Shown here piece after piece: positions 1 through 64,000 of a stretch of 64,000 nt of DNA; position 1 is the stretch's first letter, and the number at the start of each line of letters is the position of its first letter. The position numbers and the translations under genes were made by a program. The stretch is from a virus (lineage: Duplodnaviria > Caudoviricetes). The stretch lies in the IMG/VR virus record IMGVR_UViG_3300011429_000087, positions 32,001-96,000 of that record. One strand, 5' to 3'. The notes below the pieces were generated by a model that worked only from the letters and a program-made list of their open reading frames with translations, did not search any database and was not told where the DNA came from.

Positions 1-882
1 GATGAGCACGCTCACGAACTCTATACGGATATGCAAGTTGGTCAAGTATGGCAATCAGCATTTAGACAGTGGATTTATGAATCTGGTGTTCCAGTGGATG
101 GTTCATTAATTAAAGCAAATCCACAGGTTGCCTCTGGCGTTTATGTTCAGGGGGCTTTTAGACGCCCAGACGATACAACATTTGCCCACAAGATAGATTT
201 TATTAATGGGCGTGTTATCTTTGATCAGCCATTACCTTTAGATACACAGGTTCATGCCGATTTTACTTATCGGCATGTGCGTGTTGGATTCGAACATCAT
301 TTTAATCAACAATTTGATGATGGCTATATTGAGAGCAAGTATGCTACTAATCCCGAAACGTCTATGCAACTTGTTTATCCATCTGGCACAAAACAGCCTT
401 TTCCTGCGGTCTTCATAGAACTGGACGGACGGACACAAAAGCCATATGAAATAGGAAATAGATCACTTAAGATAACCGACGAAGTGAAATTACATATTTG
501 GGCTTTAGATGATATTCAGAGAGATAATATTGTGGATATTTTAACCGCCCAGGAACGCAAGTCCATTCCTCTTATTAATTTTAATATTGCCCCACTTCCA
601 TTATCTGGCATTTTTAATGAGATATCGCCAGAATATATTGCATACCAGGATCTTTTAAGAAATAATAGAATAGTAACTACCATAGGATCTGGCACACCTC
701 TTAGATATATGTCTTATATTGATAAGACTGAAGTTCAGAATGAGGCACCCGTTCAGGAGTATGAAAGAGCATTGGTAACATTTCATGTAACCACATATCT
801 TAATGCTCCGATTACCCCTCTTGGGACGATTTTTGCCCCGATCAGCAATATCCCGGTTCTTGGGGACCAAGTTTTTTCTTAG
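1..882 (+). CDS. Putative tail terminator/completion protein (5'-truncated)
   Basis: Frame is open from base 1. Lies directly upstream of the tail tube gene. PFPAVFIE...LHIWALDDIQRDNIVDIL resembles tail-terminator proteins. Confidence 0.55.
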   Translation, partial: DEHAHELYTDMQVGQVWQSAFRQWIYESGVPVDGSLIKANPQVASGVYVQGAFRRPDDTTFAHKIDFINGRVIFDQPLPLDTQVHADFTYRHVRVGFEHHFNQQFDDGYIESKYATNPETSMQLVYPSGTKQPFPAVFIELDGRTQKPYEIGNRSLKITDEVKLHIWALDDIQRDNIVDILTAQERKSIPLINFNIAPLPLSGIFNEISPEYIAYQDLLRNNRIVTTIGSGTPLRYMSYIDKTEVQNEAPVQEYERALVTFHVTTYLNAPITPLGTIFAPISNIPVLGDQVFS

Positions 883-893
883 TGTATTAAATT
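879..893 (+). promoter_or_regulatory. Candidate late promoter motif TTAGTGTATTAAATT (copy 1)
   Basis: Exact 15-mer also at 13586 and 24330. Overlaps the TAG stop of the upstream gene and precedes the tail tube gene. Followed by the hairpin TAGGGATA/TATCCCTA (898-927). Confidence 0.65.
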
Positions 894-960
894 GAGGTAG
901 GGATACCATAAACATCTCATATCCCTAATACGCTAGCGAATTAAAAGACAGGAGAATTAG

Positions 961-2364
961 ATGGTTAACAATCGTGTATTTTGGGCTATCGAACAGGTAG
1001 CCATTAAAGCTAATAGTATAGCGGCTACTGGTGAAGTTGCACCGGTTAATAGCCGTCACTTTATCACTGGCGGGCTAGCATCAGGCGTCAATGAAGTAGG
1101 CAACCGATGGGAAGTGCCGCGTGGCCTTCAATCCGCCGGTATGACCACAACCTTTAACCTCGAACAAGTCTTCCAGCTTGGTCAGGTAGAAATCTATGAA
1201 AATTCAGAACGTCAACCTGACATCGAAATGACCTTAAGCAAGGCAATCGACGGATCAAAGCCTCTATTTTTCATGGTAACTGATCCAAATCAAGCTAATG
1301 ATATCGTTGCTCGTACCCAGAGTTATAAAGTAGACGTTGCGATGGAAATTTACCCGGACTCACAGTTCCGAGCAACTGGCCGTCCGATCTCAATCGTTAC
1401 TGCATCTGGAATGGTTATTTCAAACATCTCCTACACGTTCCCAGTTGATGGTTTCGTTACAGAAGACGTAACTCTAGTCGGCAACGATAAGATTTGGGGT
1501 GCCTTAATTAATATCTCTGGTCAGTCTCTAGGTAATGGTGGTAATGAGCCACTAGTTAACTTCGGAAATGATCAGAATGGTGGCAATCCAAATGCTCCAG
1601 AAGGACTACCTTCGGGCGTATTCGGACACGACGGCACAACTTCCGCTCTTGTTGAGGGTGGAGCGTTCGAACTTGCCGGTGGATCAGATGTAAATGGTGT
1701 GATCATCGTAGGATCTGGTATCCAGCGAAGAGAAGAGGTAGAAATTCGCCGAAGCGTTCTTCCTCGCGACATTCCTGGCATTAAGCCATTTATTAGTTCT
1801 GGAATTAACGCGGCATTTGTCAACGGTGGATTCGGAGCACAGGGCCCAGGCACCGCTTCCGCATTCACTCAAACAATTGGTGACGCGAATACAGACTTTA
1901 TTCAGGAACACGTTCAGACGATTACGGTTTCAGTCGATCTTGGACGAGACGACATCTTCGAGCTTGGTTCAAAGCGACCATTCGCCAAGACTGTATCTTT
2001 CCCAATCGAAGTAACAGCTTCAGTTGAAGTTATCACGGCCCAGGGCGATCTAGTAGATGCAACTGCTGGTATCGACTGTGGACCAGATAATACCGTTGCA
2101 AATAACACAATGATTATTAGAACGTGCGACGGTCTGCAAGTAGACCTCGGAGACGGCATGAGACTTCAGGGCGTTGACGTTGGCGGTGGAGACGCTGGTG
2201 GTGACAACATGACAGTGACCTACAACTTCGTAGGATACAACGTGTTCAACGTCAGCCATGACTTCTTCCAGCCGAATCACAGAGTGGTCGTGTTCGAGAC
2301 AGGCAATAGCAGATTCAACGTTGGCGGTGAGTCATTCAAGAGAACTGACCTCGGAATCTTCTAA
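961..2364 (+). CDS. Major tail tube protein (internally duplicated tube domain)
   Basis: Strong RBS (CAGGAG), own promoter motif and terminator, position before chaperones and tape measure. Beta-rich, with two related Q-S/T...F-x-LG...P segments. Confidence 0.75.
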   Translation: MVNNRVFWAIEQVAIKANSIAATGEVAPVNSRHFITGGLASGVNEVGNRWEVPRGLQSAGMTTTFNLEQVFQLGQVEIYENSERQPDIEMTLSKAIDGSKPLFFMVTDPNQANDIVARTQSYKVDVAMEIYPDSQFRATGRPISIVTASGMVISNISYTFPVDGFVTEDVTLVGNDKIWGALINISGQSLGNGGNEPLVNFGNDQNGGNPNAPEGLPSGVFGHDGTTSALVEGGAFELAGGSDVNGVIIVGSGIQRREEVEIRRSVLPRDIPGIKPFISSGINAAFVNGGFGAQGPGTASAFTQTIGDANTDFIQEHVQTITVSVDLGRDDIFELGSKRPFAKTVSFPIEVTASVEVITAQGDLVDATAGIDCGPDNTVANNTMIIRTCDGLQVDLGDGMRLQGVDVGGGDAGGDNMTVTYNFVGYNVFNVSHDFFQPNHRVVVFETGNSRFNVGGESFKRTDLGIF

Positions 2365-2374
2365 GAATTCATCG

Positions 2375-2432
2375 TCTGAACTATATGTTCAGATCCCCCG
2401 GGGGCCATTGGCCCCCGGGAAGTTTTTATTTT
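2375..2432 (+). terminator. Rho-independent terminator after tail tube gene
   Basis: Hairpin TCTGAAC/GTTCAGA (2375-2393), then 10-bp GC stem CCCGGGGGCC-ATT-GGCCCCCGGG (2397-2419), followed by AAGTTTTTATTTT. Confidence 0.85.
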
Positions 2433-2442
2433 GGTGCTAGGT

Positions 2443-3615
2443 ATGGAATTGGTACAGGATTTAATCAATCTTATTTTGTGGGACCGTCGTTTAGTTCTTT
2501 TGCCAGATGGCAAGATCGTTGTCATACTAAACCCCACAGTTGCGGACAGAAATATAGCCGCATTAGAAAAACGTCTCGTAATGCGACAAGCATTAGATAA
2601 TGATATTCCCACCCAGGAAAGAGCCTTAAAAGAAGCGAGGGAAAGTGAAAGCTGGACGGACGAAGACGATCTTATTTTAAAAGAGGCCGAGAAACATATT
2701 GCGTTTTTGGAATCTGAAAAGGATAGACATAAGCTTTTAACCAAGAAACATCGGCTAGATAAGCAGATAGAAGAAACACAAGAAAAATTAAAGCACGCAT
2801 TAGAAAAACAACAATATATTTATACACTGACCGCCGAATATATGGCAAATGAAGCCTTTATATTTGCCATGACTAAGCGTGTCGTTTTGCATGAAGATGG
2901 TACACCATTTTTTAATGACTATCAAACTATTAATAAGCTCAAAGATAATGATCCAGAATTAATGACTCTTCTCTTAAAAGAGGTTATTACAGAAGGTGGA
3001 TTGGCTCATTCAGAACTTAGAAAGATTGCTAGGTCGCTTGAATGGAGAATGTTGTGGACTCTTAATAGAGAAAATATACAGTCTCTTTTCAATACACCAA
3101 TAGCCAATCTTTCAATAAACCAGCGTATGCTTATTTATTGGAGCAGGGTTTATGATCTTGCTTATGAAAGTACCGAAAAGCCGGATGAAGATATTATACA
3201 AGACGACGAAAAGTTCGATATATGGCTACGGAATCGTAACAATGAAAAGAATGAATCTGAAATGGCTAAGAAAAAGAATATACCAGAACACCATGAACGC
3301 GGAGTTGTGTTAGATGGATATTATGTGGAAGAGTGTGTTTGTGGTGTAGCAGATATCAAAGTTAAGGGACATGGCGAACGCCCGCGACATGCAAAAAATT
3401 GCCTGTATGGAACATATCGTAGGTATACTAGAGCCGAGAAGGATAAGATCGCCGATGAAATCTACGCACGCAACTCTAAGAGAATTCGATTATTGCAGAC
3501 ACAAGAACAAACTACAGTTGCAAAGGTTGGCATGATAGATGAGAAGGATCTCAGAAATAAGAATTCAAGGATATTGCTTGGCTCTAAGCAAGAAATTCAT
3601 ACATTGAGGAAATAA
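2443..3615 (+). CDS. Putative tail assembly chaperone-like protein (paralog of 4165..4977)
   Basis: Charged helical protein between the tube and tape measure genes. Shares PT..R.A...WT..DD and AE..A..F/W..Y motifs with 4165..4977. ATG 2443 preferred over TTG 2431. Confidence 0.5.
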   Translation: MELVQDLINLILWDRRLVLLPDGKIVVILNPTVADRNIAALEKRLVMRQALDNDIPTQERALKEARESESWTDEDDLILKEAEKHIAFLESEKDRHKLLTKKHRLDKQIEETQEKLKHALEKQQYIYTLTAEYMANEAFIFAMTKRVVLHEDGTPFFNDYQTINKLKDNDPELMTLLLKEVITEGGLAHSELRKIARSLEWRMLWTLNRENIQSLFNTPIANLSINQRMLIYWSRVYDLAYESTEKPDEDIIQDDEKFDIWLRNRNNEKNESEMAKKKNIPEHHERGVVLDGYYVEECVCGVADIKVKGHGERPRHAKNCLYGTYRRYTRAEKDKIADEIYARNSKRIRLLQTQEQTTVAKVGMIDEKDLRNKNSRILLGSKQEIHTLRK

Positions 3616-4181
3616 TGAGAAAAACATCAAAAGACGTTCTCACCGAGAGTTTGGAAAGACGCATGAAGCATATCATGGTGCAACTTTTGAATCAGTTTGA
3701 TGAGCGTTTTCCAGATTTAAGAGAAGATCAGCAGGGGCGATTATTTAAGTTTGATATCAAAAATCAGTTCAATGATGCTATTCGGGCGACCAGAGACGAA
3801 ATTAGAGATTATGATATTGAATATAGGCCAGTTAGATTTAATCCAGATAATACGCTCAGTGTAACGAAAGCCTTTATAGAAGGCATACAGACAATCACAT
3901 TTAATGACACCGAGCCGGGAATTAGAATATTGGCTAAAAATGAGCAACAAAATTATAGAATATTAGAAGCAATAAGAAGAGAACTTGACACGGGCATTAT
4001 TTATATTAATTCTACTGCTACATTAACTCTTGATATATATGGTCTTGATAGTTGTGTTAATTGTGCAATTCCTTTTATGGACTTATATAATTTGCTATCT
4101 GGAGTTAAAGAAGAGTATATTAGTTGGCGTAAAAAAGTCGTAGAACTTTACAATGGAGATAGGCATGGACAGAACATTTAG
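3615..4181 (+). CDS. Hypothetical protein
   Basis: 188-aa ORF translationally coupled (TAATG) to the upstream gene. Confidence 0.7.
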   Translation: MRKTSKDVLTESLERRMKHIMVQLLNQFDERFPDLREDQQGRLFKFDIKNQFNDAIRATRDEIRDYDIEYRPVRFNPDNTLSVTKAFIEGIQTITFNDTEPGIRILAKNEQQNYRILEAIRRELDTGIIYINSTATLTLDIYGLDSCVNCAIPFMDLYNLLSGVKEEYISWRKKVVELYNGDRHGQNI

Positions 4182-4977
4182 AGCAATTGATCGGCACGGA
4201 GCCGAAATGGAATTTGAATTAATCGAGGCCACGGATATATTAATCCGTGAGGCAGATATGATCTATCGCAAAGCTTATAGTGAGGCCATTAAAGAAGGAA
4301 TTCTTCCTCGCGAGAAGATGAGGGAAATCTTCGATAAAAATGGCATCTGGACTAAGGACGATGATGACGATTTTAGACGTTTAGTCTCAGATATAACCTC
4401 TCTGTCGCTTTCTTTAGAGGAAGCCTCGAAGCGTAGCGATAATAATGAGTGTATTAAGATATCAGGGGAAATGGGTATTTTAAGAGTTAAAATGCTTAGA
4501 CTATTCAGTGTACAACAGGCTTCTTATATGCAATCTTGTGAGGGCTATGCTGAATTAACTAAGTTAGAATCTTTAATGGCTAGTTGTGTGATTATTAAGG
4601 CTACTAAACAGCGGTATTGGAAGAACTATAAAGATTATGTGATTGAGCGTGATCAGAATGCGACTTCCAATGTACCGGAAAAAGCAATGGAGTTCAATAA
4701 CTCTCTTTTAGAGAAAATGAGAGATGATACAATTAATGAATATCCAGAACAGAAGTGGCTTAAAACGCAACATGCCGAAATGGTAGAAAAAGCCAAACAG
4801 GATGCTCGGGAAACGTTGGTGCGTAGAATTAAGGAAGCAATAGATGGCGACAAGGTGGAAGGTGGATCTAGTGCGGGGACAATCGGGCCTGAAGGGGCCG
4901 ATAGCGGAAGCGTGGAAAAGAACGCTTCTCCGCCTGGAGCCGTTAATGTCGGGGCCGATACTGGAGGCTCTAATTAA
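4165..4977 (+). CDS. Putative tail assembly chaperone-like protein
   Basis: GGAG RBS before ATG 4165. Paralogous to the N-terminal half of 2443..3615. Located upstream of the tape measure gene. Confidence 0.5.
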   Translation: MDRTFRAIDRHGAEMEFELIEATDILIREADMIYRKAYSEAIKEGILPREKMREIFDKNGIWTKDDDDDFRRLVSDITSLSLSLEEASKRSDNNECIKISGEMGILRVKMLRLFSVQQASYMQSCEGYAELTKLESLMASCVIIKATKQRYWKNYKDYVIERDQNATSNVPEKAMEFNNSLLEKMRDDTINEYPEQKWLKTQHAEMVEKAKQDARETLVRRIKEAIDGDKVEGGSSAGTIGPEGADSGSVEKNASPPGAVNVGADTGGSN

Positions 4978-5503
4978 CGGAGGCATGGGCCTTGAAGGTA
5001 TCGCCCAAACTCCGTTTTATCAGTTTATAACTAGTTCGGAGGGTTTAAGTGAATTAGGTGTAGAAGCCACGGAACCTCCAAAACTATTAAAGGCATACCG
5101 CGACACATTCCGAGTAGATGTTAGAGGCACGGCCCTTTCTTTCTATTTCGGCAACGTTTATAATCTCATTAGAGCTACGCCACATCCTGCTAGTGGAACG
5201 GGCCAACTTAAAATCGGATCGTGGCTACGGTGGGCTGTAGACGGCCAGAAGGTGAATGACAGAGGTTTCGTGCCACGCAACAGATTGCCAAAAGTTGATA
5301 AGCTGCGTAAACGAATCAGGTTAGGTGATCCATTAGGCGGTTTAATGTTACCAGCCAATAGATTTGGTTCAACTGGCAGATGGGAATTACCGATTGTTTT
5401 CAGAAACTATGCTGATGAGTGGTTCGTTAAAAATAAGGCACGATTAGAAGAATTAATTGTTAAATATATCGAGTTTATCTTTGCAAGTGAGCTAATGAAG
5501 TAA
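4844..5503 (+). CDS. Hypothetical virion morphogenesis (tail completion/neck-like) protein
   Basis: 219-aa basic ORF coupled (TAATG) to the tape measure gene. Function inferred from position only. Confidence 0.45.
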   Translation: MATRWKVDLVRGQSGLKGPIAEAWKRTLLRLEPLMSGPILEALINGGMGLEGIAQTPFYQFITSSEGLSELGVEATEPPKLLKAYRDTFRVDVRGTALSFYFGNVYNLIRATPHPASGTGQLKIGSWLRWAVDGQKVNDRGFVPRNRLPKVDKLRKRIRLGDPLGGLMLPANRFGSTGRWELPIVFRNYADEWFVKNKARLEELIVKYIEFIFASELMK

Positions 5504-8500
5504 TGGCAAGAATTCAATTAGAAGGTATTCTAAGGCTTATAGATGTCGATATTAATCCGGCAATCTTTCAGAAGATTAGTCGTGCGGCCAGTACCTTGCC
5601 CGGAGCATTTAAACAGACCGGACAGGCGGTTGGACAAGCCAATAGTAATGTTCAGACTTTTAATGCCACTCTTGGCAAAACAAACCAGCAATTAAGTCTC
5701 GGTAATGCATTTGCTCAGAAATTCTTGCAGCGAATGGCTCAATTCGCCATCTTACTTCCTATCTTTGCGACTCTTAATAAGGCTATTCAGGGCGGCGTTA
5801 AATTTATATCTGAATTCGAATCAGAATTATTAAACATCGTTAGAATTGATCCGAAAGAGGCGGTCAACAGAATACAAGAAATTTCAGATGCCGCACTAGA
5901 TATTGGGGCTCGATTCGGCGTATCAGCGATCGAGGTCATTAAGAGCGTGAAGGTCTTCGTACAAGCCGGTGAAACAATCAGTTCTGCTCTTGACAAAGCT
6001 AAAGTGGCTGCGATTGCTACCCAAGTAAGTACATTGGATCTTGCACAGGCACAAGAATTACTCATCGGCGTGCAGAAGCAATTCGCAAGTTCTGCTCTTA
6101 GTAATATAGAAATCCTAGATAAGATTTCAAAGGTAGAAGACTTAACCGCGTCAGATGCCCAAGACATGGCCGACGCATTCGTGGCCGGCGGTAACGCCCT
6201 TGCGTTCGCCACTAAGGATTTCGATTATGCCATTGCGTCTATTGCAGCCTTAAGAGAACAAACTAGAAAAAGTGGCAAGGAACTTGGTACATTCGCAAAA
6301 ACTGTTATTCCAAGATTGTTTGCTGGTGGAGAAAGCAGAACAGCACTAGAACAATTGGGCGTAAGCGTTCAAGATCAGGCCGGAGAACTTCGTCCTTTTC
6401 AGGCCGTAGTTGAAGATACTGCTAAAGCATTTCATGGTTTGACAGAGGCGGAACAGGTCAATGCCGCCAAGACCATTGCTGGCGTTCGTCAATTCGAAAC
6501 ATTCTTAGCTCTTTTGAAATCAACCAATAGAGCGGCAGAAGTATATGCCGGATCATTAAATGCCGACGGAACGGCTGCTCGTAAATTACAGGTTGTACAA
6601 GAAAAACTGTCGTATCAAGTAGATCAGACGGTAGCTGAATTCCAGAAATTAGCTGTCGAACTAGGTAATGCCGGTGTGTTAGATTTCTTCAAAGATGCAT
6701 TAAAGGCCGCTCGTGGGTTTGCGATGGGATTAGAAGAGGCCGTTAAGATTGCTAAAACTTTGGGTGTGGCTATTGCCCCATTAATTGGGGTTGGTGCATT
6801 CAAGTTAGGACAGATCGCGTTCGGAGGGCGAGGCGGTGGACAAGGTACTACCGGCGGTGCTCAACAGGGCGGTGGTGGCAAATTCAATTTCGTTGGTTCG
6901 CCATCTGCTCAGGGTGGTGGCCCTCTAACGCGGGGCGTATCAGGCAAGGAATTCGCGGCTTTCCAGGCTGCCTCTATAGCGGCGGGATTGGCACTTAAAG
7001 GATTAGAAGTTGCATTTAAAGATGCGACTGGCACAATAGCCGAAGTTGGCAGTGCATTAAATAGCGTTTTAGGAGCCGCACAAACGGGATTTCAAGTAGC
7101 AGCCTTGTTGGGGCCAAAGGCTGGATTAATGGTTGGAACCTTCCAGCTTGTCATTGATGCAGTTGCTAAGATTACAGACGCGATCGACCAGAGAAAGAAG
7201 GATCTTGAACAGATCGGAGAAGATAATGCCCATCTTAAGGCTTCTAAAAATCTTGCCTTGGATGCCGCTGCTGGTGAAATATTGACTAAACCAATTCTTG
7301 ATGCTATGCAGAAAGCCCTCGTTAAGAGTGGCGGCGTTATTAATGATGCATTCTTTAAGACAATTAACACGGCAGTTAAACAAACTGTCGGTAATAAAGA
7401 ATTAGTAAAACAGGCTGGTTTAGGGCCAGAAACTAGCAAGGCCGATCTAACAGATGTATTAGCTAATCCACAATTCATCAAAAATATTGCTGCTGCAAAT
7501 CCTCAGTTTGAAAGACTCAACAAGGCTATCGAAGCCGGTATGAGTCTGTCTATGCAACAGACCGCCCTATTTAGAGACTTAGCTTCTGCTGGAGGAGCGG
7601 CAGATATAGCCGTTCGAGGACTAGTAGATACTCTAAAAGCGGTCAAAGAGCGAGATCAGTTGCGTCAGCAAGAGGCCGCCATTAATGAATTAATTTCTCA
7701 ACGAACTCAATTATTACGCACAGATGTTCCACTTTTTCAGACAGAAATAGAACAGTTACAGGAGCGTCAAAAGGCTCTTGGGAAATTCTTAGACGTTGCA
7801 TCTGCCGCCAGGAAAGACTTCGAAAATCTAGCCGCCACAAATCCAAGCGAACTAGGATTCGTTGGACAAAGTGCTCAGGCATCAGATGCCGCAAAGAATT
7901 TCTTGAGCCAAATTGAAACCGCCTTCAATAATGCCGGTAAAAATGGTAATTTTAATCTAACGAAAGTGATTGACGATATTGTTAAGAAAACGAATATAGA
8001 TACTACCTTTGGCGGTGAAGATCAGGTGCCCATAAGTGAAGCCGAGCAGACTAAGATGACGAAGGCCGCAATGGAATTCGTCTCTGTGCTTCAGAAGGGA
8101 CTTTCCGAGGATATCGAACGTGCTAAAGTTGATTTTGATTTAAGACAGGCTCTTGGTAAACAGGCCGCAGAATTAGTCAAGGTTCAAAAAGATATACAAG
8201 AGGCTACTAAGGGTGCCCTCGATAATGCAGAACTAGCCTTGATTAAACTTGGTGTTGACGCTAATTTAAGTGGTGAAGATATTGCCAATCTTGGTTCATT
8301 AACTACAGAGCAATTTAATGAAATCGTAAAGAGTGGCACCGGAGCCAACGAGTCCCTACAGAATCTCATTAATACATTTGCCGGGGATAATCTAAAACAG
8401 GCTCAACAGGCGGCACGCATATCTTCTGAAACTTTTGCTAAAGAATTAGATGTTCTTGATGAAAAAATTCAGGCCGTATCTAATACTATTGCAAATACTC

Positions 8501-10554
8501 AGGGAGGAGTCAATCAGGATACGGGTAAGACAAGAATTCAGTTGGAAGAAGAATTGGGGCAACTCCAAGTACAACGAATCTCAAAGGTTAAAGAAGCTGA
8601 AGCCGCCGGTATTCATGATACTCTTGCTCTATTAAAGGCTCAGTCTGAAGCCGAAAAAGAAGCCGCTCAAAAGGCTAAGGAACTTGCTAAAGCATTAGAC
8701 GATCTAGCTGCTGCTCAATTTGCTCTAAAGAATGGGGTGCATGATACTATCCGTTCATTCAATGAATTTAGTGCCGGTAAACTTAAAGACGAACTTGACA
8801 AAGATGCTAATGCACAACAAACATTAAAATCTGCACAACAGGACGTTTTATCTTCAACAGGTAATTTGAGTGATGCTTATAGATCATTTATCTCATCAAT
8901 CTTAGACTTCAATGACGCCCTCGCGTCCGCACGCATAGAAGCTGGTATGATGGGTATTCAAATCAAGACTCTTGACGGTGGATTAAGTACTGTTTCTGGA
9001 CGTATTAGTGCTCTTAATCAAGTATTCAATTCAACTCTAAAAGATGCCAATATATCTCTAAAGGAAAGAATTGGTCTTGAAAAACAATTAGCTCAGGATA
9101 CTTTGACGTTTTTACAGAACGCACAGAATGAAATTACTAATGCAGGCATTGAGGTGTTTGGACAATCTCCACAACAGAATGCAGAATTACAGCAAGGCAT
9201 CCAGGGACTACAATTCGTTGCCGAGAAACTGGGCGGATCTTTCGATAAATTCAGCAAATTTAATCCGCAACAGTTTGACCAAGTAAGCAAAGAATTGCTA
9301 TCGCTACCAACACAATTTAGACAGCAAATCTTAGACGCCTTACGCACTCTTCCGAGCACAACCCAAGTCGGCGGTTTCAGCCCCGAACAACTACAGAATG
9401 CTCTTGGACAGATTGGTGCGGGAGTGAATGAACAAGTTGGTTTACCAGCTATTGCTGATCTTATTACTCAAGAAAAAGAACAATTAACAAAGATGCAGGA
9501 TTTAGCAGTTAGAGATGCTGAACTTCAAATTTCTCAGGTCGTCGCGGCTGATCAAGCCGTTGAAGACGCCAAGGCACAACTTGAACAGGCAAAAATCAAT
9601 GCCGATCGGGCCGCAGAAGATATTCTAAGCGTGCGTGATGAAATTTTTGCAACTAATGATGCATTATCTGCTGCTGCGGATCAAAGAGAGAAGTTAACTG
9701 CTGAACTATTAAAGGCGACAGATAACGAAACTATTCGCCAAATAGAAGCACAGGCTAGAGAGTTCGCCAATCAGATTCCTTTATTCACAGACATTTCTGA
9801 CAAACTATTAGATGTTGTGAGTGCGATAGGCGGCTTACAGGCGGGCGTATTTAATGCTGCTGCGGCCGTTCCGACAGGGGCAAAGGGATATATTCCTAAC
9901 TTTGCTGGTGGAAATCTTTCTCCAAGAGAAGCGTTTGGTGTATTAAGAGCGGCAGCCCGAGAGAAGAGAATGATGCCTCCTGGTGCCGGATTAGCTGTTG
10001 CAAATACTAGCGAAGCAATTATTCCAAGTAAATTTGCCGGTCATATACCTAACTTTGCAGAAGGTGGCGGGGCTAGTGCTATAGCAAGTAGTATACAGGC
10101 TATTAATGGCACAAATGCCGCCGTAGTTGCCGCTATTACAAATTCTATTACAAATCTTATCAATCAAATTAATACAAATAATACGAATCAAGATATTGAT
10201 AGACAAACTCTAGATAAATTAGATAGTATCTTATCTACTTTACAGGAAATCTCTGTTTCAAATACGACAATTAGTGATACTGTTACAACGAATACTGCGA
10301 CAACTCCGGCGGCCGGGTCAACTGCTGCGTCTGCTGTTGCGGCACCAACGGCAATTAATGTTACCGTTAATGGAAAGAATACAGTTACAGTAACAGGATT
10401 AGAAAATCTTGCATCTGCTCTAAAGGAAGGAATTCGCAGAGCCCAAGAAGAACAGGCCGATCGAGTGTTGGAGCCGGTGAACAGTGCTGTTCAGTCTATC
10501 TTTCAGGTTCTAAGAGAACGCAATCTTATGACATCGTTTGGGCAAGGTCAATAA
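5503..10554 (+). CDS. Tail tape measure protein
   Basis: 1683 aa, Ala/Gln/Leu-rich and helical. TP901-type TMP core (AALREQTRKSGKELGT...LEQLGVSVQDQAGELRPF...IAGVRQ), central hydrophobic segments, C-terminal G[YH]IPNFA repeats. Confidence 0.92.
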   Translation: MARIQLEGILRLIDVDINPAIFQKISRAASTLPGAFKQTGQAVGQANSNVQTFNATLGKTNQQLSLGNAFAQKFLQRMAQFAILLPIFATLNKAIQGGVKFISEFESELLNIVRIDPKEAVNRIQEISDAALDIGARFGVSAIEVIKSVKVFVQAGETISSALDKAKVAAIATQVSTLDLAQAQELLIGVQKQFASSALSNIEILDKISKVEDLTASDAQDMADAFVAGGNALAFATKDFDYAIASIAALREQTRKSGKELGTFAKTVIPRLFAGGESRTALEQLGVSVQDQAGELRPFQAVVEDTAKAFHGLTEAEQVNAAKTIAGVRQFETFLALLKSTNRAAEVYAGSLNADGTAARKLQVVQEKLSYQVDQTVAEFQKLAVELGNAGVLDFFKDALKAARGFAMGLEEAVKIAKTLGVAIAPLIGVGAFKLGQIAFGGRGGGQGTTGGAQQGGGGKFNFVGSPSAQGGGPLTRGVSGKEFAAFQAASIAAGLALKGLEVAFKDATGTIAEVGSALNSVLGAAQTGFQVAALLGPKAGLMVGTFQLVIDAVAKITDAIDQRKKDLEQIGEDNAHLKASKNLALDAAAGEILTKPILDAMQKALVKSGGVINDAFFKTINTAVKQTVGNKELVKQAGLGPETSKADLTDVLANPQFIKNIAAANPQFERLNKAIEAGMSLSMQQTALFRDLASAGGAADIAVRGLVDTLKAVKERDQLRQQEAAINELISQRTQLLRTDVPLFQTEIEQLQERQKALGKFLDVASAARKDFENLAATNPSELGFVGQSAQASDAAKNFLSQIETAFNNAGKNGNFNLTKVIDDIVKKTNIDTTFGGEDQVPISEAEQTKMTKAAMEFVSVLQKGLSEDIERAKVDFDLRQALGKQAAELVKVQKDIQEATKGALDNAELALIKLGVDANLSGEDIANLGSLTTEQFNEIVKSGTGANESLQNLINTFAGDNLKQAQQAARISSETFAKELDVLDEKIQAVSNTIANTQGGVNQDTGKTRIQLEEELGQLQVQRISKVKEAEAAGIHDTLALLKAQSEAEKEAAQKAKELAKALDDLAAAQFALKNGVHDTIRSFNEFSAGKLKDELDKDANAQQTLKSAQQDVLSSTGNLSDAYRSFISSILDFNDALASARIEAGMMGIQIKTLDGGLSTVSGRISALNQVFNSTLKDANISLKERIGLEKQLAQDTLTFLQNAQNEITNAGIEVFGQSPQQNAELQQGIQGLQFVAEKLGGSFDKFSKFNPQQFDQVSKELLSLPTQFRQQILDALRTLPSTTQVGGFSPEQLQNALGQIGAGVNEQVGLPAIADLITQEKEQLTKMQDLAVRDAELQISQVVAADQAVEDAKAQLEQAKINADRAAEDILSVRDEIFATNDALSAAADQREKLTAELLKATDNETIRQIEAQAREFANQIPLFTDISDKLLDVVSAIGGLQAGVFNAAAAVPTGAKGYIPNFAGGNLSPREAFGVLRAAAREKRMMPPGAGLAVANTSEAIIPSKFAGHIPNFAEGGGASAIASSIQAINGTNAAVVAAITNSITNLINQINTNNTNQDIDRQTLDKLDSILSTLQEISVSNTTISDTVTTNTATTPAAGSTAASAVAAPTAINVTVNGKNTVTVTGLENLASALKEGIRRAQEEQADRVLEPVNSAVQSIFQVLRERNLMTSFGQGQ

Positions 10555-10557
10555 TCA

Positions 10558-12054
10558 ATGAATAAATCAATCGTACCTAATGAGCCAAGACCAACCGTAG
10601 TGGTTAGCTACAACGGGATAGATATTACTCCGGCCCCCATTTTAACATGGAATACTGAGACAACTTTCGCAGACGATGGTACTCGTCAAAGCACAAGAAC
10701 TCGGGTTACGCTAGATAGCTCTATTCTTATTCTTCCGTCTGGCTCCTATGAGCAGATGTATCAAAAGCAGCAAGACTTACGTGATCTTTTTTCAGTAGAT
10801 TATAAGGATTTCGTTATTAGGGCTGGACCAGCCAATAAAACTTTGCCAAGCGGCACGGTGATCGCTTCTGGCCTCCGTCCAAAAGTTAATTCAGTTAATA
10901 TTGAACCAGATGTACATGTCACTCGATTTGATTATACCGTAGAACTAGAAGATACTATTAGTGTTTCTGGCGTTAGTGGAACGGTTCAAACCTTCTCAAA
11001 TCAATGGAGTTTTAAGGAAAATCAAAATAGTTGTACGCTTGATATTACTCATACGGTTAGTGCAGAAGGGCTAGATTCTGACCCTGACGCCTTTGCGAAC
11101 GCTCTTTTAAGAGTTAAGTCCAATTTAGGAATTGATAAGTTACCACTGGATCTACCGTATTTTACACAGCCAAATGCGTCCGGTGGATTCGGACTATTAC
11201 ATCCGTCAAATCCTTCTGGCGGTCCAGTTTTTGAAATTTCTGTATCCAGAGAAGAATCTGCTGACATAGCGAATGGCTCTTATTCTGCTACAGAAGTATT
11301 TACAATAGTCTCTGGAGTACCGTTCTACTTTACAGAAAGATCGGCTTCATATGCCGAAAATGAAGATGGCATATCCACCGTTACATTACAAGGTAAAGTT
11401 CAGGGGCTTGGTAGAACTCTCAGTCTTGGCTATCCAGATGGTGGCGTAGGATTCGAGCGAGCCCTTTCTGGTTTCGTTAATTATGTTCGACCCCAATGGC
11501 CCTGGGATGCTTCTGGTATTTATATTAAATACAAGACTCATCCAAGTGGTCTAATTTTAGATAATCCAACATCTATTTCGATTTCTGAAAATAAATGCCA
11601 GGGAACCATCGACTTCTCTGTTACTTTCTCCGATGATAGAAAACTCAATCTTCCAAGTGGAATTGCAACATTCATATCAAGCATTTCAAGAACAGATGGT
11701 ATTAGAGTTTTTGCATCTCATCCAATTCCATTTAGACGGCTTGGACCTCTTCTACAAGACATTCGTACTACTACAGAGGGTAGTATAGCTCTTGCGTGTC
11801 AAGCCACTGCCGAATATAGTGGGGATTCTAAGACCGATACAAATCGGGCAATTGCGGCAGTACAGGACGAACTCAACAGACTTCGAAAGATACATGCGAA
11901 TTCTGCAAATTTTATTACTTTACGAATTGGAAGCGTCGAACAACAGACTAGCGATCTTGATTTAACGGTACAGGCCACAGTTACTTTTATATTTACATTG
12001 GACATTGCAGATGTTATTTCTCCGACTGCCGACATTACATTAAGGACAGTTTAA
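10558..12054 (+). CDS. Putative distal tail/baseplate protein
   Basis: Beta-rich 498-aa ORF immediately after the TMP. SG-rich. Confidence 0.55.
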   Translation: MNKSIVPNEPRPTVVVSYNGIDITPAPILTWNTETTFADDGTRQSTRTRVTLDSSILILPSGSYEQMYQKQQDLRDLFSVDYKDFVIRAGPANKTLPSGTVIASGLRPKVNSVNIEPDVHVTRFDYTVELEDTISVSGVSGTVQTFSNQWSFKENQNSCTLDITHTVSAEGLDSDPDAFANALLRVKSNLGIDKLPLDLPYFTQPNASGGFGLLHPSNPSGGPVFEISVSREESADIANGSYSATEVFTIVSGVPFYFTERSASYAENEDGISTVTLQGKVQGLGRTLSLGYPDGGVGFERALSGFVNYVRPQWPWDASGIYIKYKTHPSGLILDNPTSISISENKCQGTIDFSVTFSDDRKLNLPSGIATFISSISRTDGIRVFASHPIPFRRLGPLLQDIRTTTEGSIALACQATAEYSGDSKTDTNRAIAAVQDELNRLRKIHANSANFITLRIGSVEQQTSDLDLTVQATVTFIFTLDIADVISPTADITLRTV

Positions 12055-12611
12055 TGGTTACATACCCAGTTTTGGAATGGTTAAATCATAGTACAACTAT
12101 AGACCCGTCTGGTCATAGACATGAACATAATCCAACTTTCGGATATTTTAAGAATGTCAATACGTTGGCGGGTGGAGAATTAGATTTCGGCTCGGTCAAT
12201 ATAGCCGTCTCTGGCCAAGTCAGTGATACCATGTTAGTATTTCCGAGAGTTTCAACTCTCGGTGATGCATCTGGCATATTTAATTTGAAGACATTTTTAG
12301 TTTCTATATCTGCTTGGGGCGTTGGTACATATAGATTCCTTGAAAGAAAAACGATCCATTTTAATAATGGATTAATATTAACTCAAGCAGATACGGATAC
12401 GCCGTCAGTTGTACCGAATACACCAAACTTTAAAGGCACATTGGCCCCTAACTGGACGAATGGTCAACCACATTTATCCGGCGTCTTGGATCAAGATGCG
12501 GGTCAATATATGTATATGGCAGTGTTTGTTGGAACAGATGTACCACCAGGAACATATGGTGGGCCAGGACTTGGATCATTTAGGATGCGTTTGATGTATG
12601 ATTTTAGTTAG
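12054..12611 (+). CDS. Putative minor structural protein (paralog of 12981..13589)
   Basis: Shares P.G.RH, SVVP.TPN and DQD..Q.MYM...P.GTYG..G.G..R...YD.S with 12981..13589. Confidence 0.65.
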   Translation: MVTYPVLEWLNHSTTIDPSGHRHEHNPTFGYFKNVNTLAGGELDFGSVNIAVSGQVSDTMLVFPRVSTLGDASGIFNLKTFLVSISAWGVGTYRFLERKTIHFNNGLILTQADTDTPSVVPNTPNFKGTLAPNWTNGQPHLSGVLDQDAGQYMYMAVFVGTDVPPGTYGGPGLGSFRMRLMYDFS

Positions 12612-12622
12612 GCAAAAGTTAA

Positions 12623-12790
12623 AAAGAAGTGGCATTTGTTAAATGAACTGGCGGTTGGATTTCGGAAATTAAACAAAACAATCAACGTTTTCATCTTGGT
12701 TATTTTAAGACCGAAAAAGAGGCCGCTCTTGCATATAATATAAAAGCTAAAGAACTAGGTCTTTTAAATAGATGTTATCAAGTTCCATAA
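12623..12790 (+). pseudogene. Decayed AP2 DNA-binding domain (remnant of an HNH-AP2 homing endonuclease)
   Basis: Translates as KEVAFVK*TGGWISEIKQNNQRFHLGYFKTEKEAALAYNIKAKELG, which matches the AP2 consensus, with an in-frame TGA at 12644 and no start codon. Confidence 0.75.
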
Positions 12791-12800
12791 GGAGAGTAGT

Positions 12801-12980
12801 ATGGATGTTCAACACGAAGACATTAAATTAAGTTTAGAATCAGAAAAACCACAATTGCCAGCATGGGTCAAACCAATTAAAATAGGCGAAAAAATCTTTC
12901 TCTTTAAATGGACATTTGCTGGTTGGAAACCACTATCCGAAACCGAAGAAACAGATATTAAATTAAGATTTGGAGTATAA
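12801..12980 (+). CDS. Small hypothetical protein (59 aa, not in the ORF track)
   Basis: AAGGAG RBS. Translates as MDVQHEDIKLSLESEKPQLPAWVKPIKIGEKIFLFKWTFAGWKPLSETEETDIKLRFGV*. Stop abuts the next ATG. Confidence 0.65.
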   Translation: MDVQHEDIKLSLESEKPQLPAWVKPIKIGEKIFLFKWTFAGWKPLSETEETDIKLRFGV

Positions 12981-13589
12981 ATGGTATTACCTGGGCCGCC
13001 CATAATTGAAATTTTTGAGTATGACACGACAGAGATTGCGTCGCCAATCGGTCAGCGGCATACCGAAGGGGGAGCCTTTGCCTTTATTCAGAGGGTATCT
13101 TTCGGATGCAAGACTTATACTGGTCCCGGCACATCCGGCACTTTAATGTTCCGCGATGTTAAATTTAATCCCGCCTCCCCCGTTTCTCACATAAACTCTA
13201 GAGTAGCGGCAATGACGCTCAGGATGGCCACCAGCGGGGCTAGACTGTCCGACATGAAGGTCTTCCTCAGTCAAGGATCTGCTTTAAGTGGCTCCAGAGA
13301 CGTTGGGCTAGACCCTGCTATTATCCAGTATGCCGCTAGTGGCATTTGGCAGCCTCATCCGATTTGGCCCTCTGGAATAACTAACCGACTACTTTCCGTT
13401 GTTCCGAGCACGCCCAATTTATTTAGACAAGATGGGGATAATAAAATAGATGGTCAAGGCGACCAAGATTCTTCACAGTTTATGTATATGAATTTAATTG
13501 TACCTTTTGGCTATCCTTTAGGTACTTATGGCGTATGCGGTTCTGGACTATTAAGAATCGGAATCGTATATGATTATAGTTTTGATTAG
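12981..13589 (+). CDS. Putative minor structural protein (paralog of 12054..12611)
   Basis: GGAG RBS. Motif sharing as for 12054..12611. Six SG motifs in 202 aa. Confidence 0.65.
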   Translation: MVLPGPPIIEIFEYDTTEIASPIGQRHTEGGAFAFIQRVSFGCKTYTGPGTSGTLMFRDVKFNPASPVSHINSRVAAMTLRMATSGARLSDMKVFLSQGSALSGSRDVGLDPAIIQYAASGIWQPHPIWPSGITNRLLSVVPSTPNLFRQDGDNKIDGQGDQDSSQFMYMNLIVPFGYPLGTYGVCGSGLLRIGIVYDYSFD

Positions 13590-13600
13590 TGTATTAAATT
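13586..13600 (+). promoter_or_regulatory. Candidate late promoter motif TTAGTGTATTAAATT (copy 2)
   Basis: Exact repeat overlapping the TAG stop at 13587-13589. Followed by the hairpin GATGACC/GGTCATC (13601-13620). Confidence 0.65.
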
Positions 13601-13639
13601 GATGACCGATCGTGGTCATCTTTTCAAAGGGAGATTAAA

Positions 13640-13825
13640 ATGGCAACGAAGAATTTTACAAGTTCAGCTAACCGAGCGAACGTGATCCTATGGAGTCATT
13701 CAACCAAGATTGAAACTCACACCGACCGTAAGACAAGTGCTCACGCATCGCACGCTGAAATTGCAGCAATCAATAACCTTGGTGTTGGTGTAACCGCGAC
13801 GAATCCATTTACTATTCTAGCATAA
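13640..13825 (+). CDS. Small 61-aa protein in its own transcription unit
   Basis: AAGGGAG RBS, promoter motif upstream, tandem TAATAA stop and a downstream hairpin. Confidence 0.7.
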   Translation: MATKNFTSSANRANVILWSHSTKIETHTDRKTSAHASHAEIAAINNLGVGVTATNPFTILA

Positions 13826-13860
13826 TAAGCTAGTTTAGTATCTTAAATAGTCTGTCCTTT

Positions 13861-13890
13861 GGGCCCGCACTCTATGCAGGGTGCGGGCCT
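13861..13890 (+). terminator. Terminator-like hairpin
   Basis: 13-bp stem GGGCCCGCACTCT-ATGC-AGGGTGCGGGCCT. The U-tract is weak. Confidence 0.6.
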
Positions 13891-13957
13891 AATTCTATTA
13901 GTGTAATTTTGTAATGGGCGTGGCACTTTGTCTAGCCCGGGTGATAGGGACAGTAAA

Positions 13958-14431
13958 ATGGCTAGTTACATCTTCGAACACGAAGGGAATCGTGGTTTAT
14001 TAAAACTAACGACCCATAATGGCAAAGATATTTTAATTGAATGCCATAAGAACGACCACCAGATTTTTAAAATCGGTGGTACTGCCGCAGATGCCGTTTT
14101 AACTTTTCCAGGACTTATCCTCGGTATCTCTGAGGACCGTCAGTCCGCTACGCTACAAAGTAGTCAAAATACATCCATGTTATTTGATGGTAAATTATAT
14201 GACCCAAATCTAGTCATGGGTGATATGGCTTTTGCTATTGAATACTATGATGTTAATATGGAGGGCAAGCCCCCCTCTTGGTTAATTGTCCCCGCACCAA
14301 TCGAGCAATCTCGTATTCTGTTCATTAATATTGAATGCGTCGATGCCGGTCATAATTTATCTAGACGTTATCGTGTTAGTCCATTTACTGGCGAATGCCG
14401 TATGATGGAGTTTAATAATGGCACTGAATAA
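13958..14431 (+). CDS. Hypothetical protein
   Basis: ATG 13958 preferred over TTG 13928. Overlaps the start of the next gene. Preceded by a degenerate motif copy TTAGTGTAATTTT (13898-13910). Confidence 0.65.
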   Translation: MASYIFEHEGNRGLLKLTTHNGKDILIECHKNDHQIFKIGGTAADAVLTFPGLILGISEDRQSATLQSSQNTSMLFDGKLYDPNLVMGDMAFAIEYYDVNMEGKPPSWLIVPAPIEQSRILFINIECVDAGHNLSRRYRVSPFTGECRMMEFNNGTE

Positions 14432-17400
14432 CGACCCACACCTACAAATCTTCAGCCCATTTAATGAAGCGAGTGGTGCTCCTTTATGGAAGAATTATGC
14501 CCCTTCATATTGGAATGGTCGTGGCAGTGGTATTAGTTTTGATTGGCACGCTCAAATTACAAATGCCGATACCACAGAGCCACAGTCTTGTTGGCCTGGA
14601 GCAGATGCTATATTTATGCCGGAGTCTGGCACCACGCATCGTGGATATCGTGTTCAAGGAACATCCGATATTCAGGCTGCCGCAAATAATACTGCCGCTA
14701 AAAAAGCTCTCGTTATTGGCGGCGGAGCATTTCAGGCAAGACAGATTCTTAATACGCCTCCAGTTGCACAAAGTGGATTTACGCTTGGATTTTGGGTTAG
14801 TCCTCAATCAAATGGTTATATCAAAGAGCAGGGCGGAACATTAGAAACGTTATCTCGTACTAATGCTATCTTTTCTAAAGGGGCTACTAATGATGCCTTG
14901 TATGTAGGCGTATCGGGTGCGATGCATCAAGGGGCTCAATTTGATCAAGATATTTTTGCTTCCGGCTTACAAGCATTCGTCACTGTTATATCGGCCAGTT
15001 TACCCGGCACAAGATTAAGTACGCCTATTGAATCAGGTGCCTACACTCATATAACTATGAGCTATAGATTTACGGCTGCCAATAGTGCGGCGGTTGCATT
15101 ATATAAAAATGGTAGACTTGCTGCCAGCGGCACGAACGTCGCAAACCAACTAAGTGCTGTTAACGCTCAGTTCAACGATAGACCATTAACTATAGGCGGA
15201 TCTATTATTACTAATGCGGCGGGCACAGATCGTTATGAAGACGCGACAGGATTCGGACATCTTATTTCTGGAGTTTACGCTTATGATCGTGTGCTCCATG
15301 AAGGAGAAATCTTACAACTCCATAATCAGGGCGGTTTACAAGTAGACTCCACATTAGTTTATCCACTTTATCAAGCCGTACCGATTACAGATACTTCAAT
15401 AGTTACTTATGCTCCGTTTATTAGTCCGGGCTATATTGATGCGAGTAGACATCACTTAAATCTATTTAGCAGCCAGGACGAAGGAGCGGTTGGTGCTTAT
15501 ATTATCTGTCCAGGTCCGTTCGGACGAGCAATGCCATTTAATGATACTACAAATGCTATTGATATGGCAATCGCTACACCAAGTGGTACATTAGTTGAGC
15601 TTCTATATGGCGGCAATGGTAGTTTTACAATTGCCGGTTGGTTCGCAATGGATAGTGCGGCAGGGGTCACTTCTACCACATACGACACGACAACTCTGTT
15701 CTCCTTTGGATCAATCGGAGCCACTGGGGAATTTGCTCCAGCTCGTCAAACTGGCGGATTTCAAGTATCCGCCTCTGGTGCTGCCAATAACGTTAGAATT
15801 TCGGCCAGATTATACGATGGCGGATTAGTAACAGTAGCAAATACTAAAGTTCTGACACATCCAGAGGTTGACTTATTTCTCTCCATGTTCCGCCATGTTG
15901 CTCTGACATATGATGAACAGACGTTTGGAATCGCATTATATGTAGATGGATTATTGGCTCAAAGTGGGACGATGCCAAATTCAATGCTTGCCCAAATGAG
16001 AAGACTTGCTGGAAGTGGATATCCACTCACGTTCCTTAATGGCGTACCAAACGAAACGACAGACGTTTTTAGTAATAACGCCGGAGACGACTGTGCTGTC
16101 GGTGAAATATTTATTGCTAATCGTCCACTTTTACCAGCAGAAATCAGATATATTGCCGAGAGTGGTATTAATATTAGTCCGCTTTATTATTCAGTTAATG
16201 ATCCTAGATTAAGAGGATATTGGGATTGTACCGGATCTGGTACAAACGACATGATTGTGCCAGACACGTGCCTTATTTTCTCAAGCGGCGGTATTCCGGG
16301 ACATCTTACGCAGATAGTGGGCGATCTTATTTGGGATATAGTAGAAACCTCTTTTAATAAAACACAGCTTGCGAGAATAGATAGAATAAGTCAATCAAGA
16401 CATCCAGATCGAGGCATTACGTCTGGCACTTGGACCGTGATGGGTGCCTCCGATGGTATCCCACATACCGCAAGCACAACTGGCGAATGGAGTAGAACTT
16501 CGTCTACTGACTATTGCCAACGATATAGGATGTATTCGGACGAACGCGATATTCGTGCTCCCGCACATATTAATGAATATATCATTGGATATAATGTGAC
16601 GCCAAGCGGAATTATTCCACCAAATCCGCTTGGAATTGCTGGTCGTGAAACCAATTCTTTGTTAACATACTTTGGCGAGCCATCCGCAACAGATGCGTTT
16701 TGTTCATATCTAACTACCGACGCCGCTTCTGGATTATTAATCGTATTTCAAACAAATGACGGCACAACATTATTTGCACCTTTAGCCTCTGGAGTGATTC
16801 CATTCGGTGTGCAAAGCCGAATTATGTTCCATGCCAAACCAATGTTGCCATTCAATAATGATACTGTCACTCCAATTGAGGTTACGCTTTATGTGAATGG
16901 CAACCCAATTCAAAGATCAGCTTTTGCCAGTAATGCCGCTGCCGGGCCCGCCGCGAGACTATACGATTTAGACGCTAATGGTGCGTCCGATAACTGGACC
17001 CTACAAATCGGCGGTCGAGCCAGCCAAGACAGTTTTGGTTCTCAATCAACAGCTCAGGACGGTCTTGGCGAAATATATATGAATGGCATTTTCGTCATGG
17101 TGGGTTCATTTAGTAGTAATGACCTTCTAAGATTGGCAGCTTCCGGTATTAATTCTAGCAAGACAATTGCTAATTATCCAAATAGTTTAAATACTTCTAC
17201 AGTAACTATTGCGGATAGTGCCCTTCAGGGATATTGGAGATTTAGTGGGCCAGATGCAGGATCGGGAATCACTGATTTAAGTGCAAAAGCAAATCATCTT
17301 AACGCCGTAGCTCGATCAATAGGTCCAGGAGTTAACTCTGCCTTTTTACTTAGATATCTGCCTCTCGGATTCGTTCACGCATCAATTCCGACACAGGCAA

Positions 17401-19100
17401 GCGGTATTACATATGTTGCCGGTGCTCTCGGCATTGCTTCTCCTCCGCCATTTGCTATTTCTGGTACTATGTTTCAAATACCGCAAAGTGGATTTTCGGT
17501 AGGATTTTGGGTTGCTCCAAGAGAGAACGTTGCCGCTGCCGATGCCGTAACATTGTTATCATATGGTATCGTTCCAAGTAGCGTCACAAGTATAGTATTT
17601 ACCGATTCGTCTTGGGCAATTGAGATAGATGATGATAATAATATTACCATGCTATTATCTCAAGATGGAAAGATGAAGTTATCAAATGCTGCTACTCCAT
17701 CCGCATCACAAACAAGATGTTCCATATTAAGAACTGCAATTTCAGATCCGGGACCAGATATAGAAATCTTTAGAAGAGGCTTTTTTAATCCGGGCCATAT
17801 AGATGGACTAGAACATATTGTATTTACTTATCAGCATTCGGAAGATCCTAGTATCAGTGGAATTATTAAAGGATATTTAAACGGCGAAAAAGTTGCCGCA
17901 ATGACCGTACCTGCCAGTGGATTCCATCAGCCGCTTGCACAAGAAACAAGATTTATTAGTTTTATGATTCCCCAGACCGGGATTTGGGCGTTCGGAACTG
18001 CACGCGGTGCCTTAAATAGTATTATGAGTGACGTATTTTATTTCTCTCGTCCGATTGGGGAGGAAGAAGTAAGATTTATTACATTTAATGGCATTAGTTC
18101 TCCAACAACCACAGTAGGATCTGGAGCAATCGGAGGTTATATCCAAGGACTGGCTGGTGCTGATGGAAGTATAGGTGGTTATATAGTCGGCATAGATACC
18201 GTTTCTGGAGTAATCGGTGGATATATGCCGGGGGCATTTGCTAGCTCCGGTGCCATTGGAGGATATGTTTCTTCAATTGGTATTCCTTCTGGAATAATCG
18301 GCGGATACATGAGATCCAATGTTGGTGCGTCTGGTATGATCGGTGGTTATATAGCAAGTAAAATAACTTCTTCTGGAGTAATTGGCGGATGGCAGCGTGG
18401 TGCAATTAGAAACGTATTCTATTTCGACGCAGCATTCGCTGTAGAGTTTTTTGCAAATGCGGACTTTGATGCTAAGTTTAGAGTCAATCAGACTAATAGT
18501 GCCGACTTCGATGCTAAACTAGTTGTATTTCAGGCGGAACAGCCACCAGATATTGATATTATTGTACCAAGTACGACATCGACTGGTACGGCAATTCCTT
18601 GGAACCAGTATTTTATAGGTAGTGGTAGGGCGGTTCAAGGCAAGAGCATCGTCCAAGCAAAATTCTCATTCAGTGACTTTACAGCACCAGTGACAGTTGC
18701 TGAAAGTGGTAATAATTTATATCCAATATCTCACACATTTGCACAGAGCGGATTATATGTTGTTAGATTCTCTGTGATTGACTCGAACGGTCAACATAGT
18801 TCTGCGACACGCATTATTGATTTATCTAGTGGCGTATCACCAGTTAATATTGCTTTATCAGGATTCCCGACCGCCGGATTAGCACCGTTACCAGTTGACT
18901 TTAATCAGATAGTAATATCTGTACCAAATAATGTGGCAATCATTGCTCAATTACTTAGTTTTGATGATGGACAAGAGAGTATAATTAATAATCCAAACCA
19001 TATCTACACAGAACCGGGTATCTATAGACCCATCTGGATCATTAGAGATTCCAGAGGAGTAATATGGAGCGATAGTTTGGTGGCCGGAGTAAATAACTAA
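14418..19100 (+). CDS. Large tail fibre/adhesin: ~4 LamG (ConA-like) domains, 14-aa repeat stalk, 2 C-terminal PKD domains
   Basis: LamG hallmarks (FTLGFWV, HITMSY/HVALTY/HIVFTY, LYKNG/LYVDG/YLNG, YDRVLHEGEI, GYWRF). PKD hallmarks (SHTFAQSGLYVVRF, GLAPLPVDF..FDDG..NPNHIYTEPGIY). Confidence 0.8.
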   Translation: MALNNDPHLQIFSPFNEASGAPLWKNYAPSYWNGRGSGISFDWHAQITNADTTEPQSCWPGADAIFMPESGTTHRGYRVQGTSDIQAAANNTAAKKALVIGGGAFQARQILNTPPVAQSGFTLGFWVSPQSNGYIKEQGGTLETLSRTNAIFSKGATNDALYVGVSGAMHQGAQFDQDIFASGLQAFVTVISASLPGTRLSTPIESGAYTHITMSYRFTAANSAAVALYKNGRLAASGTNVANQLSAVNAQFNDRPLTIGGSIITNAAGTDRYEDATGFGHLISGVYAYDRVLHEGEILQLHNQGGLQVDSTLVYPLYQAVPITDTSIVTYAPFISPGYIDASRHHLNLFSSQDEGAVGAYIICPGPFGRAMPFNDTTNAIDMAIATPSGTLVELLYGGNGSFTIAGWFAMDSAAGVTSTTYDTTTLFSFGSIGATGEFAPARQTGGFQVSASGAANNVRISARLYDGGLVTVANTKVLTHPEVDLFLSMFRHVALTYDEQTFGIALYVDGLLAQSGTMPNSMLAQMRRLAGSGYPLTFLNGVPNETTDVFSNNAGDDCAVGEIFIANRPLLPAEIRYIAESGINISPLYYSVNDPRLRGYWDCTGSGTNDMIVPDTCLIFSSGGIPGHLTQIVGDLIWDIVETSFNKTQLARIDRISQSRHPDRGITSGTWTVMGASDGIPHTASTTGEWSRTSSTDYCQRYRMYSDERDIRAPAHINEYIIGYNVTPSGIIPPNPLGIAGRETNSLLTYFGEPSATDAFCSYLTTDAASGLLIVFQTNDGTTLFAPLASGVIPFGVQSRIMFHAKPMLPFNNDTVTPIEVTLYVNGNPIQRSAFASNAAAGPAARLYDLDANGASDNWTLQIGGRASQDSFGSQSTAQDGLGEIYMNGIFVMVGSFSSNDLLRLAASGINSSKTIANYPNSLNTSTVTIADSALQGYWRFSGPDAGSGITDLSAKANHLNAVARSIGPGVNSAFLLRYLPLGFVHASIPTQASGITYVAGALGIASPPPFAISGTMFQIPQSGFSVGFWVAPRENVAAADAVTLLSYGIVPSSVTSIVFTDSSWAIEIDDDNNITMLLSQDGKMKLSNAATPSASQTRCSILRTAISDPGPDIEIFRRGFFNPGHIDGLEHIVFTYQHSEDPSISGIIKGYLNGEKVAAMTVPASGFHQPLAQETRFISFMIPQTGIWAFGTARGALNSIMSDVFYFSRPIGEEEVRFITFNGISSPTTTVGSGAIGGYIQGLAGADGSIGGYIVGIDTVSGVIGGYMPGAFASSGAIGGYVSSIGIPSGIIGGYMRSNVGASGMIGGYIASKITSSGVIGGWQRGAIRNVFYFDAAFAVEFFANADFDAKFRVNQTNSADFDAKLVVFQAEQPPDIDIIVPSTTSTGTAIPWNQYFIGSGRAVQGKSIVQAKFSFSDFTAPVTVAESGNNLYPISHTFAQSGLYVVRFSVIDSNGQHSSATRIIDLSSGVSPVNIALSGFPTAGLAPLPVDFNQIVISVPNNVAIIAQLLSFDDGQESIINNPNHIYTEPGIYRPIWIIRDSRGVIWSDSLVAGVNN
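18120..18392 (+). repeat. Seven 42-nt (14-aa) degenerate tandem repeats, consensus SG[AVIM]IGGY
   Basis: SGAIGGY, DGSIGGY, SGVIGGY, SGAIGGY, SGIIGGY, SGMIGGY, SGVIGGW at exact 14-aa spacing. The periodicity continues as FDAA/ADFDAK to ~18520. Confidence 0.9.
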
Positions 19101-22100
19101 TGGCAAGTTCAGAGTTTATTACAGTTAGTGGGTCAATAGTTCCTATGAATGGAATTGCTTGGCCCTCTGGATTATTTCCTTCGGGCGTCCCGGGACATGA
19201 CCTATCTGCATTTCTAGCATCTTTGAATGCCGGATTTGGTTTTAATCTTACGCCACATACATTTCAGATGGAATGGATTCCTACCGGAGATGCTGGATCT
19301 TTTCATGGAGCTTCAGGACAATTACCGCCGATCGGCAGCAATTTTGAACTTTATATTGGCGAGTTCTTTTTAAGAGGGTTTATTACCCATGCCGATTATA
19401 CAAGTAGTAAAGACGGTACAATTATTAATATCTCGGTAGAAGATTATCGCAAAATTTTACAGAAAGTTAAGATACATACGGAAGATTTGGGCGAAACCGT
19501 TCCATCAGGAGTTGTTTCTGTCGCACGGGCGTTTCGCAAGGTTAATGGCCTCTATAATATAGATGGTACGCCATCAGATCCTCTTGTAAAAGAATATATG
19601 AAGATTCTTGAGATCGGGGCCACATATTCTCAAATTCTTGCCGCCATCGACTATACATATAATGAGGGTCGGTCCTCTCTTCCTGTTTCAGAACTTCCTA
19701 GCAAAACCAAGTTACAGGCTAATCTCGGTCCAGACTTAGATAATCTTCGTTGGCAGTTTAACCTATCTACCGTTGACGAGGTGATGAGCCGAATTCTAGC
19801 AGATTCCGGTTTCGACTGGTATTGGAATATGAGTGCGGCCCAATTAGCCCTCATTAATAAAAAGAATATTTTTGATGTTACCGAAAGTGAAATTTTGGAT
19901 CTTGTTGGTTCGTTCGGTAGTGCCAGTGGACTAAATGAAACAGTACAAATTGGTTTCGGACAGGATATAGTTTCTGAACCAACTAGATTTAGATTGATGG
20001 GCGGACACCAAGAGGGAATTATCAATTCGGAACTTTTAAGCCCAATCGACGGCCTGGACACTTCGGCATTAGATGGTAAAATCGTCTTTAAGAAGGCGTG
20101 GGACCAATTAACTATTGGGTTCTATGATGCCGATGGCTTCTATCGTACTTATATCCCCTCTGAAAAAGAACTTCAACTTTCAATGGCCGGAATTGAACAG
20201 TGGTCATATTTCAAGAAGTTTCAAAACGCAAGTACGGTCGCATATCCTCCGGGTTTTGGTTTGGCGGCAGATGCCGGATCAATTGCGGCTCAGGATGGCT
20301 CATTCCAAAGTCGTCTCGATCCTTTGATGCCATTGGCTGGAGAAGCCACAAGTGCTGGACAGTCTGGAATTAGAATTATTTCAAACAGACGAGATCAGGA
20401 TCATAACTGGACGCTTGACTTTTTTAATCGAATCAGAAATCATGCATCTAGACATTATGGTAGAACCTATATTGCCAGTGGCATTATGTTCTCAAATGCT
20501 TCTGGAATGTTTAGGCCCGTAGAAGCAGCCTGGGCCAATGTAGAAAATCAAATTCATGGCGGCACCCTTTCTCCGTCTGGTTCTACCAGCGGCCTCTTCG
20601 TAGAGGATTATGAAATTAATAGAAGATTGGGACCAATTAGTCCATTCTTAACTGATGACTTTAGAATTGCGGCCCATTGCGTACTTCCTGAGAATACAGT
20701 ATATGGCCCATTAGGAGATGACGTACCGGCGTCATTTGCAAACTGGACTGAAGATGCTCCCCCATTTAATCCTTCTGGAGACGGCAGACATTATATTCCT
20801 GTACAGATAGCAATCGTCGGACAAAGAGTAATTGACCCACGCAGTGATGACTTATATTCATTTGAGAGATATCCTGAAGGGACATTATTGTGCCAATTAC
20901 CAATTAATGCTGGTCCTGATACTGGCCTAGTAACCGATTCGATTATTAAAAATCTCGAAACTCTAATTAGTACAAGAGATAGACTAAATGGATCTGGTGT
21001 CATTGATATCGTTGATCCTTCGATCATCTTAAATGTATATTCAGAATTAAGTGGAGTAGCAATTCCTGTTGAAGCAAGAACCCGCTATGGACAGTTATAT
21101 CCCACTACATGGATCTCTGGTGTTCTCAACCCACGTACACATGAGGAAGTACAACTAGATGATCAGTTCGTGCCTTGGGCATTCTCTCCGCAGGGCAGTA
21201 AAACATCGCTAGATATTATGACTGATAGGGCAATGTCTAGAGTCATTGGTAAAGTGGTTCGTAGTGACACTTCCAGATATGCAGATTTTACTCAGGTCGG
21301 ACTGCCACTATTATCATTTGACTCATTTGCCAATCAGCAAGTTAATGCGGACGGTCTTTATGGGGCGATCACGCACGGCGTCAGTGAATTAAATATTGGG
21401 TTTTCAATTGATGGATTTAATACTCGTTACAAGATTCAGTCTTACTTCCCCAAATTTGGCAAAGAAGCCCCACTTGGAGAGCGAGTTCGAGGAATATTAA
21501 ATGGCATTATTAATCCAATTGACTTTACATTCTTAAAGTTAGGAAATCAAAATCCGCCTCCGCCAAATAATCCATTTATTGACGCTCCTTCTAAGGATAT
21601 ACCGTTCTATTCAACTAGAGAAGAAAGAGCCGTTCGTGTTAGAATCACAGAAGTAAATGACATATTTACTCTTGCCAGTGCTGGCGAACCTTTACAAGAG
21701 AGATATAGGGGTATTGATGCTCATGGTTATAAGAAACCATACGCAAATTCATTCTCTTCTGACCTAGACCAAAAGCGTGGTGCGATCTGTATAGACGGTT
21801 TCTTAAATCTAGATGATTCAGCCATCTATCATACTGACGCATTTGAATTGCCCGGCGGAACTACTATCCTTCGATACTTCACCGGAGGTAGACCGTTTGG
21901 AAATGGAACAATCGTAACGGTTGAACAGATCAGTGCTGACGTTCCGGGCACCTACGACGTTACGATCTTTGATAATAATAATGCAGGTAGAGCGATTCTG
22001 GCCGTGCCGGTTCTTAATGGATCTGTAAATATTGGCGATAGAACAACATTATCTGTTCGTGGAGATGGCTCAGTAACAACTGGTCCAAATATCGGCGGTA

Positions 22101-22396
22101 TCTATATGAATGGTACTTCATTCGGGGCCGGTGTAATTCCCGTTGAGGTTATTTCTGTTATTTCACAAGGAACAATAGCTGCTACCGCAGAATGTAAGGA
22201 ATTAAATTCTAATGGAGTTCTTTCTGATAACGGTTCAACGTTTAGTGGTGTTATTCCTTTACCCTATAGACAATTCGCAACATCTGGCGACAGAGGATTC
22301 TTAGCGACGGCGACAGTTCCTGACGCCACCACCGGCAGCGGCGTCAGTGTTAATTTCGTTGAAATAGTAAAGCCAGCGTTCATTCGTTATAATTAA
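19100..22396 (+). CDS. Putative tail-tip/baseplate hub protein
   Basis: 1098 aa in the tail module. Hub-like segment (GFITHADY...INISVED...VDEVMSRILADSGFDWY). SG-rich. Confidence 0.55.
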   Translation: MASSEFITVSGSIVPMNGIAWPSGLFPSGVPGHDLSAFLASLNAGFGFNLTPHTFQMEWIPTGDAGSFHGASGQLPPIGSNFELYIGEFFLRGFITHADYTSSKDGTIINISVEDYRKILQKVKIHTEDLGETVPSGVVSVARAFRKVNGLYNIDGTPSDPLVKEYMKILEIGATYSQILAAIDYTYNEGRSSLPVSELPSKTKLQANLGPDLDNLRWQFNLSTVDEVMSRILADSGFDWYWNMSAAQLALINKKNIFDVTESEILDLVGSFGSASGLNETVQIGFGQDIVSEPTRFRLMGGHQEGIINSELLSPIDGLDTSALDGKIVFKKAWDQLTIGFYDADGFYRTYIPSEKELQLSMAGIEQWSYFKKFQNASTVAYPPGFGLAADAGSIAAQDGSFQSRLDPLMPLAGEATSAGQSGIRIISNRRDQDHNWTLDFFNRIRNHASRHYGRTYIASGIMFSNASGMFRPVEAAWANVENQIHGGTLSPSGSTSGLFVEDYEINRRLGPISPFLTDDFRIAAHCVLPENTVYGPLGDDVPASFANWTEDAPPFNPSGDGRHYIPVQIAIVGQRVIDPRSDDLYSFERYPEGTLLCQLPINAGPDTGLVTDSIIKNLETLISTRDRLNGSGVIDIVDPSIILNVYSELSGVAIPVEARTRYGQLYPTTWISGVLNPRTHEEVQLDDQFVPWAFSPQGSKTSLDIMTDRAMSRVIGKVVRSDTSRYADFTQVGLPLLSFDSFANQQVNADGLYGAITHGVSELNIGFSIDGFNTRYKIQSYFPKFGKEAPLGERVRGILNGIINPIDFTFLKLGNQNPPPPNNPFIDAPSKDIPFYSTREERAVRVRITEVNDIFTLASAGEPLQERYRGIDAHGYKKPYANSFSSDLDQKRGAICIDGFLNLDDSAIYHTDAFELPGGTTILRYFTGGRPFGNGTIVTVEQISADVPGTYDVTIFDNNNAGRAILAVPVLNGSVNIGDRTTLSVRGDGSVTTGPNIGGIYMNGTSFGAGVIPVEVISVISQGTIAATAECKELNSNGVLSDNGSTFSGVIPLPYRQFATSGDRGFLATATVPDATTGSGVSVNFVEIVKPAFIRYN

Positions 22397-22407
22397 ATGG
22401 ACTAAAA

Positions 22408-24333
22408 ATGACAGTCGCTTCTGGAACCATCCCCTACGCTTACGAAGGACCATATCCATTTAGAGTGCCAGATAACCACTCTATTGGATTTTCTGGTATT
22501 TTATTTGAACAGGCAATGACAGTACATACTGCCGAAATGTTTAGATTCGCCGGTTCTTCAGATGACCCGCCTGTTTTTCTTAAATATTTTACCTTTACTG
22601 GCCCTGCTGAAGACTTTACTCCACGACCAGATGGACACAATTTAGACGGTAGAGTCAATGGTGTCCCGGCTGGAGCGTTTTTCATTGATTATATTTTGGA
22701 TCTCAGAACGTCATTATCAATAGTAAATAGTTTCGCGACATTTGATCTTGCGGGCACACTGCCTGTATTTCTTAAGGATTGGTTGTTGTGGGCTGGTAGT
22801 ACAAGCGGAACGCAGGCCCATTTTACTAGAATACAATTTCCGCTAGGTTCTGATTCTGGCCCCATCTTTAGTGCTGATTTTAATGATCTTGGGGCTAGCG
22901 GTGTTCTTGCCGATATTGATCTTCGAGAAGTTTCATATCAGCCATATTCTAGAATGTCATCTACCAGAACAGTTTCATATCACTTGGCCTCAATTCAATT
23001 ATCTCCTATATTCCCAGGATTTATGTCAACCAATGGAGCGTTCGTCAATCTTAATTCCAGAGAACAGGCGTTATCATTTAGTTCACAGGGTATAACTAGA
23101 ACTTCTGCCGACTTCCAGGCTGGGGATATCATACTTGACGGAGATATGTTCTTCTCAGATACAGATTTCTGTCTTGTGCCGGGCACTGCCACACGAGATA
23201 ATTTAGAAGGTGTTATTACGCATAACGCATATAGTCCGCCATTATCTCTGCCAGGACGTATTTTCTTTGGCAATGCCAATAATACAGTTGATCCTCGGGC
23301 TAAAGCACTTCTAGCACCGCTTGCTCTATCACCTGGAGGTTATGGTATTGGAGCAATTAATAGTTTATCAACCCATCCTGGTCTTGTTGTGCCGTCTGGC
23401 ACATTAAGTTTCAAACCGGCCATTCCTTATGGTGGCGGACATGCCGGTAGCGGTTTCTACGTCTTTGACGAAACGGTATGGATTCAAGATGATGAAATTC
23501 TAAATCCGTCAGGAGCACGACTATTAAATCCATTAACACGTAGTCAATTCGTATGGTTCAGAATTGCAGATCAGACAAATGCGTTTGATGATTTAGGTGG
23601 CAATCACGCTTGGAGTACCCAAAATATGGTTGGTTTGATGGATAATGGCACAAACTACGTTAAGATGTCTACTATGTTAGCCACGGCTGATGCCGATAGG
23701 AAAATGGGATTTTTCTCATATGATAAATCTACTTTCGATCTTGTCTCGGTAGATCAGCCTGTTCAAGATTGGACTGTATTTACATCATCTATCTCTGTTC
23801 CTGGAGTCCTTGTTCATGCATCATGGAACGGCTCTCAATACTATGCTTATTCAAATAGCGGATCTGGCCCAGCTAGAAATATTTTCATATTTGACAGCGG
23901 GTTTATCTTAGCAGATTCTAAGTTTTACGGAGCCCATACTTTAACATGGATTCAGGGAAATATATTCACTGGTGGTGATTTCGGTGGTGTAGGAGACACC
24001 ATGTATGAATTAATTATTGATCCTGATACTGGCAATGATACGGTAACAGATACAGGTATAGCTTATACTGTTGATATTACTGTTGCAGCATGGCCCGCAA
24101 GTCATTCAAGTTTAGTAACAGAAATTTATCCACCTAAGAAAATTACAGGATCTCCACATTTCGCGGACGGTACTTGGATGCTAGCCGTAAATGCCGCAAA
24201 TGTTGTAGTTATGTTTAGAGGCGAATTATCTGGTAGTTCTATCGTCCCACAAGAGGGATTTATTATAAGTTCATTAAGTTCGGCCGCCCCCGCCCGAGTC
24301 GGCTACGAATTCGTACATGGAACATTCACTTAG
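22408..24333 (+). CDS. Putative tail-associated/receptor-binding protein
   Basis: 641 aa, beta-rich, at the end of the tail module. SG-rich. Confidence 0.5.
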   Translation: MTVASGTIPYAYEGPYPFRVPDNHSIGFSGILFEQAMTVHTAEMFRFAGSSDDPPVFLKYFTFTGPAEDFTPRPDGHNLDGRVNGVPAGAFFIDYILDLRTSLSIVNSFATFDLAGTLPVFLKDWLLWAGSTSGTQAHFTRIQFPLGSDSGPIFSADFNDLGASGVLADIDLREVSYQPYSRMSSTRTVSYHLASIQLSPIFPGFMSTNGAFVNLNSREQALSFSSQGITRTSADFQAGDIILDGDMFFSDTDFCLVPGTATRDNLEGVITHNAYSPPLSLPGRIFFGNANNTVDPRAKALLAPLALSPGGYGIGAINSLSTHPGLVVPSGTLSFKPAIPYGGGHAGSGFYVFDETVWIQDDEILNPSGARLLNPLTRSQFVWFRIADQTNAFDDLGGNHAWSTQNMVGLMDNGTNYVKMSTMLATADADRKMGFFSYDKSTFDLVSVDQPVQDWTVFTSSISVPGVLVHASWNGSQYYAYSNSGSGPARNIFIFDSGFILADSKFYGAHTLTWIQGNIFTGGDFGGVGDTMYELIIDPDTGNDTVTDTGIAYTVDITVAAWPASHSSLVTEIYPPKKITGSPHFADGTWMLAVNAANVVVMFRGELSGSSIVPQEGFIISSLSSAAPARVGYEFVHGTFT

Positions 24334-24344
24334 TGTATTAAATT
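24330..24344 (+). promoter_or_regulatory. Candidate late promoter motif TTAGTGTATTAAATT (copy 3)
   Basis: Exact repeat overlapping the TAG stop at 24331-24333. Confidence 0.65.
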
Positions 24345-24439
24345 AACGCTGGATGCCAGATGGCGTCTTATGGGACACAGCGTTCGGACTTTTACCGTCT
24401 GATAGCCAAGACTTATTATGTCTTGGCTATCATTTTTTT
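24345..24439 (+). ncRNA. Candidate ~95-nt structured small RNA or leader
   Basis: Bounded by the promoter motif and a terminator. Stems AACGCTG/CAGCGTT and GATGCC/GGCGTC, with alternative pairing CAGATGG/CCGTCTG. Confidence 0.35.
24400..24439 (+). terminator. Rho-independent terminator
   Basis: Perfect 13-bp stem TGATAGCCAAGAC/GTCTTGGCTATCA followed by T7. Confidence 0.85.
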
Positions 24440-24451
24440 GGTAGATTATGT

Positions 24452-25015
24452 ATGAATGTTTTAATTAATAAAACTTGTCTAGAATGTATAAATACATTTG
24501 AAACGATTGCTACTAATAGTAAAAAATCACGTAAACTATGTCGCGATTGTTATTTTCGTAAAAGACGAGAAGTCATGATAAAAACTAATAAAAATAGAGT
24601 GAAGAATAAATCTATTCAGTGTCAAAAATGTTTAAGTATATTTTTGGCAGCTAAAAAGAATGCTAAATGCTGTCCAACTTGTAGACAACAAAATGATAGT
24701 AGAAAGAGTCCTACATATTTAAAAAGTGAACATTATCGTTTAAAGTCTATTGAATGGAGTCATAATCACAGGGCCAGAGCAAAAGGTTCTCTATCTAAAT
24801 TTCATAAAAAGTATATTTCTCAATTACTTGCGGATTATAATCATCAGTGTGTTTATTGTGGATCTGATAAAAAATTAACTGTAGACCATTTAATTCCAAT
24901 AGTTAGGGGTGGCTCTAATGACTATAATAATTTAACGTTAGCCTGTTTATCTTGCAATTCGGCAAAACGAGACAAAATGCCATTAAACTTTCTTTGTTAT
25001 CGAATCTCAAAATAG
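24452..25015 (+). CDS. Free-standing HNH endonuclease with N-terminal Zn fingers
   Basis: CVYCG...TVDHLIPIVRGGSNDYNNLTLACLSCNSAK and several CxxC pairs. AT-rich. The 24353 start runs through the terminator, so ATG 24452 is preferred. Confidence 0.88.
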   Translation: MNVLINKTCLECINTFETIATNSKKSRKLCRDCYFRKRREVMIKTNKNRVKNKSIQCQKCLSIFLAAKKNAKCCPTCRQQNDSRKSPTYLKSEHYRLKSIEWSHNHRARAKGSLSKFHKKYISQLLADYNHQCVYCGSDKKLTVDHLIPIVRGGSNDYNNLTLACLSCNSAKRDKMPLNFLCYRISK

Positions 25016-25037
25016 TCGCAAGTTCTAGGAGTATAAT

Positions 25038-25694
25038 ATGGTTTCAGGAGTTCGTTTTACAGCTTGTTCTGGAGCTATGGGTGGTCAACCATCCAATAGA
25101 GCCTTTATTAACGCTCTTGAGATTTTTAATATGCAGCCCGGCGACACTACGTCGCCATTACGTTTAGGCTTCTTCGGTGCCGGGGGAGCCCCCAACGCGG
25201 CCGTGATCGTCGGAGAATATCAGGATCGTACCCACCGTACTAATCATAACGGGAGCGATCTAGGCGTCTTTATTAACCAGAAGTTCTCGTCTTCTACAGT
25301 GGCAATTATTTCTGGAGTAACCTTCCCGAATATGACGGATGTTCCGGGCAATTCAGGCACATTGTTATGCCGGTTCACGGAGCCGACCGCCCAACAGGTC
25401 CAAACTCAGAACGCCACATTCCGTGCCATTTCATTTAACTCATCTTCTGGTGTGCCAAATATTGATAGTATTCCTGCCAATATTAATATACAGGCTTTCG
25501 AAGTTAAGAATACAGTAGGAGGAACTGGTGACGGAAGCTGGACAGATATTACAAGTGGTAGTAATGCCCTTGCACTAGACGCACAGGCCGCCACCGCGAG
25601 CGTCCACGACTTTATCGTTGGCGTGTCTGCCTCACCAACAACCACTGGAACTAATCGAGATTTCGGCTTTATGTTAAGGCTAGAATATTTCTAA
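25038..25694 (+). CDS. Putative structural protein
   Basis: AGGAG RBS. Gly/Ser/Thr-rich beta protein with six SG motifs. Confidence 0.6.
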   Translation: MVSGVRFTACSGAMGGQPSNRAFINALEIFNMQPGDTTSPLRLGFFGAGGAPNAAVIVGEYQDRTHRTNHNGSDLGVFINQKFSSSTVAIISGVTFPNMTDVPGNSGTLLCRFTEPTAQQVQTQNATFRAISFNSSSGVPNIDSIPANINIQAFEVKNTVGGTGDGSWTDITSGSNALALDAQAATASVHDFIVGVSASPTTTGTNRDFGFMLRLEYF

Positions 25695-25760
25695 GATTTT
25701 CTTTGTCGTTCGCCCCCAAATTCAGGCATATTACTAAGCGAACTTGGAGGCATTATCTGT

Positions 25761-26231
25761 ATGGTGAATCTCTCATTTAGAGCAGATGGGAATTGTGTTG
25801 AATCTAATCGGTGGATTGCCAGTTTAAGTGATGGCTCAACCGTGTTTGAGGATCGGATTCCTAACGCACCTTCTGCATGGATTCGTCTACAGAACTATCT
25901 CAAGTCAGAGAAGCTCTACATTACACGCCTACGTCTTCAGGCGTATGGAGTCTTAGTTCAATTGCCACCGCTTCGTGATGAAAGCGGAGCTATTCAATTT
26001 GATGGTTATTGGTACTCCAAGCAACTGACCGCATTTTTGGACCCAAATCTGCCACAAGCTTTAGCCTACGGAATAGGCTTCATTAAGGGAGACTTTCTGT
26101 ATATTAAATGGATTCGACAAAATGGAGCAGTAGAAGACGAGGTTCGTGGGTATAATAAACAAACGGATTTAGCAGGAATATTAAATGGCGAAATTTCAGT
26201 CGATCACAACGGACTCAATCCAACACGATGA
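25761..26231 (+). CDS. Hypothetical protein
   Basis: GGAGG RBS. First gene of the replication block. Confidence 0.7.
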   Translation: MVNLSFRADGNCVESNRWIASLSDGSTVFEDRIPNAPSAWIRLQNYLKSEKLYITRLRLQAYGVLVQLPPLRDESGAIQFDGYWYSKQLTAFLDPNLPQALAYGIGFIKGDFLYIKWIRQNGAVEDEVRGYNKQTDLAGILNGEISVDHNGLNPTR

Positions 26232-26655
26232 ATTTAATATCATCACGGAACTTATTTTCTTAAATAAATTTGGCAACGTTGGTCCATTTCCTTGGCGTTC
26301 TCCGACGTATCGCACATTCTGGTCCTCAACGCTTGCTATTATTCGCAAGCTTCATAATGTCCACCAATTATCAGCCGATCAAATAGCATTCTATATTTAT
26401 AGGTGTGCTCCTAAAGAACTATCTCAGCAGGAGTTTGGCAAATGTGCCGTTGTAGCCAAAAAGCTATTCCTTAAATTTAATCTCCAAGAGCTGATTAATA
26501 GATATCGAGAAAAGTTTAAGTCGATTGAAATGACGGGACTAGAAACGGCATCATATGGTGATAGACTAAATCAAACTCTAATACCACAATCAAAAACATT
26601 ACTTGAATTATTAAAGGAACTCGAAAATGATCAAGCCGCAAACCGTCAAGGATAA
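26185..26655 (+). CDS. Hypothetical protein
   Basis: 156-aa ORF overlapping both neighbours, with an AGGA RBS. Confidence 0.65.
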   Translation: MAKFQSITTDSIQHDEFNIITELIFLNKFGNVGPFPWRSPTYRTFWSSTLAIIRKLHNVHQLSADQIAFYIYRCAPKELSQQEFGKCAVVAKKLFLKFNLQELINRYREKFKSIEMTGLETASYGDRLNQTLIPQSKTLLELLKELENDQAANRQG

Positions 26656-27766
26656 AAATCCTCCGGCAGCAACTTCAAATCCTTCTATGTTTAAAAAGGA
26701 AGTCGAAAAAGTCGAAGGAGCAAAGATTCTTGATTGTCGCGATGTGACGAATCCAGAACCTAATAGTACGGGTTCATTTAGTCTGGATTTTGATCTAGTA
26801 GTGCCAATTCCCGAAGGCCGTATCACGGAAATTTATGGCGGCGAAGGTGCTGGTAAATCAAGTCTTGCGTTAGAGATTATAGGACAAGCTCTAAAAAAGG
26901 GAAAGAAAGCACTCTATGTTAATATGGAGCGTAATCTGAATCGCTCTTTATTGGAAACAATTAGGAGCGTTAAGCCATTTATTAATTGGGAACCAGCAGC
27001 AACAGAATCAAGTTCAAAACTTTTAATTATGTCTGCTCCAGACGGAGAAACCGCACTTGAATTATGCCGCAAGTGGTGCATTACTAATCCGGGATCTGTT
27101 CTCGTATTAGATTCAATTGATGCGTGCGTGCCTGCGGCCATACTGGCGGGCGAGATTGGCGAAAGCCATATTGGTAATCACGCCAAGTTAATGTCTCAAG
27201 GCATCAGAGCACTTAATATTGCCGTAGAAGAAAATAAAGTTGCTTTCATATGTATTAATCAATGGCGAAGTAAGATGACATCTTACGGTGATCCGCGAAC
27301 CACGACTGGTGGCAATGCCATCGCGTATTACGCGACACAGCGAATCGAAGTGCAGAAACCCGGCAAGGCCGAAATGATTACTACGTCGGACGGTGTTATT
27401 TTGGGCTTTAACGTACGATATCGAGTTATTAAGAATAAGTGTGCTCCCCAAGGTCAAGAGGGCCAGTTGCCAATTCTTTTTTATAATGGCATCTATAGAG
27501 AACTAGAAATTATTAATATGTCTGCCAAGTTTGGATTAATCCAAATGGGTGGCAAAGGCGGCCAGCAAGTTCTTCTGCCCGTTTTAGATGCAGAAGGCAA
27601 AGAAACGGCCGATCATATTACGTGCAGTAAATTTAATGCCGCCCGTCGTCTTTTAAACATAGACAGGAAGCTATCAGATATTATGGCCGCGAAACTTATC
27701 GACTTCCTATCAAAGAGTTCTACAGCCACGAACGCGATTGAAACAGATGAAATTTCTGAGTCTTAA
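26627..27766 (+). CDS. recA: RecA/UvsX-family recombinase
   Basis: STGSFSLD, GRITEIYGGEGAGKSS (Walker A), VLVLDSI (Walker B), FICINQWR, TTTGGNAIAYYATQRI, VIKNK. Confidence 0.95.
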   Translation: MIKPQTVKDKNPPAATSNPSMFKKEVEKVEGAKILDCRDVTNPEPNSTGSFSLDFDLVVPIPEGRITEIYGGEGAGKSSLALEIIGQALKKGKKALYVNMERNLNRSLLETIRSVKPFINWEPAATESSSKLLIMSAPDGETALELCRKWCITNPGSVLVLDSIDACVPAAILAGEIGESHIGNHAKLMSQGIRALNIAVEENKVAFICINQWRSKMTSYGDPRTTTGGNAIAYYATQRIEVQKPGKAEMITTSDGVILGFNVRYRVIKNKCAPQGQEGQLPILFYNGIYRELEIINMSAKFGLIQMGGKGGQQVLLPVLDAEGKETADHITCSKFNAARRLLNIDRKLSDIMAAKLIDFLSKSSTATNAIETDEISES

Positions 27767-28163
27767 TGGCCGTGAAATAAACTGCGAGGTATCACAGCAA
27801 CGATATCCGCAACGCACCAAAGAGAATTGTCGCTCGGAAGGACAATATCACTTAGGGCAACAACTCCGCCACCTTTATAAGGGTGCGGTCATCCTTGAAG
27901 AATTCACCATCCCGGGATCTAAACTATCCCTAGACTTCTTTATCCCTTCATTTAAAGCGGCTTTTGAATTTCAAGGCAATCAGCACGACGGCTTTAATCA
28001 CTTCTTCCACAAAGATAAAAACGATTTCGTTAAGCAGTCTCAGCGTGACCAGAATAAAAAGGACTGGTGCAAGCTGAACGCAATTAAGTTAATTGAAATT
28101 CGTAATTCAAAAATAACTTTTGAAGAATTAAAAGCTGCAATATTGGAGATTATTAATGGCTAA
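27747..28163 (+). CDS. DUF559/Vsr-like PD-(D/E)XK endonuclease
   Basis: SEGQ...LSLDFFIP..AFEFQGNQH...RDQNKKDWCKLNAIKLIEI. Confidence 0.75.
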   Translation: MKFLSLNGREINCEVSQQRYPQRTKENCRSEGQYHLGQQLRHLYKGAVILEEFTIPGSKLSLDFFIPSFKAAFEFQGNQHDGFNHFFHKDKNDFVKQSQRDQNKKDWCKLNAIKLIEIRNSKITFEELKAAILEIING

Positions 28164-29661
28164 TCTAGCAGCAGAGAAACTTCTAATCTCTGCGTTCATA
28201 AGACATCCAAATACCTTCTTTGCTTTTCAGTCTTATGTTACAGAAGATGATTTCGTTAGCATGGCCCATAAAATTACTTTTCAGGCAATGCGAAAACTGT
28301 ACATTGATAAGGCCGTAGAACGTCTGTCTAAGATGAAGATTATTTCAGAAGCCAAGGATCTTGGCTGTGAAAACTTCATGTCTATGACAAAAGATGGCAA
28401 GCTTCTTGATGAAATCTTTGCCGAGGCACCGTCCGAAGAAGAGGCGGCACTGCACTTTCAGGCCGTTAAGAAAGAAACTATTAAACGTGCCTATCTTGAC
28501 GTTACAGATCAAGTTCGTGGGTATATTAATATAACCACTGATCCAGCAATTAAAATGGTCGATTCTATTGAGCAAAAACTTGTAGATGTTAGCCAACAAC
28601 TCAATAATAATGACGCACAGATTATTAATCTTGGTCAGGATGCCGAATCTGTCATCACTGATCTAGCGAATAATCCAGGACATCTTGGATGGGATCTAGG
28701 ATTTCCAGTTTGGCAACACAAGATTGGGCAAATTCGTAATGGCTCTATTACGTTCGTTGTTGGAACGGCCAAGTCAGGCAAAAGTCAATTCGGAATGCGT
28801 AATGCATTACACGTTGCACATAAACATCGTGCTCCAGTTTTACTAGTCGATACAGAACTTAAAAAGAAGGATCAGATCGTTCGTCTTGTTGGTATGATGG
28901 CAGGCGTTCCTTATGAGATTTTGGAAACTGGCTTCTGGAAATTAGAAGATAGTAAACTAGTTGAGATGGGCCTAAAGCCGGAACTTATCACTGCCGTTGT
29001 TGAATATAGACGTCGCATGAACGACCCCATTTTATGGTCAAAGGCCAAAGCCCTGCCGTTTTCTTATCTTGAGGCGAGCGGAATGGGTGTAGAGGAAGTC
29101 GTACCGAAGATTCGTCGTTGGGTTATGACCCAAGCCAAACCGGATAAGCGATCGAAATTTCCTCAATGTCTTGTCGTTTATGACTATATTAAATTAGCGA
29201 CCTTTGACGAACTTCGCGGAGGCAAGATTCAGGAGTGGCAACTTCACGGCCTAAATATGGCCGCTATGCACGACTTCGTAAATAAGTGGAATATTCCAAT
29301 GATCGCTCTAGGACAGACTAATAATACTATTGGCTACGATATTAAAATGGTGGCCGGTGCAAAACGTATTATTGACAACGTCAGTTCTGTGACATTATTA
29401 CATCGCAAAGACACGGATCAAAAATCAATGGACGGTAATGGAAATTATTTCTTAATGCCGCTTGTTACTCGATATGGTGCCGGTCTAGAAAGAGGACACA
29501 TCAATCTCGCCTTTAATCCAGAAATTGGAGAGTTTAACGAACTAGGATTGAGTGCTATCGACTACAGAGAGGAGCAGAAAAAGAGACTAGAGGAGTGGAA
29601 GAAGGAAAATTATAGTAAGGGTAAGGGAAAGAAGAAGTCAAGTGACGACTACGATGACTAG
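28156..29661 (+). CDS. dnaB: Replicative DNA helicase, DnaB family
   Basis: N-terminal AEKLLISAF domain, GTAKSGKS (Walker A), VDTEL, VVYDYIKL, PMIALGQ. Confidence 0.9.
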   Translation: MANLAAEKLLISAFIRHPNTFFAFQSYVTEDDFVSMAHKITFQAMRKLYIDKAVERLSKMKIISEAKDLGCENFMSMTKDGKLLDEIFAEAPSEEEAALHFQAVKKETIKRAYLDVTDQVRGYINITTDPAIKMVDSIEQKLVDVSQQLNNNDAQIINLGQDAESVITDLANNPGHLGWDLGFPVWQHKIGQIRNGSITFVVGTAKSGKSQFGMRNALHVAHKHRAPVLLVDTELKKKDQIVRLVGMMAGVPYEILETGFWKLEDSKLVEMGLKPELITAVVEYRRRMNDPILWSKAKALPFSYLEASGMGVEEVVPKIRRWVMTQAKPDKRSKFPQCLVVYDYIKLATFDELRGGKIQEWQLHGLNMAAMHDFVNKWNIPMIALGQTNNTIGYDIKMVAGAKRIIDNVSSVTLLHRKDTDQKSMDGNGNYFLMPLVTRYGAGLERGHINLAFNPEIGEFNELGLSAIDYREEQKKRLEEWKKENYSKGKGKKKSSDDYDD

Positions 29662-30673
29662 ACATAATCGTGTGCGTCTTCGCGAGCACGCGAACGCCAA
29701 CATCAATCGTATCTTTGATACATTAAGAGTTACCTATGTTCGGAGAGGTGATCTTGTTCAGGCGTGTTGCCCATGCAAACAACATCCGGGCGACGGAGAT
29801 AATCCGAACGCCTTTTCATGGCGGGATTCTGCCGCCCATTGGGTTTGCTGGACACATCATTGCGAGCAACAATACGGCGGAGACGTATTCGGTCTAATTC
29901 GTAGCGTGGTCAATTGTAGTTTTAATGAGGCGTTAGATTGGATCTTTAAGTTTCTAGTCAGTAATAATGTTGATGTCGAAAAGGATGCTGCCCCCACGAA
30001 GCAATACGGCGGCCCCACACTTAAGATCCATGAGCCACTAAACGAGACGCTGCTGAGATATCTCCAGCCGAGATATGACTTCCTTCTTCAAAGGGGATTT
30101 CAGGAATCTACTCTCCAGAAATTTCAGATCGGTTTATGGAGTCGATTAGGCACATTTATGCACAATCGTCTCGTATTTCCAATTCGAGATACTCAGGGAA
30201 GTTTAGTTGGATTTTCTGGTCGTACAATCTATAATGAAGTTGATTGGGATAAATATCAAATCAAGGCAAAATGGGTTCATGGACGATATTATGATCGTTG
30301 GCCCAAACTTGATGAATTAAAAACTGGTTCGATATTATTTAATCTAGATAAAGCGAAAGATCATATAGGACTACAAAAGACCTTAATATTAGTTGAAGGA
30401 CCGTTAGATGGTCTTCGACTATATGAGGCGGGCTTTTACAATTGGGTAGCATTACTTGGATGTAGTTTCGGCCACGTTCATCGCTCAATACTTGTTTCAT
30501 TGGGTATTAATAATCTTGTTTTAGCATTAGATATAGATAAGGCTGGTACAACTGCTACATCGAAAATAGAAAAGTCTCTCACGGAATTTTTCCATATACA
30601 TAAGCCAGTAATGCAGAATGATCCTGGGAAAAGTTCTATTGAGGAACTAAGAAAGATATTTAATGCTTATTAA
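29654..30673 (+). CDS. dnaG: DNA primase, DnaG-like
   Basis: Zn-binding CPCKQH...CWTHHC..GGDVF, RLVFPI..GSLVGFSGR, TOPRIM motif LVEGPLD...LALDIDKAG. Confidence 0.92.
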   Translation: MTRHNRVRLREHANANINRIFDTLRVTYVRRGDLVQACCPCKQHPGDGDNPNAFSWRDSAAHWVCWTHHCEQQYGGDVFGLIRSVVNCSFNEALDWIFKFLVSNNVDVEKDAAPTKQYGGPTLKIHEPLNETLLRYLQPRYDFLLQRGFQESTLQKFQIGLWSRLGTFMHNRLVFPIRDTQGSLVGFSGRTIYNEVDWDKYQIKAKWVHGRYYDRWPKLDELKTGSILFNLDKAKDHIGLQKTLILVEGPLDGLRLYEAGFYNWVALLGCSFGHVHRSILVSLGINNLVLALDIDKAGTTATSKIEKSLTEFFHIHKPVMQNDPGKSSIEELRKIFNAY

Positions 30674-31607
30674 AAACGCCAGTTCTTCTAGAATCGAAAC
30701 ATTCAATACGTGCTTATTTAAGTATTGGCTCACGTATCACGACAAAGCAAAGTTAAAGTCAAATTGGGGTGCCTCACACGGCAATCTCTTACACGACATT
30801 CTTGAGAAATTTGCCAATAACTCTGATAAAAATTGGATGGATCGGCTATATAAAGGATATGGCGGTGTTTTAATCACAGAAGACAAGTTTGGTGCAAAAG
30901 TTACTCTGGAGTCTCCTCTAATATGGGCTAAACCAGCGGATTATAAGGATGCTAAACCAGAATGTGATACGTGTCCATTCGCTAAGGACGGCACATGCTC
31001 AATCAGTCTGCAAAAGCTAGACGATCTCAAAGGATGCCCAAGGAAACTATTTGAAAAATCTGTGACAATTCTTAAGGATGTATTTAGACGATATAATCCA
31101 TTATACTCTGATGAAAAGATGTTGGTTGGTACAGAATATAAGATCGAATTCAAGATACCAAATACAAAAGTTCCATTAATCTGTATTTTAGACTTAGTGA
31201 TTGATCGTGGCAATGGTATAGTAGAAGTTATTGATTATAAATTCGGCAATTATACTAAAGACTTTGATACACTTGCCGTTGACGTTCAAGCACGTATTTG
31301 TTCTTATGCTGCTCGTAAAGAATTCATCGAAGATATTAACAAAAAAGGACATAATTTCAAATATGTCTTCTTAACCTTCGATTATTTCATGAAGGCTCCA
31401 TCGACTGTTGCTTTTACAGCTACACAGGATGCTGCCACAGAACAATCTCTAATTAATACCGCTATGAAGATTAAGAATACCACAGTTGTTACGAGACTTT
31501 GTGGCGATAAAGATCCTACGAGCCACTGGAAGTGCAAAGCTATGTGCGATCCAGATGTATGTCGAGCTAAATGGAAAGGAATATTTACCGTTAATGAATC
31601 TCCTTGA
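30663..31607 (+). CDS. Cas4/AddB-like PD-(D/E)XK exonuclease
   Basis: SSSRIETFNTC, GNLLHDILE, E...LDLV...VIDYK, C-terminal CxxxCxxxxC. Confidence 0.85.
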   Translation: MLIKNASSSRIETFNTCLFKYWLTYHDKAKLKSNWGASHGNLLHDILEKFANNSDKNWMDRLYKGYGGVLITEDKFGAKVTLESPLIWAKPADYKDAKPECDTCPFAKDGTCSISLQKLDDLKGCPRKLFEKSVTILKDVFRRYNPLYSDEKMLVGTEYKIEFKIPNTKVPLICILDLVIDRGNGIVEVIDYKFGNYTKDFDTLAVDVQARICSYAARKEFIEDINKKGHNFKYVFLTFDYFMKAPSTVAFTATQDAATEQSLINTAMKIKNTTVVTRLCGDKDPTSHWKCKAMCDPDVCRAKWKGIFTVNESP

Positions 31608-32169
31608 ATATGGTATAGATATTAAACATCGCCGAGTCTTTCTATCTGGCGAAATTACAAACGGTAAGACTGATGCAGTTATCCGTGGCTTAATTTTATT
31701 AGCCGATAGAGGGGCGGAAGATATTGATTTTATAGTGCAATCTCCTGGCGGAGAAATGTATGATACCTTTGCTATTTACGATACTATTAAAGGTATTCCC
31801 AATAATGTCAGAACAATTGCAATTGGACACTGCCAATCTTCCGCCCCTTTATTAGTTGCGGCAGGTACGCCTGGGAAGCGTATTAGTCTTCCTAACTGTC
31901 ATTTCATGGTTCATGATATTTGGACCGAAGGTGCTCCAGATGCTAGCGTTGAAGCGGCTACGAAAGAACTAAGACATACGAAGAGACTACGAAGTAGATA
32001 TTTAGAATTAATGACCGCTAATAGCAAGATGTCATTACAAGATTGGCGTAAGATTTGTCGGCGGGCCGGTGATCTATTTTTTGGCCCTGTTGAAGCGTTA
32101 AAATATGGCATTATTGACAGAATAGAAAAAGACAATATCTGGAGCGGGAATAATGGCGAGAAAAAGTAA
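31594..32169 (+). CDS. clpP: ClpP-family protease
   Basis: RRVFLSGEI, QSPGG, IGHCQSSA (Ser), FMVH (His), DLFFGPVEALKYGIID. ATG 31594 preferred. Confidence 0.88.
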   Translation: MNLLEYGIDIKHRRVFLSGEITNGKTDAVIRGLILLADRGAEDIDFIVQSPGGEMYDTFAIYDTIKGIPNNVRTIAIGHCQSSAPLLVAAGTPGKRISLPNCHFMVHDIWTEGAPDASVEAATKELRHTKRLRSRYLELMTANSKMSLQDWRKICRRAGDLFFGPVEALKYGIIDRIEKDNIWSGNNGEKK

Positions 32170-32782
32170 GATATATTCTTGTGAAAAAGGTCATAAGATT
32201 TTATCAGACACAAAGAATGAACGAAGATTCTTAGCTGGTAAGATGGTCTGTGGCGTATGCGGCAACAAGTTTATAGAACATAAGTCTGCCTCATGGAGTG
32301 CAGATAAACACTTTCTGTGCGAGAATGGGCATATTATTACTATCGCCGCGTTTAAGAGCAGAATGTGCAATTTCTCCTGGGGTAACGGCCAGCAAGAATT
32401 TGTTAACGTCGAAATGTCGCCAGAGGCTTTATCAGATAAATTAAAAGCTGGAGAGGTTGCTTGTCCTGCTGGTGACGGTTCATGCAATAAGATTCTAGTT
32501 GCTTTAGAGGATTGTAATTTACAAATCCCACAAATTATGGGTATTAAAACAAAAACCCGTGTAGGCGATATATGGGATCGTAGCGGATGCCCGGAACCTA
32601 AAGCCGGTAGATATGACAAAAACTACAATTTCAAAGAATCTACTTTCACCAAGGTTAATAAAGAAAGAGTGAAAAATCTTCGAACGACACGGAATACTAG
32701 ACCGGCCGGAGAAGTTATCAGTCGCCCAACTAAGCGAAATTATCGTAAGGGCGTCAGTCGCCCCACTAAAGAAGACCTATGA
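32153..32782 (+). CDS. Cys/His-rich hypothetical (Zn-binding) protein
   Basis: CEKGH, CGVC, CENGH and CPAGDGSC motifs, with a basic C-terminus. Confidence 0.65.
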   Translation: MARKSKIYSCEKGHKILSDTKNERRFLAGKMVCGVCGNKFIEHKSASWSADKHFLCENGHIITIAAFKSRMCNFSWGNGQQEFVNVEMSPEALSDKLKAGEVACPAGDGSCNKILVALEDCNLQIPQIMGIKTKTRVGDIWDRSGCPEPKAGRYDKNYNFKESTFTKVNKERVKNLRTTRNTRPAGEVISRPTKRNYRKGVSRPTKEDL

Positions 32783-35700
32783 AATCATTCACTCATTTGC
32801 ACGTTCACTCTAGGGCGTCCTTTTTGGATGCGTCATGCTCTGCCGAAGCTCTAGCAAAACAAGCTAAAACGCTTGGCATGTCTGCGATTGCACTCACGGA
32901 TCATAATAATCTATTTAATGCGATACCTTTTTATAAAGCGTGTCAGAAAAATGGTGTTAGGCCAATTCTAGGGGTAGAAATCAATTTCGTTGAAGATTGT
33001 GCGGAAAGTATTCAGTTAAAGAATAAGACGACTTATCATGTTGTGCTTCTGGCAGAAAATAATACTGGATGGCATAATATCGTTAAGATAGTTAACTTAG
33101 CTAATGATGAAAAACATTACTATTATACTCCACGTATTGATTATGCAACGTTAGAGGCTCATAAAGAAGGCGTTATTCTTCTTACCTCATGTCATGATGG
33201 CATTCTTGCTAGCCATCTAAAGCCCGGCGATGACGGACAGATTAATAATACATTCAAGGCCGATGCCATCGTACGTAAACTACTGACGGTTTACGACCGC
33301 GACCATTTCTATATCGAAGTTCAGGATATGGGCGACCCACTTTATCAGGTAATTAATGCTGCCTTACGAAAAGTGGCAATGAAGTATGGAGTTAAGACGG
33401 TCGCCACAAATGATATACATTATACCTATTCAAAGGATGCAGAAGCCCACAAGGCACTAAGAAGAATGGCCGAATTTCAGCGTTCTAACGCTAGTGGCAG
33501 CACATTTAATACTGATGAATATTTTATCAAGTCCAGAGAAGAAATGGATAAGTTATCCTTCTTAGATAGTGAAAAGGATCTATCTACAGAAATTGCTGAT
33601 CGGTGTAAGGTTGATATTAACTTCTCAGAAAAGCGTTTACCGTCTTATGGATTCTTGCCAGAAGGCAAGACCGCCATGCAGTATCTACGAGATGAAGTAG
33701 ACTCGAATACATCAGATTGGTCAGCGGAATATAAAGCCAGAATCGAAAAAGAATTAACAGATATTGAAGCACTCGGATTCGCCGATTACTTCTTAATTGT
33801 GTCTGACGTTGTTGGTTGGGCAAGACAGCAAAATATCATGGTTGGGCCGGGCCGTGGATCTGCTGGCGGTAGTCTTGTTAGCTATGCTCTTGGCATTACT
33901 AATATCGACCCAATGAAATACGGACTCATTTGGGAACGTTTCTTAAACATAGGTCGCAAAAGTCTACCTGATATTGATACAGACTTCCCACGCTCTAAAC
34001 GTACTCAGGTCATCGACTATATTCGTGCCAGATTCGGCCACGGAAAGGTAACGCAACTTGCGACCTTCAATAAACTGGCCGCCCGAGCCGTTCTAAAAGA
34101 AGTCTTTAAGATTTACGGCATGTCATTCGAAGAAGCCAATGCAATAACTTCGCTTGTACCACTAAAGAACGACGAGCACAGTCAAATCTCGCTTGACGAA
34201 GCGATTGAAATGGTTCCCGAACTTAAAACCTATGAAGAAAAATACAAGGCTTGGTTCGCGGTGGCTAGAGCATTAGAAGGCTGCTACAAATCGCTTGGCA
34301 CGCACGCCGCAGCAGTTGTGATCTCCAACAAGGATTTCTCTGAAGGCGAATATCCCCTTTGTAGGGCTTCAGATAACAAATCACTGATTTTTGCTTGGGA
34401 TATGCAGAGCGTAGACGATCTAGGACTTCTTAAGCTAGACGTTCTTGGTCTGTCTACTCTTGATATCATTCAAGATACGCTAGATATTGTTAATAGGCGT
34501 CACAAACTTAGTCTTACGCTTGACACAATTCCGCTCGATGATGCAAAGACGTTTACTTTGATGGGTGAAGGTAAAACGGTTGGCGTGTTCCAGCTAGAGA
34601 AACAGTTGGGTAAGACTTGGAGCAAGCAACTAAAACCTCAATCGCTCGAAGAGATATCAGATTTAGTTTCACTTATACGTCCGGGACCAATGGAGAGCCG
34701 GATGCATGAAATGTATCGAGACGTAAAGGCCGGCGAACGAATGCCAGACTATGTGCATCACTCCCTGAAGCCAATTTTAGACTCGACCTATGGTGCTCTC
34801 CTATATCAGGAACAGGTTATTGAGATTTGTAAAGTCTTGGCTGGTATGTCTCTAATCGACGCCGATCTTGTACGAAAGGCGATGGGTAAGAAGAAACCAG
34901 AGGAAATGCGAAAGTGGCAGAAGACATTTGTGGATGGTTGCAAGGCCAATCATATCCCGGAAGAGGCCGCAGACCAAATCTGGTCATATATCGACAAATT
35001 CTCTGGATACGGCTTTAATAAATCACACGGCATTGGATATGCTCTCCTGGCATATTATACAGCTTTCTTAAAAGCAAACTATACTATAGAATTTATTTGT
35101 GCCAATCTGAAGAATAGCGAAGGGGCACAGGATACGATGGAAGACATTAATCAATTTGTGCATGATGCAAAACTCTTCCATATTGAAATAATGCCGCCAA
35201 AGATTGAGGTTGGCAATTCTGGCTTTGACATTATCAACGATAAGCAGATTGCATTTGGACTCTCCTCCCTTAAGGGGGCGGGCGAGAAAGGCATAGATTC
35301 AGCCAGGAAGGCCCTCTTGGAGACAGAGAAGAAAACCGACTACAATAGCTTTTTGTTCAAGACTTATGAAGTCGGCGTTAATCGCCGCGTCATGGAAGCT
35401 TTAATTTATGGCGGTGCTTTTGATTCTTTTAAAATGTCACGTAATCAAATGTTTGCACACTTTAATCTTTATGAGTCATTAACAGATAATGAAAGGAAGA
35501 TTATTACTGATCATCCCAAGTATAATTGGATAGAAATTATTAGGGCATTATCTGACGACACCAGATCACAAACCATGAAGGATCAGTGGCAAATAAAAAT
35601 TCCAAATATTCGTCGTCGGGCGACTCTTAAAGAATTGCTCAAGACTTTTGATGGCAGTGATGCATTTGATAATTTCGTTTCCAAGCTTGCCTGGGAAAAG

Positions 35701-36033
35701 GAATTCCTGGGAATTTCACTCAGCGGAGACGAAACTAATTTATTTAATTCTAAGCATAAATGTAGTGATATTATTAACTTCGGTGGTGAAGATATGCCAG
35801 TAGAGGTTATTGTGCGTGTCGAAGGTATTAAGAAACATATGACCAAGAATAAAGAAGAAATGGCATTTTTAACTGTGGCCGATAATACTGGTAAATTAGA
35901 TAACTTTGTTGTGTTTCCTAGAACATGGGATTATGCAAAAAATCTGATAATCGTTGGAAATATTGCCAGAATATATGGTAAGGTTGATAAACGCGGATCA
36001 GTCTTGGTTAATAAAATGGAGCGGATGAGATAA
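32779..36033 (+). CDS. dnaE: DNA polymerase III alpha subunit
   Basis: PHP motifs HLHVHS/TDH/TNDIHY, GPGRGSAGGSLV, PDIDTDF, HAAAVVI, LKLDVLGL, YGFNKSH, C-terminal OB fold. Confidence 0.97.
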   Translation: MKSFTHLHVHSRASFLDASCSAEALAKQAKTLGMSAIALTDHNNLFNAIPFYKACQKNGVRPILGVEINFVEDCAESIQLKNKTTYHVVLLAENNTGWHNIVKIVNLANDEKHYYYTPRIDYATLEAHKEGVILLTSCHDGILASHLKPGDDGQINNTFKADAIVRKLLTVYDRDHFYIEVQDMGDPLYQVINAALRKVAMKYGVKTVATNDIHYTYSKDAEAHKALRRMAEFQRSNASGSTFNTDEYFIKSREEMDKLSFLDSEKDLSTEIADRCKVDINFSEKRLPSYGFLPEGKTAMQYLRDEVDSNTSDWSAEYKARIEKELTDIEALGFADYFLIVSDVVGWARQQNIMVGPGRGSAGGSLVSYALGITNIDPMKYGLIWERFLNIGRKSLPDIDTDFPRSKRTQVIDYIRARFGHGKVTQLATFNKLAARAVLKEVFKIYGMSFEEANAITSLVPLKNDEHSQISLDEAIEMVPELKTYEEKYKAWFAVARALEGCYKSLGTHAAAVVISNKDFSEGEYPLCRASDNKSLIFAWDMQSVDDLGLLKLDVLGLSTLDIIQDTLDIVNRRHKLSLTLDTIPLDDAKTFTLMGEGKTVGVFQLEKQLGKTWSKQLKPQSLEEISDLVSLIRPGPMESRMHEMYRDVKAGERMPDYVHHSLKPILDSTYGALLYQEQVIEICKVLAGMSLIDADLVRKAMGKKKPEEMRKWQKTFVDGCKANHIPEEAADQIWSYIDKFSGYGFNKSHGIGYALLAYYTAFLKANYTIEFICANLKNSEGAQDTMEDINQFVHDAKLFHIEIMPPKIEVGNSGFDIINDKQIAFGLSSLKGAGEKGIDSARKALLETEKKTDYNSFLFKTYEVGVNRRVMEALIYGGAFDSFKMSRNQMFAHFNLYESLTDNERKIITDHPKYNWIEIIRALSDDTRSQTMKDQWQIKIPNIRRRATLKELLKTFDGSDAFDNFVSKLAWEKEFLGISLSGDETNLFNSKHKCSDIINFGGEDMPVEVIVRVEGIKKHMTKNKEEMAFLTVADNTGKLDNFVVFPRTWDYAKNLIIVGNIARIYGKVDKRGSVLVNKMERMR

Positions 36034-36272
36034 TGCAATACGAATATAAAATTATAGAACTAGCATTGCCAGCCGAATTAACGGCGGCTATTACTAATAG
36101 TTTCTTAGGAAATCCTCTTCCAACAGAAGTCCGCAAACAAATTAATATTGTTGTTCAAAATGAATTAAACGAATTAGGTAAAAAGGGTTGGCTACTGCAT
36201 AATAGTGGGTTAGCTACTTTACCAACTTTACTGGTTTATAAAACCAAAGGAGTAAGAAAAAATGTCAGATAA
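36033..36272 (+). CDS. DUF4177-like small protein
   Basis: MQYEYKII...ELNELGKKGWLL pattern. Confidence 0.6.
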   Translation: MQYEYKIIELALPAELTAAITNSFLGNPLPTEVRKQINIVVQNELNELGKKGWLLHNSGLATLPTLLVYKTKGVRKNVR

Positions 36273-36675
36273 GATTGCACAGACACTCACCGGCCGCATC
36301 TTCAAAGAGGTGGTTGTAGGTGAAAAGTCAATTCGAGTTGAGGTTGTATCAAACCTCTACCAGAAGTCAGAAGACCCGAAGAATAACACGCATCCACTCT
36401 TCACAACGGTTGTTTTAACCGGCGGCCTTATGAAGCTCTGGTCCGGCCGTCTAGGCGAGCTAGTGAAGGGTGCAAGAGTCTTTGTTCACGGGGATTGGAA
36501 CTTCTCTCTCTTTACAAAGAAGGACGGCACGGCCGGTTTTTCAGGGTCGATTTTCCCTTCTATTCTTGAGGTAAATCCTCCACGATCAGCGGGTACAGCC
36601 CCTTCGTCTGAAGCGGCTCCTGCGGTGCCAGCTACGGCACCAGCCGTAGGCAAGGAAGATGATCTCCCGTTCTAA
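36262..36675 (+). CDS. ssb: Single-stranded DNA-binding protein
   Basis: OB-fold-like (LVKGARVFVHG..FTKKDG), Ala/Pro linker, acidic C-terminus EDDLPF. Confidence 0.8.
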   Translation: MSDKIAQTLTGRIFKEVVVGEKSIRVEVVSNLYQKSEDPKNNTHPLFTTVVLTGGLMKLWSGRLGELVKGARVFVHGDWNFSLFTKKDGTAGFSGSIFPSILEVNPPRSAGTAPSSEAAPAVPATAPAVGKEDDLPF

Positions 36676-37075
36676 TATTGTTCGGCCAATCGCTTATAAT
36701 ATATGCCGCTTTAATCACTGTTCCGGTCTATTTGATGATTTATGTCAGATAGGTGAATTAATAGCAGATCGACTAGCCCATAGATCGAGTTCTTATATTG
36801 CCAAAGCAGTACGTCGTGCCATGTTAAAAGCAGTCCCTAAGAGACAACCGGAGTCTCTTCGGGACTGCGATTTTCCTATGACTAGGGATATTGAATTGAG
36901 GCCAGAGTTTTATATTGAGGAGTTATCGGCCTCCAAACAAGAACAGCAAATGTTTACAGACCATTATATTAATAATATTTCAGTAAATCAAATAGCAAAA
37001 AACAACAAAATATCTGTGACTGCTGTTTATCGTATTCTATTAAGACTGAGGAAGGATTTTGCTAATGTCATATAA
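36659..37075 (+). CDS. Minimal sigma70-family (region 2 + region 4) factor
   Basis: IVRPIA...DDLCQIG...SYIAKAVRRAML (region 2-like) and SVNQIAKNNKISVTAVYRIL (region 4 HTH). Confidence 0.6.
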   Translation: MISRSNIVRPIAYNICRFNHCSGLFDDLCQIGELIADRLAHRSSSYIAKAVRRAMLKAVPKRQPESLRDCDFPMTRDIELRPEFYIEELSASKQEQQMFTDHYINNISVNQIAKNNKISVTAVYRILLRLRKDFANVI

Positions 37076-38870
37076 AACCCGTATCTTGTTTGTTGGTGAA
37101 GCCTCATGTCTATCTACAGGATTTTCCACTTATTATCGCGAACTCTTACCGCGTCTTCATGCAACAGGAAAATATGAAATTGCAGAATTAGGAAGTTATA
37201 TTCGGGCAGATGATCCAAAGGCTATTGACTTCGTAGCTGGAAGATGGAAGTTTTATGGTGTTATGCCGACTAACGAGCAAGAAGCTGGATCGTATAATCA
37301 AGCGTCTAGTCATCCCCGAGATCGTGGCCAAAATATTAATCAATTCGGGGCTGGCAAATTTGATTGGGCGGTCGCAGATTTTAAGCCAGATATTGTTGTT
37401 GATATTCGCGACAATTGGATGTTGACTTGGCAGCTTCGCTCACCATTTCGTAAATGGTTTAAATTAGTATGGATGCCAACAGTGGACGCCGAACCACAGC
37501 ACGAAGACTGGATTAGTGATTACGAACAGGCTGATATTGTATTAGCATACTCAGATTATGGTATTAATACTCTGATGCGTCAGAGCCAAAAAATTAAAGT
37601 TTTCCCACGCCCAATGCGACCCGGCGTAGATATCAATGGCTTTAAACCAGAAGATAGAGAAATAACTCGTGGCAAATATGGCATTAAAATGGATGTGCCT
37701 ATCATCGGCACGGTCATGCGTAACCAATCTCGAAAACTATATCCAGACCTAATTGATGCGTTTGCCAGAATGAAAAAGAAATTTCAGGGCGAGTCAGTAG
37801 TTGATAAATCGGTTTTAATGTTACATTCCTGTTGGCCCGATAACGCATATTCGTACGATTATCCTAGACATGTGATGCGACTTCACGCATACTCTTGGCT
37901 ACCTAATCATTTTAAAGGATTAAAGAATTCCGTCCTACAGACCTTCATGTGTCATAACAAAGACTGTGGCAAGACCCACATTGGTTTTGCAATGGCTATT
38001 TATGGTCGTCCTATTCAACAGAATGTAGTTCCAATGCCTTGTCCACATTGTGGTAAGAATAGTGCCACTTGCCCCACGACAGGGCAAGGATTTAATCGTG
38101 AGCAACTATCCGAGATTTATAATCTCATGGATCTTTATGTTCAGTGCTCTATTTGCGAAGGTGACGGAATGCCAATTCAGGAAGCAAAAGCCTGTGGAGT
38201 ACCTACGCTTGTAATGGACTACACTGCAATGCGTGAGAAGGGCCGTTTTCCACAGGAATATATGCATTTTGCAAAGCATAAGATTACCGAGGAAAATTAT
38301 GGTGCCCATCGGGGAGGCGAAGTAATTAGGGTTGATAGATATTACTATGAGCCAGAAACGTCTTGTATGCGAGCATTACCAGACCTAGATGATATGGCTC
38401 AAAAAATGAGAGATATTATTACAAATAAAGAACGTCATGCCAAAATGGTAACTGATGCAAGACAATGTGCAGAAAATGTGTATGATTGGGATAAATTATA
38501 TAAGCAGTGGGAATTTTTGTTTGATAGTATTAAAATAAAAGATCGTACCAATACTTGGAATTCTCCAGTTGTTGTACACGAGACTCCAAAACCGCCGACG
38601 CCTCCAGATAATCTAGACGATGAAAAATATGTTGATTGGCTATATCTAAATATTATGAAATATCCTACGGTTGATACGAATGGTGCTCAAATGTGGCTAC
38701 ATCATTTAAAGAATGGTCTTTCAAGGCAACAGCTTTTCGACCAATTTGTAAATCTATCAAAGCAGCAAGATGATGATGAAAACTCTAGACAAAAGATTCG
38801 TGCTAGTGTCGCTCTTGCTAAGGGTGAGGCAGTAATAATGCCCACAAAGCCGAAGATGGAGTTCGTATAA
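37065..38870 (+). CDS. GT-B (GT4-like) glycosyltransferase with Zn-ribbon insert and C-terminal DUF4214-like domain
   Basis: IGTVMRNQSRK, YNLMDLYVQCSICEGDGMPIQEAKACGVP, CHNKDC/CPHC insert, DDEKYVDWLY...GAQMWLHHLKNGLSRQQL. Confidence 0.85.
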   Translation: MSYKTRILFVGEASCLSTGFSTYYRELLPRLHATGKYEIAELGSYIRADDPKAIDFVAGRWKFYGVMPTNEQEAGSYNQASSHPRDRGQNINQFGAGKFDWAVADFKPDIVVDIRDNWMLTWQLRSPFRKWFKLVWMPTVDAEPQHEDWISDYEQADIVLAYSDYGINTLMRQSQKIKVFPRPMRPGVDINGFKPEDREITRGKYGIKMDVPIIGTVMRNQSRKLYPDLIDAFARMKKKFQGESVVDKSVLMLHSCWPDNAYSYDYPRHVMRLHAYSWLPNHFKGLKNSVLQTFMCHNKDCGKTHIGFAMAIYGRPIQQNVVPMPCPHCGKNSATCPTTGQGFNREQLSEIYNLMDLYVQCSICEGDGMPIQEAKACGVPTLVMDYTAMREKGRFPQEYMHFAKHKITEENYGAHRGGEVIRVDRYYYEPETSCMRALPDLDDMAQKMRDIITNKERHAKMVTDARQCAENVYDWDKLYKQWEFLFDSIKIKDRTNTWNSPVVVHETPKPPTPPDNLDDEKYVDWLYLNIMKYPTVDTNGAQMWLHHLKNGLSRQQLFDQFVNLSKQQDDDENSRQKIRASVALAKGEAVIMPTKPKMEFV

Positions 38871-39535
38871 TGCGTCTGGACAATAAATGGACGGACGAAG
38901 AATTAAGATTTTTAAGACTATATTATCCTAATACTATCAGGAATGTTTTAATTGAACATTTTCCTAAAAGAACATACGAATCTATCAGGTCAATGGCTAA
39001 ACATCTTGGAATTAAAAGAGACAACGGTTTTAGAGATACTTCTATTTGTAGACGTGGACATCAAAAACTATTAGGATCTAAATGTATTGTATGTTATGAT
39101 GAATATCAAATTAATCTTCGTAATAAAGATCCTAAATTTTTTGCTAGAGCACAAAGAAAATATAAACAACGCCATCCAGAAACAGTTAAGGAAAAACATA
39201 TAAAACATAAGCAAGATTATCGCAAACAATGGTTGTCTTATCTTAGATTGAAATATAGTGATAATCCACATTGTGCAATATGTAATATTGAAGTTTTTTG
39301 GGAACATCCAAAACATAGAAGTCGAGCATGTTTAGATCATAGACGCGGCAACGAAATTATTAAAAAATCTCCAAGAACATGGATACAAAATAAACCATGT
39401 AACGAAACGAATATTAAGATATTTGAGTCATGTGACTTTGGTCTACTCTGTAATCAGTGTAACTTATTATTACCATCAGATCAAAACTATAGATTGACAA
39501 TGGTAAATAATCTTTTAAAATATTTAAGGCAATAA
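38870..39535 (+). CDS. Endonuclease VII-like free-standing homing endonuclease
   Basis: CAIC...LDH...GLLCNQCNLLL. AT-rich. N-terminal WTDEEL..L...Y module. Confidence 0.75.
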   Translation: MRLDNKWTDEELRFLRLYYPNTIRNVLIEHFPKRTYESIRSMAKHLGIKRDNGFRDTSICRRGHQKLLGSKCIVCYDEYQINLRNKDPKFFARAQRKYKQRHPETVKEKHIKHKQDYRKQWLSYLRLKYSDNPHCAICNIEVFWEHPKHRSRACLDHRRGNEIIKKSPRTWIQNKPCNETNIKIFESCDFGLLCNQCNLLLPSDQNYRLTMVNNLLKYLRQ

Positions 39536-39536
39536 T

Positions 39537-40799
39537 ATGAAAATATGTTTCGCCTCTCCGTGTCTGGACTTCTCAGGTTTTTCCTCGGCCTCTCGTAATT
39601 TTTTACATGCGTTATACGTCGCATCACAAGATCCAGGTAGTAATTTACAATTAACTGCTAGACCTCTGCGATACGATATGCCAGACCCGGGTGCGGAATT
39701 TAGACCAGAACCGTGGCTCTCTAAGTTGTTACAAGCATCTCTACAAGATGTTGATTGTTTAATTCAGGCAACTACTTGTAATATTGAAGCTGTGCCAAAG
39801 CCGGGCATACTTAATGCCCTATATACATTTTTTGAATTAGATAGAATACCCGGACCCTGGATAGACAAGGCGAATGAATTTGATTTCATTATTGTGCCGT
39901 GTCAATATAATGGCCAAATGTTAGTAAGATGTGGTATAACAAAGCCAATTTTTATTATTCAACCCCCGACAGACTTATCACGATATGACACATTTATGAA
40001 ACCGGTTGCAGATCCAGAATTGCCCGATCTATCTGGTAAAACCATCTTCTATAATATTTGTCAGCTTTCTGGTAAGAAGGGGATTGATTCATTATTGAGA
40101 GCATATTATGCGGCATTTGCAGATATGCCAGAAGAAGTCGTGCTAGTTCTTAAAACATATATTAATATGGGATTCCGTGGTAATGACCTGAAAACGGTTA
40201 AAGATTTTATTCAGAGAGTTAAACAGGGCTGCAATATTCCAGCAGAAAAGTTGCCGCCAGTATTGCCAATAGTTAATATATTTAGCGATAATCAGATTCG
40301 TGGACTACATACAAAATGTGATGTTTATGTAAATTCTTCTAGAGCAGAAGGATTTTGCTTGCCAGCGTTTGATGCTCTCGGATTTGGCAAAACATTAATC
40401 AGTAATAATTTCGGTGGTATGGCAGAATATGTAACGAAAGATACTGCACTTATATATGGCGGCTGTATCAGTAATGTTTATGATCAGCCACATCCCGAAC
40501 CATTCCTATATAGCGGTCTTTCAAGATGGTTTGAACCATCAACTGCACATATGGCCGATGCGATGCGGTCATATCATCTATTAAAAAAGGGTGCTGCGGC
40601 TGGTACGCTAGATGAAGAATCTAATAAGATATGGACATCTATTGCACAGCAACGAGAAAACGGAAAACAGTTGGTCCAAAGATATTGTCTTCAAAAGAAC
40701 GGCCCGCCTATTTTCGGACTTCTCAAGCAGGCTTTCGATAGTTGGAAGGTCAATGGAAGAGTTATATTAAGTCAGCCAGAGGCAAAGACAAATGAATAA
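39537..40799 (+). CDS. GT-B (GT4-like) glycosyltransferase
   Basis: KKGIDSLLRAY, CDVYVNSSRAEGFCLPAFDALGFGK. Confidence 0.9.
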   Translation: MKICFASPCLDFSGFSSASRNFLHALYVASQDPGSNLQLTARPLRYDMPDPGAEFRPEPWLSKLLQASLQDVDCLIQATTCNIEAVPKPGILNALYTFFELDRIPGPWIDKANEFDFIIVPCQYNGQMLVRCGITKPIFIIQPPTDLSRYDTFMKPVADPELPDLSGKTIFYNICQLSGKKGIDSLLRAYYAAFADMPEEVVLVLKTYINMGFRGNDLKTVKDFIQRVKQGCNIPAEKLPPVLPIVNIFSDNQIRGLHTKCDVYVNSSRAEGFCLPAFDALGFGKTLISNNFGGMAEYVTKDTALIYGGCISNVYDQPHPEPFLYSGLSRWFEPSTAHMADAMRSYHLLKKGAAAGTLDEESNKIWTSIAQQRENGKQLVQRYCLQKNGPPIFGLLKQAFDSWKVNGRVILSQPEAKTNE

Positions 40800-41829
40800 T
40801 ATAATGTATGTGCCACAAATGGCATCAGTAGTAGAAAGAATAAATTCGCCTCCCAAACTTGTTCAATGTATTCAGTGTTTGAATGAAGAAGAATTTATTG
40901 GAATAACTCTTAAGTCTATCTATGATGAAGTTGATCAGATTATTGTGATTGAGGGGGCAGTTACTAATCGTCCCAAATCAACTCCAGACGGCCACTCAAT
41001 AGATAAAACGTGGGAGATTATTCAGGACTTTGTAAAGAATCACGATCCTAAAAAGAAGATATTGCCAATTAGAATTAAAAAATTCTGGAAGAATCTGGAA
41101 GAATTAAAGCAAACCTTTATTGATCTCACGAACGATGGCGATTGGATCATTATTAATGATACTGACGAGATTTATAAGCCAGAGGATATTCGAAGGGTGC
41201 GTCGAGCAATAGAGCTACATCCGCACGCCTGCGAGATCATTCCTACTTTTCTCCATTTCTATAGAGATTTTAAGCATTTATATGCTCCTGCCGCAGAGTG
41301 GCAGCCGCAACATCAGCGTATTTTTAAGCGTATCAATGGTATGAAGTATCATAGTCATCCTATCGTCACCTTACCTGACGGTCATTGTAGTTACTTCTCT
41401 ATGCATATGCAACATCGTCGATATGTTCTCGACAAGTTCTTCGTCTTCCACTATGGCTATGCTCGTTCTGGCATGGATGAGACAATGAAAGAAAAACAAG
41501 AATTCTATAAAAAGGAACTTGCAGGACACGGCCGAGCCGACATTAAATTCGATACCAAGGTCAGTGAATGGATTAATAGGGCAGAAATGAATTCACACAT
41601 TCTTGAGTTTCCCTTAGAAGAACACCCTGCTGTCATTAGGGAACATCCCATGTTCAACTTTTCAGATGCAGTTTTTGCTACACAAAAATTTGCTTCTTGG
41701 ACAGAAGACAGATTATATTCTAAGGTGCTTACTAATCAACCATACGGCAATATTTGGCTATGCATGAACCAAATTTCCGCACCAGCACTTCCATTCTTTC
41801 ACAACCAGATTAGTTTATTATCTCCCTAG
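40792..41829 (+). CDS. GT-A (GT2-like) glycosyltransferase
   Basis: LNEEEFI..TLKSI..VDQIIVIEG...SIDKT, WIIINDTDE (DxD), HYGY. Confidence 0.85.
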   Translation: MNNIMYVPQMASVVERINSPPKLVQCIQCLNEEEFIGITLKSIYDEVDQIIVIEGAVTNRPKSTPDGHSIDKTWEIIQDFVKNHDPKKKILPIRIKKFWKNLEELKQTFIDLTNDGDWIIINDTDEIYKPEDIRRVRRAIELHPHACEIIPTFLHFYRDFKHLYAPAAEWQPQHQRIFKRINGMKYHSHPIVTLPDGHCSYFSMHMQHRRYVLDKFFVFHYGYARSGMDETMKEKQEFYKKELAGHGRADIKFDTKVSEWINRAEMNSHILEFPLEEHPAVIREHPMFNFSDAVFATQKFASWTEDRLYSKVLTNQPYGNIWLCMNQISAPALPFFHNQISLLSP

Positions 41830-41852
41830 CACCACAACCTATGGAGAAAAAT

Positions 41853-43238
41853 ATGTTTTGCACAAAGCTGGCACCAAAGTTTACTATAGAAATTGACGAC
41901 ATTAATCTATGGATTACTTTTGCCGATACGGATAATGGTTTTAAGTCCGTTTATAATATTGACAAAGTAGCCAAACTTGCAGAAGACGGATTTCTAGTAC
42001 AACCGCACTGTGGACATACGATTAGTAATGGCACAGGTCTATTGCCAATCACGTACGCTCTAAGCTTTGAAAATAGTCTTGCCAGACTTACCGGTCCTCC
42101 TTCAAACCTACAAGGCGGAGATTGGCATCAGACACGTTCCAGTCACGCTACCGGCGACAATGATAGATTCTTTATTTCGGTGGGTGGCGAAAGATGTCAA
42201 CGCGGATTCATAGACGGTCTAATGTCCCTCAAATCTAGAGCGATTGACCAAGAAAATAGACCTGTAGCTTGGTGGCCTTTTACATTTAAATATAATGGCT
42301 ACTATGGCACACTTGATAATGGTGTAGATACGTGGAAATACGATCAGGCTATGCTAAATGGCGTGAGCGATCCTTCAAATGGATGGGACATCTTTGATCC
42401 CGCTCATCTTGAATCCGCATGTCTATTCTATGGAGCGGCTATAGGCGATCGTCAATGTCTAGCTAACTTCTTCATGCTTGCTGCATGGGTCTACTCAACC
42501 TTCCCGGGCGGGGGACCAAAAGCTGGTAGCGTCCAAAAAGGATGGCACGGCAGTAATCAAGAACGGGCCAGAGGATGGCGTTATTGGTTTGACGCCCGGG
42601 CCATTATGCTTGGTTTTGATACTGCCGATGCAGCCGTCACAGATATTTTCTTTGCCGGTCGGGGCCCCAAGAAACATGCCGTAGCTATTTTAAAAGATAC
42701 ACTTGATAATCCTCAACCGCTTGGAGGAGATCATGCCGATGAACGAACAATGGTTGATTTTAAAGATGGAAGTGGCGAAATTAAGGGATTCTATCCGTGG
42801 GCAAACGGCATTATGGTTGGTGGTTGGGGCTATTTCCGCAGAACAGGCATTGTCAATGATCCATTAAAGACACAAGTGGATACGTGGATGTTAGATCGTG
42901 CGACAGAAGTTATTAAAAGAACGGTTAGCTTTAATGGGACATCTTATGCAGCTTCTAGCACCAGTACATTTGTCCAGGCGGATGTAGATAAAGCCAATGC
43001 CCTAGAAAAAGATAAAGGGCATTTCTATGAGTTAGTTGATTTCGGCGGCGGCGTAGGCGTCATTAGAGATAAGCCCCGCAAGGCTGATTCTGAAGTAATG
43101 GCTGGAGGTCTTGCTTTACTTTATAATTATGATAATTTGACCGTACAGACTTTATTAAATGTATGCGATAAAGTTGGATCAACCGATTATGATAAGCGGG
43201 CTAAATATTTGGATGTCGCATACGGACAGATTTCTTAA
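41853..43238 (+). CDS. Hypothetical Trp/Gly/Asp-rich protein (possible carbohydrate-active enzyme)
   Basis: GGAG RBS before ATG 41853. Own terminator. No family recognised with confidence. Confidence 0.6.
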   Translation: MFCTKLAPKFTIEIDDINLWITFADTDNGFKSVYNIDKVAKLAEDGFLVQPHCGHTISNGTGLLPITYALSFENSLARLTGPPSNLQGGDWHQTRSSHATGDNDRFFISVGGERCQRGFIDGLMSLKSRAIDQENRPVAWWPFTFKYNGYYGTLDNGVDTWKYDQAMLNGVSDPSNGWDIFDPAHLESACLFYGAAIGDRQCLANFFMLAAWVYSTFPGGGPKAGSVQKGWHGSNQERARGWRYWFDARAIMLGFDTADAAVTDIFFAGRGPKKHAVAILKDTLDNPQPLGGDHADERTMVDFKDGSGEIKGFYPWANGIMVGGWGYFRRTGIVNDPLKTQVDTWMLDRATEVIKRTVSFNGTSYAASSTSTFVQADVDKANALEKDKGHFYELVDFGGGVGVIRDKPRKADSEVMAGGLALLYNYDNLTVQTLLNVCDKVGSTDYDKRAKYLDVAYGQIS

Positions 43239-43265
43239 GTAAGATGAATCATTACTGACATAATG

Positions 43266-43302
43266 GAGACGTGGAGCACCGGCTCTGCGTCTCTTTTATT
43301 TT
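43266..43302 (+). terminator. Rho-independent terminator
   Basis: 12-bp stem GAGACGTGGAGC-ACCG-GCTCTGCGTCTC followed by TTTTATTTT. Confidence 0.85.
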
Positions 43303-43313
43303 AAGGTCACACG

Positions 43314-44174
43314 ATGATATCTTATCTAGTTTCGTCCTATGATAGTGGACAGTACCTTGACGGACACTTACGTAATCTTCTGGAAGAACAGACCAGCAAA
43401 GATTTAGAGGTTATCGTAGTTGTTCCAAATTCGCCAGGGATAGATGCGGTTATAGCCCATAAATGGGCCAAGCAAGATTCCCGTGTTAACTTTTTAGAAC
43501 TGTCATATAGAGAACCATATGGGGCTTCATGGCTCCGTGCCTGGATGGAGGCAAAAGGTGAGTTCGTATGCAACTCTAATGCGGATGATTTTCATCACCC
43601 TAAGTTTAATGAAATATTCTATCAGATGGCTCACGGCGAAATGCATCATGAAATTCCTGGATATAATTCACCAAATGAAGATCCAGCATTTTGGTATGGC
43701 GGAATAGTTGTAGTAGACGAAGATACTAAACAGGTCAAAGGCGTTGGGAAGAGACAACCATTTGATCGCGTCAGATTTTCTTACGAGTGCGATGGTGGTC
43801 CACAGGTCTGTTGGCGAAACGATCTTGTTTTTACCCAAAGACTTAATTGGGATCTTATGTGGGAACGTTCTAGACAACATACGTCGGCATTTGATTACTG
43901 GTTATGGCTATATTTTATGTCATTAGGATATCGTGGTAGCGTCATAAACGAATGCTTAACTTATTATACACAACGTAAATTCTCTATTGAGAACCGCAAC
44001 AAAGGGCAGAATACTTACGAAGCTCTTGCGTCAATTGCCGAGTTCTTCCCGCACAATTTTAATCCTGGCGGGCCTCGCTACAAAGAGCATCCAGAATTCG
44101 GAGATTTTAAAAATCTTCCTCCAAAGGAAGAGTGGGTCCAGGCTCGTAATGAGGGGCGTCAATGGAAAGCATAA
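43314..44174 (+). CDS. GT2 glycosyltransferase
   Basis: ISYLVSSYDSGQYL...LEVIVV...AKGEFVCNSNADD...FDYWLWL. Confidence 0.88.
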   Translation: MISYLVSSYDSGQYLDGHLRNLLEEQTSKDLEVIVVVPNSPGIDAVIAHKWAKQDSRVNFLELSYREPYGASWLRAWMEAKGEFVCNSNADDFHHPKFNEIFYQMAHGEMHHEIPGYNSPNEDPAFWYGGIVVVDEDTKQVKGVGKRQPFDRVRFSYECDGGPQVCWRNDLVFTQRLNWDLMWERSRQHTSAFDYWLWLYFMSLGYRGSVINECLTYYTQRKFSIENRNKGQNTYEALASIAEFFPHNFNPGGPRYKEHPEFGDFKNLPPKEEWVQARNEGRQWKA

Positions 44175-45298
44175 AACGCAAAGCGAGAGTAGTTCACCTA
44201 ATGAAAGACCTGGGCTTAGGTGGCACACAAAAGACCGCACAACTATTCTGCAAAGCATTGGTGAAGAAATATGCCGATTTCTATGATGTAACCGTTCTTT
44301 ATAATGCTGCCCACGATATGACTCGCTATAGGGATTTCCTAGAAATCCTTGGTTCAGAGGAACGTATGGTTCCTTATCGGTTTGATAACCAAGGGGTCGA
44401 AATCTTGCAGTCTTTGCGGCCAGACATTACACATGTATATAGGGCCGGTATACCAGAATGGCCCATCCCGGGCAAGGATATCAAACAAACCATATTTGTT
44501 GAAACTAATGTTTTTGGTTTTCTAGATCCAAATCCCAACGTGAATAAAACTTTATTCATGAGTAATTGGCTCACGGAATGTTCTAAGAGACAGCACGGCG
44601 AAGGAATATTTAATACGCTTGATAAGCAGGGCAGATTTGATTTCATCAATAATCCAGTTGATAGTCCTGCCACAGATGAAAAGCTGATTTTAAATCTCGA
44701 TAAAGATTTTGTAGTTTTGGGTAGATGCGGCAGACCAGATGACGGCATTTATGATGACGTCAATGTAAAGGCGGCTCTAATTCTTCAGGCCAAAGGCCAT
44801 AAAGTTTTCTTTCTTTCTTTGGCTCCGCCGCCTAGAATGATGGACGATTTAGATAAGTATGGTATTCCGCACATCAATATAGCTCCAACGGTCGATCCAA
44901 TCGTTCTCAGTGCTTTCTATAATTCTATTGATATCCTCGCACATGCCCGGGCGGACGGGGAAACGTTCGGAAGTAATATTGCAGAAGCAATGATGCACGG
45001 TAAGCCAGTTGTTACGCATATTGCAATTCCGAGCCATCCTAGAATGGGAGTTTTTCAGGCTCAGACGGAATTGGTTAAGGATGGAGTTACCGGATTTGTG
45101 TGCGAGCATAATGCCGCAGCGTATGCGGAGCAACTTGAAAAGTTAGTGATTGTTAAGCCAGCAAGAGCAAAATTTGGACAGGCCGGAAAAGAATGGGCCG
45201 TGCGGAATTGCAGCACAGAAGTTTGTGGAGCGAAATTGCACGAAGTATATCAGAATTTATTATATCGTTGGGGCCATACTATTAGACCGAGGAGTTAA
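44162..45298 (+). CDS. GT4 glycosyltransferase (paralog of 47189..48274)
   Basis: LGLGGTQK, GETFGSNIAEAMMHGKPVV, ELVKDGVTGF. Confidence 0.9.
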   Translation: MESIKRKARVVHLMKDLGLGGTQKTAQLFCKALVKKYADFYDVTVLYNAAHDMTRYRDFLEILGSEERMVPYRFDNQGVEILQSLRPDITHVYRAGIPEWPIPGKDIKQTIFVETNVFGFLDPNPNVNKTLFMSNWLTECSKRQHGEGIFNTLDKQGRFDFINNPVDSPATDEKLILNLDKDFVVLGRCGRPDDGIYDDVNVKAALILQAKGHKVFFLSLAPPPRMMDDLDKYGIPHINIAPTVDPIVLSAFYNSIDILAHARADGETFGSNIAEAMMHGKPVVTHIAIPSHPRMGVFQAQTELVKDGVTGFVCEHNAAAYAEQLEKLVIVKPARAKFGQAGKEWAVRNCSTEVCGAKLHEVYQNLLYRWGHTIRPRS

Positions 45299-45305
45299 CA
45301 AAGTC

Positions 45306-46982
45306 GTGATCAAAGATAATAAAACTTTAGATGGTAGAAATATTATCCATATTACTAATGAATCTCACGCTAAAGTTATAAGGATATGTGATTTATGTCA
45401 AAAAGAAGATATAGTTAATTGGAGAGATATTATTAGGTCTAGAAATAAGAAAAAAAACATGAATTTGTCAGAACTAGATACGTGTAAAAAATGTTCTTAT
45501 AAAATATTTCCTTCTTACATAAAGGGAAAACATTTGTCTTTAGAAACTAGGAAAAAATTATCAGAATTTGGTAAAACAAGATTTAGTAATCCGAAAAATA
45601 AAGAATATCTTTGTGACAGGAATAAAGAAAATAATCCAAACTACAAAAGTGGATTTAGATTAAGACGTGGTGGCCATATATCCAGAAGAGAATTAGGCAA
45701 AGAAATACAAGTTCATAGAGAGATTTATGAACAATATAATAATATAAAATTATTAGATACTGACATCATACATCATATTAATTGTAATCCAATAGACAAT
45801 AGAATAAATAATCTTGCATTATTCAAAACGACCGGCCAGCATATGCATGCACACAGACAATTAGAAAGTATAGCGGCAAAACTTGTAGAGAGAAAAATAA
45901 TTCTTTTCAATCATGATACTGGAGAATATTATTTAGATCCATGCGTTGATTTAAATACATCTCCAATTAGTCTTGGTTTTGAAGATATAGCCATTACACA
46001 ACAAAAAAATATATGTCAGTCTAGACTTGATGTTAATATATCATCTAAAATAACAAAAAAAATTATTCGCCCCGTCCCATTTCTTGCATCAAATATGTCT
46101 ACGGTTATTAATGAGCAATTTTATATTAAATTGTACGATCTTGGAGCACTTGGAATTATGCATCGTGTTTGGGATATAGACGATAATTATATTTTAACTA
46201 TGAAACGAATTTCTAGTCACTGCAACATTGTGGCGGCGTCGGTTGGTGTAGGAGATCGTCAAATCGAACTAGCCAAAAGATTAATAAAAGATGGAAATGT
46301 TAATGTATTATGTATAGATGTTGCTCATGGTTTTTCTGATGTTATAAAATATACGGCAAAAGCGATTAAATCTTTTGATAAAGACGTGCAATTGATTATT
46401 GGTAATACAACTAATCCAGATATTATATATGATATATATCAATATGCCGATTCTATAAAAGTAGGAATTGCCCAAGGACTTGCCTGCGAGACTAAAAATA
46501 CTGCCGGTTGTACAGAAAAACAATTCTCTACTATCTTAAAATTTAAGCAAATCTCGAAAGACTTTGGCATTCCTATTATTGGAGATGGCGGAGTACGTGA
46601 GGCATCAGATTTTGTTAAAGGAATAGCAGCCGGGGCGTCTGCTATAATGGCCGGTTCTACTTTTGCATCTTGTCCCGAGTCAGCCGCAGAAATAGTAGAA
46701 ATAGACGGTGTAAAAAAGAAACTTTATGCGGGAATGGCTAGTCGTTACGTTCAAGAAAAATGGCGTGGTGGACTAAAGCCGGGGACTTGTTCTGAAGGAA
46801 AGATTGTGTATCTTGATATAAAACGTCCCGTCGCGGAATTAATTGAACGTTATGCAGGAGCATTAAGAAGTGGAATTACGTATAGTGGGGCGACTTCTAT
46901 TAAAGAAATGCAAGACAGGGCGGAATTTATTCGTATTCCAAATTTGGAGGGAACCCCACATGTGGCTAATCGTTTGGTTTAA
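45306..46982 (+). CDS. NUMOD3-HNH endonuclease fused in frame to an IMP dehydrogenase/GMP reductase (GuaB/GuaC family)
   Basis: N-terminal GKHLSLETRKKLSE and VHREIY...IHHINCNPIDNRINNL. From ~45969: LGFEDI...PFLASNMSTV, IDVAHG, KVGIAQGLAC, PIIGDGGVR, YAGMAS, LRSGITYSGA. GAGGAG RBS before GTG 45306. Confidence 0.85.
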   Translation: MIKDNKTLDGRNIIHITNESHAKVIRICDLCQKEDIVNWRDIIRSRNKKKNMNLSELDTCKKCSYKIFPSYIKGKHLSLETRKKLSEFGKTRFSNPKNKEYLCDRNKENNPNYKSGFRLRRGGHISRRELGKEIQVHREIYEQYNNIKLLDTDIIHHINCNPIDNRINNLALFKTTGQHMHAHRQLESIAAKLVERKIILFNHDTGEYYLDPCVDLNTSPISLGFEDIAITQQKNICQSRLDVNISSKITKKIIRPVPFLASNMSTVINEQFYIKLYDLGALGIMHRVWDIDDNYILTMKRISSHCNIVAASVGVGDRQIELAKRLIKDGNVNVLCIDVAHGFSDVIKYTAKAIKSFDKDVQLIIGNTTNPDIIYDIYQYADSIKVGIAQGLACETKNTAGCTEKQFSTILKFKQISKDFGIPIIGDGGVREASDFVKGIAAGASAIMAGSTFASCPESAAEIVEIDGVKKKLYAGMASRYVQEKWRGGLKPGTCSEGKIVYLDIKRPVAELIERYAGALRSGITYSGATSIKEMQDRAEFIRIPNLEGTPHVANRLV

Positions 46983-47220
46983 AAATCTAAAATGGATTAG
47001 GGCCATCAGAGATTATGATGGGTTAGTAAATTCAGTAAACGTCGGATTAAAACTTCAACGTGAATGTGATAGATTAAAAGAAGAGAATGATCAGGTGCGA
47101 CAAGTATTTCATGCACATAGAACTGCCGCCATACAATCAATAGTTGAAGCTCATAAAGCCGAACAAGAATACAAGAGAAAACTTTTAGATGACAAAAATT
47201 CGAATCGTCCATCATTCTAA
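46960..47220 (+). CDS. Small coiled-coil hypothetical protein
   Basis: GGAGG RBS before ATG 46960. Confidence 0.55.
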   Translation: MWLIVWFKNLKWIRAIRDYDGLVNSVNVGLKLQRECDRLKEENDQVRQVFHAHRTAAIQSIVEAHKAEQEYKRKLLDDKNSNRPSF

Positions 47221-48274
47221 AACAGTAGGATATTCTGGTACAGATAGAACTGCACAATTAATGTGTAAATATCTAGCAAAAGATCCTCGTTTCGAACCAT
47301 TTTTGGTTTATAGAACTGATGGTGATAATTCTCGCCTAGAGATTATGCGTGATATTCTAGGTGATAGCCACGTAGTACCCTACGAATGGGTGCCAGGAAA
47401 GAAGGGACGAAATTCGCCATATCTTCCAGAGTCCGATAATCTATACGAAGTAATTAAAAAGATCAATCCTGATATCATGCACGTTCATAGGTCTGGTTAT
47501 CAGGAATGGCCTTTACGATATATCGCTCCTAAAGCAAAATGGGTAGAAACAAATATTTTTGGATTCGGAGACAAATCAAACGATATTGATCGGCACATCT
47601 ATATATCTGATTTTATTCGTAACACCGCCCTTAAGTGTGGAAATCCACACGGCCCAACACTATACAATCCTATTGAATCACCCGTCCCACATAACGAATT
47701 GTCGCCGATTTCATTCAAGCAGGAATTAGGATTCTGGCACGACACCATTCTTTTGGGTAGAATTGGAAGACCTGACAACTTTGACCCGATTGCCTTACGG
47801 GCATTTGCACAACTAGAACAGGAGAATCCGAACGCTCATTATCTCGTAGTTAACGCTTGCCACAACTGGATCAGCACCGCTAAACAACTTGGTATCAAGA
47901 ATATTACGTTCTTACCGGCCATCATTGACGATAAATTACTGTCTCGTTTTTATCAAAGCCTAGATATTTATGCACACGCCAGAAGCGATGGTGAATGTTG
48001 TCCGTGCAATATTCAGGAAGCCATGATGCATGGATTACCAGTTGTCTCACATAGGAGCACCATCTATAATGGACAGTCTGAGATTATTGGGGATTCTGGT
48101 TTCGTAGTTCCTGTGGGCGACAACGAAGCTTATTATCAAGTTCTTAAAGCACTTGTGGAAGACGCTGGATTAAGAAAACAATTCGGCGAAAAGGCCGCAA
48201 CTCGGGCGAATCAATTCTTTAGAGCGGATATTATTGTTGACAGACTTAAAGAGATTTATTATGAAATCATTTAA
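47189..48274 (+). CDS. GT4 glycosyltransferase (paralog of 44162..45298)
   Basis: LGRIGRPD, AHARSDGECCPCNIQEAMMHGLPVVS. Confidence 0.9.
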   Translation: MTKIRIVHHSKTVGYSGTDRTAQLMCKYLAKDPRFEPFLVYRTDGDNSRLEIMRDILGDSHVVPYEWVPGKKGRNSPYLPESDNLYEVIKKINPDIMHVHRSGYQEWPLRYIAPKAKWVETNIFGFGDKSNDIDRHIYISDFIRNTALKCGNPHGPTLYNPIESPVPHNELSPISFKQELGFWHDTILLGRIGRPDNFDPIALRAFAQLEQENPNAHYLVVNACHNWISTAKQLGIKNITFLPAIIDDKLLSRFYQSLDIYAHARSDGECCPCNIQEAMMHGLPVVSHRSTIYNGQSEIIGDSGFVVPVGDNEAYYQVLKALVEDAGLRKQFGEKAATRANQFFRADIIVDRLKEIYYEII

Positions 48275-48455
48275 TTATAGTGATGAAATGAATGCATTTC
48301 AGGCACTGATTGTATCTATGCGAACTCTTCGTCAAAGATATTCCTTAAAAAATCCAATAATATATGTAGAGTTACCAGAAATTTTACATGATTCGTTTTA
48401 TGAGTGCCACGAATGGATAGATAGACTCGCTGGATGTAGGAGTAAATTATTATGA
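48261..48455 (+). CDS. Small hypothetical protein
   Basis: Fills the gap between GT genes, with an ATGA overlap to the next gene. Confidence 0.5.
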   Translation: MKSFNYSDEMNAFQALIVSMRTLRQRYSLKNPIIYVELPEILHDSFYECHEWIDRLAGCRSKLL

Positions 48456-49180
48456 CCAAAATAATCTCTTTTTGTTTATTTGGGGATAAACCCCAATATA
48501 CCATCGGTGCTATTAAGAATGCAAAACTTGCAAAAGAAATATATGACGGTTGGGAGTGTTGGTTTTATTTTAATTCACAAGAGCTAGACGAAAGAGAAGA
48601 TAAAGACGATCCAATATACATCGAACTTTCCCGTATGAACCATGTTAAGTTAATTGGTGTTAATAGAGAACAACACCATTTAATGTTAAGTAGATTTCAA
48701 GCAATTGATTGGAAGTGTAATCCCGAAAAACTTTATCCACCATTCGAAGAAAATGTCAGTGTGATGCTTTCTCGCGACTGCGATTCTCGTCTCTCTTTAA
48801 GAGAAAAGTTAGCGGTTGATAAGTGGCTGGCAAGCGACAAACAATTTCTAGTTTTAAAGGACCATCCCTGGCACGCGGGCGTGCCCGTCCTGGGCGGGCT
48901 ATGGGGCGTTAAAGCTGGTCTTTTGCACAACATGAGCCAAATGATTAATGACTTTATCCTGGAAGATCCTACGAACGCTTGGCAGTGTGACCAAAAGTTT
49001 TTAACCGACAAGATTTGGCCCAAAGTTGCCCACACGGCGATGGTTTTTGATCCCTTTTATGGCGGACTTAATTATCCTATTCCAAGGGATAGTTTTGAAT
49101 TCTGTGGTGCTACTCATGACGAAAACGATAAAATCCCTCAGAATCAGATAGATGAACTTGGGAAATATTGGAGAGCTTAA
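48452..49180 (+). CDS. Putative GT-A fold glycosyltransferase (KIISF.L.G...SRD.DSR family)
   Basis: KIISFCLFG..YTIGAIKN, SRDCDSRLSLRE (DxD), DHPWH..VLGGLWG, DQKFL. Family seen in viral glycan loci. Confidence 0.6.
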   Translation: MTKIISFCLFGDKPQYTIGAIKNAKLAKEIYDGWECWFYFNSQELDEREDKDDPIYIELSRMNHVKLIGVNREQHHLMLSRFQAIDWKCNPEKLYPPFEENVSVMLSRDCDSRLSLREKLAVDKWLASDKQFLVLKDHPWHAGVPVLGGLWGVKAGLLHNMSQMINDFILEDPTNAWQCDQKFLTDKIWPKVAHTAMVFDPFYGGLNYPIPRDSFEFCGATHDENDKIPQNQIDELGKYWRA

Positions 49181-49551
49181 TGAAAGAATTCATTGATAAA
49201 CAGTGTCCAGATTGTAAAGCTTGGATGGATGATCTTAAGGGACATTTATGTGACCCCGAAGAATCTAAGAGATTAAATGAACTGGCGGAAAGCATGGGCG
49301 GTCATTGGAATTATCGTGTTTGTACCTTTATCTCTAAAGAGGGGCACCCTAAAATTGGCGTCTTTGAAGTTTATTATAATAAAGATAATACGCCTAAAAT
49401 GCGAAGTGCCGAACCTGAAATTTCATGGTTCGTGGATAATTGTGGCGACGAGAATACTCCTGAATCTTGTAAGAAAACCGCTCAATGGGATCTTAAATGT
49501 ATGCTTAAGGCTTTTAGGGCTCCAACTTTAGACGGTGAAAAGGATTTCTAA
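49180..49551 (+). CDS. Hypothetical protein
   Basis: TAATG coupling on both sides. WNYRV...FEVYYNKD motif. Confidence 0.6.
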   Translation: MKEFIDKQCPDCKAWMDDLKGHLCDPEESKRLNELAESMGGHWNYRVCTFISKEGHPKIGVFEVYYNKDNTPKMRSAEPEISWFVDNCGDENTPESCKKTAQWDLKCMLKAFRAPTLDGEKDF

Positions 49552-50147
49552 TGGTCGACGGTTATCAGTATAACGAGGGAGAAATAATTACCGAATTCTT
49601 CGGTAAACCTCCATATACCCAAAAGGAAGATTGGAAGTATCTTGTAGATATTGGGGCCGCCGACGGTGTAGATAATTCTAACTCGCGAGAACTTCTTAAA
49701 TGGTCTTGGAATGGATTATTAGTCGAACCAAATCCTCAATATTTCCGCGACCTTTTAAAACTCTATTCTGGCGATGCCATACACGGATTAACCCGAAATG
49801 TTAAACTTTCTCACTACGCCATCTCTGATGTTCCTGGCCGCAAACGTTTCTATTTAAATAATCAATGCTCGTCTTTAGTCTATCCTATCGGCCCAACGGT
49901 TGAAGTTGAGGCTGTTACCCTCACCGATCTCTTTACTCTTTACAAGGTTCCAACATATTTCGAGTTTATGTCAATTGACTGTGAAGGTCACGATATGGCA
50001 GTTCTTCGTTCGCTAGATTGGAAACGTTGGTCGATAGATTTGGTATGTATCGAGCATAGTATGGATAAGAAAGAGTTGGACGATTTTATGAAATCGGTAG
50101 GATATAAATTACACCGAAGGACACAAGGAAATTCATTTTATGCTTAA
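49551..50147 (+). CDS. FkbM-family methyltransferase
   Basis: LVDIGAADG..SNS..WNGLLVEPNP, FMSIDCEGHDMAVL. Confidence 0.9.
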   Translation: MVDGYQYNEGEIITEFFGKPPYTQKEDWKYLVDIGAADGVDNSNSRELLKWSWNGLLVEPNPQYFRDLLKLYSGDAIHGLTRNVKLSHYAISDVPGRKRFYLNNQCSSLVYPIGPTVEVEAVTLTDLFTLYKVPTYFEFMSIDCEGHDMAVLRSLDWKRWSIDLVCIEHSMDKKELDDFMKSVGYKLHRRTQGNSFYA

Positions 50148-50400
50148 AAGAGTGAAAGAATTATTTGAAGTTATTAAGAATGCAGAAGCGGAACTAAAAG
50201 AGATTCGGGATAAGTGCAAGCACAAAAAGACGTTTGTTGGTAATTGGAGCAATAGGCCAGGACAGATTTGTACTGCCAATATTTGTGAACGATGCCAAAA
50301 CTTTGTTTCTCTAGCTCCTTCACAGGATCTTAATATCTTTGGCTGTTCTGACACGTCGTGGAATAACTATACAGCCGGAAACAAGTTGTTCGGTCCATGA
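50140..50400 (+). CDS. Small Zn-ribbon hypothetical protein
   Basis: CKH...CERC motifs. Overlaps both neighbours. Confidence 0.55.
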   Translation: MLKRVKELFEVIKNAEAELKEIRDKCKHKKTFVGNWSNRPGQICTANICERCQNFVSLAPSQDLNIFGCSDTSWNNYTAGNKLFGP

Positions 50401-51257
50401 AAATTCTAATTAGTTATCGCGGTGCCCCACGCATTCGCGGATGGGAAACCGGAGCTTTAGTGGCTAAAGCCTTTCGTAAATTAGGTCACGAAGTAGATGA
50501 ATATGCTAAAATTTATGAACATGATCTATGGCTATCTGCTCATGAGGACGTACTATCCAAAGAATATGATCTACATATTTACTGCGAATGCAATGATAAT
50601 GATAAACAATATTTTGAACTTAAATATATAAATGCCAAACGTCACGTCGCGTGGTTATTTGATGTAGCTATGAATCCTCAAGGTTATAAGGATTTAGTTA
50701 CCTACATGGAATTTGACCATTGCTATGTGGCGAATCCAGATTTCTTAACAGCGTTTTCATGCCCCGCAAGTTATCTTCCATATGCCGCCGATCAAGAATT
50801 TTTCTATCGTCCTCTAACTACGTTAAAAACGATAGATGTTTGTCTGGTTGGATCTGATCGTCCAGAAAGACGAGACTTAATTGCCGTTCTTAAAAAGAAC
50901 GGTATAAATGCCGAACTAATTTCTGGAGTCTTTAAAGAAGACTATATTAATATGCTTGCAGCGAGCAAAATAGTTATCAACGATATTGCTGGGGGCGGAG
51001 CAAACCTACTTTCCATGAGGACTTTTGAAGCTCCGGCCGCAGGAGCATTATTACTTCAGGCAATTACGCCAGCACTTTATGGTGTTCTAGAAGATGGTAT
51101 TTGTTGTGCCACCTTTAGAGATCAAGCTTCGCTCGTTGGTGGATGCAAATATTATTTAGAACATCAAAGCGACCGTACGATCATGACAAAGAACGGACAA
51201 TATTGGGTACTCAATCACGAATCCTATACAAATAGAGCATTAAAGATATTAAGATGA
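50397..51257 (+). CDS. CgeB-like (Glyco_trans_1_2) glycosyltransferase
   Basis: YLPYAAD, IDVCLVGS..PER, SKIVIN...MRTFEAPAAGALLL, SYTNRA. Confidence 0.88.
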   Translation: MKILISYRGAPRIRGWETGALVAKAFRKLGHEVDEYAKIYEHDLWLSAHEDVLSKEYDLHIYCECNDNDKQYFELKYINAKRHVAWLFDVAMNPQGYKDLVTYMEFDHCYVANPDFLTAFSCPASYLPYAADQEFFYRPLTTLKTIDVCLVGSDRPERRDLIAVLKKNGINAELISGVFKEDYINMLAASKIVINDIAGGGANLLSMRTFEAPAAGALLLQAITPALYGVLEDGICCATFRDQASLVGGCKYYLEHQSDRTIMTKNGQYWVLNHESYTNRALKILR

Positions 51258-51943
51258 CAGTTGATACATTAATCTGTGTACATAGCACAACACCCAAGAA
51301 CGACTCTCTTCTTCAGGGGGCCGTACGTTCTGTCTTAGGATCTTCTGTTAGACCTGATAATTTAATCATTGTCTATGATGCTTGTTGGGAAGATACACAA
51401 AAGACTCTAGAAAGTGTCTTTGATGACTCGATTCATTATTGGGATTATGTTGAACTAGGACCAACACGTTATATACCAGTAAGTAAGCCAATAAAGCAAG
51501 GTTTGGCTGTAGCCAAAAATTTTGGTCTTAAGTTTTGTACTAGCGATATAGTTACATATTGTGATGCAGACGATGAATGGATGAATAGTAAGCTAGAACT
51601 TCAGAAAAAATTCATAGAAGATTCTGGAGTAGATTTCTGTTTTACTCAATCATGGGATATTCGTTCTGATTATGCACTTGTGCCGAACTGTTTTCCAGTT
51701 GGCTATGCCAATACTCACGAAAAGATTGCCGAGAAGATATTTACTGAAAACTGTCTATGCCACGGCTCGATGGCCGCAAAAAGATCGGTATTAGGGGCTC
51801 TGGAAGGGTATAATACGGATAGACGATTTTTGGGCCGCGAAGATTGGGAATTATGGCAAAGAGCATTCCAGGCTGGCTATAAATTCTTCAATATCCCGGA
51901 AAGATTATATTGTTACCGTTTAGGTACAAGCGTGGAGAGATAA
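51254..51943 (+). CDS. GT2 glycosyltransferase
   Basis: GLAVAKNFGL..DIVTYCDADDEW..KLELQ, EDWELWQR. Confidence 0.9.
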   Translation: MTVDTLICVHSTTPKNDSLLQGAVRSVLGSSVRPDNLIIVYDACWEDTQKTLESVFDDSIHYWDYVELGPTRYIPVSKPIKQGLAVAKNFGLKFCTSDIVTYCDADDEWMNSKLELQKKFIEDSGVDFCFTQSWDIRSDYALVPNCFPVGYANTHEKIAEKIFTENCLCHGSMAAKRSVLGALEGYNTDRRFLGREDWELWQRAFQAGYKFFNIPERLYCYRLGTSVER

Positions 51944-51944
51944 A

Positions 51945-52232
51945 ATGTGCGTTGTATCAATGATCGGAGATCATTTCGGTGGAGAATGGATTAAGAAACC
52001 CTGGATTATTTGGCCGATGCTTCCAGACCAGCCCTATCAGATCAATATCTCTAATATTTCTAGGGAAGAATTTGAAACTCTTAAAAAAGAGGTCCAGCTT
52101 TTGAGAGACTTGTTAATTAAGGCGATAGCTTATGATAAGGCAAATGGCGAACCTCATTGTGAGAAGCCAGAGAAAGTTAAATTACTTAAAGATATTGCGA
52201 AAGCATTAGGAGTAGAATTAAATGGATTTTAA
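51945..52232 (+). CDS. Hypothetical protein
   Basis: GGAG RBS. MCVVSMIGD...YDKANGEPHCE motif typical of small phage proteins. Confidence 0.65.
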   Translation: MCVVSMIGDHFGGEWIKKPWIIWPMLPDQPYQINISNISREEFETLKKEVQLLRDLLIKAIAYDKANGEPHCEKPEKVKLLKDIAKALGVELNGF

Positions 52233-52554
52233 AGATTATCAGGAAAAAACTGCCACCACGGCTATTTATCCTGGACGGGGTACAATCAATGGGGTGCTTT
52301 ATACAGCCCTAGGACTTGGCGAAACTGGCGAAGTACAGGGTAAGGTAAAAAAGATTCTACGAGATAATAATGGTATTATTTCAGCGGAAACAGTTTCAGC
52401 CATTAAAGGTGAATTAGGCGATTGCCTCTGGTATATTTCCCAACTTTCAAGCGAACTAGGTCTTGATTTAAATACAGTTGCTCAAGAAAATTTACAGAAA
52501 TTAGCAGATAGAGCGGCGAGAGGAACTCTTAAGGGTTCTGGAGACAATAGATGA
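52222..52554 (+). CDS. MazG-like nucleotide pyrophosphohydrolase
   Basis: YQ..TAIYP..LGLGETGEV..KVKK..RD..ELGDCLWY..NLQKL..R..RG...GSGDNR. Confidence 0.92.
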   Translation: MDFKDYQEKTATTAIYPGRGTINGVLYTALGLGETGEVQGKVKKILRDNNGIISAETVSAIKGELGDCLWYISQLSSELGLDLNTVAQENLQKLADRAARGTLKGSGDNR

Positions 52555-52949
52555 GAAATAAGTTACCACCTAGGCTAAAATTACAACTTATATGGTTTAA
52601 GATTAAAAAACATATTTGGTGTCGGTGGTTTAAAAAATGGCATCGACGCTGTTATCCAGAAGTTTGGGTTGGTGGAGATATTACTCGATACCATTGTTTT
52701 GATTGTATGCCATGTGGATTTTTCATGGATCACTTATCAGAGATTATTAAATATAATGACCACGGACCAGAATGTCGAGACTGTCTACTTCCTTATATAA
52801 ATTTTGATTTAGATACGACGCTACCTGATGATCAGTGGCGAGAAGTAAGTAAGGGTGTTGACTTATTATGTGCTAATTGTATAGTGAAGCGAGCTTCTAA
52901 ATTACCTGGAGTAGTTGCGACACGCATGGTAATAGAGATTGTAAAATGA
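52551..52949 (+). CDS. Cys-rich hypothetical protein
   Basis: CFDC, CRDC and CANC motifs. ATGA overlaps on both sides. Confidence 0.6.
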   Translation: MRNKLPPRLKLQLIWFKIKKHIWCRWFKKWHRRCYPEVWVGGDITRYHCFDCMPCGFFMDHLSEIIKYNDHGPECRDCLLPYINFDLDTTLPDDQWREVSKGVDLLCANCIVKRASKLPGVVATRMVIEIVK

Positions 52950-53917
52950 TACGCCTAATGTATGCAGGTCTTCTTTATGATTATGGAGAGCCCGATAAAG
53001 GCTACTCTTACGAGCATAATAATATCGAAGCTGGTCTACAAGATTGCGAGGATAGAAAACTAATATCGCTACAACGGTTTCATATTGACGCATTTCGTAA
53101 ATCTACTAGTCGAGAAGCATCTTATAAATGGTTAGAGAATGAGATTAGAAATAAATCATTCGACATCTTATTTTATGTAGCCTTTAATGAAAGCTATGAT
53201 ATTCCTACCGAACTATTAAACTTGTGCCGCGACTTCGGTATCAAGACTGTTCAGTGGGATTGCGATTCTTCGTGGCGTTTCCAAAACTGGATTTTACCAC
53301 GCAAGAATTTATTTGACTACTTTATTACTACTCATTCACAAGCTGTTCCTTGGTATCAAGCCGCAGGTATGAAAGTGATCCATTCTCAGTGGGGTGGATC
53401 GCCATTATACTCGGAAGACTTTAGTGTATTTAAAAAGCATGATATTTCTTTCGTCGGGCAATTGCATGGTGTGCGTGGACAAATTATGCGTAAATTAATG
53501 GACGCCGGTTTAAATATAAAGATTTGGGGCAATTATTGGAATAATTATACGAATTGGCAAGGATATTTAACCGATTTTGGAGCGATGCTTAAAGTTTTTC
53601 AGGAATCTAAAATCTGTTTAAATCTATCTAATCCTTGGCACGTTGGGACGATGTCTCAGATAAAAGGTAGACACTTCGAAATTCCAAAAGCTGGAGGATT
53701 TCAATTATCTACTCCGGCTGATAATTTGGAGAACTATTTCGTTCCTGGAAAAGAAATTGTCCTTGCTAATGATATCAATGAACTTGTTGACAGATGTAAG
53801 TATTATCTTGACCATGAAGAAGAAAGACAATCTATAGCGATAGCTGGTTGGGAACGTACCCAAAAGGAACATCTTTGGCATCATAGATTTGAAAAGATAT
53901 TAAAGGAAATTGCATGA
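52946..53917 (+). CDS. CgeB-like (Glyco_trans_1_2) glycosyltransferase
   Basis: WDCDSSWR, HDISFVGQ..R, SKICLNL...QIKGRHFEIP..GGFQL, HLWHHRF. Confidence 0.9.
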   Translation: MIRLMYAGLLYDYGEPDKGYSYEHNNIEAGLQDCEDRKLISLQRFHIDAFRKSTSREASYKWLENEIRNKSFDILFYVAFNESYDIPTELLNLCRDFGIKTVQWDCDSSWRFQNWILPRKNLFDYFITTHSQAVPWYQAAGMKVIHSQWGGSPLYSEDFSVFKKHDISFVGQLHGVRGQIMRKLMDAGLNIKIWGNYWNNYTNWQGYLTDFGAMLKVFQESKICLNLSNPWHVGTMSQIKGRHFEIPKAGGFQLSTPADNLENYFVPGKEIVLANDINELVDRCKYYLDHEEERQSIAIAGWERTQKEHLWHHRFEKILKEIA

Positions 53918-54687
53918 GTTGGACTAAAGAAGAAATTGTAATCTTAAAAGATAGTTATGGAAAAATGCCATCTACTAAAATGCCATTAAATAAAAAATCG
54001 GCTACGATTAGGGCAATGGCAAATCGTTTGGGATTAGAAATTAATACACAAAAAAGCTATGGGAAATATTTCTATGATACTGACTTCTTCTCAGAACCTA
54101 ATATTATCAACTCTTATTATGCCGGTTTTATAGCTGCCGACGGTTGTATTACACAATATAGTAAAAAACGTTATGGATTAGAAATTAAGATTCAAAAACG
54201 TGACGAAAGAATATTGCAAAATTTTAAAAAAGATGTTCATTTTACTGGGCCAATATCATTTGTCAAACGAGCATTACCAAATTATCAAGACTGTGTTCGT
54301 ATTAGAATATCATTGGACGATAGAACCTTGAATGATCTAAAACATCACTTTAATATTACGCCTCAAAAATCAAATATCTTAAAACCTCCATTAATTAATA
54401 ATATCAACGCTCTATCTTTTATTATTGGATATATTGATGGTGATGGCTGGATTTCAAAAAATCCAGACGTAGTTGGGGCAATTGGCACATATGATTTATT
54501 AGGTTGGATAAAGGAAAAATTTGATATATTAGTACCAAATCAACATTATAAGATATCTAAAGTTAATTATAAATATAAAAATCAAGGACATTATATTGTT
54601 GAAGGGGAACGTGCCAGAAATTTGGTTCGCAATTTAAATAAAATTAACGTACCTATCAAATTAGAAAGAAAATGGAATAAAATATGA
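53914..54687 (+). CDS. Free-standing two-motif LAGLIDADG homing endonuclease
   Basis: YYAGFIAADGCI and FIIGYIDGDGWI. AT-rich. No intein or intron signals seen. Confidence 0.9.
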   Translation: MSWTKEEIVILKDSYGKMPSTKMPLNKKSATIRAMANRLGLEINTQKSYGKYFYDTDFFSEPNIINSYYAGFIAADGCITQYSKKRYGLEIKIQKRDERILQNFKKDVHFTGPISFVKRALPNYQDCVRIRISLDDRTLNDLKHHFNITPQKSNILKPPLINNINALSFIIGYIDGDGWISKNPDVVGAIGTYDLLGWIKEKFDILVPNQHYKISKVNYKYKNQGHYIVEGERARNLVRNLNKINVPIKLERKWNKI

Positions 54688-54691
54688 AAAT

Positions 54692-55138
54692 ATTAAAATT
54701 GATCTGTTCGGTAATTATTGGGATGGTTATCCTAACTGGAACGGCTACCTCACAGACTTTAGTGCGATGCTCAGGGTATTCCAACAATCTAAAATCTGCC
54801 TCAATTTATCCAATCCCTGGCACGTTGGGACTATGCCTCAAATCAAGGGAAGACATTTTGAAATCCCACAGTGCGGAGCTTTTCAGATTAGTACACCCGC
54901 AGATGACATCAACAGTTATTTTATCCCCGGGAAAGAAATTGTCATTGGCAACGATATTGAATCGCTTGCCGCCGCCTGTAAGAGTTACATTAATGCAGAC
55001 GGCGAGCGGGAGATTATTGCAAAAGCGGGTTATGACAGGATGTTGCGGGACCACCAATGGTTTAATCGTTTTGAGAAAATACTAAAATGCATTACCTTGT
55101 CAGTGAAACCCTTAAGGCTATCGAACAGGCCCCACTAG
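54692..55138 (+). pseudogene. Orphan duplicate C-terminal ~130 aa of the CgeB-like GT 52946..53917
   Basis: Frame of the 54767 ORF extended upstream reads IKIDLFGNYWDGYPNWNGYLTDFSAMLRVFQQSKICLNLSNPWHVGTMPQIKGRHFEIP...RFEKILK, colinear with ~53510-53905. Confidence 0.85.
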
Positions 55139-55740
55139 GACTTAAATTTGTTCTTCCAGATGAAGTAGCAGGATGGTGTCCTATAGAACTAGGATCTGTT
55201 CTTGGTACACTTCTATTATCTGGTGATAGAAAATACTTAGAAGTTGGTACTTTTTGTGGACGAAGTTTAATTTATGCACTTCGTACAAATAAAAATACTA
55301 AGGCGTATGTTATAGATCCACTATTAGATTCAATGAAGGTCGCCAATTCTAATGTCTGGCTTCATTGGAGTAAAAATGTCGTTGACTATGAGATTAAAGA
55401 TCAAATAACTTTATATCGCGAGCGTATCGAACATTTTCAGGGAGAAATTAAAGATATTGATATAGCATTTGTAGATGGTAATCATGACTCCGGCCACACA
55501 TACGAAGCACTTAAAAAAGTACAAAATTATCTTGCCGATAATGCCATAATAATTGTAGATGATTATGAAATCTTTGGTGGTCCCGGACAAACTCCATTTC
55601 CAGGGTATGAGGTTGATCTTGAAAAGCCCGTAAAAACAGATGTTCATAAATATCTAGCAGATACGCCGGAAGTTACGGTGATTGCCTATACGCCGTGGCT
55701 CAATTCTCAAATCTATTTACATTTTCAGAGGGCTAAGTGA
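55087..55740 (+). CDS. Class I SAM methyltransferase (Methyltransf_24-like)
   Basis: YLEVGTFCGRS, IDIAFVDGNH, IIIVDD. Confidence 0.88.
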   Translation: MHYLVSETLKAIEQAPLGLKFVLPDEVAGWCPIELGSVLGTLLLSGDRKYLEVGTFCGRSLIYALRTNKNTKAYVIDPLLDSMKVANSNVWLHWSKNVVDYEIKDQITLYRERIEHFQGEIKDIDIAFVDGNHDSGHTYEALKKVQNYLADNAIIIVDDYEIFGGPGQTPFPGYEVDLEKPVKTDVHKYLADTPEVTVIAYTPWLNSQIYLHFQRAK

Positions 55741-56363
55741 GTAATTTAATATTTATGGACGTTGGGGCGAATACAGGACAATCTTTAGAAGCTGCCCTTC
55801 TATATCCTTTTGATACTATATATTGCTTTGAACCAGTAAAGAAGTTTTATTCTGAATTAACTAAAGTGGCACGGAATAATTTTAAAGGATCTGTAATATT
55901 TAATAACTTTGGCTTATATAATGACCATAAACGATTACCTATCTATGGACCAGTAGATGGTCCAGATGGATATGCTGCCAGTATTTATTCCGACCATCAA
56001 GATGTAAAGGATGGCATAGAGATGTGTACGTTTCTCGATGTTAATGACTGGATGAGAACAAATCTATCTTATGGTGATGCAGTAATTATGAAGTTAAACT
56101 GTGAAGGTGCAGAAGTTGATATTGTTAATAGACTATTAGATACAAACATATTTAGATATATGGCAAATGTAATGATAGATTTTGATGCAGTAAAAATTCC
56201 ATCTAAAAAAGCTGAAGTAGCACCACTAATGACACGCTTAAAACCATTTAAGAATTATGTACTAGCAGAACAGGTTATGCACGGTGCAACTCATAAAGAT
56301 AGAATCTGTAATTGGCTCAATAAATTAGGATTAAAACAAAATGAACAAGTGGCGAAATCGTAA
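55737..56363 (+). CDS. FkbM-family methyltransferase
   Basis: FMDVGANTGQ, IYCFEP, MKLNCEGAE. Confidence 0.88.
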   Translation: MSNLIFMDVGANTGQSLEAALLYPFDTIYCFEPVKKFYSELTKVARNNFKGSVIFNNFGLYNDHKRLPIYGPVDGPDGYAASIYSDHQDVKDGIEMCTFLDVNDWMRTNLSYGDAVIMKLNCEGAEVDIVNRLLDTNIFRYMANVMIDFDAVKIPSKKAEVAPLMTRLKPFKNYVLAEQVMHGATHKDRICNWLNKLGLKQNEQVAKS

Positions 56364-56982
56364 AGACAATCACGACTTCATGAAACCAGATCATGTTGCT
56401 CAGTTCCTTCGCAATCATAATACTGGTGTTAACAATCTAGGCAGACTTTATTTAGCTTCGATCATTTCTCAACACGGCCCTGGCACGACAGTTCTAGATG
56501 CGGCCTGTGGCTCATGTGTCAATTATGAGGTATTTAAAAATCATCATGTCAAATGTCACTATACCGGTCTTGATCGTACTGAAAAACTTCTTGAAGAAGC
56601 TAAGTGTCGTTATCACGACGAGATTACGCTTATTAAAGGATTTGTTCAGGAAATCCCCCTTCCAGACGAAAGCCAAGACATTGTTATCCTCCGTCATATC
56701 TTAGAGCATCTTGAGGAAGGATATGAATTAGCTATTAAAGATGCACTTCGGGTGGCGAAAAAAGAAGTTATCGCCGTGTTTTTTCTAACGCCCAATACTG
56801 GCGAAACCGACCAACTAGAACAATCATCGCCAGACGAGAATGGTTGCACGTATTGGTGGAACACATATAGCTGGAATAAGTTTGTGCGATTCGTGGCTTC
56901 ATTAGGCCATCAAGTACAAGTCAGATATGTGCTAACGCCCGGGGCCGCACACGCGGACACAATCGTTAGGATCATCAAATAA
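56341..56982 (+). CDS. Class I SAM methyltransferase
   Basis: VLDAACGS, YTGLD, IPLPDESQDIVILRHILEHL. Confidence 0.88.
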   Translation: MNKWRNRKDNHDFMKPDHVAQFLRNHNTGVNNLGRLYLASIISQHGPGTTVLDAACGSCVNYEVFKNHHVKCHYTGLDRTEKLLEEAKCRYHDEITLIKGFVQEIPLPDESQDIVILRHILEHLEEGYELAIKDALRVAKKEVIAVFFLTPNTGETDQLEQSSPDENGCTYWWNTYSWNKFVRFVASLGHQVQVRYVLTPGAAHADTIVRIIK

Positions 56983-57491
56983 TGGGCGTGCATCTTCTAC
57001 AATATCCTATTTCCAAGTTCCCATTCTACGATTATGCAGATGTGAACGGGATGGACAAATTTATTTACGCATCACAGAATGGTGTTCCATTAGTTCCCTC
57101 GGACGAAGACTGTTCCAATTTCGTTAATGCGTTAATTCGCGACAAGGGATTCGGCGAATTCCACGACAAATATACTAAGTATGTTTCTGCACTCTTTAAC
57201 TCTGCCGGTACATATCCCTTTGAATTGCCAGGATTCAGAATTCACAAACGAGACAGTCTTCCATTTTATTCTGGCGTGCAGGCAGCTAAATATGTTATTT
57301 ATACTCCACTAACTCCGATGTTCTATACAAATTCCATCGCCGTAGAAAATTATGGAGCTGGCGACTACAACTTTATCAATATGAAAATAGGCGATCTTTA
57401 CATTCTTGAAACACGGCATAAAAAAGTGATAGATAGATTTCATAATAGTATGGGTCAGTTATCTATTTGCATGATGAGTTTCTTAGGATGA
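56982..57491 (+). CDS. Degenerate StrG-like/2OG-Fe(II) fold protein (tentative)
   Basis: PGFRIH...YTPLT..FYTNSIAVE...GDY..INMKIG resembles StrG-like proteins, but the HxD...H ligands are not evident. Confidence 0.4.
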   Translation: MGVHLLQYPISKFPFYDYADVNGMDKFIYASQNGVPLVPSDEDCSNFVNALIRDKGFGEFHDKYTKYVSALFNSAGTYPFELPGFRIHKRDSLPFYSGVQAAKYVIYTPLTPMFYTNSIAVENYGAGDYNFINMKIGDLYILETRHKKVIDRFHNSMGQLSICMMSFLG

Positions 57492-58198
57492 CTCCATGGC
57501 CTTGGACATTTGGTGTTATAACAGACGGCTCTAATCCGGCCCGCTTAGAACAATGCGTTGGTTCTATAGTAAGAGAATCAGCGGTAGAGGATGAGATAAT
57601 TGTGGTGGGGGGAACTCGGCAGCCATACCCATCTATAACTTGGATTCCATTTGATGAATCTATTAAGGACAAGTGGATTACTAAAAAGAAAAATATTATT
57701 GCCGAGACTTCGCATTACGAATGTTTATGTATAATGCATGATTATGTTTCTCTAATGCCGGGCTGGCGACAAGGCGTAAATAATCTGCCCTATTCTACTC
57801 ACGGTCCAGACTGGTTAACGGCCACCAATAAGATACTCAATGCCGACAATACTCGTTTTAGAGACTGGTGTGTTATTTATAATGACGCATGGATGAATCC
57901 GCCCATTGATGATCAGAAGCCGCCATATAATATAAATGGACATCTATTGAATTATACTAATAATACTATGGGCAGATGGCAGTATTATTCAGGAGCATAT
58001 TTCTGTGTTACTAAGAGTATATTACTCAACATTCCATTAAATGAATCCCGCTGTTGGGGTCACGGAGAGGATGTAGAGTGGTGCAGACGTTTATATCGAG
58101 AGTACGGACAAGAGGCATTTTTATTTAATGCCTCTTCAACAGTTAAATTCCTCAAACAAAAGGATAGAGCCCCCTGGGAGGGGTTTTCACCAATATGA
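57488..58198 (+). CDS. GT2-like glycosyltransferase
   Basis: WTFGVIT..EIIVVG..WITKKKN..IMHDY..SGAYF..GEDVEW. Confidence 0.8.
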   Translation: MTPWPWTFGVITDGSNPARLEQCVGSIVRESAVEDEIIVVGGTRQPYPSITWIPFDESIKDKWITKKKNIIAETSHYECLCIMHDYVSLMPGWRQGVNNLPYSTHGPDWLTATNKILNADNTRFRDWCVIYNDAWMNPPIDDQKPPYNINGHLLNYTNNTMGRWQYYSGAYFCVTKSILLNIPLNESRCWGHGEDVEWCRRLYREYGQEAFLFNASSTVKFLKQKDRAPWEGFSPI

Positions 58199-58902
58199 AT
58201 CAAGAAAAATATTCGGATATGCAGCGTAGGCAATATGAAATAGAAGCTTCCAGATGGTCACTATCCGAACGCGATCATGTGGTTGGCTCTTTCGAAGCCC
58301 ACAATAATCATAAAGATTATGAGGACTTCTTGTTATTTGGTTTTGATAGGCCGAACCTAATCGCCCTGGATTTCGGTTGCGGCCCCGGACGCAATCTCGT
58401 TCATTTTGGTCCACAATTTAAACGTATGGACGGAGTTGATATTGCTCAAAACAATTTAGAGAAAGCCAAGTTATGGCTAACCCATAATAATGTTTGGAAA
58501 GATGATATAAGACTAATTATTTGTAATGGTAGAGACTTAGCCAATATCGAAAACGATTATTACGATCTTGTGATTAGTACAATTACTCTACAGCATATTT
58601 GCGTTCATTCTATTCGCTATAGCTTATTTCAGGAATTTCATAGAGTCATAAAGTTGGGCGGATGGATTAGTCTACAAATGGGATATGGGCCAAAAGTAGA
58701 TATGCGTCAGAAAGCAGATTATTACGACGATTACGTTGATGCCGAAGGTACAAATGGTCACGCCGATACTATGGTAACTTCTCCAGATCAATTGTCTGGC
58801 GATCTAACAAAGATTGGTTTTAAAAATTTCTATCATGATATTAGGCCAACTGGTCCGGGCGATAAACATTCCGCTTGGATTTTCTTTAGGGCACAAAAAT
58901 GA
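58195..58902 (+). CDS. Class I SAM methyltransferase
   Basis: ALDFGCGPGRN, DGVDIA, YDLVISTITLQHI. Confidence 0.9.
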   Translation: MNQEKYSDMQRRQYEIEASRWSLSERDHVVGSFEAHNNHKDYEDFLLFGFDRPNLIALDFGCGPGRNLVHFGPQFKRMDGVDIAQNNLEKAKLWLTHNNVWKDDIRLIICNGRDLANIENDYYDLVISTITLQHICVHSIRYSLFQEFHRVIKLGGWISLQMGYGPKVDMRQKADYYDDYVDAEGTNGHADTMVTSPDQLSGDLTKIGFKNFYHDIRPTGPGDKHSAWIFFRAQK

Positions 58903-59549
58903 TTAGAGCAATTCTTTATGATTTAGATGGTGTTTTAGTAGATGCTGTCAATATACATAAGAACGCCTTTAATAGTGCCATCCAACAAATTGTCGGCATC
59001 ACTTTAACAGACAAAGAGCATGAAGAAGAATTTAATGGTTTGCCAACTAAGAGAAAGCTAGACATTCTTCTACAGCAAAATAGAATTTATGCGGCACACG
59101 TTCCTTTTATAGAACGTCTTAAACAAGAAATAACCATATCGGCCATCAACGCTTTTTTTACTGTAGATTATACAAAAACCACGCTTCATTCGTGGACAAA
59201 ACAACATAATATTAAAATAGCATGTGTCACAAATTCAATTCGTGAAACTGCCGAACTGATGTTAATTAAGACGGCCCAACTTAGATATATGAACGTCTTA
59301 ATCAGTAATCAAGATGTTGATTATCCTAAGCCGAGTCCAGAAGGATATTTTAAGGCTATGGCTCTTTTGGGTGTTAAACCGTCTTCTACATTAATTGTAG
59401 AGGATTCTGAAAAGGGCGTTTCGGCAGCCATTAAGACTGGTGCTTACGTAATGAGAGTGCATTCACCGGCCGATGTTAATATAGATTCTATTAGGAGCCA
59501 AGTAATTGAAAACAGCTTTGGTATTATCAGGCCAACCACGTTGCCTTGA
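58899..59549 (+). CDS. HAD-superfamily phosphatase
   Basis: YDLDGVLVD, VTNS, KPSPEGY, IVEDSEKG. Confidence 0.92.
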   Translation: MIRAILYDLDGVLVDAVNIHKNAFNSAIQQIVGITLTDKEHEEEFNGLPTKRKLDILLQQNRIYAAHVPFIERLKQEITISAINAFFTVDYTKTTLHSWTKQHNIKIACVTNSIRETAELMLIKTAQLRYMNVLISNQDVDYPKPSPEGYFKAMALLGVKPSSTLIVEDSEKGVSAAIKTGAYVMRVHSPADVNIDSIRSQVIENSFGIIRPTTLP

Positions 59550-60213
59550 TCAATGTTTCGATTCTTTAAAGAAATTCATCATCGCCCCTCTTGAGGCCGA
59601 TGTATTTTTTCATTTCTGGAATACATCATTTCTTCCGTTTGAGGATCGTATAACTAAGGTTTTATATGGCACAGAATATATACCAGAATGGAAAGCGTTT
59701 GATGGAGAATATGCCTCCAAGTACATGCCCCTTCTTAATCCGAAAAGATTTATAGTTGAGCCACAAATCTATATTAATGATTCTCATTTTCGTCAAGCTT
59801 GTAATCCTATGAATAGTAGGATGCAGGCAAAAGCATTCTTGCATGTGTTAAGCATGTTTTACTCTATTAATCGGGCTCATCAATGTATGACGGAATGGAC
59901 AGAAAAGACTGGCATAAAATATGATATTATGATTCGATGCAGAACGGATATGTTGTTTTGGCAAACGCCAGATATTAGTGGTGCCAATAACATTCTGATT
60001 CCAGAGAATGACGGTTACGGCGGATTAAACGATCAATTAGCTATTAGTGATAATTGGAACCATATGAACGTCTATGCTTCTTGCCTAGATAATATTCAGA
60101 CTTTATTTGACGCCGGAACTAATTTTCATCCAGAAACCATTTTAAGAGATCATCTCAAGATGCATAATATACCTGTGAGGCTTATTGGTCAAAGTTATGG
60201 ATTAATCAGATGA
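59506..60213 (+). CDS. Putative glycosyltransferase (ALxLSGQPR family)
   Basis: TALVLSGQPR, DVFFHFW, SMFYSI, YDIMIRCRTD, NDQLAI, HPETIL. AGGAG RBS with a TTG start. Confidence 0.55.
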   Translation: MKTALVLSGQPRCLDQCFDSLKKFIIAPLEADVFFHFWNTSFLPFEDRITKVLYGTEYIPEWKAFDGEYASKYMPLLNPKRFIVEPQIYINDSHFRQACNPMNSRMQAKAFLHVLSMFYSINRAHQCMTEWTEKTGIKYDIMIRCRTDMLFWQTPDISGANNILIPENDGYGGLNDQLAISDNWNHMNVYASCLDNIQTLFDAGTNFHPETILRDHLKMHNIPVRLIGQSYGLIR

Positions 60214-60944
60214 AACTACTCGTTCCTATGTCGGGTCGCGGACAGCGATTTAAAGATAAGGGCTATACATTCCCAAAACCATTAATAGATGTTAATGGCA
60301 AACCCATGATAGAAGTTGTATTAAATTCGCTACCAAAAGCTGATGAATACATCTTTATTGTTCAATTAGAACATGAACATCAATATGGCATTAGTAATTT
60401 ACTTAACAGGCTGACGAACGATAGAGCCGTCTGTATCGTGACTGATAAAATAACTGAAGGTGCGGCGTGTAGTGCTCTATTGGCTCGTGAACTTTTATTA
60501 GATGATGAGCCACTTTTAATTGCTAATTCCGATCAATTTGTTGAATATAGCATAGACAATTTTAATCTTATTACTAAGATTGCCCAACGCGACACGCAAC
60601 TGGTTCCACCACACGCAATGGCGGGCATGATCTTTACGTTTCATGCAACACATCCTAAGTGGAGTTTTGTTCAAGTCAGAAATCATTGGATTACTAGAGT
60701 TGCCGAAAAAGATCCAATCTCTAACATTGCTACCTGTGGCATTTATTATTGGACTCGTTCAGCCGACTTTGTGAATTCTGCCGATGCGATGATTGCGGCG
60801 AATGATCGGGTTAATGGAGAATTTTATATAGCTCCTACTTTTAACTATCTCATTAAAGATTATCAATGGATTGCCCCATTCTTTGTTGATAAGATGTGTG
60901 GATTAGGAACTCCAGAAGATTTAGAAGCTTTTCTAAATGAATAA
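60210..60944 (+). CDS. Sugar-phosphate nucleotidyltransferase
   Basis: PMSGRGQRF..GYTFPKPLIDV.GKPMI, TEGAACS, IANSDQ, VAEK..IS..ATCGIY, NGEFYIAP, LGTPEDL. Confidence 0.9.
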   Translation: MKLLVPMSGRGQRFKDKGYTFPKPLIDVNGKPMIEVVLNSLPKADEYIFIVQLEHEHQYGISNLLNRLTNDRAVCIVTDKITEGAACSALLARELLLDDEPLLIANSDQFVEYSIDNFNLITKIAQRDTQLVPPHAMAGMIFTFHATHPKWSFVQVRNHWITRVAEKDPISNIATCGIYYWTRSADFVNSADAMIAANDRVNGEFYIAPTFNYLIKDYQWIAPFFVDKMCGLGTPEDLEAFLNE

Positions 60945-61632
60945 TCTACAACAAATTATGGTGGCTAGTTTACAGCCATACGCACCAATCAAATATAAGT
61001 TCACTAATCAAAGTTTACAGATGGATATGGCGGGCAGTCCTCTATCCATTCGCGAAAATGAGTTTGAGTTCTTAAAGAAATACATTATTATTAATAACTT
61101 GAAAACTGGCTTTGAATTAGGTACTGGTTTTGGAATATCTACAGCAGCCATTGGATTGGGTTTTAGAAGAACCGGCGGCCATTTAATTTCTATGGATGCG
61201 TATACAGAAGAAAAATTTCAGAGCTATGAATATGTAGCATCCAATAAAGACGTATATCGAGATGCGATAGGATATAAATCCGCCAAGTTTCTTATGAAAG
61301 AATTAGAACTAGAAAATACCGTAGATATTGTTTGTGGCTGGAGTCCTACAGACATACCTACAATACTTAAACCGTACCTTCAACAGTCTCGTCAATTAGA
61401 TTTTGTATTTATAGACGCAATGCATAACGATGAATCAGTGATGAATGACTTAACTGCCATCTTTCCGTTTATGTCGAAAAAATTTGTATTATTCTTACAT
61501 GACGTTCATTGCTTTTCGCAATCTACAAAAGACCATATTAAAAGTTTATTTGGCAAAATATATGCCGTTATCCCTAGCTGTAGTTTAGATATTGGGTTAG
61601 GTTATAATCTGGCCATAGTTAATAGGTTATAA
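60937..61632 (+). CDS. Class I SAM methyltransferase (Methyltransf_24-like)
   Basis: FELGTGFGIST, LDFVFIDAMH, FLHD. Confidence 0.88.
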   Translation: MNNLQQIMVASLQPYAPIKYKFTNQSLQMDMAGSPLSIRENEFEFLKKYIIINNLKTGFELGTGFGISTAAIGLGFRRTGGHLISMDAYTEEKFQSYEYVASNKDVYRDAIGYKSAKFLMKELELENTVDIVCGWSPTDIPTILKPYLQQSRQLDFVFIDAMHNDESVMNDLTAIFPFMSKKFVLFLHDVHCFSQSTKDHIKSLFGKIYAVIPSCSLDIGLGYNLAIVNRL

Positions 61633-61633
61633 C

Positions 61634-62569
61634 ATGTCTACAATCCTTGTAACTGGTGCCGGTGGATTCGTTGGTAAGAATCTAATTAGATATTGGATGG
61701 CTAATAATCCAGATTATGATAGATTGCTTACACCATCTAGCAAAGATGTCAATTTAGTATCATATGGAAGTACTTATCAATTTATACGTAGGATTGGTAA
61801 ACTAGATGGTATTATCCACTTAGCGGCACTATGTGGCGGCATAGGTATTAATAAGGAACGGCCCGGCGATTTTATATATCAGAACATGATGATGGGTGCT
61901 AATATATTAGAATCCGCTCGACAGAACTCCATTCCCAAGGTGCTTTTATTGGGCACAGTTTGTCAATACCCAAAATTTGCCACCCCTCCATTTAAAGAGG
62001 ACGATATTTGGAATGGTTATCCAGAGGAAACAAACGCACCATATGGTATTGCCAAAAAAGCAATTATGGAAATGGGGCAAGCGTATCGTCGTCAATTTAA
62101 AATTAATATTATCACGCTTATCCCCACAAATCTTATTGGCGAATTTGACCATTTTGAAGAGGATAGATCACATGTTGTTCCCGCCCTCATTAAGAAGTTT
62201 GGTGATGCAATATATAATAAGCTTCCTTACGTTACCGTTTGGGGCGATGGAACAGCTAGTCGTGAATTCCTCGATGCTAGCGATTGTGCTCGTTCAATCT
62301 ATCTAGCATATAAAAATTATAATGGAAATTTACCAGTTAATATTGGAAACAATAAAGAGGTCACAATTAAAGAACTTGTCTATATGATTGCCAAGTTAAT
62401 GAATTATCGTGGCGACATTATTTGGGATAAAACAAAACCTAACGGGCAGCCGCGTCGTTGTCTAGACGTTTCTAGGGCAAAAGCACTATTTGGTTTTGAA
62501 GCCAAAATCACTCTAGAAGAATCGCTAAATAGAGCTATAGAATATGCGAAGGAGAATGGATATGCATAA
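61634..62569 (+). CDS. fcl: GDP-L-fucose synthase
   Basis: VTGAGGFVG, HLAALCGGI, LGTVCQYPK, NAPYGIAKK, PTNL, SHVVPALI, WGDGTASREFL, KPNGQPRR. Confidence 0.93.
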   Translation: MSTILVTGAGGFVGKNLIRYWMANNPDYDRLLTPSSKDVNLVSYGSTYQFIRRIGKLDGIIHLAALCGGIGINKERPGDFIYQNMMMGANILESARQNSIPKVLLLGTVCQYPKFATPPFKEDDIWNGYPEETNAPYGIAKKAIMEMGQAYRRQFKINIITLIPTNLIGEFDHFEEDRSHVVPALIKKFGDAIYNKLPYVTVWGDGTASREFLDASDCARSIYLAYKNYNGNLPVNIGNNKEVTIKELVYMIAKLMNYRGDIIWDKTKPNGQPRRCLDVSRAKALFGFEAKITLEESLNRAIEYAKENGYA

Positions 62570-63053
62570 ACGTCGTCTTTTGCCAAGTAAAATACCTATA
62601 ATAGATAAATTTAATTTATTGATAAATAAGAATTCCGGTATATTCGGCGAGAGTAACGATTATCTCACAGAATGTTGGCAGTGGTGTGGCGAAATACTAA
62701 ATAATGGTTATGGCCGAATGACATATATGCATAGCCGATTCATGGCTCATAGATGGTCATACGAATATTTTAATGGTCCAATCCAAGACGGTATGCAGAT
62801 AGATCATCTCTGTAGAGTTAGAAGATGCGTGAATCCAAAACACTTAGAACAGGTTACATGTTCTGAAAACTTGGCACGCGGCAATACCGTTAATGCAATT
62901 AATAGGAAGAAAACACATTGTATTCGTAATCACGAATTTACTGAAATTAATACTGGTATAGATTTTCGTGGCGATAGATATTGTAGAGAATGTGCTAGAC
63001 AAAAGGCTCTAAAATTTAGAGCCAAAAAGAAACTGGAGAATCCTTCATGTTAA
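62556..63053 (+). CDS. Free-standing HNH endonuclease
   Basis: CWQWCG...GYG...AHRWSY...IDHLCRVRRCVNPKHLEQVT..EN, with C-terminal THC..NH..YCREC. AGGAG RBS. Start is 62556 or 62562. Confidence 0.9.
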   Translation: MDMHKRRLLPSKIPIIDKFNLLINKNSGIFGESNDYLTECWQWCGEILNNGYGRMTYMHSRFMAHRWSYEYFNGPIQDGMQIDHLCRVRRCVNPKHLEQVTCSENLARGNTVNAINRKKTHCIRNHEFTEINTGIDFRGDRYCRECARQKALKFRAKKKLENPSC

Positions 63054-64000
63054 AAGCTGTTATAACTGGCTGCACTGGGCAAGATGGATTTTATCTAACT
63101 AAACTACTTCTCAATAAGGGTTATCGAGTTATAGGCGTGCGTCGCCGAACCTCTCTACCCACGGATCGCCGCCTTGCGGCTTTTAGAGGGACTCCAAACT
63201 TTGTTTTGGTTGATGGGGACGTAACTGATCAGGGCAGTATTGAACAGGTCATAGGTGACTTTAAGCCCGACGAATTCTATCATCTAGCCGCACAATCCCA
63301 CGTTCAGAGGTCTTGGGATTATCCCACTATGACGGCACAAGTAACTGGCCTCGGCACATTAAATTGTCTTGAGGCAATTCGTCGTGTCTATCCACAGTGC
63401 AGATTTTATTTCGCCGGTTCTTCTGAGCAGTTCGGCAATTCTGCCGAAGGGGGCGTCCAGCTAGATGAATCGTCACCCATGATTCCAGAATCTCCATATG
63501 CCGCAGCTAAAGTCTTCGGCTATAACATTTCTCAGGTCTATCGCAGATCCTACAATATGTTCGTTAGTTGCGGAATATTATTCAATCATGAATCGCCAAT
63601 GCGTGGCGAAGAATTTGTGACTCGTCGCATTACAATGGGATTAGCTAGAATCAAACACGGCCTACAGGCACATTTAACGCTCGGTAATCTAAACGCAAAG
63701 CGTGATTGGGGATTCGCTGGTGACTATGTGGAAGCGATGTGGAAGATGCTCCAAATCGACCGCCCAATGGATTTCGTTATTGCCACCGGCGAAACCCACA
63801 GCGTTCAGGAATTCGTTGACGCGGCCTGTGAATTCTATGGACTAAATGCTGCCCAAGTGATTCAGAGCGACCCTAAACTATTTCGCCCCAAGGATGTTAA
63901 TGTCCTCATCGGGAATTCGCGACTCGCTAAAAAGCATCTACAGTGGGAAGCAAAGACGCATTTTAATTCTCTTGTTACCGGGATGTGTGCATATGATTTA
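63047..64000 (+). CDS. gmd: GDP-mannose 4,6-dehydratase (3'-truncated, not in the ORF track)
   Basis: MLKAVITGCTGQDGFYL, HLAAQSHV, SSEQFG, SPYAAAK, GILFNHESPMRGEEFVTRRI, LGNLNAKRDWG. Confidence 0.95.
   Translation, partial: MLKAVITGCTGQDGFYLTKLLLNKGYRVIGVRRRTSLPTDRRLAAFRGTPNFVLVDGDVTDQGSIEQVIGDFKPDEFYHLAAQSHVQRSWDYPTMTAQVTGLGTLNCLEAIRRVYPQCRFYFAGSSEQFGNSAEGGVQLDESSPMIPESPYAAAKVFGYNISQVYRRSYNMFVSCGILFNHESPMRGEEFVTRRITMGLARIKHGLQAHLTLGNLNAKRDWGFAGDYVEAMWKMLQIDRPMDFVIATGETHSVQEFVDAACEFYGLNAAQVIQSDPKLFRPKDVNVLIGNSRLAKKHLQWEAKTHFNSLVTGMCAYDL

Follow-up and report, generated by a model that had tools for sequence, protein, structure and literature searches.

A conserved Ser-Gly motif in the tail-tip, baseplate and fibre proteins of an uncultured phage, a possible mark of sugar attachment by the phage's own enzymes

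Introduction

What, if anything, reads a Ser-Gly (SG) motif that recurs across the tail proteins of a phage whose genome also carries a large set of glycosyltransferases (GTs)? The question is raised by an uncultured phage of 165 kb, represented by a 164.5-kb record that is ~80% complete; a search of a phage genome collection gave no match, and the phage has no cultured relative. The window analysed is a 64,000-nt stretch of this record, for which the original prediction had proposed a proteoglycan-like Ser-Gly site across the outer virion proteins, read by an initiating GT of a cluster at 37-64 kb and yielding a densely sugar-coated virion. Here we report that in this phage and its relatives a strongly conserved Ser-Gly-hydrophobic motif occurs at ~2.5 times chance in proteins of the tail tip, baseplate and fibres, and that it may, judging from the sequences, mark sugar attachment by the phage's own enzymes.

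Results

The SG content of each protein was compared with that of 1000 composition-preserving shuffles of the same protein. The tail module comprises the following (window coordinates; SG observed vs expected, then GS).

1..882, + strand: pre-tail protein, SG-enriched, 342 aa from an upstream start at genome position 31854; SG 5 vs 0.8, GS 2 in the 283-aa form starting at 31 (z 4.9), SG 6 vs 1.3 over the whole ORF
961..2364, + strand: major tail protein (tube or sheath); SG 6 vs 3.8, GS 4, z 1.2, not significant
5503..10554, + strand: tape measure (PF10145, PhageMin_Tail), the internal negative control; SG 6 vs 7.8
10558..12054, + strand: tail-tip/baseplate hub of 498 aa with tandem tube-fold domains; SG 13 vs 3.7, GS 4, z 5.3
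12054..12611, + strand: small tail-tip protein; SG 4 vs 1.5, GS 2; orthologues observed/expected (O/E) 2.0-3.3
12981..13589, + strand: small tail-tip protein; SG 6 vs 2.3, GS 3; orthologues O/E 2.6-4.1
14418..19100, + strand: fibre/baseplate protein of 1560 aa, with ConA-like lectin and PKD domains, two of each (Pfam Laminin_G_3, PKD); SG 39 vs 16.3, GS 12, z 6.4
19100..22396, + strand: 1098-aa tail protein, SG-enriched; SG 19 vs 9.4, GS 14, z 3.2
22408..24333, + strand: 641-aa tail protein, moderately SG-enriched; SG 12 vs 6.4, GS 8, z 2.4
25038..25694, + strand: 218-aa tail protein, SG-enriched; SG 6 vs 2.3, GS 3; orthologues 7 vs 2.2-2.7

The earlier hand counts of SG were all exact on recount, including those for the comparison proteins RecA (0), the ORF at 2431 (0) and DnaE (4). 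Pooled over the nine proteins listed other than the tape measure, SG occurred 110 times against 46.5 expected (O/E 2.36, z 9.3) and was the top dipeptide of 400, whereas GS stood at 1.12, NG at 1.21, DG at 1.26 and TG at 0.63. The asymmetry of SG over GS that had been proposed is thus borne out beyond composition, with SG in excess of the shuffles and GS at baseline, although the three small proteins (12054, 12981 and 25038) individually reach only p ~0.02-0.04. Across the 197 ORFs of the genome only 11 proteins carry the excess (142 vs 55.5 expected; O/E 2.56, z 11.6, Poisson P 2e-22). In these SG is again the highest of the 400 dipeptides, GS (1.15), NG (1.33) and DG (1.17) stay at baseline and TG (0.77) is depleted; the remaining 186 ORFs give 1.01. 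NG and DG in the SG-rich set equal those of the non-virion proteins (1.23 and 1.22). The 12054 and 12981 proteins are paralogues (29% identical), and only six sites of the 1560-aa fibre, which has the highest SG count, derive from a 14-aa tandem repeat (aa 1235-1319); with paralogues and repeats removed SG was still 116 vs 45.4 (z 10.5), and repeats and paralogy are no explanation for the excess. The structural proteins of T4 and lambda taken together have an SG O/E of 1.25 (maximum z 2.2), with ~1.9 in lambda J and H, for which no glycosylation is known, and 0.74 and 0.43 in the T4 fibre proteins gp37 and gp12.

The residue after SG is V, I, L, F, T or A in 108 of the 142 sites (76%; background 0.43, p 1e-15) and the residue before it is A or P in 45 (background 0.136, p 3e-8), giving the consensus [A/P]-Ser-Gly-[V/I/L/F/T/A], and in this the flanks are as originally described. 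Their likeness to a proteoglycan site did not hold up, since they are hydrophobic and depleted of charge rather than acidic (8.2% charged residues within +/-3 positions vs 14.8% background). All six Ser codons are used at SG, which places the signal at the level of the protein.

Apart from the one pre-tail protein, whose orthologue in L007 has 5 SG vs 1.4 expected, the excess is found only in proteins of the tail tip, baseplate and fibres. Neither the major capsid protein (PHROG major head; PDB 6wkk, E 7e-9) nor the portal contains SG (1.3 and 2.8 expected, respectively), and the major tail proteins of L002 and L007, like that of this phage, lack significant enrichment, a comparison that bears on the SG motif only and not on glycans attached elsewhere. 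The idea of a densely sugar-coated virion, with the motif across its outer proteins, is therefore not supported, and the proposed division between exposed and non-exposed proteins is inaccurate: the capsid and portal have no SG and the inner hub is enriched. After the six SG of the tape measure come polar or charged residues (K, K, G, E, T and R), and the tape measures of all relatives have an O/E of <=1.2.

In a relative of 79% identity the Ser of SG is conserved at 77 of 78 positions (99%) vs 170 of 253 (67%) for other Ser (Fisher 1.6e-10) and 44 of 50 (88%) for N or D before G (p 0.014). Conservation falls to 55% for SG Ser, 30% for other Ser and 19% for N/D before G when identity is 33%. 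Where the SG Ser is replaced, it is usually by D, N, A or T. All post-tape-measure proteins are SG-enriched in L002, L005, L007, L011, L018, L019 and L021, with 27-49 SG (z 4.5-7.3) in the orthologues of the 1560-aa fibre, and independent lineages are enriched three- to fourfold at other positions (L023, 80 vs 27.1; L025, 41 vs 12.2). Conversely, L008 and L027 have SG-poor hubs with SG-poor neighbours. Within each genome the trait is shared, or lacking, across proteins that are not homologous.

The AF2 model of the hub (pLDDT 86) matched lambda V and tail tip, Mu baseplate and SPP1 Dit in Foldseek, so that the enriched 498-aa protein is, by its predicted structure, the inner hub with a tube fold. 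Surface loops had been expected to carry the sites; in the model some of the 13 sites lie in loops that lead into helices and others ahead of strands, in hairpins, within a helix or in a disordered loop; several are 1-3 residues ahead of a strand or helix, and two conserved ones are inside a long helix. These mixed contexts were assessed in the hub, the fibre model having a pLDDT of 30. About seven hub SG columns are conserved within the clade; in 44 distant homologues that share the fold, the residues there are K, D or Q (mostly K at q61, D at q98, K at q104 and Q at q319). Six of the seven are not SG in these homologues, and q252 is the only site that is (16 of 44). The placement of the sites is thus clade-specific, and the fold needs no SG at these columns, which tolerate surface-type residues.

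Downstream of the tail module lies the glycan cluster.

37059..64000, + strand: glycan cluster with at least nine GTs, seven methyltransferases, an HAD protein and sugar enzymes (Pfam, NCBIfam scans)
37059..38870, + strand: GT1 (GT-B) + DUF4214 glycosyltransferase, first gene of the cluster (PF00534 + PF13946)

The GT-domain proteins, at least nine, lie at 37-54 kb, and the methyltransferases are five SAM-MT and two FkbM-type. NCBIfam recognized an Fcl-like GDP-fucose synthase (epimerase/reductase), a generic sugar-1-P nucleotidyltransferase and a beta-PGM-family HAD; the HddC model scored only 19.9 bits on the nucleotidyltransferase against a cut-off of 300, and the sugar genes point to hexose and 6-deoxyhexose rather than ADP-heptose. 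No multi-TM protein, no flippase or polymerase and no Bac_transf-type priming transferase was found in the cluster, no GT14-type domain among its scanned proteins, and no GT9 (PF01075) in the phage's 164.5 kb at E<=0.1, with a positive control. The search for a thymidylate-synthase-type hydroxymethylase was also negative with a positive control, and no DNA-modification enzyme was found in the replication block; the Tet_JBP search gave no match, but its control was silent too and the record is ~80% complete. No kinase, acyltransferase or ART gene was found in the scanned parts of the window.

The GT1+DUF4214 gene is a conserved core gene, with homologues in G001, G003, G005, G006, G007 and G008 and 1064 database matches, some with intein/LAGLIDADG inserts; the best 120 are >=53% identical over most of their length. 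In G007, an independent SG-rich lineage, its homologue lies beside a GT9 gene (35-36 bits, the only place this family was met) directly after the tail module. In G008, however, a 38%-identical homologue accompanies a hub (0.49) and large tail proteins (0.8-0.95) that are SG-neutral, so the GT family is no predictor of the trait. The cluster that the original prediction invoked is real and soluble, while the link of the motif to a particular initiating GT is one that we infer. In each long SG-rich record there is a very large cluster of soluble GTs and methyltransferases with no evident alternative acceptor, and every SG/GT co-occurrence found falls within one broad phage group.

Discussion

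Our data support a motif that is real, directional, Ser-specific, strongly selected and coordinated over unrelated tail proteins. That an enzyme reads it, and that this would be a GT and one GT in particular, are steps beyond the counts themselves, suggested by the size and confinement of the excess, its near absence in T4 and lambda, the conservation of the SG Ser, the hub columns that are dispensable for the fold, the coordination per genome and the enrichment in independent lineages (L023, L025), a soluble cluster in a genome where the genes for the usual alternative routes were not found, the conserved GT1+DUF4214 core gene with its place after the tail module of G007, and the precedents discussed below. 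Ser-specific O-glycosylation by the phage's soluble GTs is in our view the best single explanation, held tentatively and at slightly less than an even chance. Against it count the lack of an excess in the capsid, portal and major tail protein, the enrichment of the inner hub with two conserved sites in a long helix, flanks that would also suit strand-edge structural elements, the SG-neutral G008, co-occurrences drawn from one group, and the values of lambda J and H.

Among known systems, animal proteoglycan xylosylation (xylosyltransferase, GT14) shares a Ser-specific acceptor with Gly at +1, but its site requires acidic flanks, and with the A/P and hydrophobic, charge-depleted flanks and the lack of a GT14-type domain among the scanned cluster proteins the resemblance is, on sequence grounds, limited to the dipeptide. 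Chlorovirus glycans are N-linked at atypical sequons. Chloroviruses and mimiviruses are described as glycosylating their virions autonomously (PMC9614988, PMC4691112), by means of many virus-encoded soluble enzymes (GTs, methyltransferases and those that make sugar nucleotides) that need no host secretory machinery, as may apply here; they are, however, eukaryotic viruses that glycosylate the major capsid protein or fibrils. In mycobacteriophages, phage-encoded GTs attach O-glycans to proteins of the virion (Freeman et al. 2023, Cell Host Microbe 31:1216, as cited in PMC12619734), and this phage too encodes GTs, which would act on its structural proteins in the cytoplasm. In that only proven phage case, as the citing source gives it, capsid and tail-tube subunits carry their glycans C-terminally, whereas here the capsid, portal and major tail protein have no excess, the sites are internal and spread across tail-tip and fibre proteins, the cluster is much larger and glycosylation is a prediction. 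A further likeness is to the bacterial autotransporter heptosyltransferases (BAHT; TibC/AAH), GT9 enzymes that act on many Ser of the beta-rich adhesins TibA/AIDA-I; cytoplasmic TibC modifies Ser, not Thr, at N-S-G-G-A-V and T-S-A-A-V (PMC4358343), that is, Ser, a small residue and then hydrophobics, as in the phage motif. A Ser-only acceptor followed by a small residue in hydrophobic context is also what the phage sequences have (SG 2.56-fold, TG 0.77-fold, 76% hydrophobic), a soluble cytoplasmic GT acting on Ser of beta-rich proteins is what we propose by analogy, and the BAHT gene adjoins its substrate gene, as the GT9 gene of G007 follows the tail module. Unlike BAHT, which uses ADP-heptose on one beta-helix, this phage has no GT9 gene in its 164.5 kb, its sugar genes are of the hexose/6-deoxyhexose kind and its substrates would be many unrelated tail proteins.

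The motif could instead be structural, a cap or turn (ST-turn, helix N-cap, or type I turn with G1 bulge) that is favoured in the beta-rich tail-tip proteins of this phage group and selected for folding or assembly, with no modification and with the GT cluster acting elsewhere, which we consider rather unlikely. A/P, S, G and then V/I/T does suit a type I turn leading into a strand, and the hydrophobic, charge-poor flanks and the substitutes D, N, A and T agree with this, but the canonical turn pairs N-G and D-G stay at baseline (NG 1.21-1.33, DG 1.17-1.26), T-G is depleted and the SG Ser outlasts the N/D of N/D-G (99% vs 88%; 55% vs 19%). Several hub sites do precede a strand or helix and q252 keeps SG across the hub family, yet the other six conserved sites lose it within the same fold, and the contexts in the hub model are mixed, with two sites inside a helix. 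Likewise the enrichment leaves out the capsid and tracks one structural protein class, with lambda J and H at ~1.9, but it switches on and off per genome over unrelated folds and is missing from T4 gp37 and gp12.

More doubtful still is that the motif is unrelated to the cluster, whose target would be the DNA of the phage or the envelope glycans of the host. Known DNA glycosylation systems use far fewer than nine GTs and seven methyltransferases, and the negative searches for a hydroxymethylase, a Bac_transf priming enzyme, a flippase/polymerase and a DNA-modification enzyme in the replication block argue against this, although the silent Tet_JBP control and the incomplete record leave some room and phage GTs are described as often glycosylating DNA or altering host serotype (PMC12619734; bioRxiv 10.1101/2023.12.21.572611).

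It is improbable that the motif has a reader of another kind while the glycan cluster works on something else; such a reader might be an enzyme that phosphorylates, acylates or ADP-ribosylates the Ser, an assembly chaperone of phage or host origin, or a partner on the host surface. Selection, Ser specificity, coordination per genome and mixed contexts call for a reader without naming it, G008 has the candidate GT family with no general SG excess, and a mycobacteriophage tail protein is reported to undergo host-dependent methylation (PMC13445384), so other tail modifications exist; set against this are the negative search for kinase, acyltransferase and ART genes in the scanned parts of the window and the GT/methyltransferase cluster of every long SG-rich record. 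Chance or a composition artefact, to which the post hoc choice of SG from 400 dipeptides and the weak individual p-values of the smallest proteins might point, is ruled out for practical purposes by a Poisson P of 2e-22 and by the recurrence of the excess in each of the orthologous modules as well as in independent lineages, with none in the 186 other ORFs.

If O-glycosylation is the correct reading, the SG motif would be a selected linear acceptor site on the tail-tip hub, the small baseplate proteins and the fibres, and soluble phage GTs would glycosylate its Ser in the host cytoplasm, before or during tail assembly. The GT1+DUF4214 enzyme (37059-38870) would be the leading candidate for the protein-directed step, with the other GTs and the methyltransferases extending and methylating the glycan from hexose and 6-deoxyhexose donors. 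The target would then be the host-recognition end of the tail, and not the whole virion.

Genome organization of the tail module and replication block

The source IMG/VR virus record is 164.5 kb long and estimated to be 80% complete; the window covers its bases 32001-96000. In the window all large ORFs lie on the + strand, with the tail module followed by the replication block and, from 37 kb onward, by a glycan cluster. Most tail proteins had no family match in PHROGs, Pfam or PDB sequence searches, the phage genome collection contained nothing related to the major tail protein or to the first glycosyltransferase (GT) of the cluster, no related cultured phage was found, and scans of viral contigs with the single proteins P0038, P0002 and P0065 gave no matches. 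The main structural and replication genes are listed below.

Structural and replication genes
Tail module, +, tape measure protein (PF10145)
Tail module, +, 1560-aa fibre protein (14418) with two ConA-like lectin domains and two PKD domains
Replication block, +, RecA, DnaB, primase, PD-(D/E)XK nuclease, ClpP and DnaE
Genome 26239-27270, major capsid protein, 0 SG (PHROG major head protein; PDB 6wkk, E 7e-9)
Genome 107227-110370 (L004:11227-14370), outside the window, three adjacent fibre-like proteins, SG 19 vs 5.7, 6 vs 2.2 and 12 vs 4.3 expected

Two overlapping ORFs directly upstream of the tape measure gene (4153-4977 and 4844-5503) could be a tail-assembly chaperone pair with a programmed frameshift. 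An HNH endonuclease gene (24353-25015) sits inside the tail module, flanked by two tail proteins rich in the Ser-Gly dipeptide (SG), and the ClpP-family protease gene (31486-32169) lies within the replication block, at a distance from the head genes.

Ser-Gly excess in tail and fibre proteins

The SG counts of the original prediction were every one exact on recount, and its list of residues following SG in the tape measure was likewise correct. The excess also holds against composition-preserving shuffles for the 14418 fibre (z 6.4), the 498-aa hub protein (10558-12054; z 5.3), the pre-tail protein (z 4.9) and the 1098-aa protein (z 3.2), with the major tail protein (961-2364) not significant in the same shuffles (z 1.2). 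When the nine named window proteins were pooled, SG ranked first for over-representation among the 400 dipeptides (110 vs 46.5 expected, z 9.3); observed/expected ratios (O/E) were 1.12 for GS and 1.21 and 1.26 for NG and DG, the classic turn pairs, and TG was depleted (0.63). Of the 197 ORFs of the genome, only those in two blocks show the excess, namely tail genes and the three adjacent fibre-like proteins; together these are 11 proteins with 142 SG where 55.5 are expected (Poisson P 2e-22), and the remaining 186 ORFs hold 175 against 173.7. Without two paralogous pairs and internal repeats the excess is still 116 against 45.4. Structural proteins of T4 and lambda have a pooled SG O/E of 1.25, none individually exceeding z 2.2.

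Residues around the sites are biased, with A or P before SG in 45 of 142 sites, V, I, L, F, T or A after it in 108 of 142, and charged residues depleted. The site had been likened to that of proteoglycans, a comparison that fails at the flanks, since those of the proteoglycan site are acidic and those here are of the opposite kind. Every one of the six Ser codons and four Gly codons is used at SG sites, so the signal lies in the protein and a DNA-level origin is ruled out; replacement of NG by SG to avoid deamidation is likewise ruled out, as neither NG nor DG is depleted. Among Ser codons in the nine window proteins, TCT is used at 51/110 SG serines (46%) vs 143/466 of all serines (31%), which may reflect selection for translational accuracy. 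The fibre-like trio (393, 255 and 387 aa), encoded a short way downstream of the glycan cluster, has 37 SG sites against about 12 expected and carries short fibre repeats of the S-G-I-N-G-I-T-V type, with an Ig-like C-terminal domain common to the first two.

Placement of the motif on the virion

An AlphaFold model of the 498-aa protein (pLDDT 86) is made up of tandem tail-tube-fold domains, and its Foldseek matches (lambda V and the tail tip of lambda, the baseplate of Mu, and SPP1 Dit) identify it as a tail-tip or baseplate hub. The motif had been proposed to span exposed proteins and to give a sugar-coated virion. The SG-enriched hub is not outward-facing, the major tail protein is not enriched, and the capsid genes, which lie elsewhere in the genome, provide no SG in either the major capsid protein or the portal; what the motif marks is thus the end of the tail that recognises the host, rather than the virion surface at large.

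The main rival to a sugar-attachment role is that SG is a purely structural capping or turn element, which we regard as somewhat unlikely. The 13 SG sites of the hub occupy mixed contexts, including loops just before helices, positions before strands, hairpin loops, a long helix and a disordered loop; this structural context comes from the hub alone, as the model of fibre residues 1-1190 (7-sequence alignment) has a mean pLDDT of 30. The hub has 253 representative homologues. Within its clade some seven SG columns are conserved, and only one of them (q252) is SG family-wide; L-P-S-G-I at hub residue 367 is an example of a conserved site. The 44 distant homologues mostly carry K at columns q61 and q104, D at q98 and Q at q319, and SG O/E in the hub family ranges from 0 to 4.35, with at least 2.5 in 22/129 members. 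Judged from these alignments, the fold does not require the SG sites.

Selection and spread across relatives

Compared with the 79%-identical relative L002, Ser is kept in 77/78 SG sites and in 170/253 other Ser positions (Fisher 1.6e-10), and N or D before G in 44/50. Against L011 (33% overall identity) retention is 55% for SG Ser, 30% for other Ser and 19% for N or D before G. A coordinated excess was present in every syntenic module found, at hub identities of 85, 61, 46 and 39%, and in all of these the tape measures and chaperones have SG at or below expectation. Independent lineages are SG-dense at other positions (five tail proteins of L023, 80 vs 27.1; L025, 41 vs 12.2). Two loci (L008 and L027) have SG-poor hubs with SG-poor neighbours and a third (L010) is mixed, gene content in all three being viewed only within +/-10 kb. 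As tail modules are SG-rich or SG-poor by genome, SG richness is a per-genome trait common to unrelated tail proteins, as a trans-acting reader predicts, and the demands of the fold alone can hardly account for such a trait. The motif is real; it is both Ser-specific and lineage-specific and is under strong selection. Within the strongly SG-rich tail module of the record G007, a 783-aa protein (L023:15042-17393) has fewer SG than expected (1 vs 4.8), so the trait passes over certain tail proteins.

The glycan cluster and its first enzyme

The cluster of glycan enzymes proposed from 37 kb onward is real by domain content.

Glycan cluster enzymes
37059, 39537, 44162 and 47189, +, GT1-type enzymes
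40792, 43314 and 51254, +, GT2 enzymes
50397 and 52946, +, Glyco_trans_1_2 enzymes
Further enzymes, +, seven methyltransferases, a beta-PGM-family HAD, a sugar-1-P nucleotidyltransferase and an Fcl-like enzyme

No cluster protein has more than one hydrophobic segment, and a search for a Bac_transf priming transferase found none. This pattern fits soluble enzymes that act on an acceptor in the cytoplasm. A thymidylate-synthase-type gene was also searched for and is absent from the record, which is about 80% complete; a Tet_JBP search was uninformative, its control being silent. The 465-aa protein at 41841-43238 has no Pfam or NCBIfam family, and ESM Atlas gave weak leads (scores 0.84-0.87) to the alpha/alpha-toroid glycoside-hydrolase-like families PcRGLX, GH127 and GH15, so that it may be a glycan-processing enzyme. 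An IMPDH/GMP-reductase-type protein inside the cluster (45150-46982) has an HNH_3 endonuclease domain (residues 188-226) in an N-terminal extension before its IMPDH domain (275-598), and a LAGLIDADG-type homing endonuclease gene (53914-54687) lies directly 3' of the Glyco_trans_1_2 gene 52946-53917.

The first cluster gene (37059-38870) encodes a GT1+DUF4214 enzyme with 1064 database homologues, the best 120 of which are at least 53% identical across most of their length and come from contigs as long as 183 kb; the names of its NCBI cluster members were uninformative. Several homologues (950-1014 aa forms) carry intein or LAGLIDADG insertions. Such elements tend to mark genes that are essential and highly conserved, and their presence in a glycosyltransferase is unusual.

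Insertion-bearing homologues of the GT1+DUF4214 enzyme
P0164, P0171, P0188, P0202 and P0219
G005:C1:67271-70210

Homologues are present in the records G001, G003, G005, G006 and G007, and in G007 a 656-aa open frame and a neighbouring GT9-family gene come immediately behind the tail module. All positive co-occurrences of GT and SG richness fall within a single broad phage group. When GT presence was taken as a predictor of SG richness, it had no clean negative, and G008 is a counter-example: it has a homologue (38% identical, ending before the DUF4214 region) and a mostly SG-neutral tail (hub O/E 0.49, large tail proteins 0.8-0.95), only one 218-aa protein being enriched (9 vs 2.3). The GT1+DUF4214 family therefore does not predict the trait.

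Candidate function of the motif

To our knowledge there is no sequence rule for virion glycosylation by phage enzymes, and chemical proof exists in mycobacteriophages only. Our literature search found no description of a Ser-Gly O-glycosylation sequon in bacteria or phages. Mycobacteriophage virion glycosylation is the only proven phage precedent, with capsid and tail-tube C-termini as targets (Freeman et al. 2023, as cited in PMC12619734). The nearest mechanistic analogue is found in the autotransporter heptosyltransferases, of which TibC acts in the cytoplasm on Ser, not Thr, its sites being N-S-G-G-A-V and T-S-A-A-V, and is encoded next to the gene of its substrate (PMC4358343). Unlike that system, the phage lacks both a GT9 gene and a heptose pathway, so that it may work like the TibC system without being a member.

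O-glycosylation of Ser in tail-tip proteins by the soluble GTs of the phage is the best single explanation, though a tentative one that falls a little short of probable. It is improbable that the motif is read by a different reader and not a GT. A broader and quite doubtful possibility is that SG followed by a hydrophobic residue serves as a general code for sugar attachment at the host-recognition end of the tail, common to a very large group of uncultured phages of 160-185 kb. The GT1+DUF4214 enzyme, which is conserved and hosts inteins, would write the code, and variable clusters of GTs and methyltransferases would extend it; on this view Ser-specific O-glycosylation in the cytoplasm would be a widespread level of interaction between phage and host that has so far gone unnoticed.

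A short, selected, Ser-specific motif on host-contacting proteins, together with a conserved soluble GT, makes a concrete and cheaply testable hypothesis. If it is false, the motif remains an unusually clear lineage-specific structural signature needing explanation. If it is true, glycosylated tail proteins would be predictable from sequence in thousands of uncultured phages, and the finding would bear on receptor recognition, on protection of the tail tip from proteases and host defences, and on phage tail engineering.

What the first reader, a model, noticed from the sequence alone, without database searches (positions are those of the whole stretch)
37065..64000. A soluble glycan-synthesis cluster of at least 27 kb with no membrane or export components
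Seen: ~12 GTs (4 GT4-like, 4 GT2-like, 2 CgeB-like, 2 putative GT-A families), 6 methyltransferases, an NTP-transferase, a HAD phosphatase and gmd+fcl, all co-oriented and mostly translationally coupled. The cluster continues past the window edge. No flippase, Wzy/Wzz, ABC exporter, undecaprenyl-P initiating transferase or multi-TM GT-C is visible, and no base hydroxymethylase or TET/JBP as expected for DNA glycosylation. Established: serotype-converting phages use membrane Gtr proteins, and T4-type DNA glucosylation needs only 1-2 GTs. Inference: the acceptor is cytoplasmic and the product is a complex, fucose-containing, O-methylated glycan. The SG-rich virion proteins are the simplest candidate acceptor.
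Basis: partly seen in the sequence, partly recalled or inferred. Interest (0 to 1): 0.8.

Follow-up and report, generated by a model that had tools for sequence, protein, structure and literature searches.

The report
Phage soluble glycan-building locus, target unproven
An uncultured 165-kb tailed phage and all 17 large relatives examined keep a block of about ten soluble sugar-transferring enzymes plus fucose-making and methylating enzymes next to their DNA polymerase gene. None of them encodes export machinery or DNA-base enzymes, so the sugar chain probably goes on the phage's own tail proteins, but no chemistry shows this.

Summary
Window 37059-64000 (the last gene ends at 64057) is one co-oriented, mostly overlapping gene block. 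It holds 9 Pfam-supported glycosyltransferases (4 GT4, 3 GT2, 2 CgeB-like), one further GT-A-like protein, one GT fragment and 6 methyltransferases. It also holds a beta-phosphoglucomutase-family HAD, a sugar-1-P nucleotidyltransferase, GMD and an Fcl-like enzyme. Interspersed are 4 homing-endonuclease genes, MazG, a GMP-reductase-like gene and an (alpha/alpha)6-barrel enzyme. A conserved terminator splits the block. It barely runs past the window edge.

New here: 17 related IMG/VR records (five complete) all carry the locus at the same place. Ten GTs, Fcl and GMD are core, and the methylation and extra-sugar genes vary. The 18 records have no hit to Bac_transf, WecA/MraY, Wzx, thymidylate-synthase/hydroxymethylase or TGT models, and only sub-threshold Tet/JBP hits. 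The record and four complete relatives lack any large polytopic membrane protein.

The acceptor stays inferred. Virion proteins are the best candidate (about 0.45). Ser-Gly is 2.2-2.5-fold enriched only in tail, baseplate and fibre proteins, and that serine is unusually conserved. A T4 control shows no such enrichment. Soluble GT2/GT4 enzymes could equally use host lipid carriers.

The scan has noted similar phage glycan islands in 33 or more other genomes, and published cyanophage clusters are alike.

The parts
37059..38870 (+). GT603: GT4-type GT-B glycosyltransferase with a four-Cys insert and C-terminal DUF4214. It is the first gene of the locus, present in 17/18 clade genomes.
   Evidence: Pfam Glycos_transf_1 E 1.9e-11 and DUF4214. 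AF2 model pLDDT 82.5. Foldseek matches MshA, BshA, GlgM and chlorovirus NY-2A GT 3oy2_A (TMt 0.76). Invariant C298, C303, C328 and C331. Pan-locus family 2.
38870..39535 (+). Homing-endonuclease-like insert (NUMOD1), absent from the sister phage.
   Evidence: Pfam NUMOD1 E 7.6e-4, below cut-off. No ortholog in G001.
39537..40799 (+). GT4 glycosyltransferase (420 aa), core in 18/18.
   Evidence: Pfam Glycos_transf_1 E 2.1e-8. Family 0.
40792..41829 (+). GT2 glycosyltransferase (345 aa), core in 18/18, no TM segment.
   Evidence: Pfam Glycos_transf_2 E 2.6e-6. Family 1. TM scan.
41841..43238 (+). (alpha/alpha)6-barrel carbohydrate-active-like protein (465 aa), accessory (G000 and G001 only). Likely a glycan hydrolase, lyase or epimerase; function untested.
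   Evidence: No Pfam, NCBIfam or PHROG hit. Only 13 homologues among 5.8 billion proteins. AF2 pLDDT 81.5. VIA Z 16.1 to GH88 4q88_B, Z 14-15 to GH105 and cellobiose 2-epimerase.
43265..43294 (+). Intrinsic terminator that splits the locus.
   Evidence: 13-bp stem with 7 GC pairs and a T-run. Conserved in G001 with compensatory stem changes; folds at -25 and -29 kcal/mol.
43314..44174 (+). GT2 glycosyltransferase (286 aa), core in 16/18.
   Evidence: Pfam E 1.1e-11. Family 4.
44162..45298 (+). GT4 glycosyltransferase (378 aa), core in 16/18.
   Evidence: Pfam Glycos_transf_1 E 1.8e-11. Family 5.
45150..46982 (+). HNH endonuclease domain fused in frame to a GMP-reductase/IMPDH-family enzyme. 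The true start is probably downstream of 45150.
   Evidence: Pfam IMPDH E 1.3e-61 and HNH_3. NCBIfam GMP reductase 180 bits, below cut-off. Only 34% identical to the G001 gene at the same position.
47189..48274 (+). GT4 glycosyltransferase (361 aa), core in 16/18.
   Evidence: Pfam Glyco_trans_1_4 E 4.9e-14 and Glyco_transf_4 N-domain.
48452..49180 (+). Probable GT-A-fold glycosyltransferase of a virus-dominated family (242 aa), in 14/18.
   Evidence: No Pfam hit. ESM Atlas structure TM 0.84 to a cluster that is 99% PF00535, with neighbours named hexosyltransferase or GT8. Family 11. Lead only.
49551..50147 (+). FkbM-type SAM methyltransferase, accessory.
   Evidence: Pfam Methyltransf_21 E 5.8e-15. 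Present only in G000 and G001.
50397..51257 (+). CgeB-like glycosyltransferase (286 aa), core in 16/18.
   Evidence: Pfam PF13524 E 2.5e-16.
51254..51943 (+). GT2 glycosyltransferase (229 aa), core in 16/18. It is the best-conserved gene of the locus (92% identical to G001).
   Evidence: Pfam E 2e-12..
52222..52554 (+). MazG-like nucleotide pyrophosphohydrolase. It lies elsewhere in more distant relatives and is not a glycan gene.
   Evidence: Pfam MazG E 7.3e-9. Position varies.
52946..53917 (+). CgeB-like glycosyltransferase (323 aa), core in 16/18.
   Evidence: Pfam PF13524 E 3.6e-31.
53914..55085 (+). LAGLIDADG homing endonuclease followed by a duplicated C-terminal CgeB-like GT fragment (133 aa).
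   Evidence: Pfam LAGLIDADG_3. PF13524 88 bits on 54686-55084. Both absent from G001.
55087..56982 (+). Three SAM methyltransferases: Methyltransf_24 (217 aa), PHROG methyltransferase (208 aa) and Methyltransf_11 (213 aa, near-core in 15/18).
56982..58198 (+). Two unknown ORFs (169 and 243 aa), accessory.
   Evidence: No hits in Pfam or PHROGs. The PDB sequence search was run on the 243-aa ORF only and found nothing.
58195..58902 (+). SAM methyltransferase (Methyltransf_11, 235 aa), accessory.
   Evidence: Present in 4/18.
58899..60944 (+). Accessory sugar-activation cassette: beta-phosphoglucomutase-family HAD, DUF7796 protein and sugar-1-P nucleotidyltransferase.
   Evidence: Pfam. NCBIfam PGMB-YQAB-SF 102 bits; generic nucleotidyltransferase. 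DUF7796 matches phrog_13607 at E 3e-26 and is a virus-dominated family. HAD and NTP-transferase occur in 7/18.
60937..61632 (+). Methyltransf_24 methyltransferase (231 aa), accessory.
   Evidence: No ortholog in G001.
61634..62569 (+). Fcl-like GDP-4-keto-6-deoxymannose epimerase/reductase, core in 16/18.
   Evidence: NCBIfam GDPFucSynFcl E 3.1e-78, 263 bits against a 500-bit cut-off.
62544..63053 (+). HNH homing endonuclease inserted between fcl and gmd.
   Evidence: Pfam HNH_3 E 7.5e-15. Absent from G001.
63047..64000 (+). GDP-mannose 4,6-dehydratase. The gene ends 57 nt beyond the window, at 64057. Core in 17/18 and the 3' anchor of the locus.
   Evidence: Pfam GDP_Man_Dehyd E 3.8e-109. TIGR01472 344 bits against a 415-bit equivalog cut-off. 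Clade-wide.

Best explanation
SHOWN BY SEQUENCE.
- The locus is a phage-borne, self-contained cytoplasmic glycan assembly line.
- GMD plus an Fcl-like enzyme make GDP-L-fucose or a related GDP-6-deoxyhexose from host GDP-mannose.
- In this subclade a beta-PGM-type HAD, a DUF7796 protein and a nucleotidyltransferase probably activate a second sugar.
- Ten soluble GTs (four GT4, three GT2, two CgeB-like, one GT-A-like) would add sugars one after another.
- Up to six SAM methyltransferases would O-methylate the product.
- The ten GTs, Fcl and GMD are a conserved core of an uncultured clade of 148-183-kb myoviruses.
- The methyltransferases, the extra sugar pathway and the (alpha/alpha)6 enzyme are variable decoration.

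INFERRED.
- The genes lie after DnaE and, in 13 of 18 relatives, directly behind a phage sigma-factor gene. They lack the putative late-promoter motif.
- So they are probably made with the replication (middle) genes and persist into late infection.
- The enzymes then build the glycan directly on serines of a conserved Ser-Gly-hydrophobic motif in the phage's tail-tip, baseplate, sheath and fibre proteins, in the cytoplasm before or during assembly.
- Particles would leave the cell carrying a fucose-containing, methylated glycan coat on the tail.
- This would work like the cytoplasmic capsid glycosylation of chloroviruses and the virion O-glycosylation of mycobacteriophages.

The stated confidence refers to the acceptor. 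That the block is a functional soluble glycan-synthesis locus I rate at about 0.9.
For: GENE CONTENT.

FUNCTIONAL CONSTRAINT. Against the sister phage, median dN in the locus is 0.17 with synonymous sites saturated (pS about 0.7). Structural genes give 0.16 and replication genes 0.19.

CLADE-WIDE CONSERVATION.
- All 17 relatives with MCP 59-95% identical have 3-7 PF00534 genes in one block.
- All 17 have GMD plus an Fcl-like neighbour.
- Gene order DnaE - GT603 - GT420 - GT2 ... Fcl - GMD - Rad52-like is kept in G001, G009, G017 and G013 at 35-92% identity.
- Pan-locus clustering gives the ten GTs in 14-18 of 18 genomes, Fcl in 16 and GMD in 17.

NO PHAGE MEMBRANE MACHINERY.
- TM scans of G000 and four complete genomes.
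- Bac_transf, WecA/MraY and Wzx hit 0/18.

NO ROUTE TO A GLYCOSYLATABLE BASE.
- PF00303 0/18 and TGT 0/18; Tet_JBP only 12-bit noise.
- dCMP deaminase and ThyX are present, pointing to ordinary thymidine.

CANDIDATE ACCEPTOR.
- SG observed/expected is 153/62.3 in 14 tail, fibre and baseplate proteins, against 157/157 in the rest. The reverse dipeptide GS is 1.12.
- Tail orthologs of five relatives give 2.24-2.53.
- The SG serine is conserved at 0.63-0.96, against 0.29-0.62 for other serines in the same proteins. TerL, DnaB and DnaE have only 2-4 SG sites each (0.5 against 0.30-0.44), too few to compare.
- Twelve T4 tail and baseplate proteins show 1.11.

OTHER SUPPORT.
- A second, conserved GT pair with a cupin lies just upstream of the terminase genes.
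- Distant homologues of GT603 sit in GT plus methyltransferase mini-cassettes beside portal and terminase genes of Synechococcus phage S-CBS4 and Tetrasphaera phage TJE1.

PRECEDENTS.
- Chlorovirus GTs are soluble and expressed early. They act in the cytoplasm on the capsid protein using virus-encoded GMD and GMER (PMC5408694).
- Cluster O mycobacteriophages carry an O-methyltransferase and three GTs that modify capsid and tail tube (PMC11600133, citing Freeman et al. 2023).
Against: - No chemistry exists for any member of the clade, and none is cultured.
- The SG motif may be structural, for example a turn in beta-helical fibre repeats. I had only one outside control (T4).
- No clade member lacks the GTs, so co-occurrence could not be tested against a negative.
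- The major capsid protein and the portal have no SG. The capsid C-terminus lacks the Ser/Gly tail reported for glycosylated mycobacteriophages.
- The locus lies in the replication and nucleotide module. It contains MazG and a GMP-reductase-like gene, and has no conserved copy of the putative late-promoter motif found before structural genes.
- GT2 and GT4 are the standard families of lipid-linked glycan assembly. GT603's fold neighbours act on small molecules or lipids (MshA, BshA, GlgM, PimB', PglA), not on proteins.
- Sequence does not identify an initiating protein-O-glycosyltransferase.
Confidence: 0.45

Rival explanations
1. Host-envelope remodelling. The soluble phage GTs work at the inner face of the host membrane on undecaprenyl-phosphate-linked intermediates. 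Host enzymes start, flip and ligate these, so the infected cell displays an altered O-antigen, capsule or wall polymer. This could block superinfection or keep released progeny from binding to cell debris. It is the reading usually given for the 'LPS / cell-wall' clusters of cyanomyoviruses.
For: - GT2, GT4, FkbM and Methyltransf_24 enzymes and gmd/fcl are the typical content of O-antigen and capsule loci.
- Such GTs are normally soluble or peripheral, so the missing membrane genes do not exclude this.
- The locus has a conserved core with a variable decoration region. G015 has a wholly different middle part with FnlA/B/C-like, UDP-GlcNAc 2-epimerase, dehydrogenase and sulfotransferase-like genes. 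This resembles surface-polysaccharide loci.
- Middle-gene placement would allow time for export.
- Published cyanophage clusters are interpreted this way (PMC12801897, PMC9602691).
Against: - The acceptor-proximal GTs are conserved in 17-18 of 18 phages whose GC content runs from 39 to 49%. That suggests differing hosts, whereas host glycan acceptors usually differ between hosts. Und-PP-GlcNAc is widespread, so this point is weak.
- A roughly 27-kb investment in a lytic phage for a product that needs intact host export late in infection is costly.
- It does not explain the conserved SG serines on tail proteins.
- No serotype-converting Gtr-type or acetyltransferase membrane proteins are present.
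Confidence: 0.25
2. A soluble, non-protein cytoplasmic product. This could be a free or lipid- or metabolite-anchored O-methylated oligo- or polysaccharide, comparable to the cytoplasmic polymethylated polysaccharides of mycobacteria, or a glycosylated small molecule. Such a product would serve the infection, for example by sequestering metabolites, adjusting osmolarity, or acting as a matrix released at lysis.
For: - All enzymes are soluble.
- There are many methyltransferases.
- GT603's closest folds include enzymes that act on soluble acceptors (MshA, BshA, GlgM, sucrose-phosphate synthase) and the methylmannose-polysaccharide mannosyltransferase 7qsg.
- The (alpha/alpha)6 protein's Foldseek list includes the methylmannose polysaccharide hydrolase MmpH 7qsj.
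Against: - Fold matches among GT-B enzymes and (alpha/alpha)6 barrels are generic.
- No precedent exists in phages.
- It does not explain the SG pattern.
- The (alpha/alpha)6 gene is confined to two genomes.
Confidence: 0.12
3. DNA hypermodification. The GTs build a glycan on a modified base of the phage genome to evade restriction, as in T-even phages and the 5hmC-glycan phages.
For: - The locus lies between DnaE and RNR, dCMP deaminase and ThyX, and contains MazG and a guanine-nucleotide enzyme.
- Phage GTs that place di- and tri-saccharides on 5hmC are known (Pyle et al. 2024, as cited in PMC12619734).
Against: - No thymidylate-synthase-family hydroxymethylase in 18/18 records, five of them complete.
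- No Tet/JBP above noise and no TGT/DpdA.
- dCMP deaminase plus ThyX indicate canonical dTTP synthesis.
- Ten GTs and six methyltransferases far exceed any known DNA glycan.
Confidence: 0.05

Closest known systems
'LPS / cell-wall synthesis and modification' gene clusters of large T4-like cyanomyoviruses (P-SSM2, S-SCSM1, S-SCSM2R)
   Same: Both are lytic phages of about 150-200 kb that carry a dense block of soluble GTs with nucleotide-sugar enzymes. S-SCSM1 has GMD, GDP-L-fucose synthase and about 8 GTs or fucosyltransferases (PMC9602691). S-SCSM2R has 13 GTs and epimerases (PMC12801897). The target is unknown there too.
   Different: There is no detectable sequence kinship. The CgeB-like GT and the (alpha/alpha)6 protein find nothing in those phages. 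GT603 finds only 21-25% matches in other small phages. The capsid lineage differs: the only cultured MCP hit is Bacillus phage G at 23.5%. This locus has six methyltransferases and a fixed position after DnaE, and it is core to a whole clade. I did not test those cyanophage clusters for membrane genes.
Chlorovirus (PBCV-1) cytoplasmic glycosylation of the major capsid protein
   Same: Both have virus-encoded GMD plus GMER/Fcl and soluble GTs without signal peptides that are expressed before the structural genes. Both include glycan methylation, and both show a conserved glycan core with variable decoration across the clade (PMC5408694, PMC7826918). GT603's second-ranked Foldseek match, and its best by TM score, is a chlorovirus NY-2A GT (3oy2_A, TMt 0.76).
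   Different: The host there is eukaryotic and the glycans are N-linked on the capsid protein. Here the capsid lacks the candidate motif, and the tail, baseplate and fibre proteins are the candidates. The chlorovirus GT genes are scattered rather than in one locus. The fold likeness is generic GT4.
Mycobacteriophage virion O-glycosylation cassettes (cluster O Corndog-type, cluster F1 Che8-type; Freeman et al. 2023, read only through PMC11600133 and PMC12619734)
   Same: Phage-encoded GTs plus an O-methyltransferase modify virion proteins in the cytoplasm of a bacterial host without any phage membrane component.
   Different: Those cassettes have 2-4 GTs and lie with the structural genes. Their sugars go on the C-termini of the capsid and tail-tube subunits. 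Here there are 10 GTs in the replication module, and the capsid C-terminus has no such tail. No sequence similarity was found in the phage collection.
Bacillus spore-surface glycosylation (CgeB and Sps enzymes), from my own knowledge, not tested
   Same: Soluble CgeB-family (PF13524) and GT2 enzymes decorate a protein surface that is assembled inside another cell's cytoplasm, without export machinery.
   Different: That is a cellular system. Only the Pfam family is shared, and orthology was not tested.

Membership tests
Phage-encoded soluble multi-GT glycan clusters (cyanomyovirus 'LPS/cell-wall' type) | Five or more GT genes clustered with nucleotide-sugar synthesis genes in a lytic tailed-phage genome. 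| tested here: met
   10 GTs, GMD, Fcl-like, nucleotidyltransferase and HAD within 27 kb. TerL, portal, MCP, tape measure and a sheath-like protein lie on the same contig.
Phage-encoded soluble multi-GT glycan clusters (cyanomyovirus 'LPS/cell-wall' type) | Sequence homology of the cluster genes to those of P-SSM2, S-SCSM1 or S-SCSM2R. | tested here: not met
   tblastn of the CgeB-like GT, the (alpha/alpha)6 protein and GT603 against 50,697 phage records returned none of these phages. Only three genes were tried.
Virion protein glycosylation systems (mycobacteriophage or chlorovirus type) | Glycan demonstrated on virion proteins. | not testable with these tools
   Needs mass spectrometry or glycan staining of particles. 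No clade member is cultured.
Virion protein glycosylation systems (mycobacteriophage type) | GT and methyltransferase genes embedded in the structural module, and a Ser/Gly-type C-terminal tail on capsid and tail-tube subunits. | tested here: not met
   The main locus lies after DnaE. Only a two-GT mini-cassette lies beside the terminase. The MCP has no SG and no Ser/Gly C-terminal tail. The tail tube was not identified.
Virion protein glycosylation systems (chlorovirus type) | Soluble virus GTs without signal peptide or TM segment, plus virus GMD and GMER. | tested here: met
   TM scan. GMD and Fcl-like.
DNA glycosylation (T-even / 5hmC-glycan / base J type) | An enzyme that creates the hydroxymethylated base: a dCMP/dUMP hydroxymethylase of the thymidylate-synthase family, or a Tet/JBP dioxygenase. 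| tested here: not met
   PF00303 hits 0/18. PF12851 gives only two 12-bit hits against a cut-off of 34.9.
Wzx/Wzy- or ABC-dependent surface polysaccharide loci | An initiating phosphoglycosyltransferase (Bac_transf or WecA/MraY family), a flippase or ABC permease, and a polymerase or ligase encoded in the locus. | tested here: not met
   PF02397, PF00953 and PF01943 hit 0/18. The TM scans of G000 and four complete genomes find no large polytopic membrane protein; the only ORF over 170 aa with three segments is a 246-aa ORF of G015, and its segments are weak. The host could supply these parts.
Serotype-converting phage Gtr systems | GtrA flippase, GtrB bactoprenol GT with C-terminal TM helices, and a polytopic Gtr(type) transferase. 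| tested here: inconclusive
   The TM scans cover the required membrane proteins and find no large polytopic protein in G000 or four complete genomes. The GT2 proteins lack C-terminal TM helices. The GtrA Pfam model itself was not run.

The most novel reading that the evidence does not exclude
A whole uncultured clade of roughly 150-180-kb soil and environmental myoviruses runs an autonomous cytoplasmic O-glycosylation system. Three universally conserved GTs start, and seven further core GTs extend, a fucose-containing glycan on the serine of a Ser-Gly-hydrophobic sequon. This sequon is displayed about 150 times on tail-tip, baseplate, sheath and fibre proteins but not on the capsid. Lineage-specific methyltransferases and extra sugar pathways then diversify the outer part. 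That would be a bacterial-virus counterpart of chlorovirus capsid glycosylation, with a proteoglycan-like sequon and a 'serotype-like' variable region.
Probability: 0.35. Interest if true: 0.8.

Novelty: new member of a known kind. Interest (0 to 1): 0.55.

Why it matters
Large blocks of soluble sugar-transferring genes keep turning up in big phages, and nobody knows where the sugars go.

This locus is a good place to settle the question, for five reasons:
- It is core to a clade with five complete genomes.
- It has a clear conserved core of ten GTs plus the GDP-fucose genes.
- It has a variable decoration part.
- Every known export route and DNA-base route is absent from the phage genomes.
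- There is a specific candidate acceptor motif that can be tested: conserved Ser-Gly serines found only on tail, baseplate and fibre proteins.

If the tail really is glycosylated, the glycan would bear on host recognition, on resistance to proteases and grazers, and on how phage particles are seen by immune systems or environmental lectins. If the glycan instead goes to the host envelope, lytic soil phages would be rewriting host surfaces on a large scale.

Tried and rejected
SEARCHES THAT FOUND LITTLE OR NOTHING.
- Megablast of 20 kb of the locus against 50,697 phage records: no match.
- tblastn of DnaE: nothing above 35% identity.
- tblastn of the CgeB-like GT and the (alpha/alpha)6 protein: essentially nothing.
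- The search for related loci with DnaE, and with the (alpha/alpha)6 alignment in viral and metagenome contigs: only the sister contig came back. The MCP query then opened the clade.
- PDB sequence searches for the 243-aa ORF, DUF7796 and GT603: nothing usable.

The contexts of the more distant (alpha/alpha)6 homologues, including a 169-kb JGI contig, could not be read.

UNINFORMATIVE RESULTS.
- Sigma-70 promoter-like sites in the locus are at chance level (69 against 60 +/- 7, and 65 against 57 +/- 8).
- Foldseek on GT603 could not separate protein-acting from lipid- or small-molecule-acting GT4 enzymes.
- A scan for Ser/Thr-rich mucin-like stalks found none.

TESTS THAT COULD NOT BE MADE.
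- dN/dS proper could not be computed for many genes because synonymous sites are saturated.

READINGS CONSIDERED AND REJECTED.
- That the GMP-reductase-like gene boosts GTP for GDP-sugars. By architecture and best model it looks like GMP reductase, which works in the opposite direction, so it stays unexplained.
- That the block continues beyond the window. It ends at GMD or the next ORF.

Full report
WHAT THE WINDOW IS. The window is bases 32001-96000 of a 164,551-bp linear IMG/VR virus record, about 80% complete by CheckV. All genes from the terminase to about 110 kb of the record lie on the + strand. The order is:
- large terminase, portal and major capsid protein;
- a sheath-like protein, the tape measure (window 5503-10554) and three large tail proteins (14418-24333);
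- UvsX-like recombinase, DnaB, primase, a PD-(D/E)XK nuclease and a DnaE-type polymerase at 32779-36033;
- the block in question;
- a Rad52-like and a Whirly-like protein, an FAD oxidoreductase, ribonucleotide reductase, dCMP deaminase and ThyX.

No cultured phage is close. DnaE is at most 35% identical to anything in 50,697 phage records. The capsid protein matches only Bacillus phage G, at 23.5%.

CHECK OF THE OBSERVATION. Pfam, NCBIfam and PHROGs confirm the following in window 37059-64057:
- four GT4 (Glycos_transf_1) genes, three GT2 genes and two CgeB-like (PF13524) genes;
- five Pfam methyltransferases and one PHROG methyltransferase;
- a HAD of the beta-phosphoglucomutase family and a generic sugar-1-phosphate nucleotidyltransferase;
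- a DUF7796 protein;
- an Fcl-like SDR whose best model is GDP-L-fucose synthase (263 bits, under the 500-bit equivalog cut-off);
- GMD.

The 242-aa ORF at 48452 has no Pfam hit. Its ESM-Atlas model superposes at TM 0.84 on a virus cluster that is 99% GT2, and its neighbours are named hexosyltransferase or GT8. I count it as a probable tenth GT. The 133-aa ORF at 54684 is a duplicated C-terminal CgeB-like fragment behind a LAGLIDADG gene.

Three more GTs lie elsewhere in the record. A CgeB-like plus weak-GT2 pair lies just upstream of the terminase genes, followed by a small cupin. A GT2 lies on the minus strand at 116.8 kb.

Almost all junctions in the block overlap or are a few bases apart. 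The block is not purely glycan-related. It holds four homing-endonuclease genes or domains, MazG and a GMP-reductase/IMPDH-family gene. A 13-bp-stem terminator at 43265-43294 is kept in the sister phage with compensatory changes. The block ends at GMD, 57 nt past the window edge, or one unknown ORF later.

THE UNKNOWN 465-AA GENE. The ORF at 41841-43238 has 13 homologues among 5.8 billion proteins, none annotated. Its AlphaFold model (pLDDT 81.5) is a small beta-sandwich plus an (alpha/alpha)6 barrel. The barrel aligns with GH88 (Z 16.1), GH105 and the AGE/cellobiose-2-epimerase group (Z 13-15). It is therefore a carbohydrate-active-type fold, but it occurs only in this phage and its sister.

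THE CLADE. A capsid-protein search of IMG/VR gave 26 related contigs at 59-95% identity. I examined the 17 largest, five of which have terminal repeats and are therefore complete.
- All 17 have 3-7 PF00534 genes in one block and GMD next to an Fcl-like gene.
- Whole-genome blastp for G001, G009, G017 and G013 shows the same order, DnaE - GT603 - GT420 - GT2_345 - GT2_286 - GT378 - GT361 - GT-A-like - GMP-reductase-like - CgeB - GT2_229 - CgeB - methyltransferase ... Fcl - GMD - unknown - Rad52-like, at 35-92% identity.
- I clustered all ORFs of the 18 loci. GT420 and GT2_345 occur in 18 genomes; GT603 and GMD in 17; five further GT families (six genes per genome) and Fcl in 16; one methyltransferase in 15; the GT-A-like gene in 14.
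- The rest is accessory: 142 of 219 families are singletons.
- The FkbM, the Methyltransf_24 genes, the second Methyltransf_11, DUF7796 and the (alpha/alpha)6 gene are restricted to a few genomes. The HAD plus nucleotidyltransferase pair occurs in 7.
- The most distant complete genome, G015, keeps the first three GTs and GMD. It fills the middle with UDP-GlcNAc 2-epimerase, FnlA/FnlB-like SDRs, a UDP-Glc/GDP-Man dehydrogenase, a GlnA-like protein and a sulfotransferase-like protein.

The locus therefore has a conserved core and a variable decoration part. Against the sister phage, nonsynonymous divergence in the locus (median dN 0.17) equals that of structural genes (0.16), while synonymous sites are saturated. 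The genes are under ordinary purifying selection.

WHAT IS ABSENT.
- A hydropathy scan finds no ORF with three or more TM-like segments in the record.
- In four complete relatives it finds mostly 60-165-aa two-segment (holin-like) ORFs. The one larger exception is a 246-aa ORF of G015 with three weak segments.
- Models for polyisoprenyl-phosphate phosphoglycosyltransferases (PF02397), the WecA/MraY family (PF00953) and Wzx-type flippases (PF01943) hit 0 of 18 records, although they ring in 10-13 of 14 control genomes.
- The thymidylate-synthase/hydroxymethylase family hits 0 of 18 and TGT/DpdA 0 of 18. Tet/JBP gives only two 12-bit hits against a cut-off of 34.9.

WHERE THE GLYCAN GOES. Sequence cannot decide this. 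I weigh four readings.

(1) Virion proteins, about 0.45.
- Ser-Gly is 2.46-fold over expectation in 14 tail, baseplate, sheath and fibre proteins (153 observed, 62 expected). The reverse dipeptide is at 1.12 and the rest of the proteome at 1.00.
- The same holds in the tail orthologs of five relatives, at 2.24-2.53.
- In alignments with up to five relatives the SG serine is kept at 0.63-0.96. Other serines in the same proteins are kept at 0.29-0.62 and all residues at 0.43-0.65. TerL, DnaB and DnaE have only 2-4 SG sites each, too few to compare.
- The position after SG is I, V or L in about half of the sites.
- Twelve T4 tail, baseplate and fibre proteins show no enrichment (1.11), so this is not a general property of myovirus tails. 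That is a single control.
- The capsid and portal have no SG.
- This repeats, independently, what two earlier notes of this scan reported for the same genome.
- Precedents exist. Chlorovirus GTs are soluble, expressed early, act in the cytoplasm on the capsid protein and use viral GMD and GMER (PMC5408694). Chloroviruses share a conserved glycan core with variable outer sugars (PMC7826918). Cluster O mycobacteriophages modify capsid and tail tube with three GTs and an O-methyltransferase (PMC11600133).
- Weak homologues of GT603 lie in GT plus methyltransferase mini-cassettes beside portal and terminase genes in S-CBS4 and TJE1.

(2) Host envelope through host lipid-carrier machinery, about 0.25. 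GT2 and GT4 enzymes of surface-polysaccharide pathways are themselves soluble or peripheral, so their solubility proves nothing. The core-plus-variable layout is also typical of such loci. This is the usual reading of the cyanophage clusters (PMC12801897, PMC9602691).

(3) A soluble non-protein product, about 0.12.

(4) DNA, about 0.05. No known route to an attachment base exists, and dCMP deaminase plus ThyX point to ordinary thymidine.

TIMING.
- The 9-mer TAGTGTA[AT]T occurs 15 times on the + strand. Most copies lie at intergenic sites before structural genes, and eight lie at orthologous sites in the sister phage. I read it as a candidate late promoter.
- The locus has one copy, inside a coding region and not conserved.
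- In 13 of 18 relatives the gene directly upstream of and overlapping GT603 is a sigma-70-family factor (Sigma70_r2 E 1.6e-12).
- In this phage the place is taken by a 138-aa HTH protein with only a faint likeness.

Together with the DnaE neighbour, this suggests middle-phase expression. That is compatible with all four readings and is what is seen for chlorovirus GTs.

GT603. This is the first and nearly universal gene of the locus. It models as a GT4-type GT-B enzyme (pLDDT 82.5) with an insert holding four invariant cysteines and a helical C-terminal DUF4214. Foldseek ranks MshA, a chlorovirus NY-2A GT (3oy2_A, best TM), GlgM, sucrose-phosphate synthase, BshA, PimB' and PglA. This fixes the fold, not the acceptor.

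COMPARISON AND NOVELTY. Large soluble GT clusters with gmd and fcl are published for cyanomyoviruses, where the target is likewise unknown. This scan's index lists 34 notes on such islands in at least 33 genomes. The kind is therefore known.

What is specific here:
- the size (27 kb, 10 GTs, 6 methyltransferases);
- the absence of any sequence kinship to cultured phages;
- a fixed place behind DnaE and a sigma factor;
- core status across 18 genomes, with a defined variable part;
- the formal exclusion of export and DNA routes in complete genomes;
- a concrete candidate sequon.

I class it as a new member of a known kind, with interest 0.55.

LIMITS.
- No experiment exists.
- TM prediction was a simple hydropathy scan.
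- CAZy assignment was not available.
- The host is unknown.
- The SG control rests on T4 alone.

Noticed in passing
L070:14789-15445 (G017) and orthologs in 13/18 relatives; window 36659-37075 in this phage: A sigma-70-family gene (Sigma70_r2 E 1.6e-12, weak r4) lies directly upstream of and overlaps the first GT of the locus in most relatives. This phage has instead a 138-aa HTH ORF with only a 29-residue weak likeness to it.
   Followed up: partly
record 19525, 21902, 29224, 32880, 45587, 45899, 56331, 106172 (window 880, 13587, 13899, 24331, 74172 where inside or near): The motif TAGTGTA[AT]T, often overlapping the upstream stop codon, recurs at intergenic sites before structural genes and at orthologous sites in the sister phage. 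It is a candidate late promoter. No conserved copy lies inside the GT locus.
   Followed up: partly
window 45150-46982: The GMP-reductase/IMPDH-family gene keeps its place in the locus in four genomes. The copy here is only 31-34% identical to the others, while its neighbours are 71-87% identical. It is also fused in frame to an HNH_3 endonuclease domain. This looks like an endonuclease-linked allelic replacement. The enzyme's role inside a glycan locus is unexplained.
   Followed up: partly
G013:C1:53468-55546 (in L077): The GMD gene of this complete relative is a single 692-aa frame. Its Pfam match breaks after model position 231 and resumes about 320 codons later. This may be an intein or an in-frame endonuclease insertion.
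   Followed up: no
window 53914-55085: A LAGLIDADG endonuclease gene sits between an intact CgeB-like GT and a second copy of only the GT's C-terminal ~130 codons (PF13524, 88 bits). Both are absent from the sister phage.
   Followed up: partly
record 14091-16151 (L005): A second small glycan cassette lies just upstream of the terminase genes: a CgeB-like GT, a weak GT2 and a 134-aa cupin with a faint phosphomannose-isomerase C-terminal likeness (E 0.007). The two GTs are conserved in G001, G009, G017 and G013; the cupin was not checked there.
   Followed up: partly
record 106267-110708 (L007:11267-15708): A second late-type module sits after ThyX, with a copy of the candidate late-promoter motif upstream. 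It encodes six proteins. One is a 393-aa repeat protein with SG at 3.3 times expectation, and others look fibre-like. They are probably extra tail fibres or decoration proteins.
   Followed up: partly
G015:C1:60000-82300 (L087, L088): The most distant complete relative replaces the middle of the locus. The new genes are a UDP-GlcNAc 2-epimerase, FnlA/FnlB-like SDRs, a UDP-Glc/GDP-Man dehydrogenase, a glutamine-synthetase-like protein, a sulfotransferase-like protein and a trypsin-like protease. This points to a different, possibly N-acetylated, acidic or sulfated glycan.
   Followed up: partly
window 31486-32169: By eye, the ORF between the PD-(D/E)XK nuclease gene and the gene before DnaE reads like a ClpP-type serine protease. 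No tool was run on it.
   Followed up: no
record 104042-106174 (L007:9042-11171): A 710-aa protein after ThyX has a signal-peptide-like N-terminus and a faint DUF3604 (PHP-like) match. It is conserved in the sister phage at 75% identity. Its function is unknown.
   Followed up: no

Follow-up and report, generated by a model that had tools for sequence, protein, structure and literature searches.

A free-standing LAGLIDADG endonuclease gene and a foreign glycosyltransferase 3' half: a probable composite homing cassette in an uncultured phage

We analysed a 64,000-nt window (the whole stretch of DNA studied, to which all coordinates refer) within the 164.5-kb IMG/VR virus record of an uncultured phage. 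In this window, a complete glycosyltransferase (GT) gene with a 3' part of foreign origin is followed by a free-standing LAGLIDADG endonuclease gene, intact in fold and motifs, and then by the GT's resident 3' half, now displaced; the cassette recurs, identical, in a second and diverged genome. The locus is very probably a composite homing cassette, in which the endonuclease is accompanied by a version of its target gene's 3' part that is foreign and presumably resists cleavage.

Architecture of the locus

A sequence-only reading of this DNA had proposed the order GT, LAGLIDADG gene and N-terminally lacking GT copy, and the coordinates agree with it:

52946..53917, + strand: hybrid GT gene, 323 aa, GT-B/GT4-like, CgeB-type (PF13524), a complete ORF with its own stop
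52946..53347, + strand: GT 5' part, resident-type, codons 1–134 (identity to the relative L005, informative sites, tree)
53357..53917, + strand: GT 3' part, foreign-type, codons about 138–323 (identity to L005, informative sites, affinity to the protein P0002, and the second cassette-bearing contig, L009)
53914..54687, + strand: LAGLIDADG homing endonuclease gene, free-standing and single-chain, 257 aa (PF14528, PHROG 4645, motifs, model)
54688..54691, + strand: right junction, 4 nt from the endonuclease stop to the first native orphan codon, Ile189 (three-way alignment with L005 and L009)
54692..55093, + strand: orphan, the displaced resident GT 3' half, codons 189–322 (identity to L005, collinearity, tree)
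54692..54759, + strand: rightward co-conversion tract, 68 nt at the start of the orphan (shared without a difference by L009)
55087..55740, + strand: methyltransferase gene (PF13578), resident, the downstream synteny anchor (Pfam; identity to L005 and L009)

The endonuclease ATG overlaps the GT stop (ATGA). The alignment of the in-gene copy with the orphan, as that reading had proposed, is gap-free over 132–135 codons, with 64% aa and 63.5% nt identity, and an all-against-all comparison across the whole 164.5-kb record found this to be the sole truncated nearby paralogue pair. The contrast seen by eye between an AT-rich in-gene copy, resembling the endonuclease, and a GC-richer orphan is reflected in GC3 values of 0.27, 0.20 and 0.47 respectively; the GT 5' part has 0.35 and the neighbouring genes 0.24–0.35. 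The same record also encodes a DnaB-like helicase and several HNH genes. No other cassette of this type was found in the remaining genome or in the 25 loci compared; a candidate at L012, L022 and L023 was rejected as two paralogous ORFs with HNH-like Cys motifs, judged by eye.

The GT matches PF13524 with an E-value of 3.6e-31 (108.5 bits against a gathering cut-off of 25), and its AF2 model (pLDDT 95.1) has the two-Rossmann-domain GT-B/GT4 fold, with Foldseek matches to BshA, SdgB, PimA, MshA and PglA; we found no solved structure related to it by sequence. The foreign part spans the entire C-terminal, donor-binding Rossmann domain, and the in-gene copy retains all family-invariant residues.

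The shared frame of the GT and the orphan, and the 1182 nt (a multiple of three) that separate in-gene codon 189 from the orphan, might suggest that an intron, intein or trans-splicing event removes the intervening DNA and that the orphan is the expressed C-terminus. We regard this as the least probable of the explanations considered. No Rfam family, intron or other, matches the locus at E <= 1, we saw no intein motifs, and the in-gene copy, which has every family-invariant residue in place, terminates in a stop codon. The endonuclease has its own start and is not an intein, because its frame differs from that of the GT and overlaps the GT stop; it thus stands outside the intron- and intein-borne class. 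Since the in-gene copy completes the hybrid GT and terminates it, splicing is unnecessary, as the sequence-only reading had held.

Origins of the two 3' halves

The relative L005 has the same gene order with a single intact GT and no endonuclease, and 21 of 21 IMG/VR relatives likewise have one intact GT and lack the endonuclease at the locus. Over GT codons 1–134, identity to L005 is 73% nt and 81% aa, with a third-position identity (0.50) inside the range of the flanking genes (0.42–0.66); from codon 136 to 323 it is 61% nt, with a third-position identity of 0.33. Informative sites divide at the same place. To the left of residue 134, 33 are like P0003 and five like P0002, the protein of a donor-like lineage, from a 1.2-kb contig; to the right, 48 are P0002-like and nine P0003-like (Fisher p 4e-12 for the left/right contrast). 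The left breakpoint of the foreign tract falls between codons 134 and 154 (53347–53405), ~35–55 codons before the duplicated segment begins at codon 189, and the portion upstream of codon 189 looks like a leftward co-conversion tract. The insertion is therefore mid-gene, as first read, but the foreign tract starts at codon 135–154 rather than at 189.

Trees of the separate parts gave the same division. GT residues 1–134 join P0003 and P0008 (SH-aLRT 92), with the AU test leaving a pairing with P0002 unrejected (p 0.29). The in-gene C-half pairs with P0002 (SH-aLRT 94), to which residues 189–323 are 83% identical in aa sequence. The orphan joins P0003 and P0008 (SH-aLRT 87), its closest relatives at about 80–83%, and so shares its partners with residues 1–134 while the in-gene C-terminus falls elsewhere, the outcome that the sequence-only reading had predicted for half-gene trees. 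An N-half tree built on residues 1–188 had placed the window with P0002 and was discarded, the cut having included foreign residues 135–188; recutting at residue 134 shifted the window to P0003/P0008. The junction sits just upstream of the family's most conserved DNA block (D-L-F-G-N-Y-W-D-G-Y), which reads K-I-W-G-N-Y-W-N/E-N-Y only in the window's in-gene copy and P0002 among the sequences compared. Site patterns and trees thus show the in-gene 3' part of the GT to be foreign in origin.

These results bear on a simpler history, in which the GT 3' half was duplicated in tandem, the copies diverged in place and an unrelated endonuclease inserted between them, with no foreign DNA involved. The common frame and gap-free alignment of the copies would fit such a history, but we consider it very improbable. 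A clade uniting the in-gene C-half with the orphans fails the AU test (delta lnL 76.5, p 0.0003), each copy has closer relatives elsewhere, the foreign tract reaches upstream of the duplicated part, and the copies differ in GC3.

By the same kinds of comparison, the orphan is shown to be the resident 3' half of the GT. Window positions 54692–55716 are collinear with 4562–5586 of L005, homology beginning at 54692, and the orphan is 85% identical in nt to the L005 C-half, with a third-position identity of 0.80. It matches PF13524 at E 7e-25 and lies in the frame of the 54767 ORF, the ATG at 54767 being its first start codon; its reading frame extends to a stop at 55136–55138, the native stop having been lost via a GTA-to-GTC change relative to L005 and L009. 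Neither the window's orphan nor that of L009 contains a frameshift or stop, and both retain all family-invariant residues. With omega about 0.3, these intact frames indicate that displacement was recent. Singleton changes are only slightly more numerous in the orphans (28 and 29 nt against 18), too few to decide for relaxed selection, and we read this too as a sign of recent displacement. A search for other called orphan ORFs gave seven short matches, nearly all on short contigs.

As a separate observation, synonymous sites of the native C-half show an unusual degree of conservation. A gene overprinted in the +1 frame of the orphan was considered and rejected: the window, L009 and L005 alone keep this frame open, and it is closed in 18 more distant homologues.

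The endonuclease and a second cassette-bearing genome

The endonuclease matches Pfam PF14528 (31.3 bits against a cut-off of 22.5) and PHROG 4645, annotated 'endonuclease'. Behind an N-terminal region of about 60 aa it carries the motifs GFIAADG (residues 71–77) and GYIDGDG (172–178), both of which align with those of I-Tsp061I; their acidic residues, D76 and D177, are invariant across 50 homologues. The AF2 model (pLDDT 93.7) has a pseudo-symmetric alpha-beta-beta-alpha-beta-beta-alpha two-domain fold, which with the two motifs places the protein in the single-chain LAGLIDADG class. The best Foldseek matches were I-AniI, the bI3 maturase, PI-PfuI and I-Tsp061I, with I-SceI and I-OnuI also matched (probability 1.00, E down to 3.5e-8). 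Because both motifs keep their acidic residues, the model is confident and single-chain LAGLIDADG enzymes are the top structural matches, the endonuclease looks active.

In IMG/VR, no relative of the endonuclease was found. Searches of GenBank phages returned nothing at the DNA level (distant mode) and one weak, irrelevant match at the protein level. A metagenome scan for the endonuclease gave one locus, L009, a 2.3-kb JGI contig that begins inside the cassette and spans the endonuclease–orphan–methyltransferase junctions independently of the window contig. Window positions 53817–54759 are 100% identical to L009 over 943 nt, which comprise the last 97 nt of the in-gene copy, the whole endonuclease (774/774 nt) and the orphan's initial 68 nt. 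Past 54759 the orphans are only ~85% and the methyltransferase genes 76.5% identical (the latter is 67% identical in nt to that of L005), and the L009 orphan retains its own native stop. A block of 943 nt free of differences between flanks that differ by 15–24% implies a very recent transfer. Horizontal spread is apparent from this block, set in flanks of 76–85% identity, and from the lack of the endonuclease at the 21 related loci. A longer L009-type genome, sought via its methyltransferase, was not recovered, the search returning only the L005 record.

The cassette could share this origin and yet be a fossil, its endonuclease now inactive or immobile and the arrangement passively inherited. 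The nearest homologue other than the identical copies is only 51% identical, and only two genomic contexts have been seen, both of which would suit a relic. We nevertheless judge a fossil improbable in view of the intact ORF, the two catalytic motifs, the confident fold and the 943 nt that the window and L009 share without a difference between diverged flanks.

The same comparison addresses the polarity of the exchange. If the in-gene 3' half were native and the endonuclease had arrived with the downstream GT fragment, the orphan's GC3, which lies above that of the neighbouring genes, could be taken as a sign of foreign DNA. A high GC3 is, however, also found in the C-half of the intact GT of L005 (0.57), and the orphan runs on collinearly into the resident gene that follows it. 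Moreover, the orphans of the window and L009 diverge with the flanks, whereas the in-gene copy, like the endonuclease, is identical in the two. We therefore give this reversed polarity very little credence and retain a foreign in-gene 3' part and a resident orphan, in accord with the sequence-only reading that the element inserted with its own 3' half: the in-gene C-terminus groups with P0002, and the orphan follows L005.

Metagenomic data, and a cassette that repeats part of the GT, could also give rise to a chimeric contig of two strains or phages. Such an artefact is highly unlikely here: a protein identical to the hybrid GT (P0241) is seen on four other contigs and the identical endonuclease on five (JGI, Logan, ENA), the independent JGI contig covers the junctions on the right, and every reading frame is intact, with the GT stop overlapping the endonuclease start. 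That L009 is itself a strain-level assembly chimera keeps a small residual probability; a 68-nt identical tract followed by 15% divergence would be hard to obtain by chance.

A proposed homing cycle and its counterparts

From the arrangement described above, we infer where cleavage would occur, why the hybrid allele would resist it and by what route the break would be repaired. In a mixed infection, the endonuclease would cut the GT allele of an endonuclease-free genome, at codon 188/189 or slightly to its left. The left break end would be resected to the well-conserved block at codons 91–135 and pair with the donor GT 5' part, while the right end would pair with the donor's orphan. Repair synthesis would then copy the intervening foreign 3' part and the endonuclease gene, leaving the recipient with a complete hybrid GT and a translationally coupled endonuclease gene. 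The recipient's own 3' half would be pushed downstream to become a new orphan, and hence the homology arm for the next round.

In the second genome, the identical cassette adjoins an orphan of that genome's own. The orphan therefore seems to function as the right homology arm and to be formed afresh with every homing event. The sequence-only reading had described the old 3' end as stranded; it is indeed the displaced resident end, but comparison with L009 suggests that it is not merely stranded, and that as a homology arm it may make the element self-propagating. The two genomes would provide a natural map of one homing event, with the left crossover in the block at codons 91–135, a cassette of at least 943 nt and 68 nt of rightward co-conversion.

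On its sequence organization, the locus is a phage counterpart of the mORF elements of fungal mitochondria, in which gene C-termini have been replaced in Allomyces macrogynus atp6, Rhizopus oryzae atp9, Mortierella verticillata cox2 and Glomus sp. atp6, atp9, cox2 and nad3 (PMC3630166). Both have a resident 5' part, an in-phase foreign C-terminus that leaves the gene complete, an endonuclease ORF (LAGLIDADG or GIY-YIG in mORFs) outside any intron or intein, and a displaced native C-terminus; in both, it is the native copy that clusters with close relatives, the inserted one being placed elsewhere in the tree. Even the divergence is alike, the two Glomus atp6 copies (PMC3630166) and the two GT copies of the window each being 63.5% identical in nt. 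The differences are that the host is a large dsDNA phage rather than an organelle genome, which concerns where mORFs have been described and not how they work; that the target is an accessory GT-B glycosyltransferase rather than a respiratory-chain gene; that the endonuclease is a separate, ATGA-coupled ORF, whereas in Glomus atp6 and nad3 it is fused in phase; and that here a second genome carries the identical cassette, so that co-conversion tracts are mapped on both sides.

In phages, SegF, SegG, MobE and other free-standing endonucleases of T4 are known to home without an intron (PMC2988022). Common to those systems and ours are a free-standing gene, expected spread by double-strand-break repair with co-conversion of flanking markers, and an adjoining allele that is resistant, in our case presumably so. 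The T4-type genes are either intergenic or break a gene up into two polypeptides (mobE/nrdA, mobA/gene 60, seg/gene 43), and the review cited (PMC2988022) mentions no duplication, displaced gene end or LAGLIDADG enzyme. The GT, unlike the split T4 genes, stays whole because the endonuclease brings a replacement 3' part with it. T4 mobA and the gene 60 bypass element reportedly form a mobile cassette, in work attributed to Bonocora et al. in 2011. There too the endonuclease travels with a sequence that immunizes the host gene against cleavage, as we presume here, but protection comes from a 50-nt translational bypass in a split gene, whereas the present element would supply a full alternative 3' coding half and leave the old one behind.

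C-terminal displacement is also described at rhs and other polymorphic toxin loci, where the incoming C-terminal coding segment takes the place of its predecessor and the latter is retained downstream as an orphan (PMC2935791). Those loci are not known to involve a homing endonuclease, and their displaced tips are different toxin domains, unlike the orthologous copies of one enzyme domain seen here. We found no phage precedent for gene-end replacement by a homing cassette in the literature searched. Free-standing homing endonucleases of phages are usually described between genes or splitting genes, and the cassette would represent a third route in a virus: since it brings a substitute 3' half of the gene along, it may invade conserved coding sequence mid-gene and need neither intron nor intein. 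Cassettes of this kind would yield chimeric genes and orphan fragments that mislead phage gene calling, pangenome clustering and single-gene phylogenies.

The sequence-only reading had further suggested that the exchange diversifies glycans. The whole donor-binding C-terminal Rossmann domain has indeed been swapped, but glycan diversification is so far unsupported, because the donor comes from the same orthologous family and none of the family-invariant residues has been lost. It is conceivable, but unlikely, that the cassette is a domain-swapping engine, each homing event replacing this domain with that of another lineage. Were it so, chimeric GT-B enzymes with altered sugar-donor use would arise, the displaced native domain would be a downstream reserve restorable by recombination between the two copies, and spread of the endonuclease would be tied directly to the diversification of glycans across phage populations.

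Because the target site must be absent from the endonuclease-bearing genome, candidate positions lie in native codons about 135–191 or across the junction. So narrow a bracket opens what may be a new LAGLIDADG specificity to direct testing.

Gene order at the glycosyltransferase locus

The sequence-only reading had proposed that, at this locus, a glycosyltransferase (GT) gene is followed by a LAGLIDADG gene and then by a second copy of the GT 3' end, here called the orphan. This order was borne out by the open reading frames, by Pfam matches and by a gapless alignment of the orphan with the in-gene copy (64% amino acid and 63.5% nucleotide identity). The genes are as follows:

52946-53917, + strand: hybrid GT, 323 aa; Pfam PF13524 'Glyco_trans_1_2', CgeB type, E 3.6e-31
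53914-54687, + strand: endonuclease, 257 aa; LAGLIDADG_3 model, PHROG annotated 'endonuclease'
from 54692 (4 nt past the endonuclease stop), + strand: orphan, GT codons 189-322, in frame, without a start; PF13524, E 7e-25
from 55087, + strand: methyltransferase gene, next after the orphan

The GT stop codon is overlapped by the endonuclease ATG (ATGA), and no terminator-like sites were found between the genes of the locus. The GT and orphan are the only truncated nearby paralogue pair in the whole 164.5 kb IMG/VR virus record. The AlphaFold model of the hybrid GT (pLDDT 95.1) matches GT-B/GT4 enzymes, for example BshA, SdgB, PimA and MshA, and that of the endonuclease (pLDDT 93.7) matches the single-chain LAGLIDADG enzymes I-AniI, bI3 maturase, PI-PfuI, I-Tsp061I, I-SceI and I-OnuI. 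Both LAGLIDADG motifs retain their acidic residues (GFIAADG and GYIDGDG), which do not vary across 50 homologues, and the motifs align to I-Tsp061I. The contrast in composition noted by eye was also evident on calculation, GC3 being 0.27 in the in-gene copy, 0.20 in the endonuclease and 0.47 in the orphan.

Origin of the two GT 3' ends

We compared the locus with a syntenic relative, L005 (IMGVR_UViG_3300005617_000117), which has the same neighbour genes, one intact 323-aa GT and no endonuclease. A single intact GT with no endonuclease at this place is also the state of 21/21 related IMG/VR loci. By blastn, the orphan and methyltransferase (54692-55716) are collinear with L005 4562-5586; the alignment of the hybrid GT is weaker and ends at 53764.

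Codon-wise comparison with L005 (nucleotide identity; third-position identity)
GT codons 1-135: 73%; 0.50
GT codons 136-323: 61%; 0.33
Orphan: 85%; 0.80
Flanking genes: 67-85%; 0.42-0.66

The C-half of the intact L005 GT has a GC3 of 0.57, so a raised value like that of the orphan is usual for the resident lineage.

We then set the hybrid protein against its two most informative homologues, P0003, the L005 protein, and P0002. N-terminal to residue 134, 33 informative sites are P0003-like and 5 P0002-like; C-terminal to it, the counts are 9 and 48 (Fisher p 4e-12 for the left/right contrast). By this comparison of sequences, the hybrid GT is a clean mosaic of P0003-like and P0002-like parts. 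In trees, P0002 is the partner of the in-gene C-half (83% identity, SH-aLRT 94), whereas the orphan groups with P0003 and another homologue, P0008 (SH-aLRT 87). GT residues 1-134 join the P0003/P0008 group as well (support 92), inside a clade (96) without P0002, so that the predicted grouping of the orphan with the N-terminal part of the GT was recovered. When the tree was built from residues 1-188, the window fell with P0002, an artefact caused by the foreign residues 135-188 within that span. Simple duplication of the GT 3' half in place is excluded, since a clade of the in-gene C-half and the orphans was rejected by the AU test (delta lnL 76.5, p 0.0003).

We therefore consider it very probable that a cassette, made up of a foreign GT 3' part and the endonuclease gene, accounts for the architecture and origin of the locus. 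The earlier proposal of a mid-gene insertion that brought its own 3' half stands as regards the foreign 3' part and the resident orphan; the refinements concern where the left boundary lies and what role the orphan plays.

Different genes lie directly upstream of the GT in the two genomes: a Cys-rich ORF of 132 aa, without Pfam or PHROG matches, in the window (52551-52949) and an apparently unrelated 120-aa ORF in L005 (3642-4004), making the GT 5' flank a second mosaic junction. A 208-aa ORF with no Pfam match (55737-56363), between two methyltransferase genes, is not present there in L005 or in a second cassette-bearing contig, L009, and is therefore an insertion specific to the window's genome.

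Spread of the cassette and its proposed homing route

Searching JGI metagenome contigs with the endonuclease as query yielded one contig with the same arrangement, L009 (Ga0137452_1015649, 2320 bp). It is 100% identical to the window over 943 nt, beginning at the contig's first base and covering window 53817-54759: 97 nt at the end of the in-gene GT copy, the 774-nt endonuclease gene, the 4-nt junction and 68 nt at the start of the orphan. Beyond 54759, identity is ~85% in the remaining orphan and 76.5% in the methyltransferase. With 15-24% divergence around the cassette, 943 identical bases cannot have been vertically inherited. L009 has a distinct orphan allele in which the native stop is retained (…ILECLS*); the window has lost this stop through a GTA-to-GTC change, silent in the methyltransferase gene overlapping the orphan end, and its frame extends to 55138. 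The cassette was transferred recently, and downstream of it lies the 3' half that belongs to each genome. Identical copies of the endonuclease protein are recorded for 5 contigs, and of the hybrid GT for 4 further contigs, in JGI, Logan and ENA data, so that an assembly artefact is disfavoured. Recent spread of a cassette in nature is documented with unusual clarity here.

As to cleavage and the repair route, we infer homing by double-strand-break repair, which the data fit, with the orphan as the right homology arm. The recognition site would necessarily be missing from endonuclease-bearing genomes, which would place it in the replaced native codons ~135-191 or across the codon 188/189 junction; it could not lie wholly within the orphan, because the orphan retains the family consensus. 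The junction is immediately upstream of the family's most conserved DNA block (…GAT CTN TTY GGN AAY TAY TGG GAY GGN TAY…). Among the sequences compared, this block, D-L-F-G-N-Y-W-D-G-Y, reads K-I-W-G-N-Y-W-N/E-N-Y only in the window in-gene copy and P0002, which fits a putative cleavage-resistant allele. After a cut near codon 188/189, the nearest good leftward homology would be the conserved block of codons 91-135 (78.5% nucleotide identity), where the left crossover was found. The right broken end would match the donor orphan from its first base, with 68 nt co-converted. Copying between both arms would install the foreign 3' part and the endonuclease, and the recipient's own 3' half would become the new orphan.

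The cassette shares its architecture with the mobile ORF (mORF) elements of fungal mitochondria, first reported in Allomyces macrogynus atp6 and later in Rhizopus atp9, Mortierella cox2 and four Glomus genes, in which a LAGLIDADG or GIY-YIG ORF supplies a foreign C-terminus, joined in frame to the resident gene, and the native C-terminus remains downstream and nests with close relatives (PMC3630166). The duplicated parts of Glomus atp6 are 63.5% identical (PMC3630166), as are the phage GT copies at the nucleotide level. The proposed mechanism is that of the mORF elements; what is new is the host system, here a large dsDNA phage with an accessory glycosyltransferase as target, unlike the fungal mitochondrial hosts and targets. 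A review of T4 describes free-standing endonucleases that lie between genes, together with three insertions that split a gene, and mentions no duplication, displaced gene end or LAGLIDADG enzyme (PMC2988022). Full-text literature searches found no phage precedent for gene-end replacement, which is absence of evidence, not proof.

The swapped domain, the orphan and further endonuclease genes

The swapped part contains the whole C-terminal Rossmann domain, as judged from the AlphaFold model and structural matches; in the GT-B fold this domain binds the donor. The suggested exchange of a donor-binding domain thus holds. Its proposed consequence, glycan diversification, is speculative and in our view very unlikely: the donor of the swapped part is an orthologue of the same GT family, all invariant residues are present and there is no sign of a change in specificity.

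The orphans are free of frameshifts and internal stops and are unchanged at family-invariant positions. Every pairwise comparison gives an omega of ~0.3, and singleton changes are only slightly in excess, indicating recent displacement. Missing from the orphan is the first beta-alpha unit of the C-terminal Rossmann domain, which the model places at strand 165-170 and helix 177-186. The orphan also has no start codon before Met214, and it probably does not yield a functional protein.

The native-type C-half (window 54692-55093; L005 4562-4963; L009 876-1277) has a third-position conservation of 0.78-0.80, compared with 0.42-0.66 in flanking syntenic genes, and a raised GC3 (0.46-0.57). Its +1 frame is open only in these three sequences; in the window and L009, an ATG at 54684, overlapping the endonuclease stop, opens this frame (133 aa). 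Recent exchange, DNA-level constraint and a clade-specific overprinted ORF are candidate explanations for the conservation.

Related phages have other endonuclease genes within the same glycosyl/methyl-transferase cluster. In L012, a methyltransferase is flanked by two paralogous ORFs whose Cys motifs look HNH-like by eye (5493-5864 and 6483-7037; also L022 and L023), and LAGLIDADG relatives (35-38% identity) lie at most a few kb upstream of the GT in L017/L018 (149-757) and L025 (2626-3240); none of these has orphan gene fragments. Elsewhere in the window, a 610-aa ORF (45150-46982) has an HNH region (~residues 109-263, PF13392 and PHROG HNH) fused to an entire IMPDH/GMP-reductase domain (residues 275-598), which may represent a further case of an endonuclease inserted at the start of a gene. 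Paralogous ORFs of one family, at least five in number, are scattered through the record (window 62541-63050; genome 117394-117942, 127367-127978, 139783-140427 and 151939-152484), of which the window member, the sole one scanned, matches HNH_3 (PF13392); the phage thus appears rich in homing-type endonucleases.
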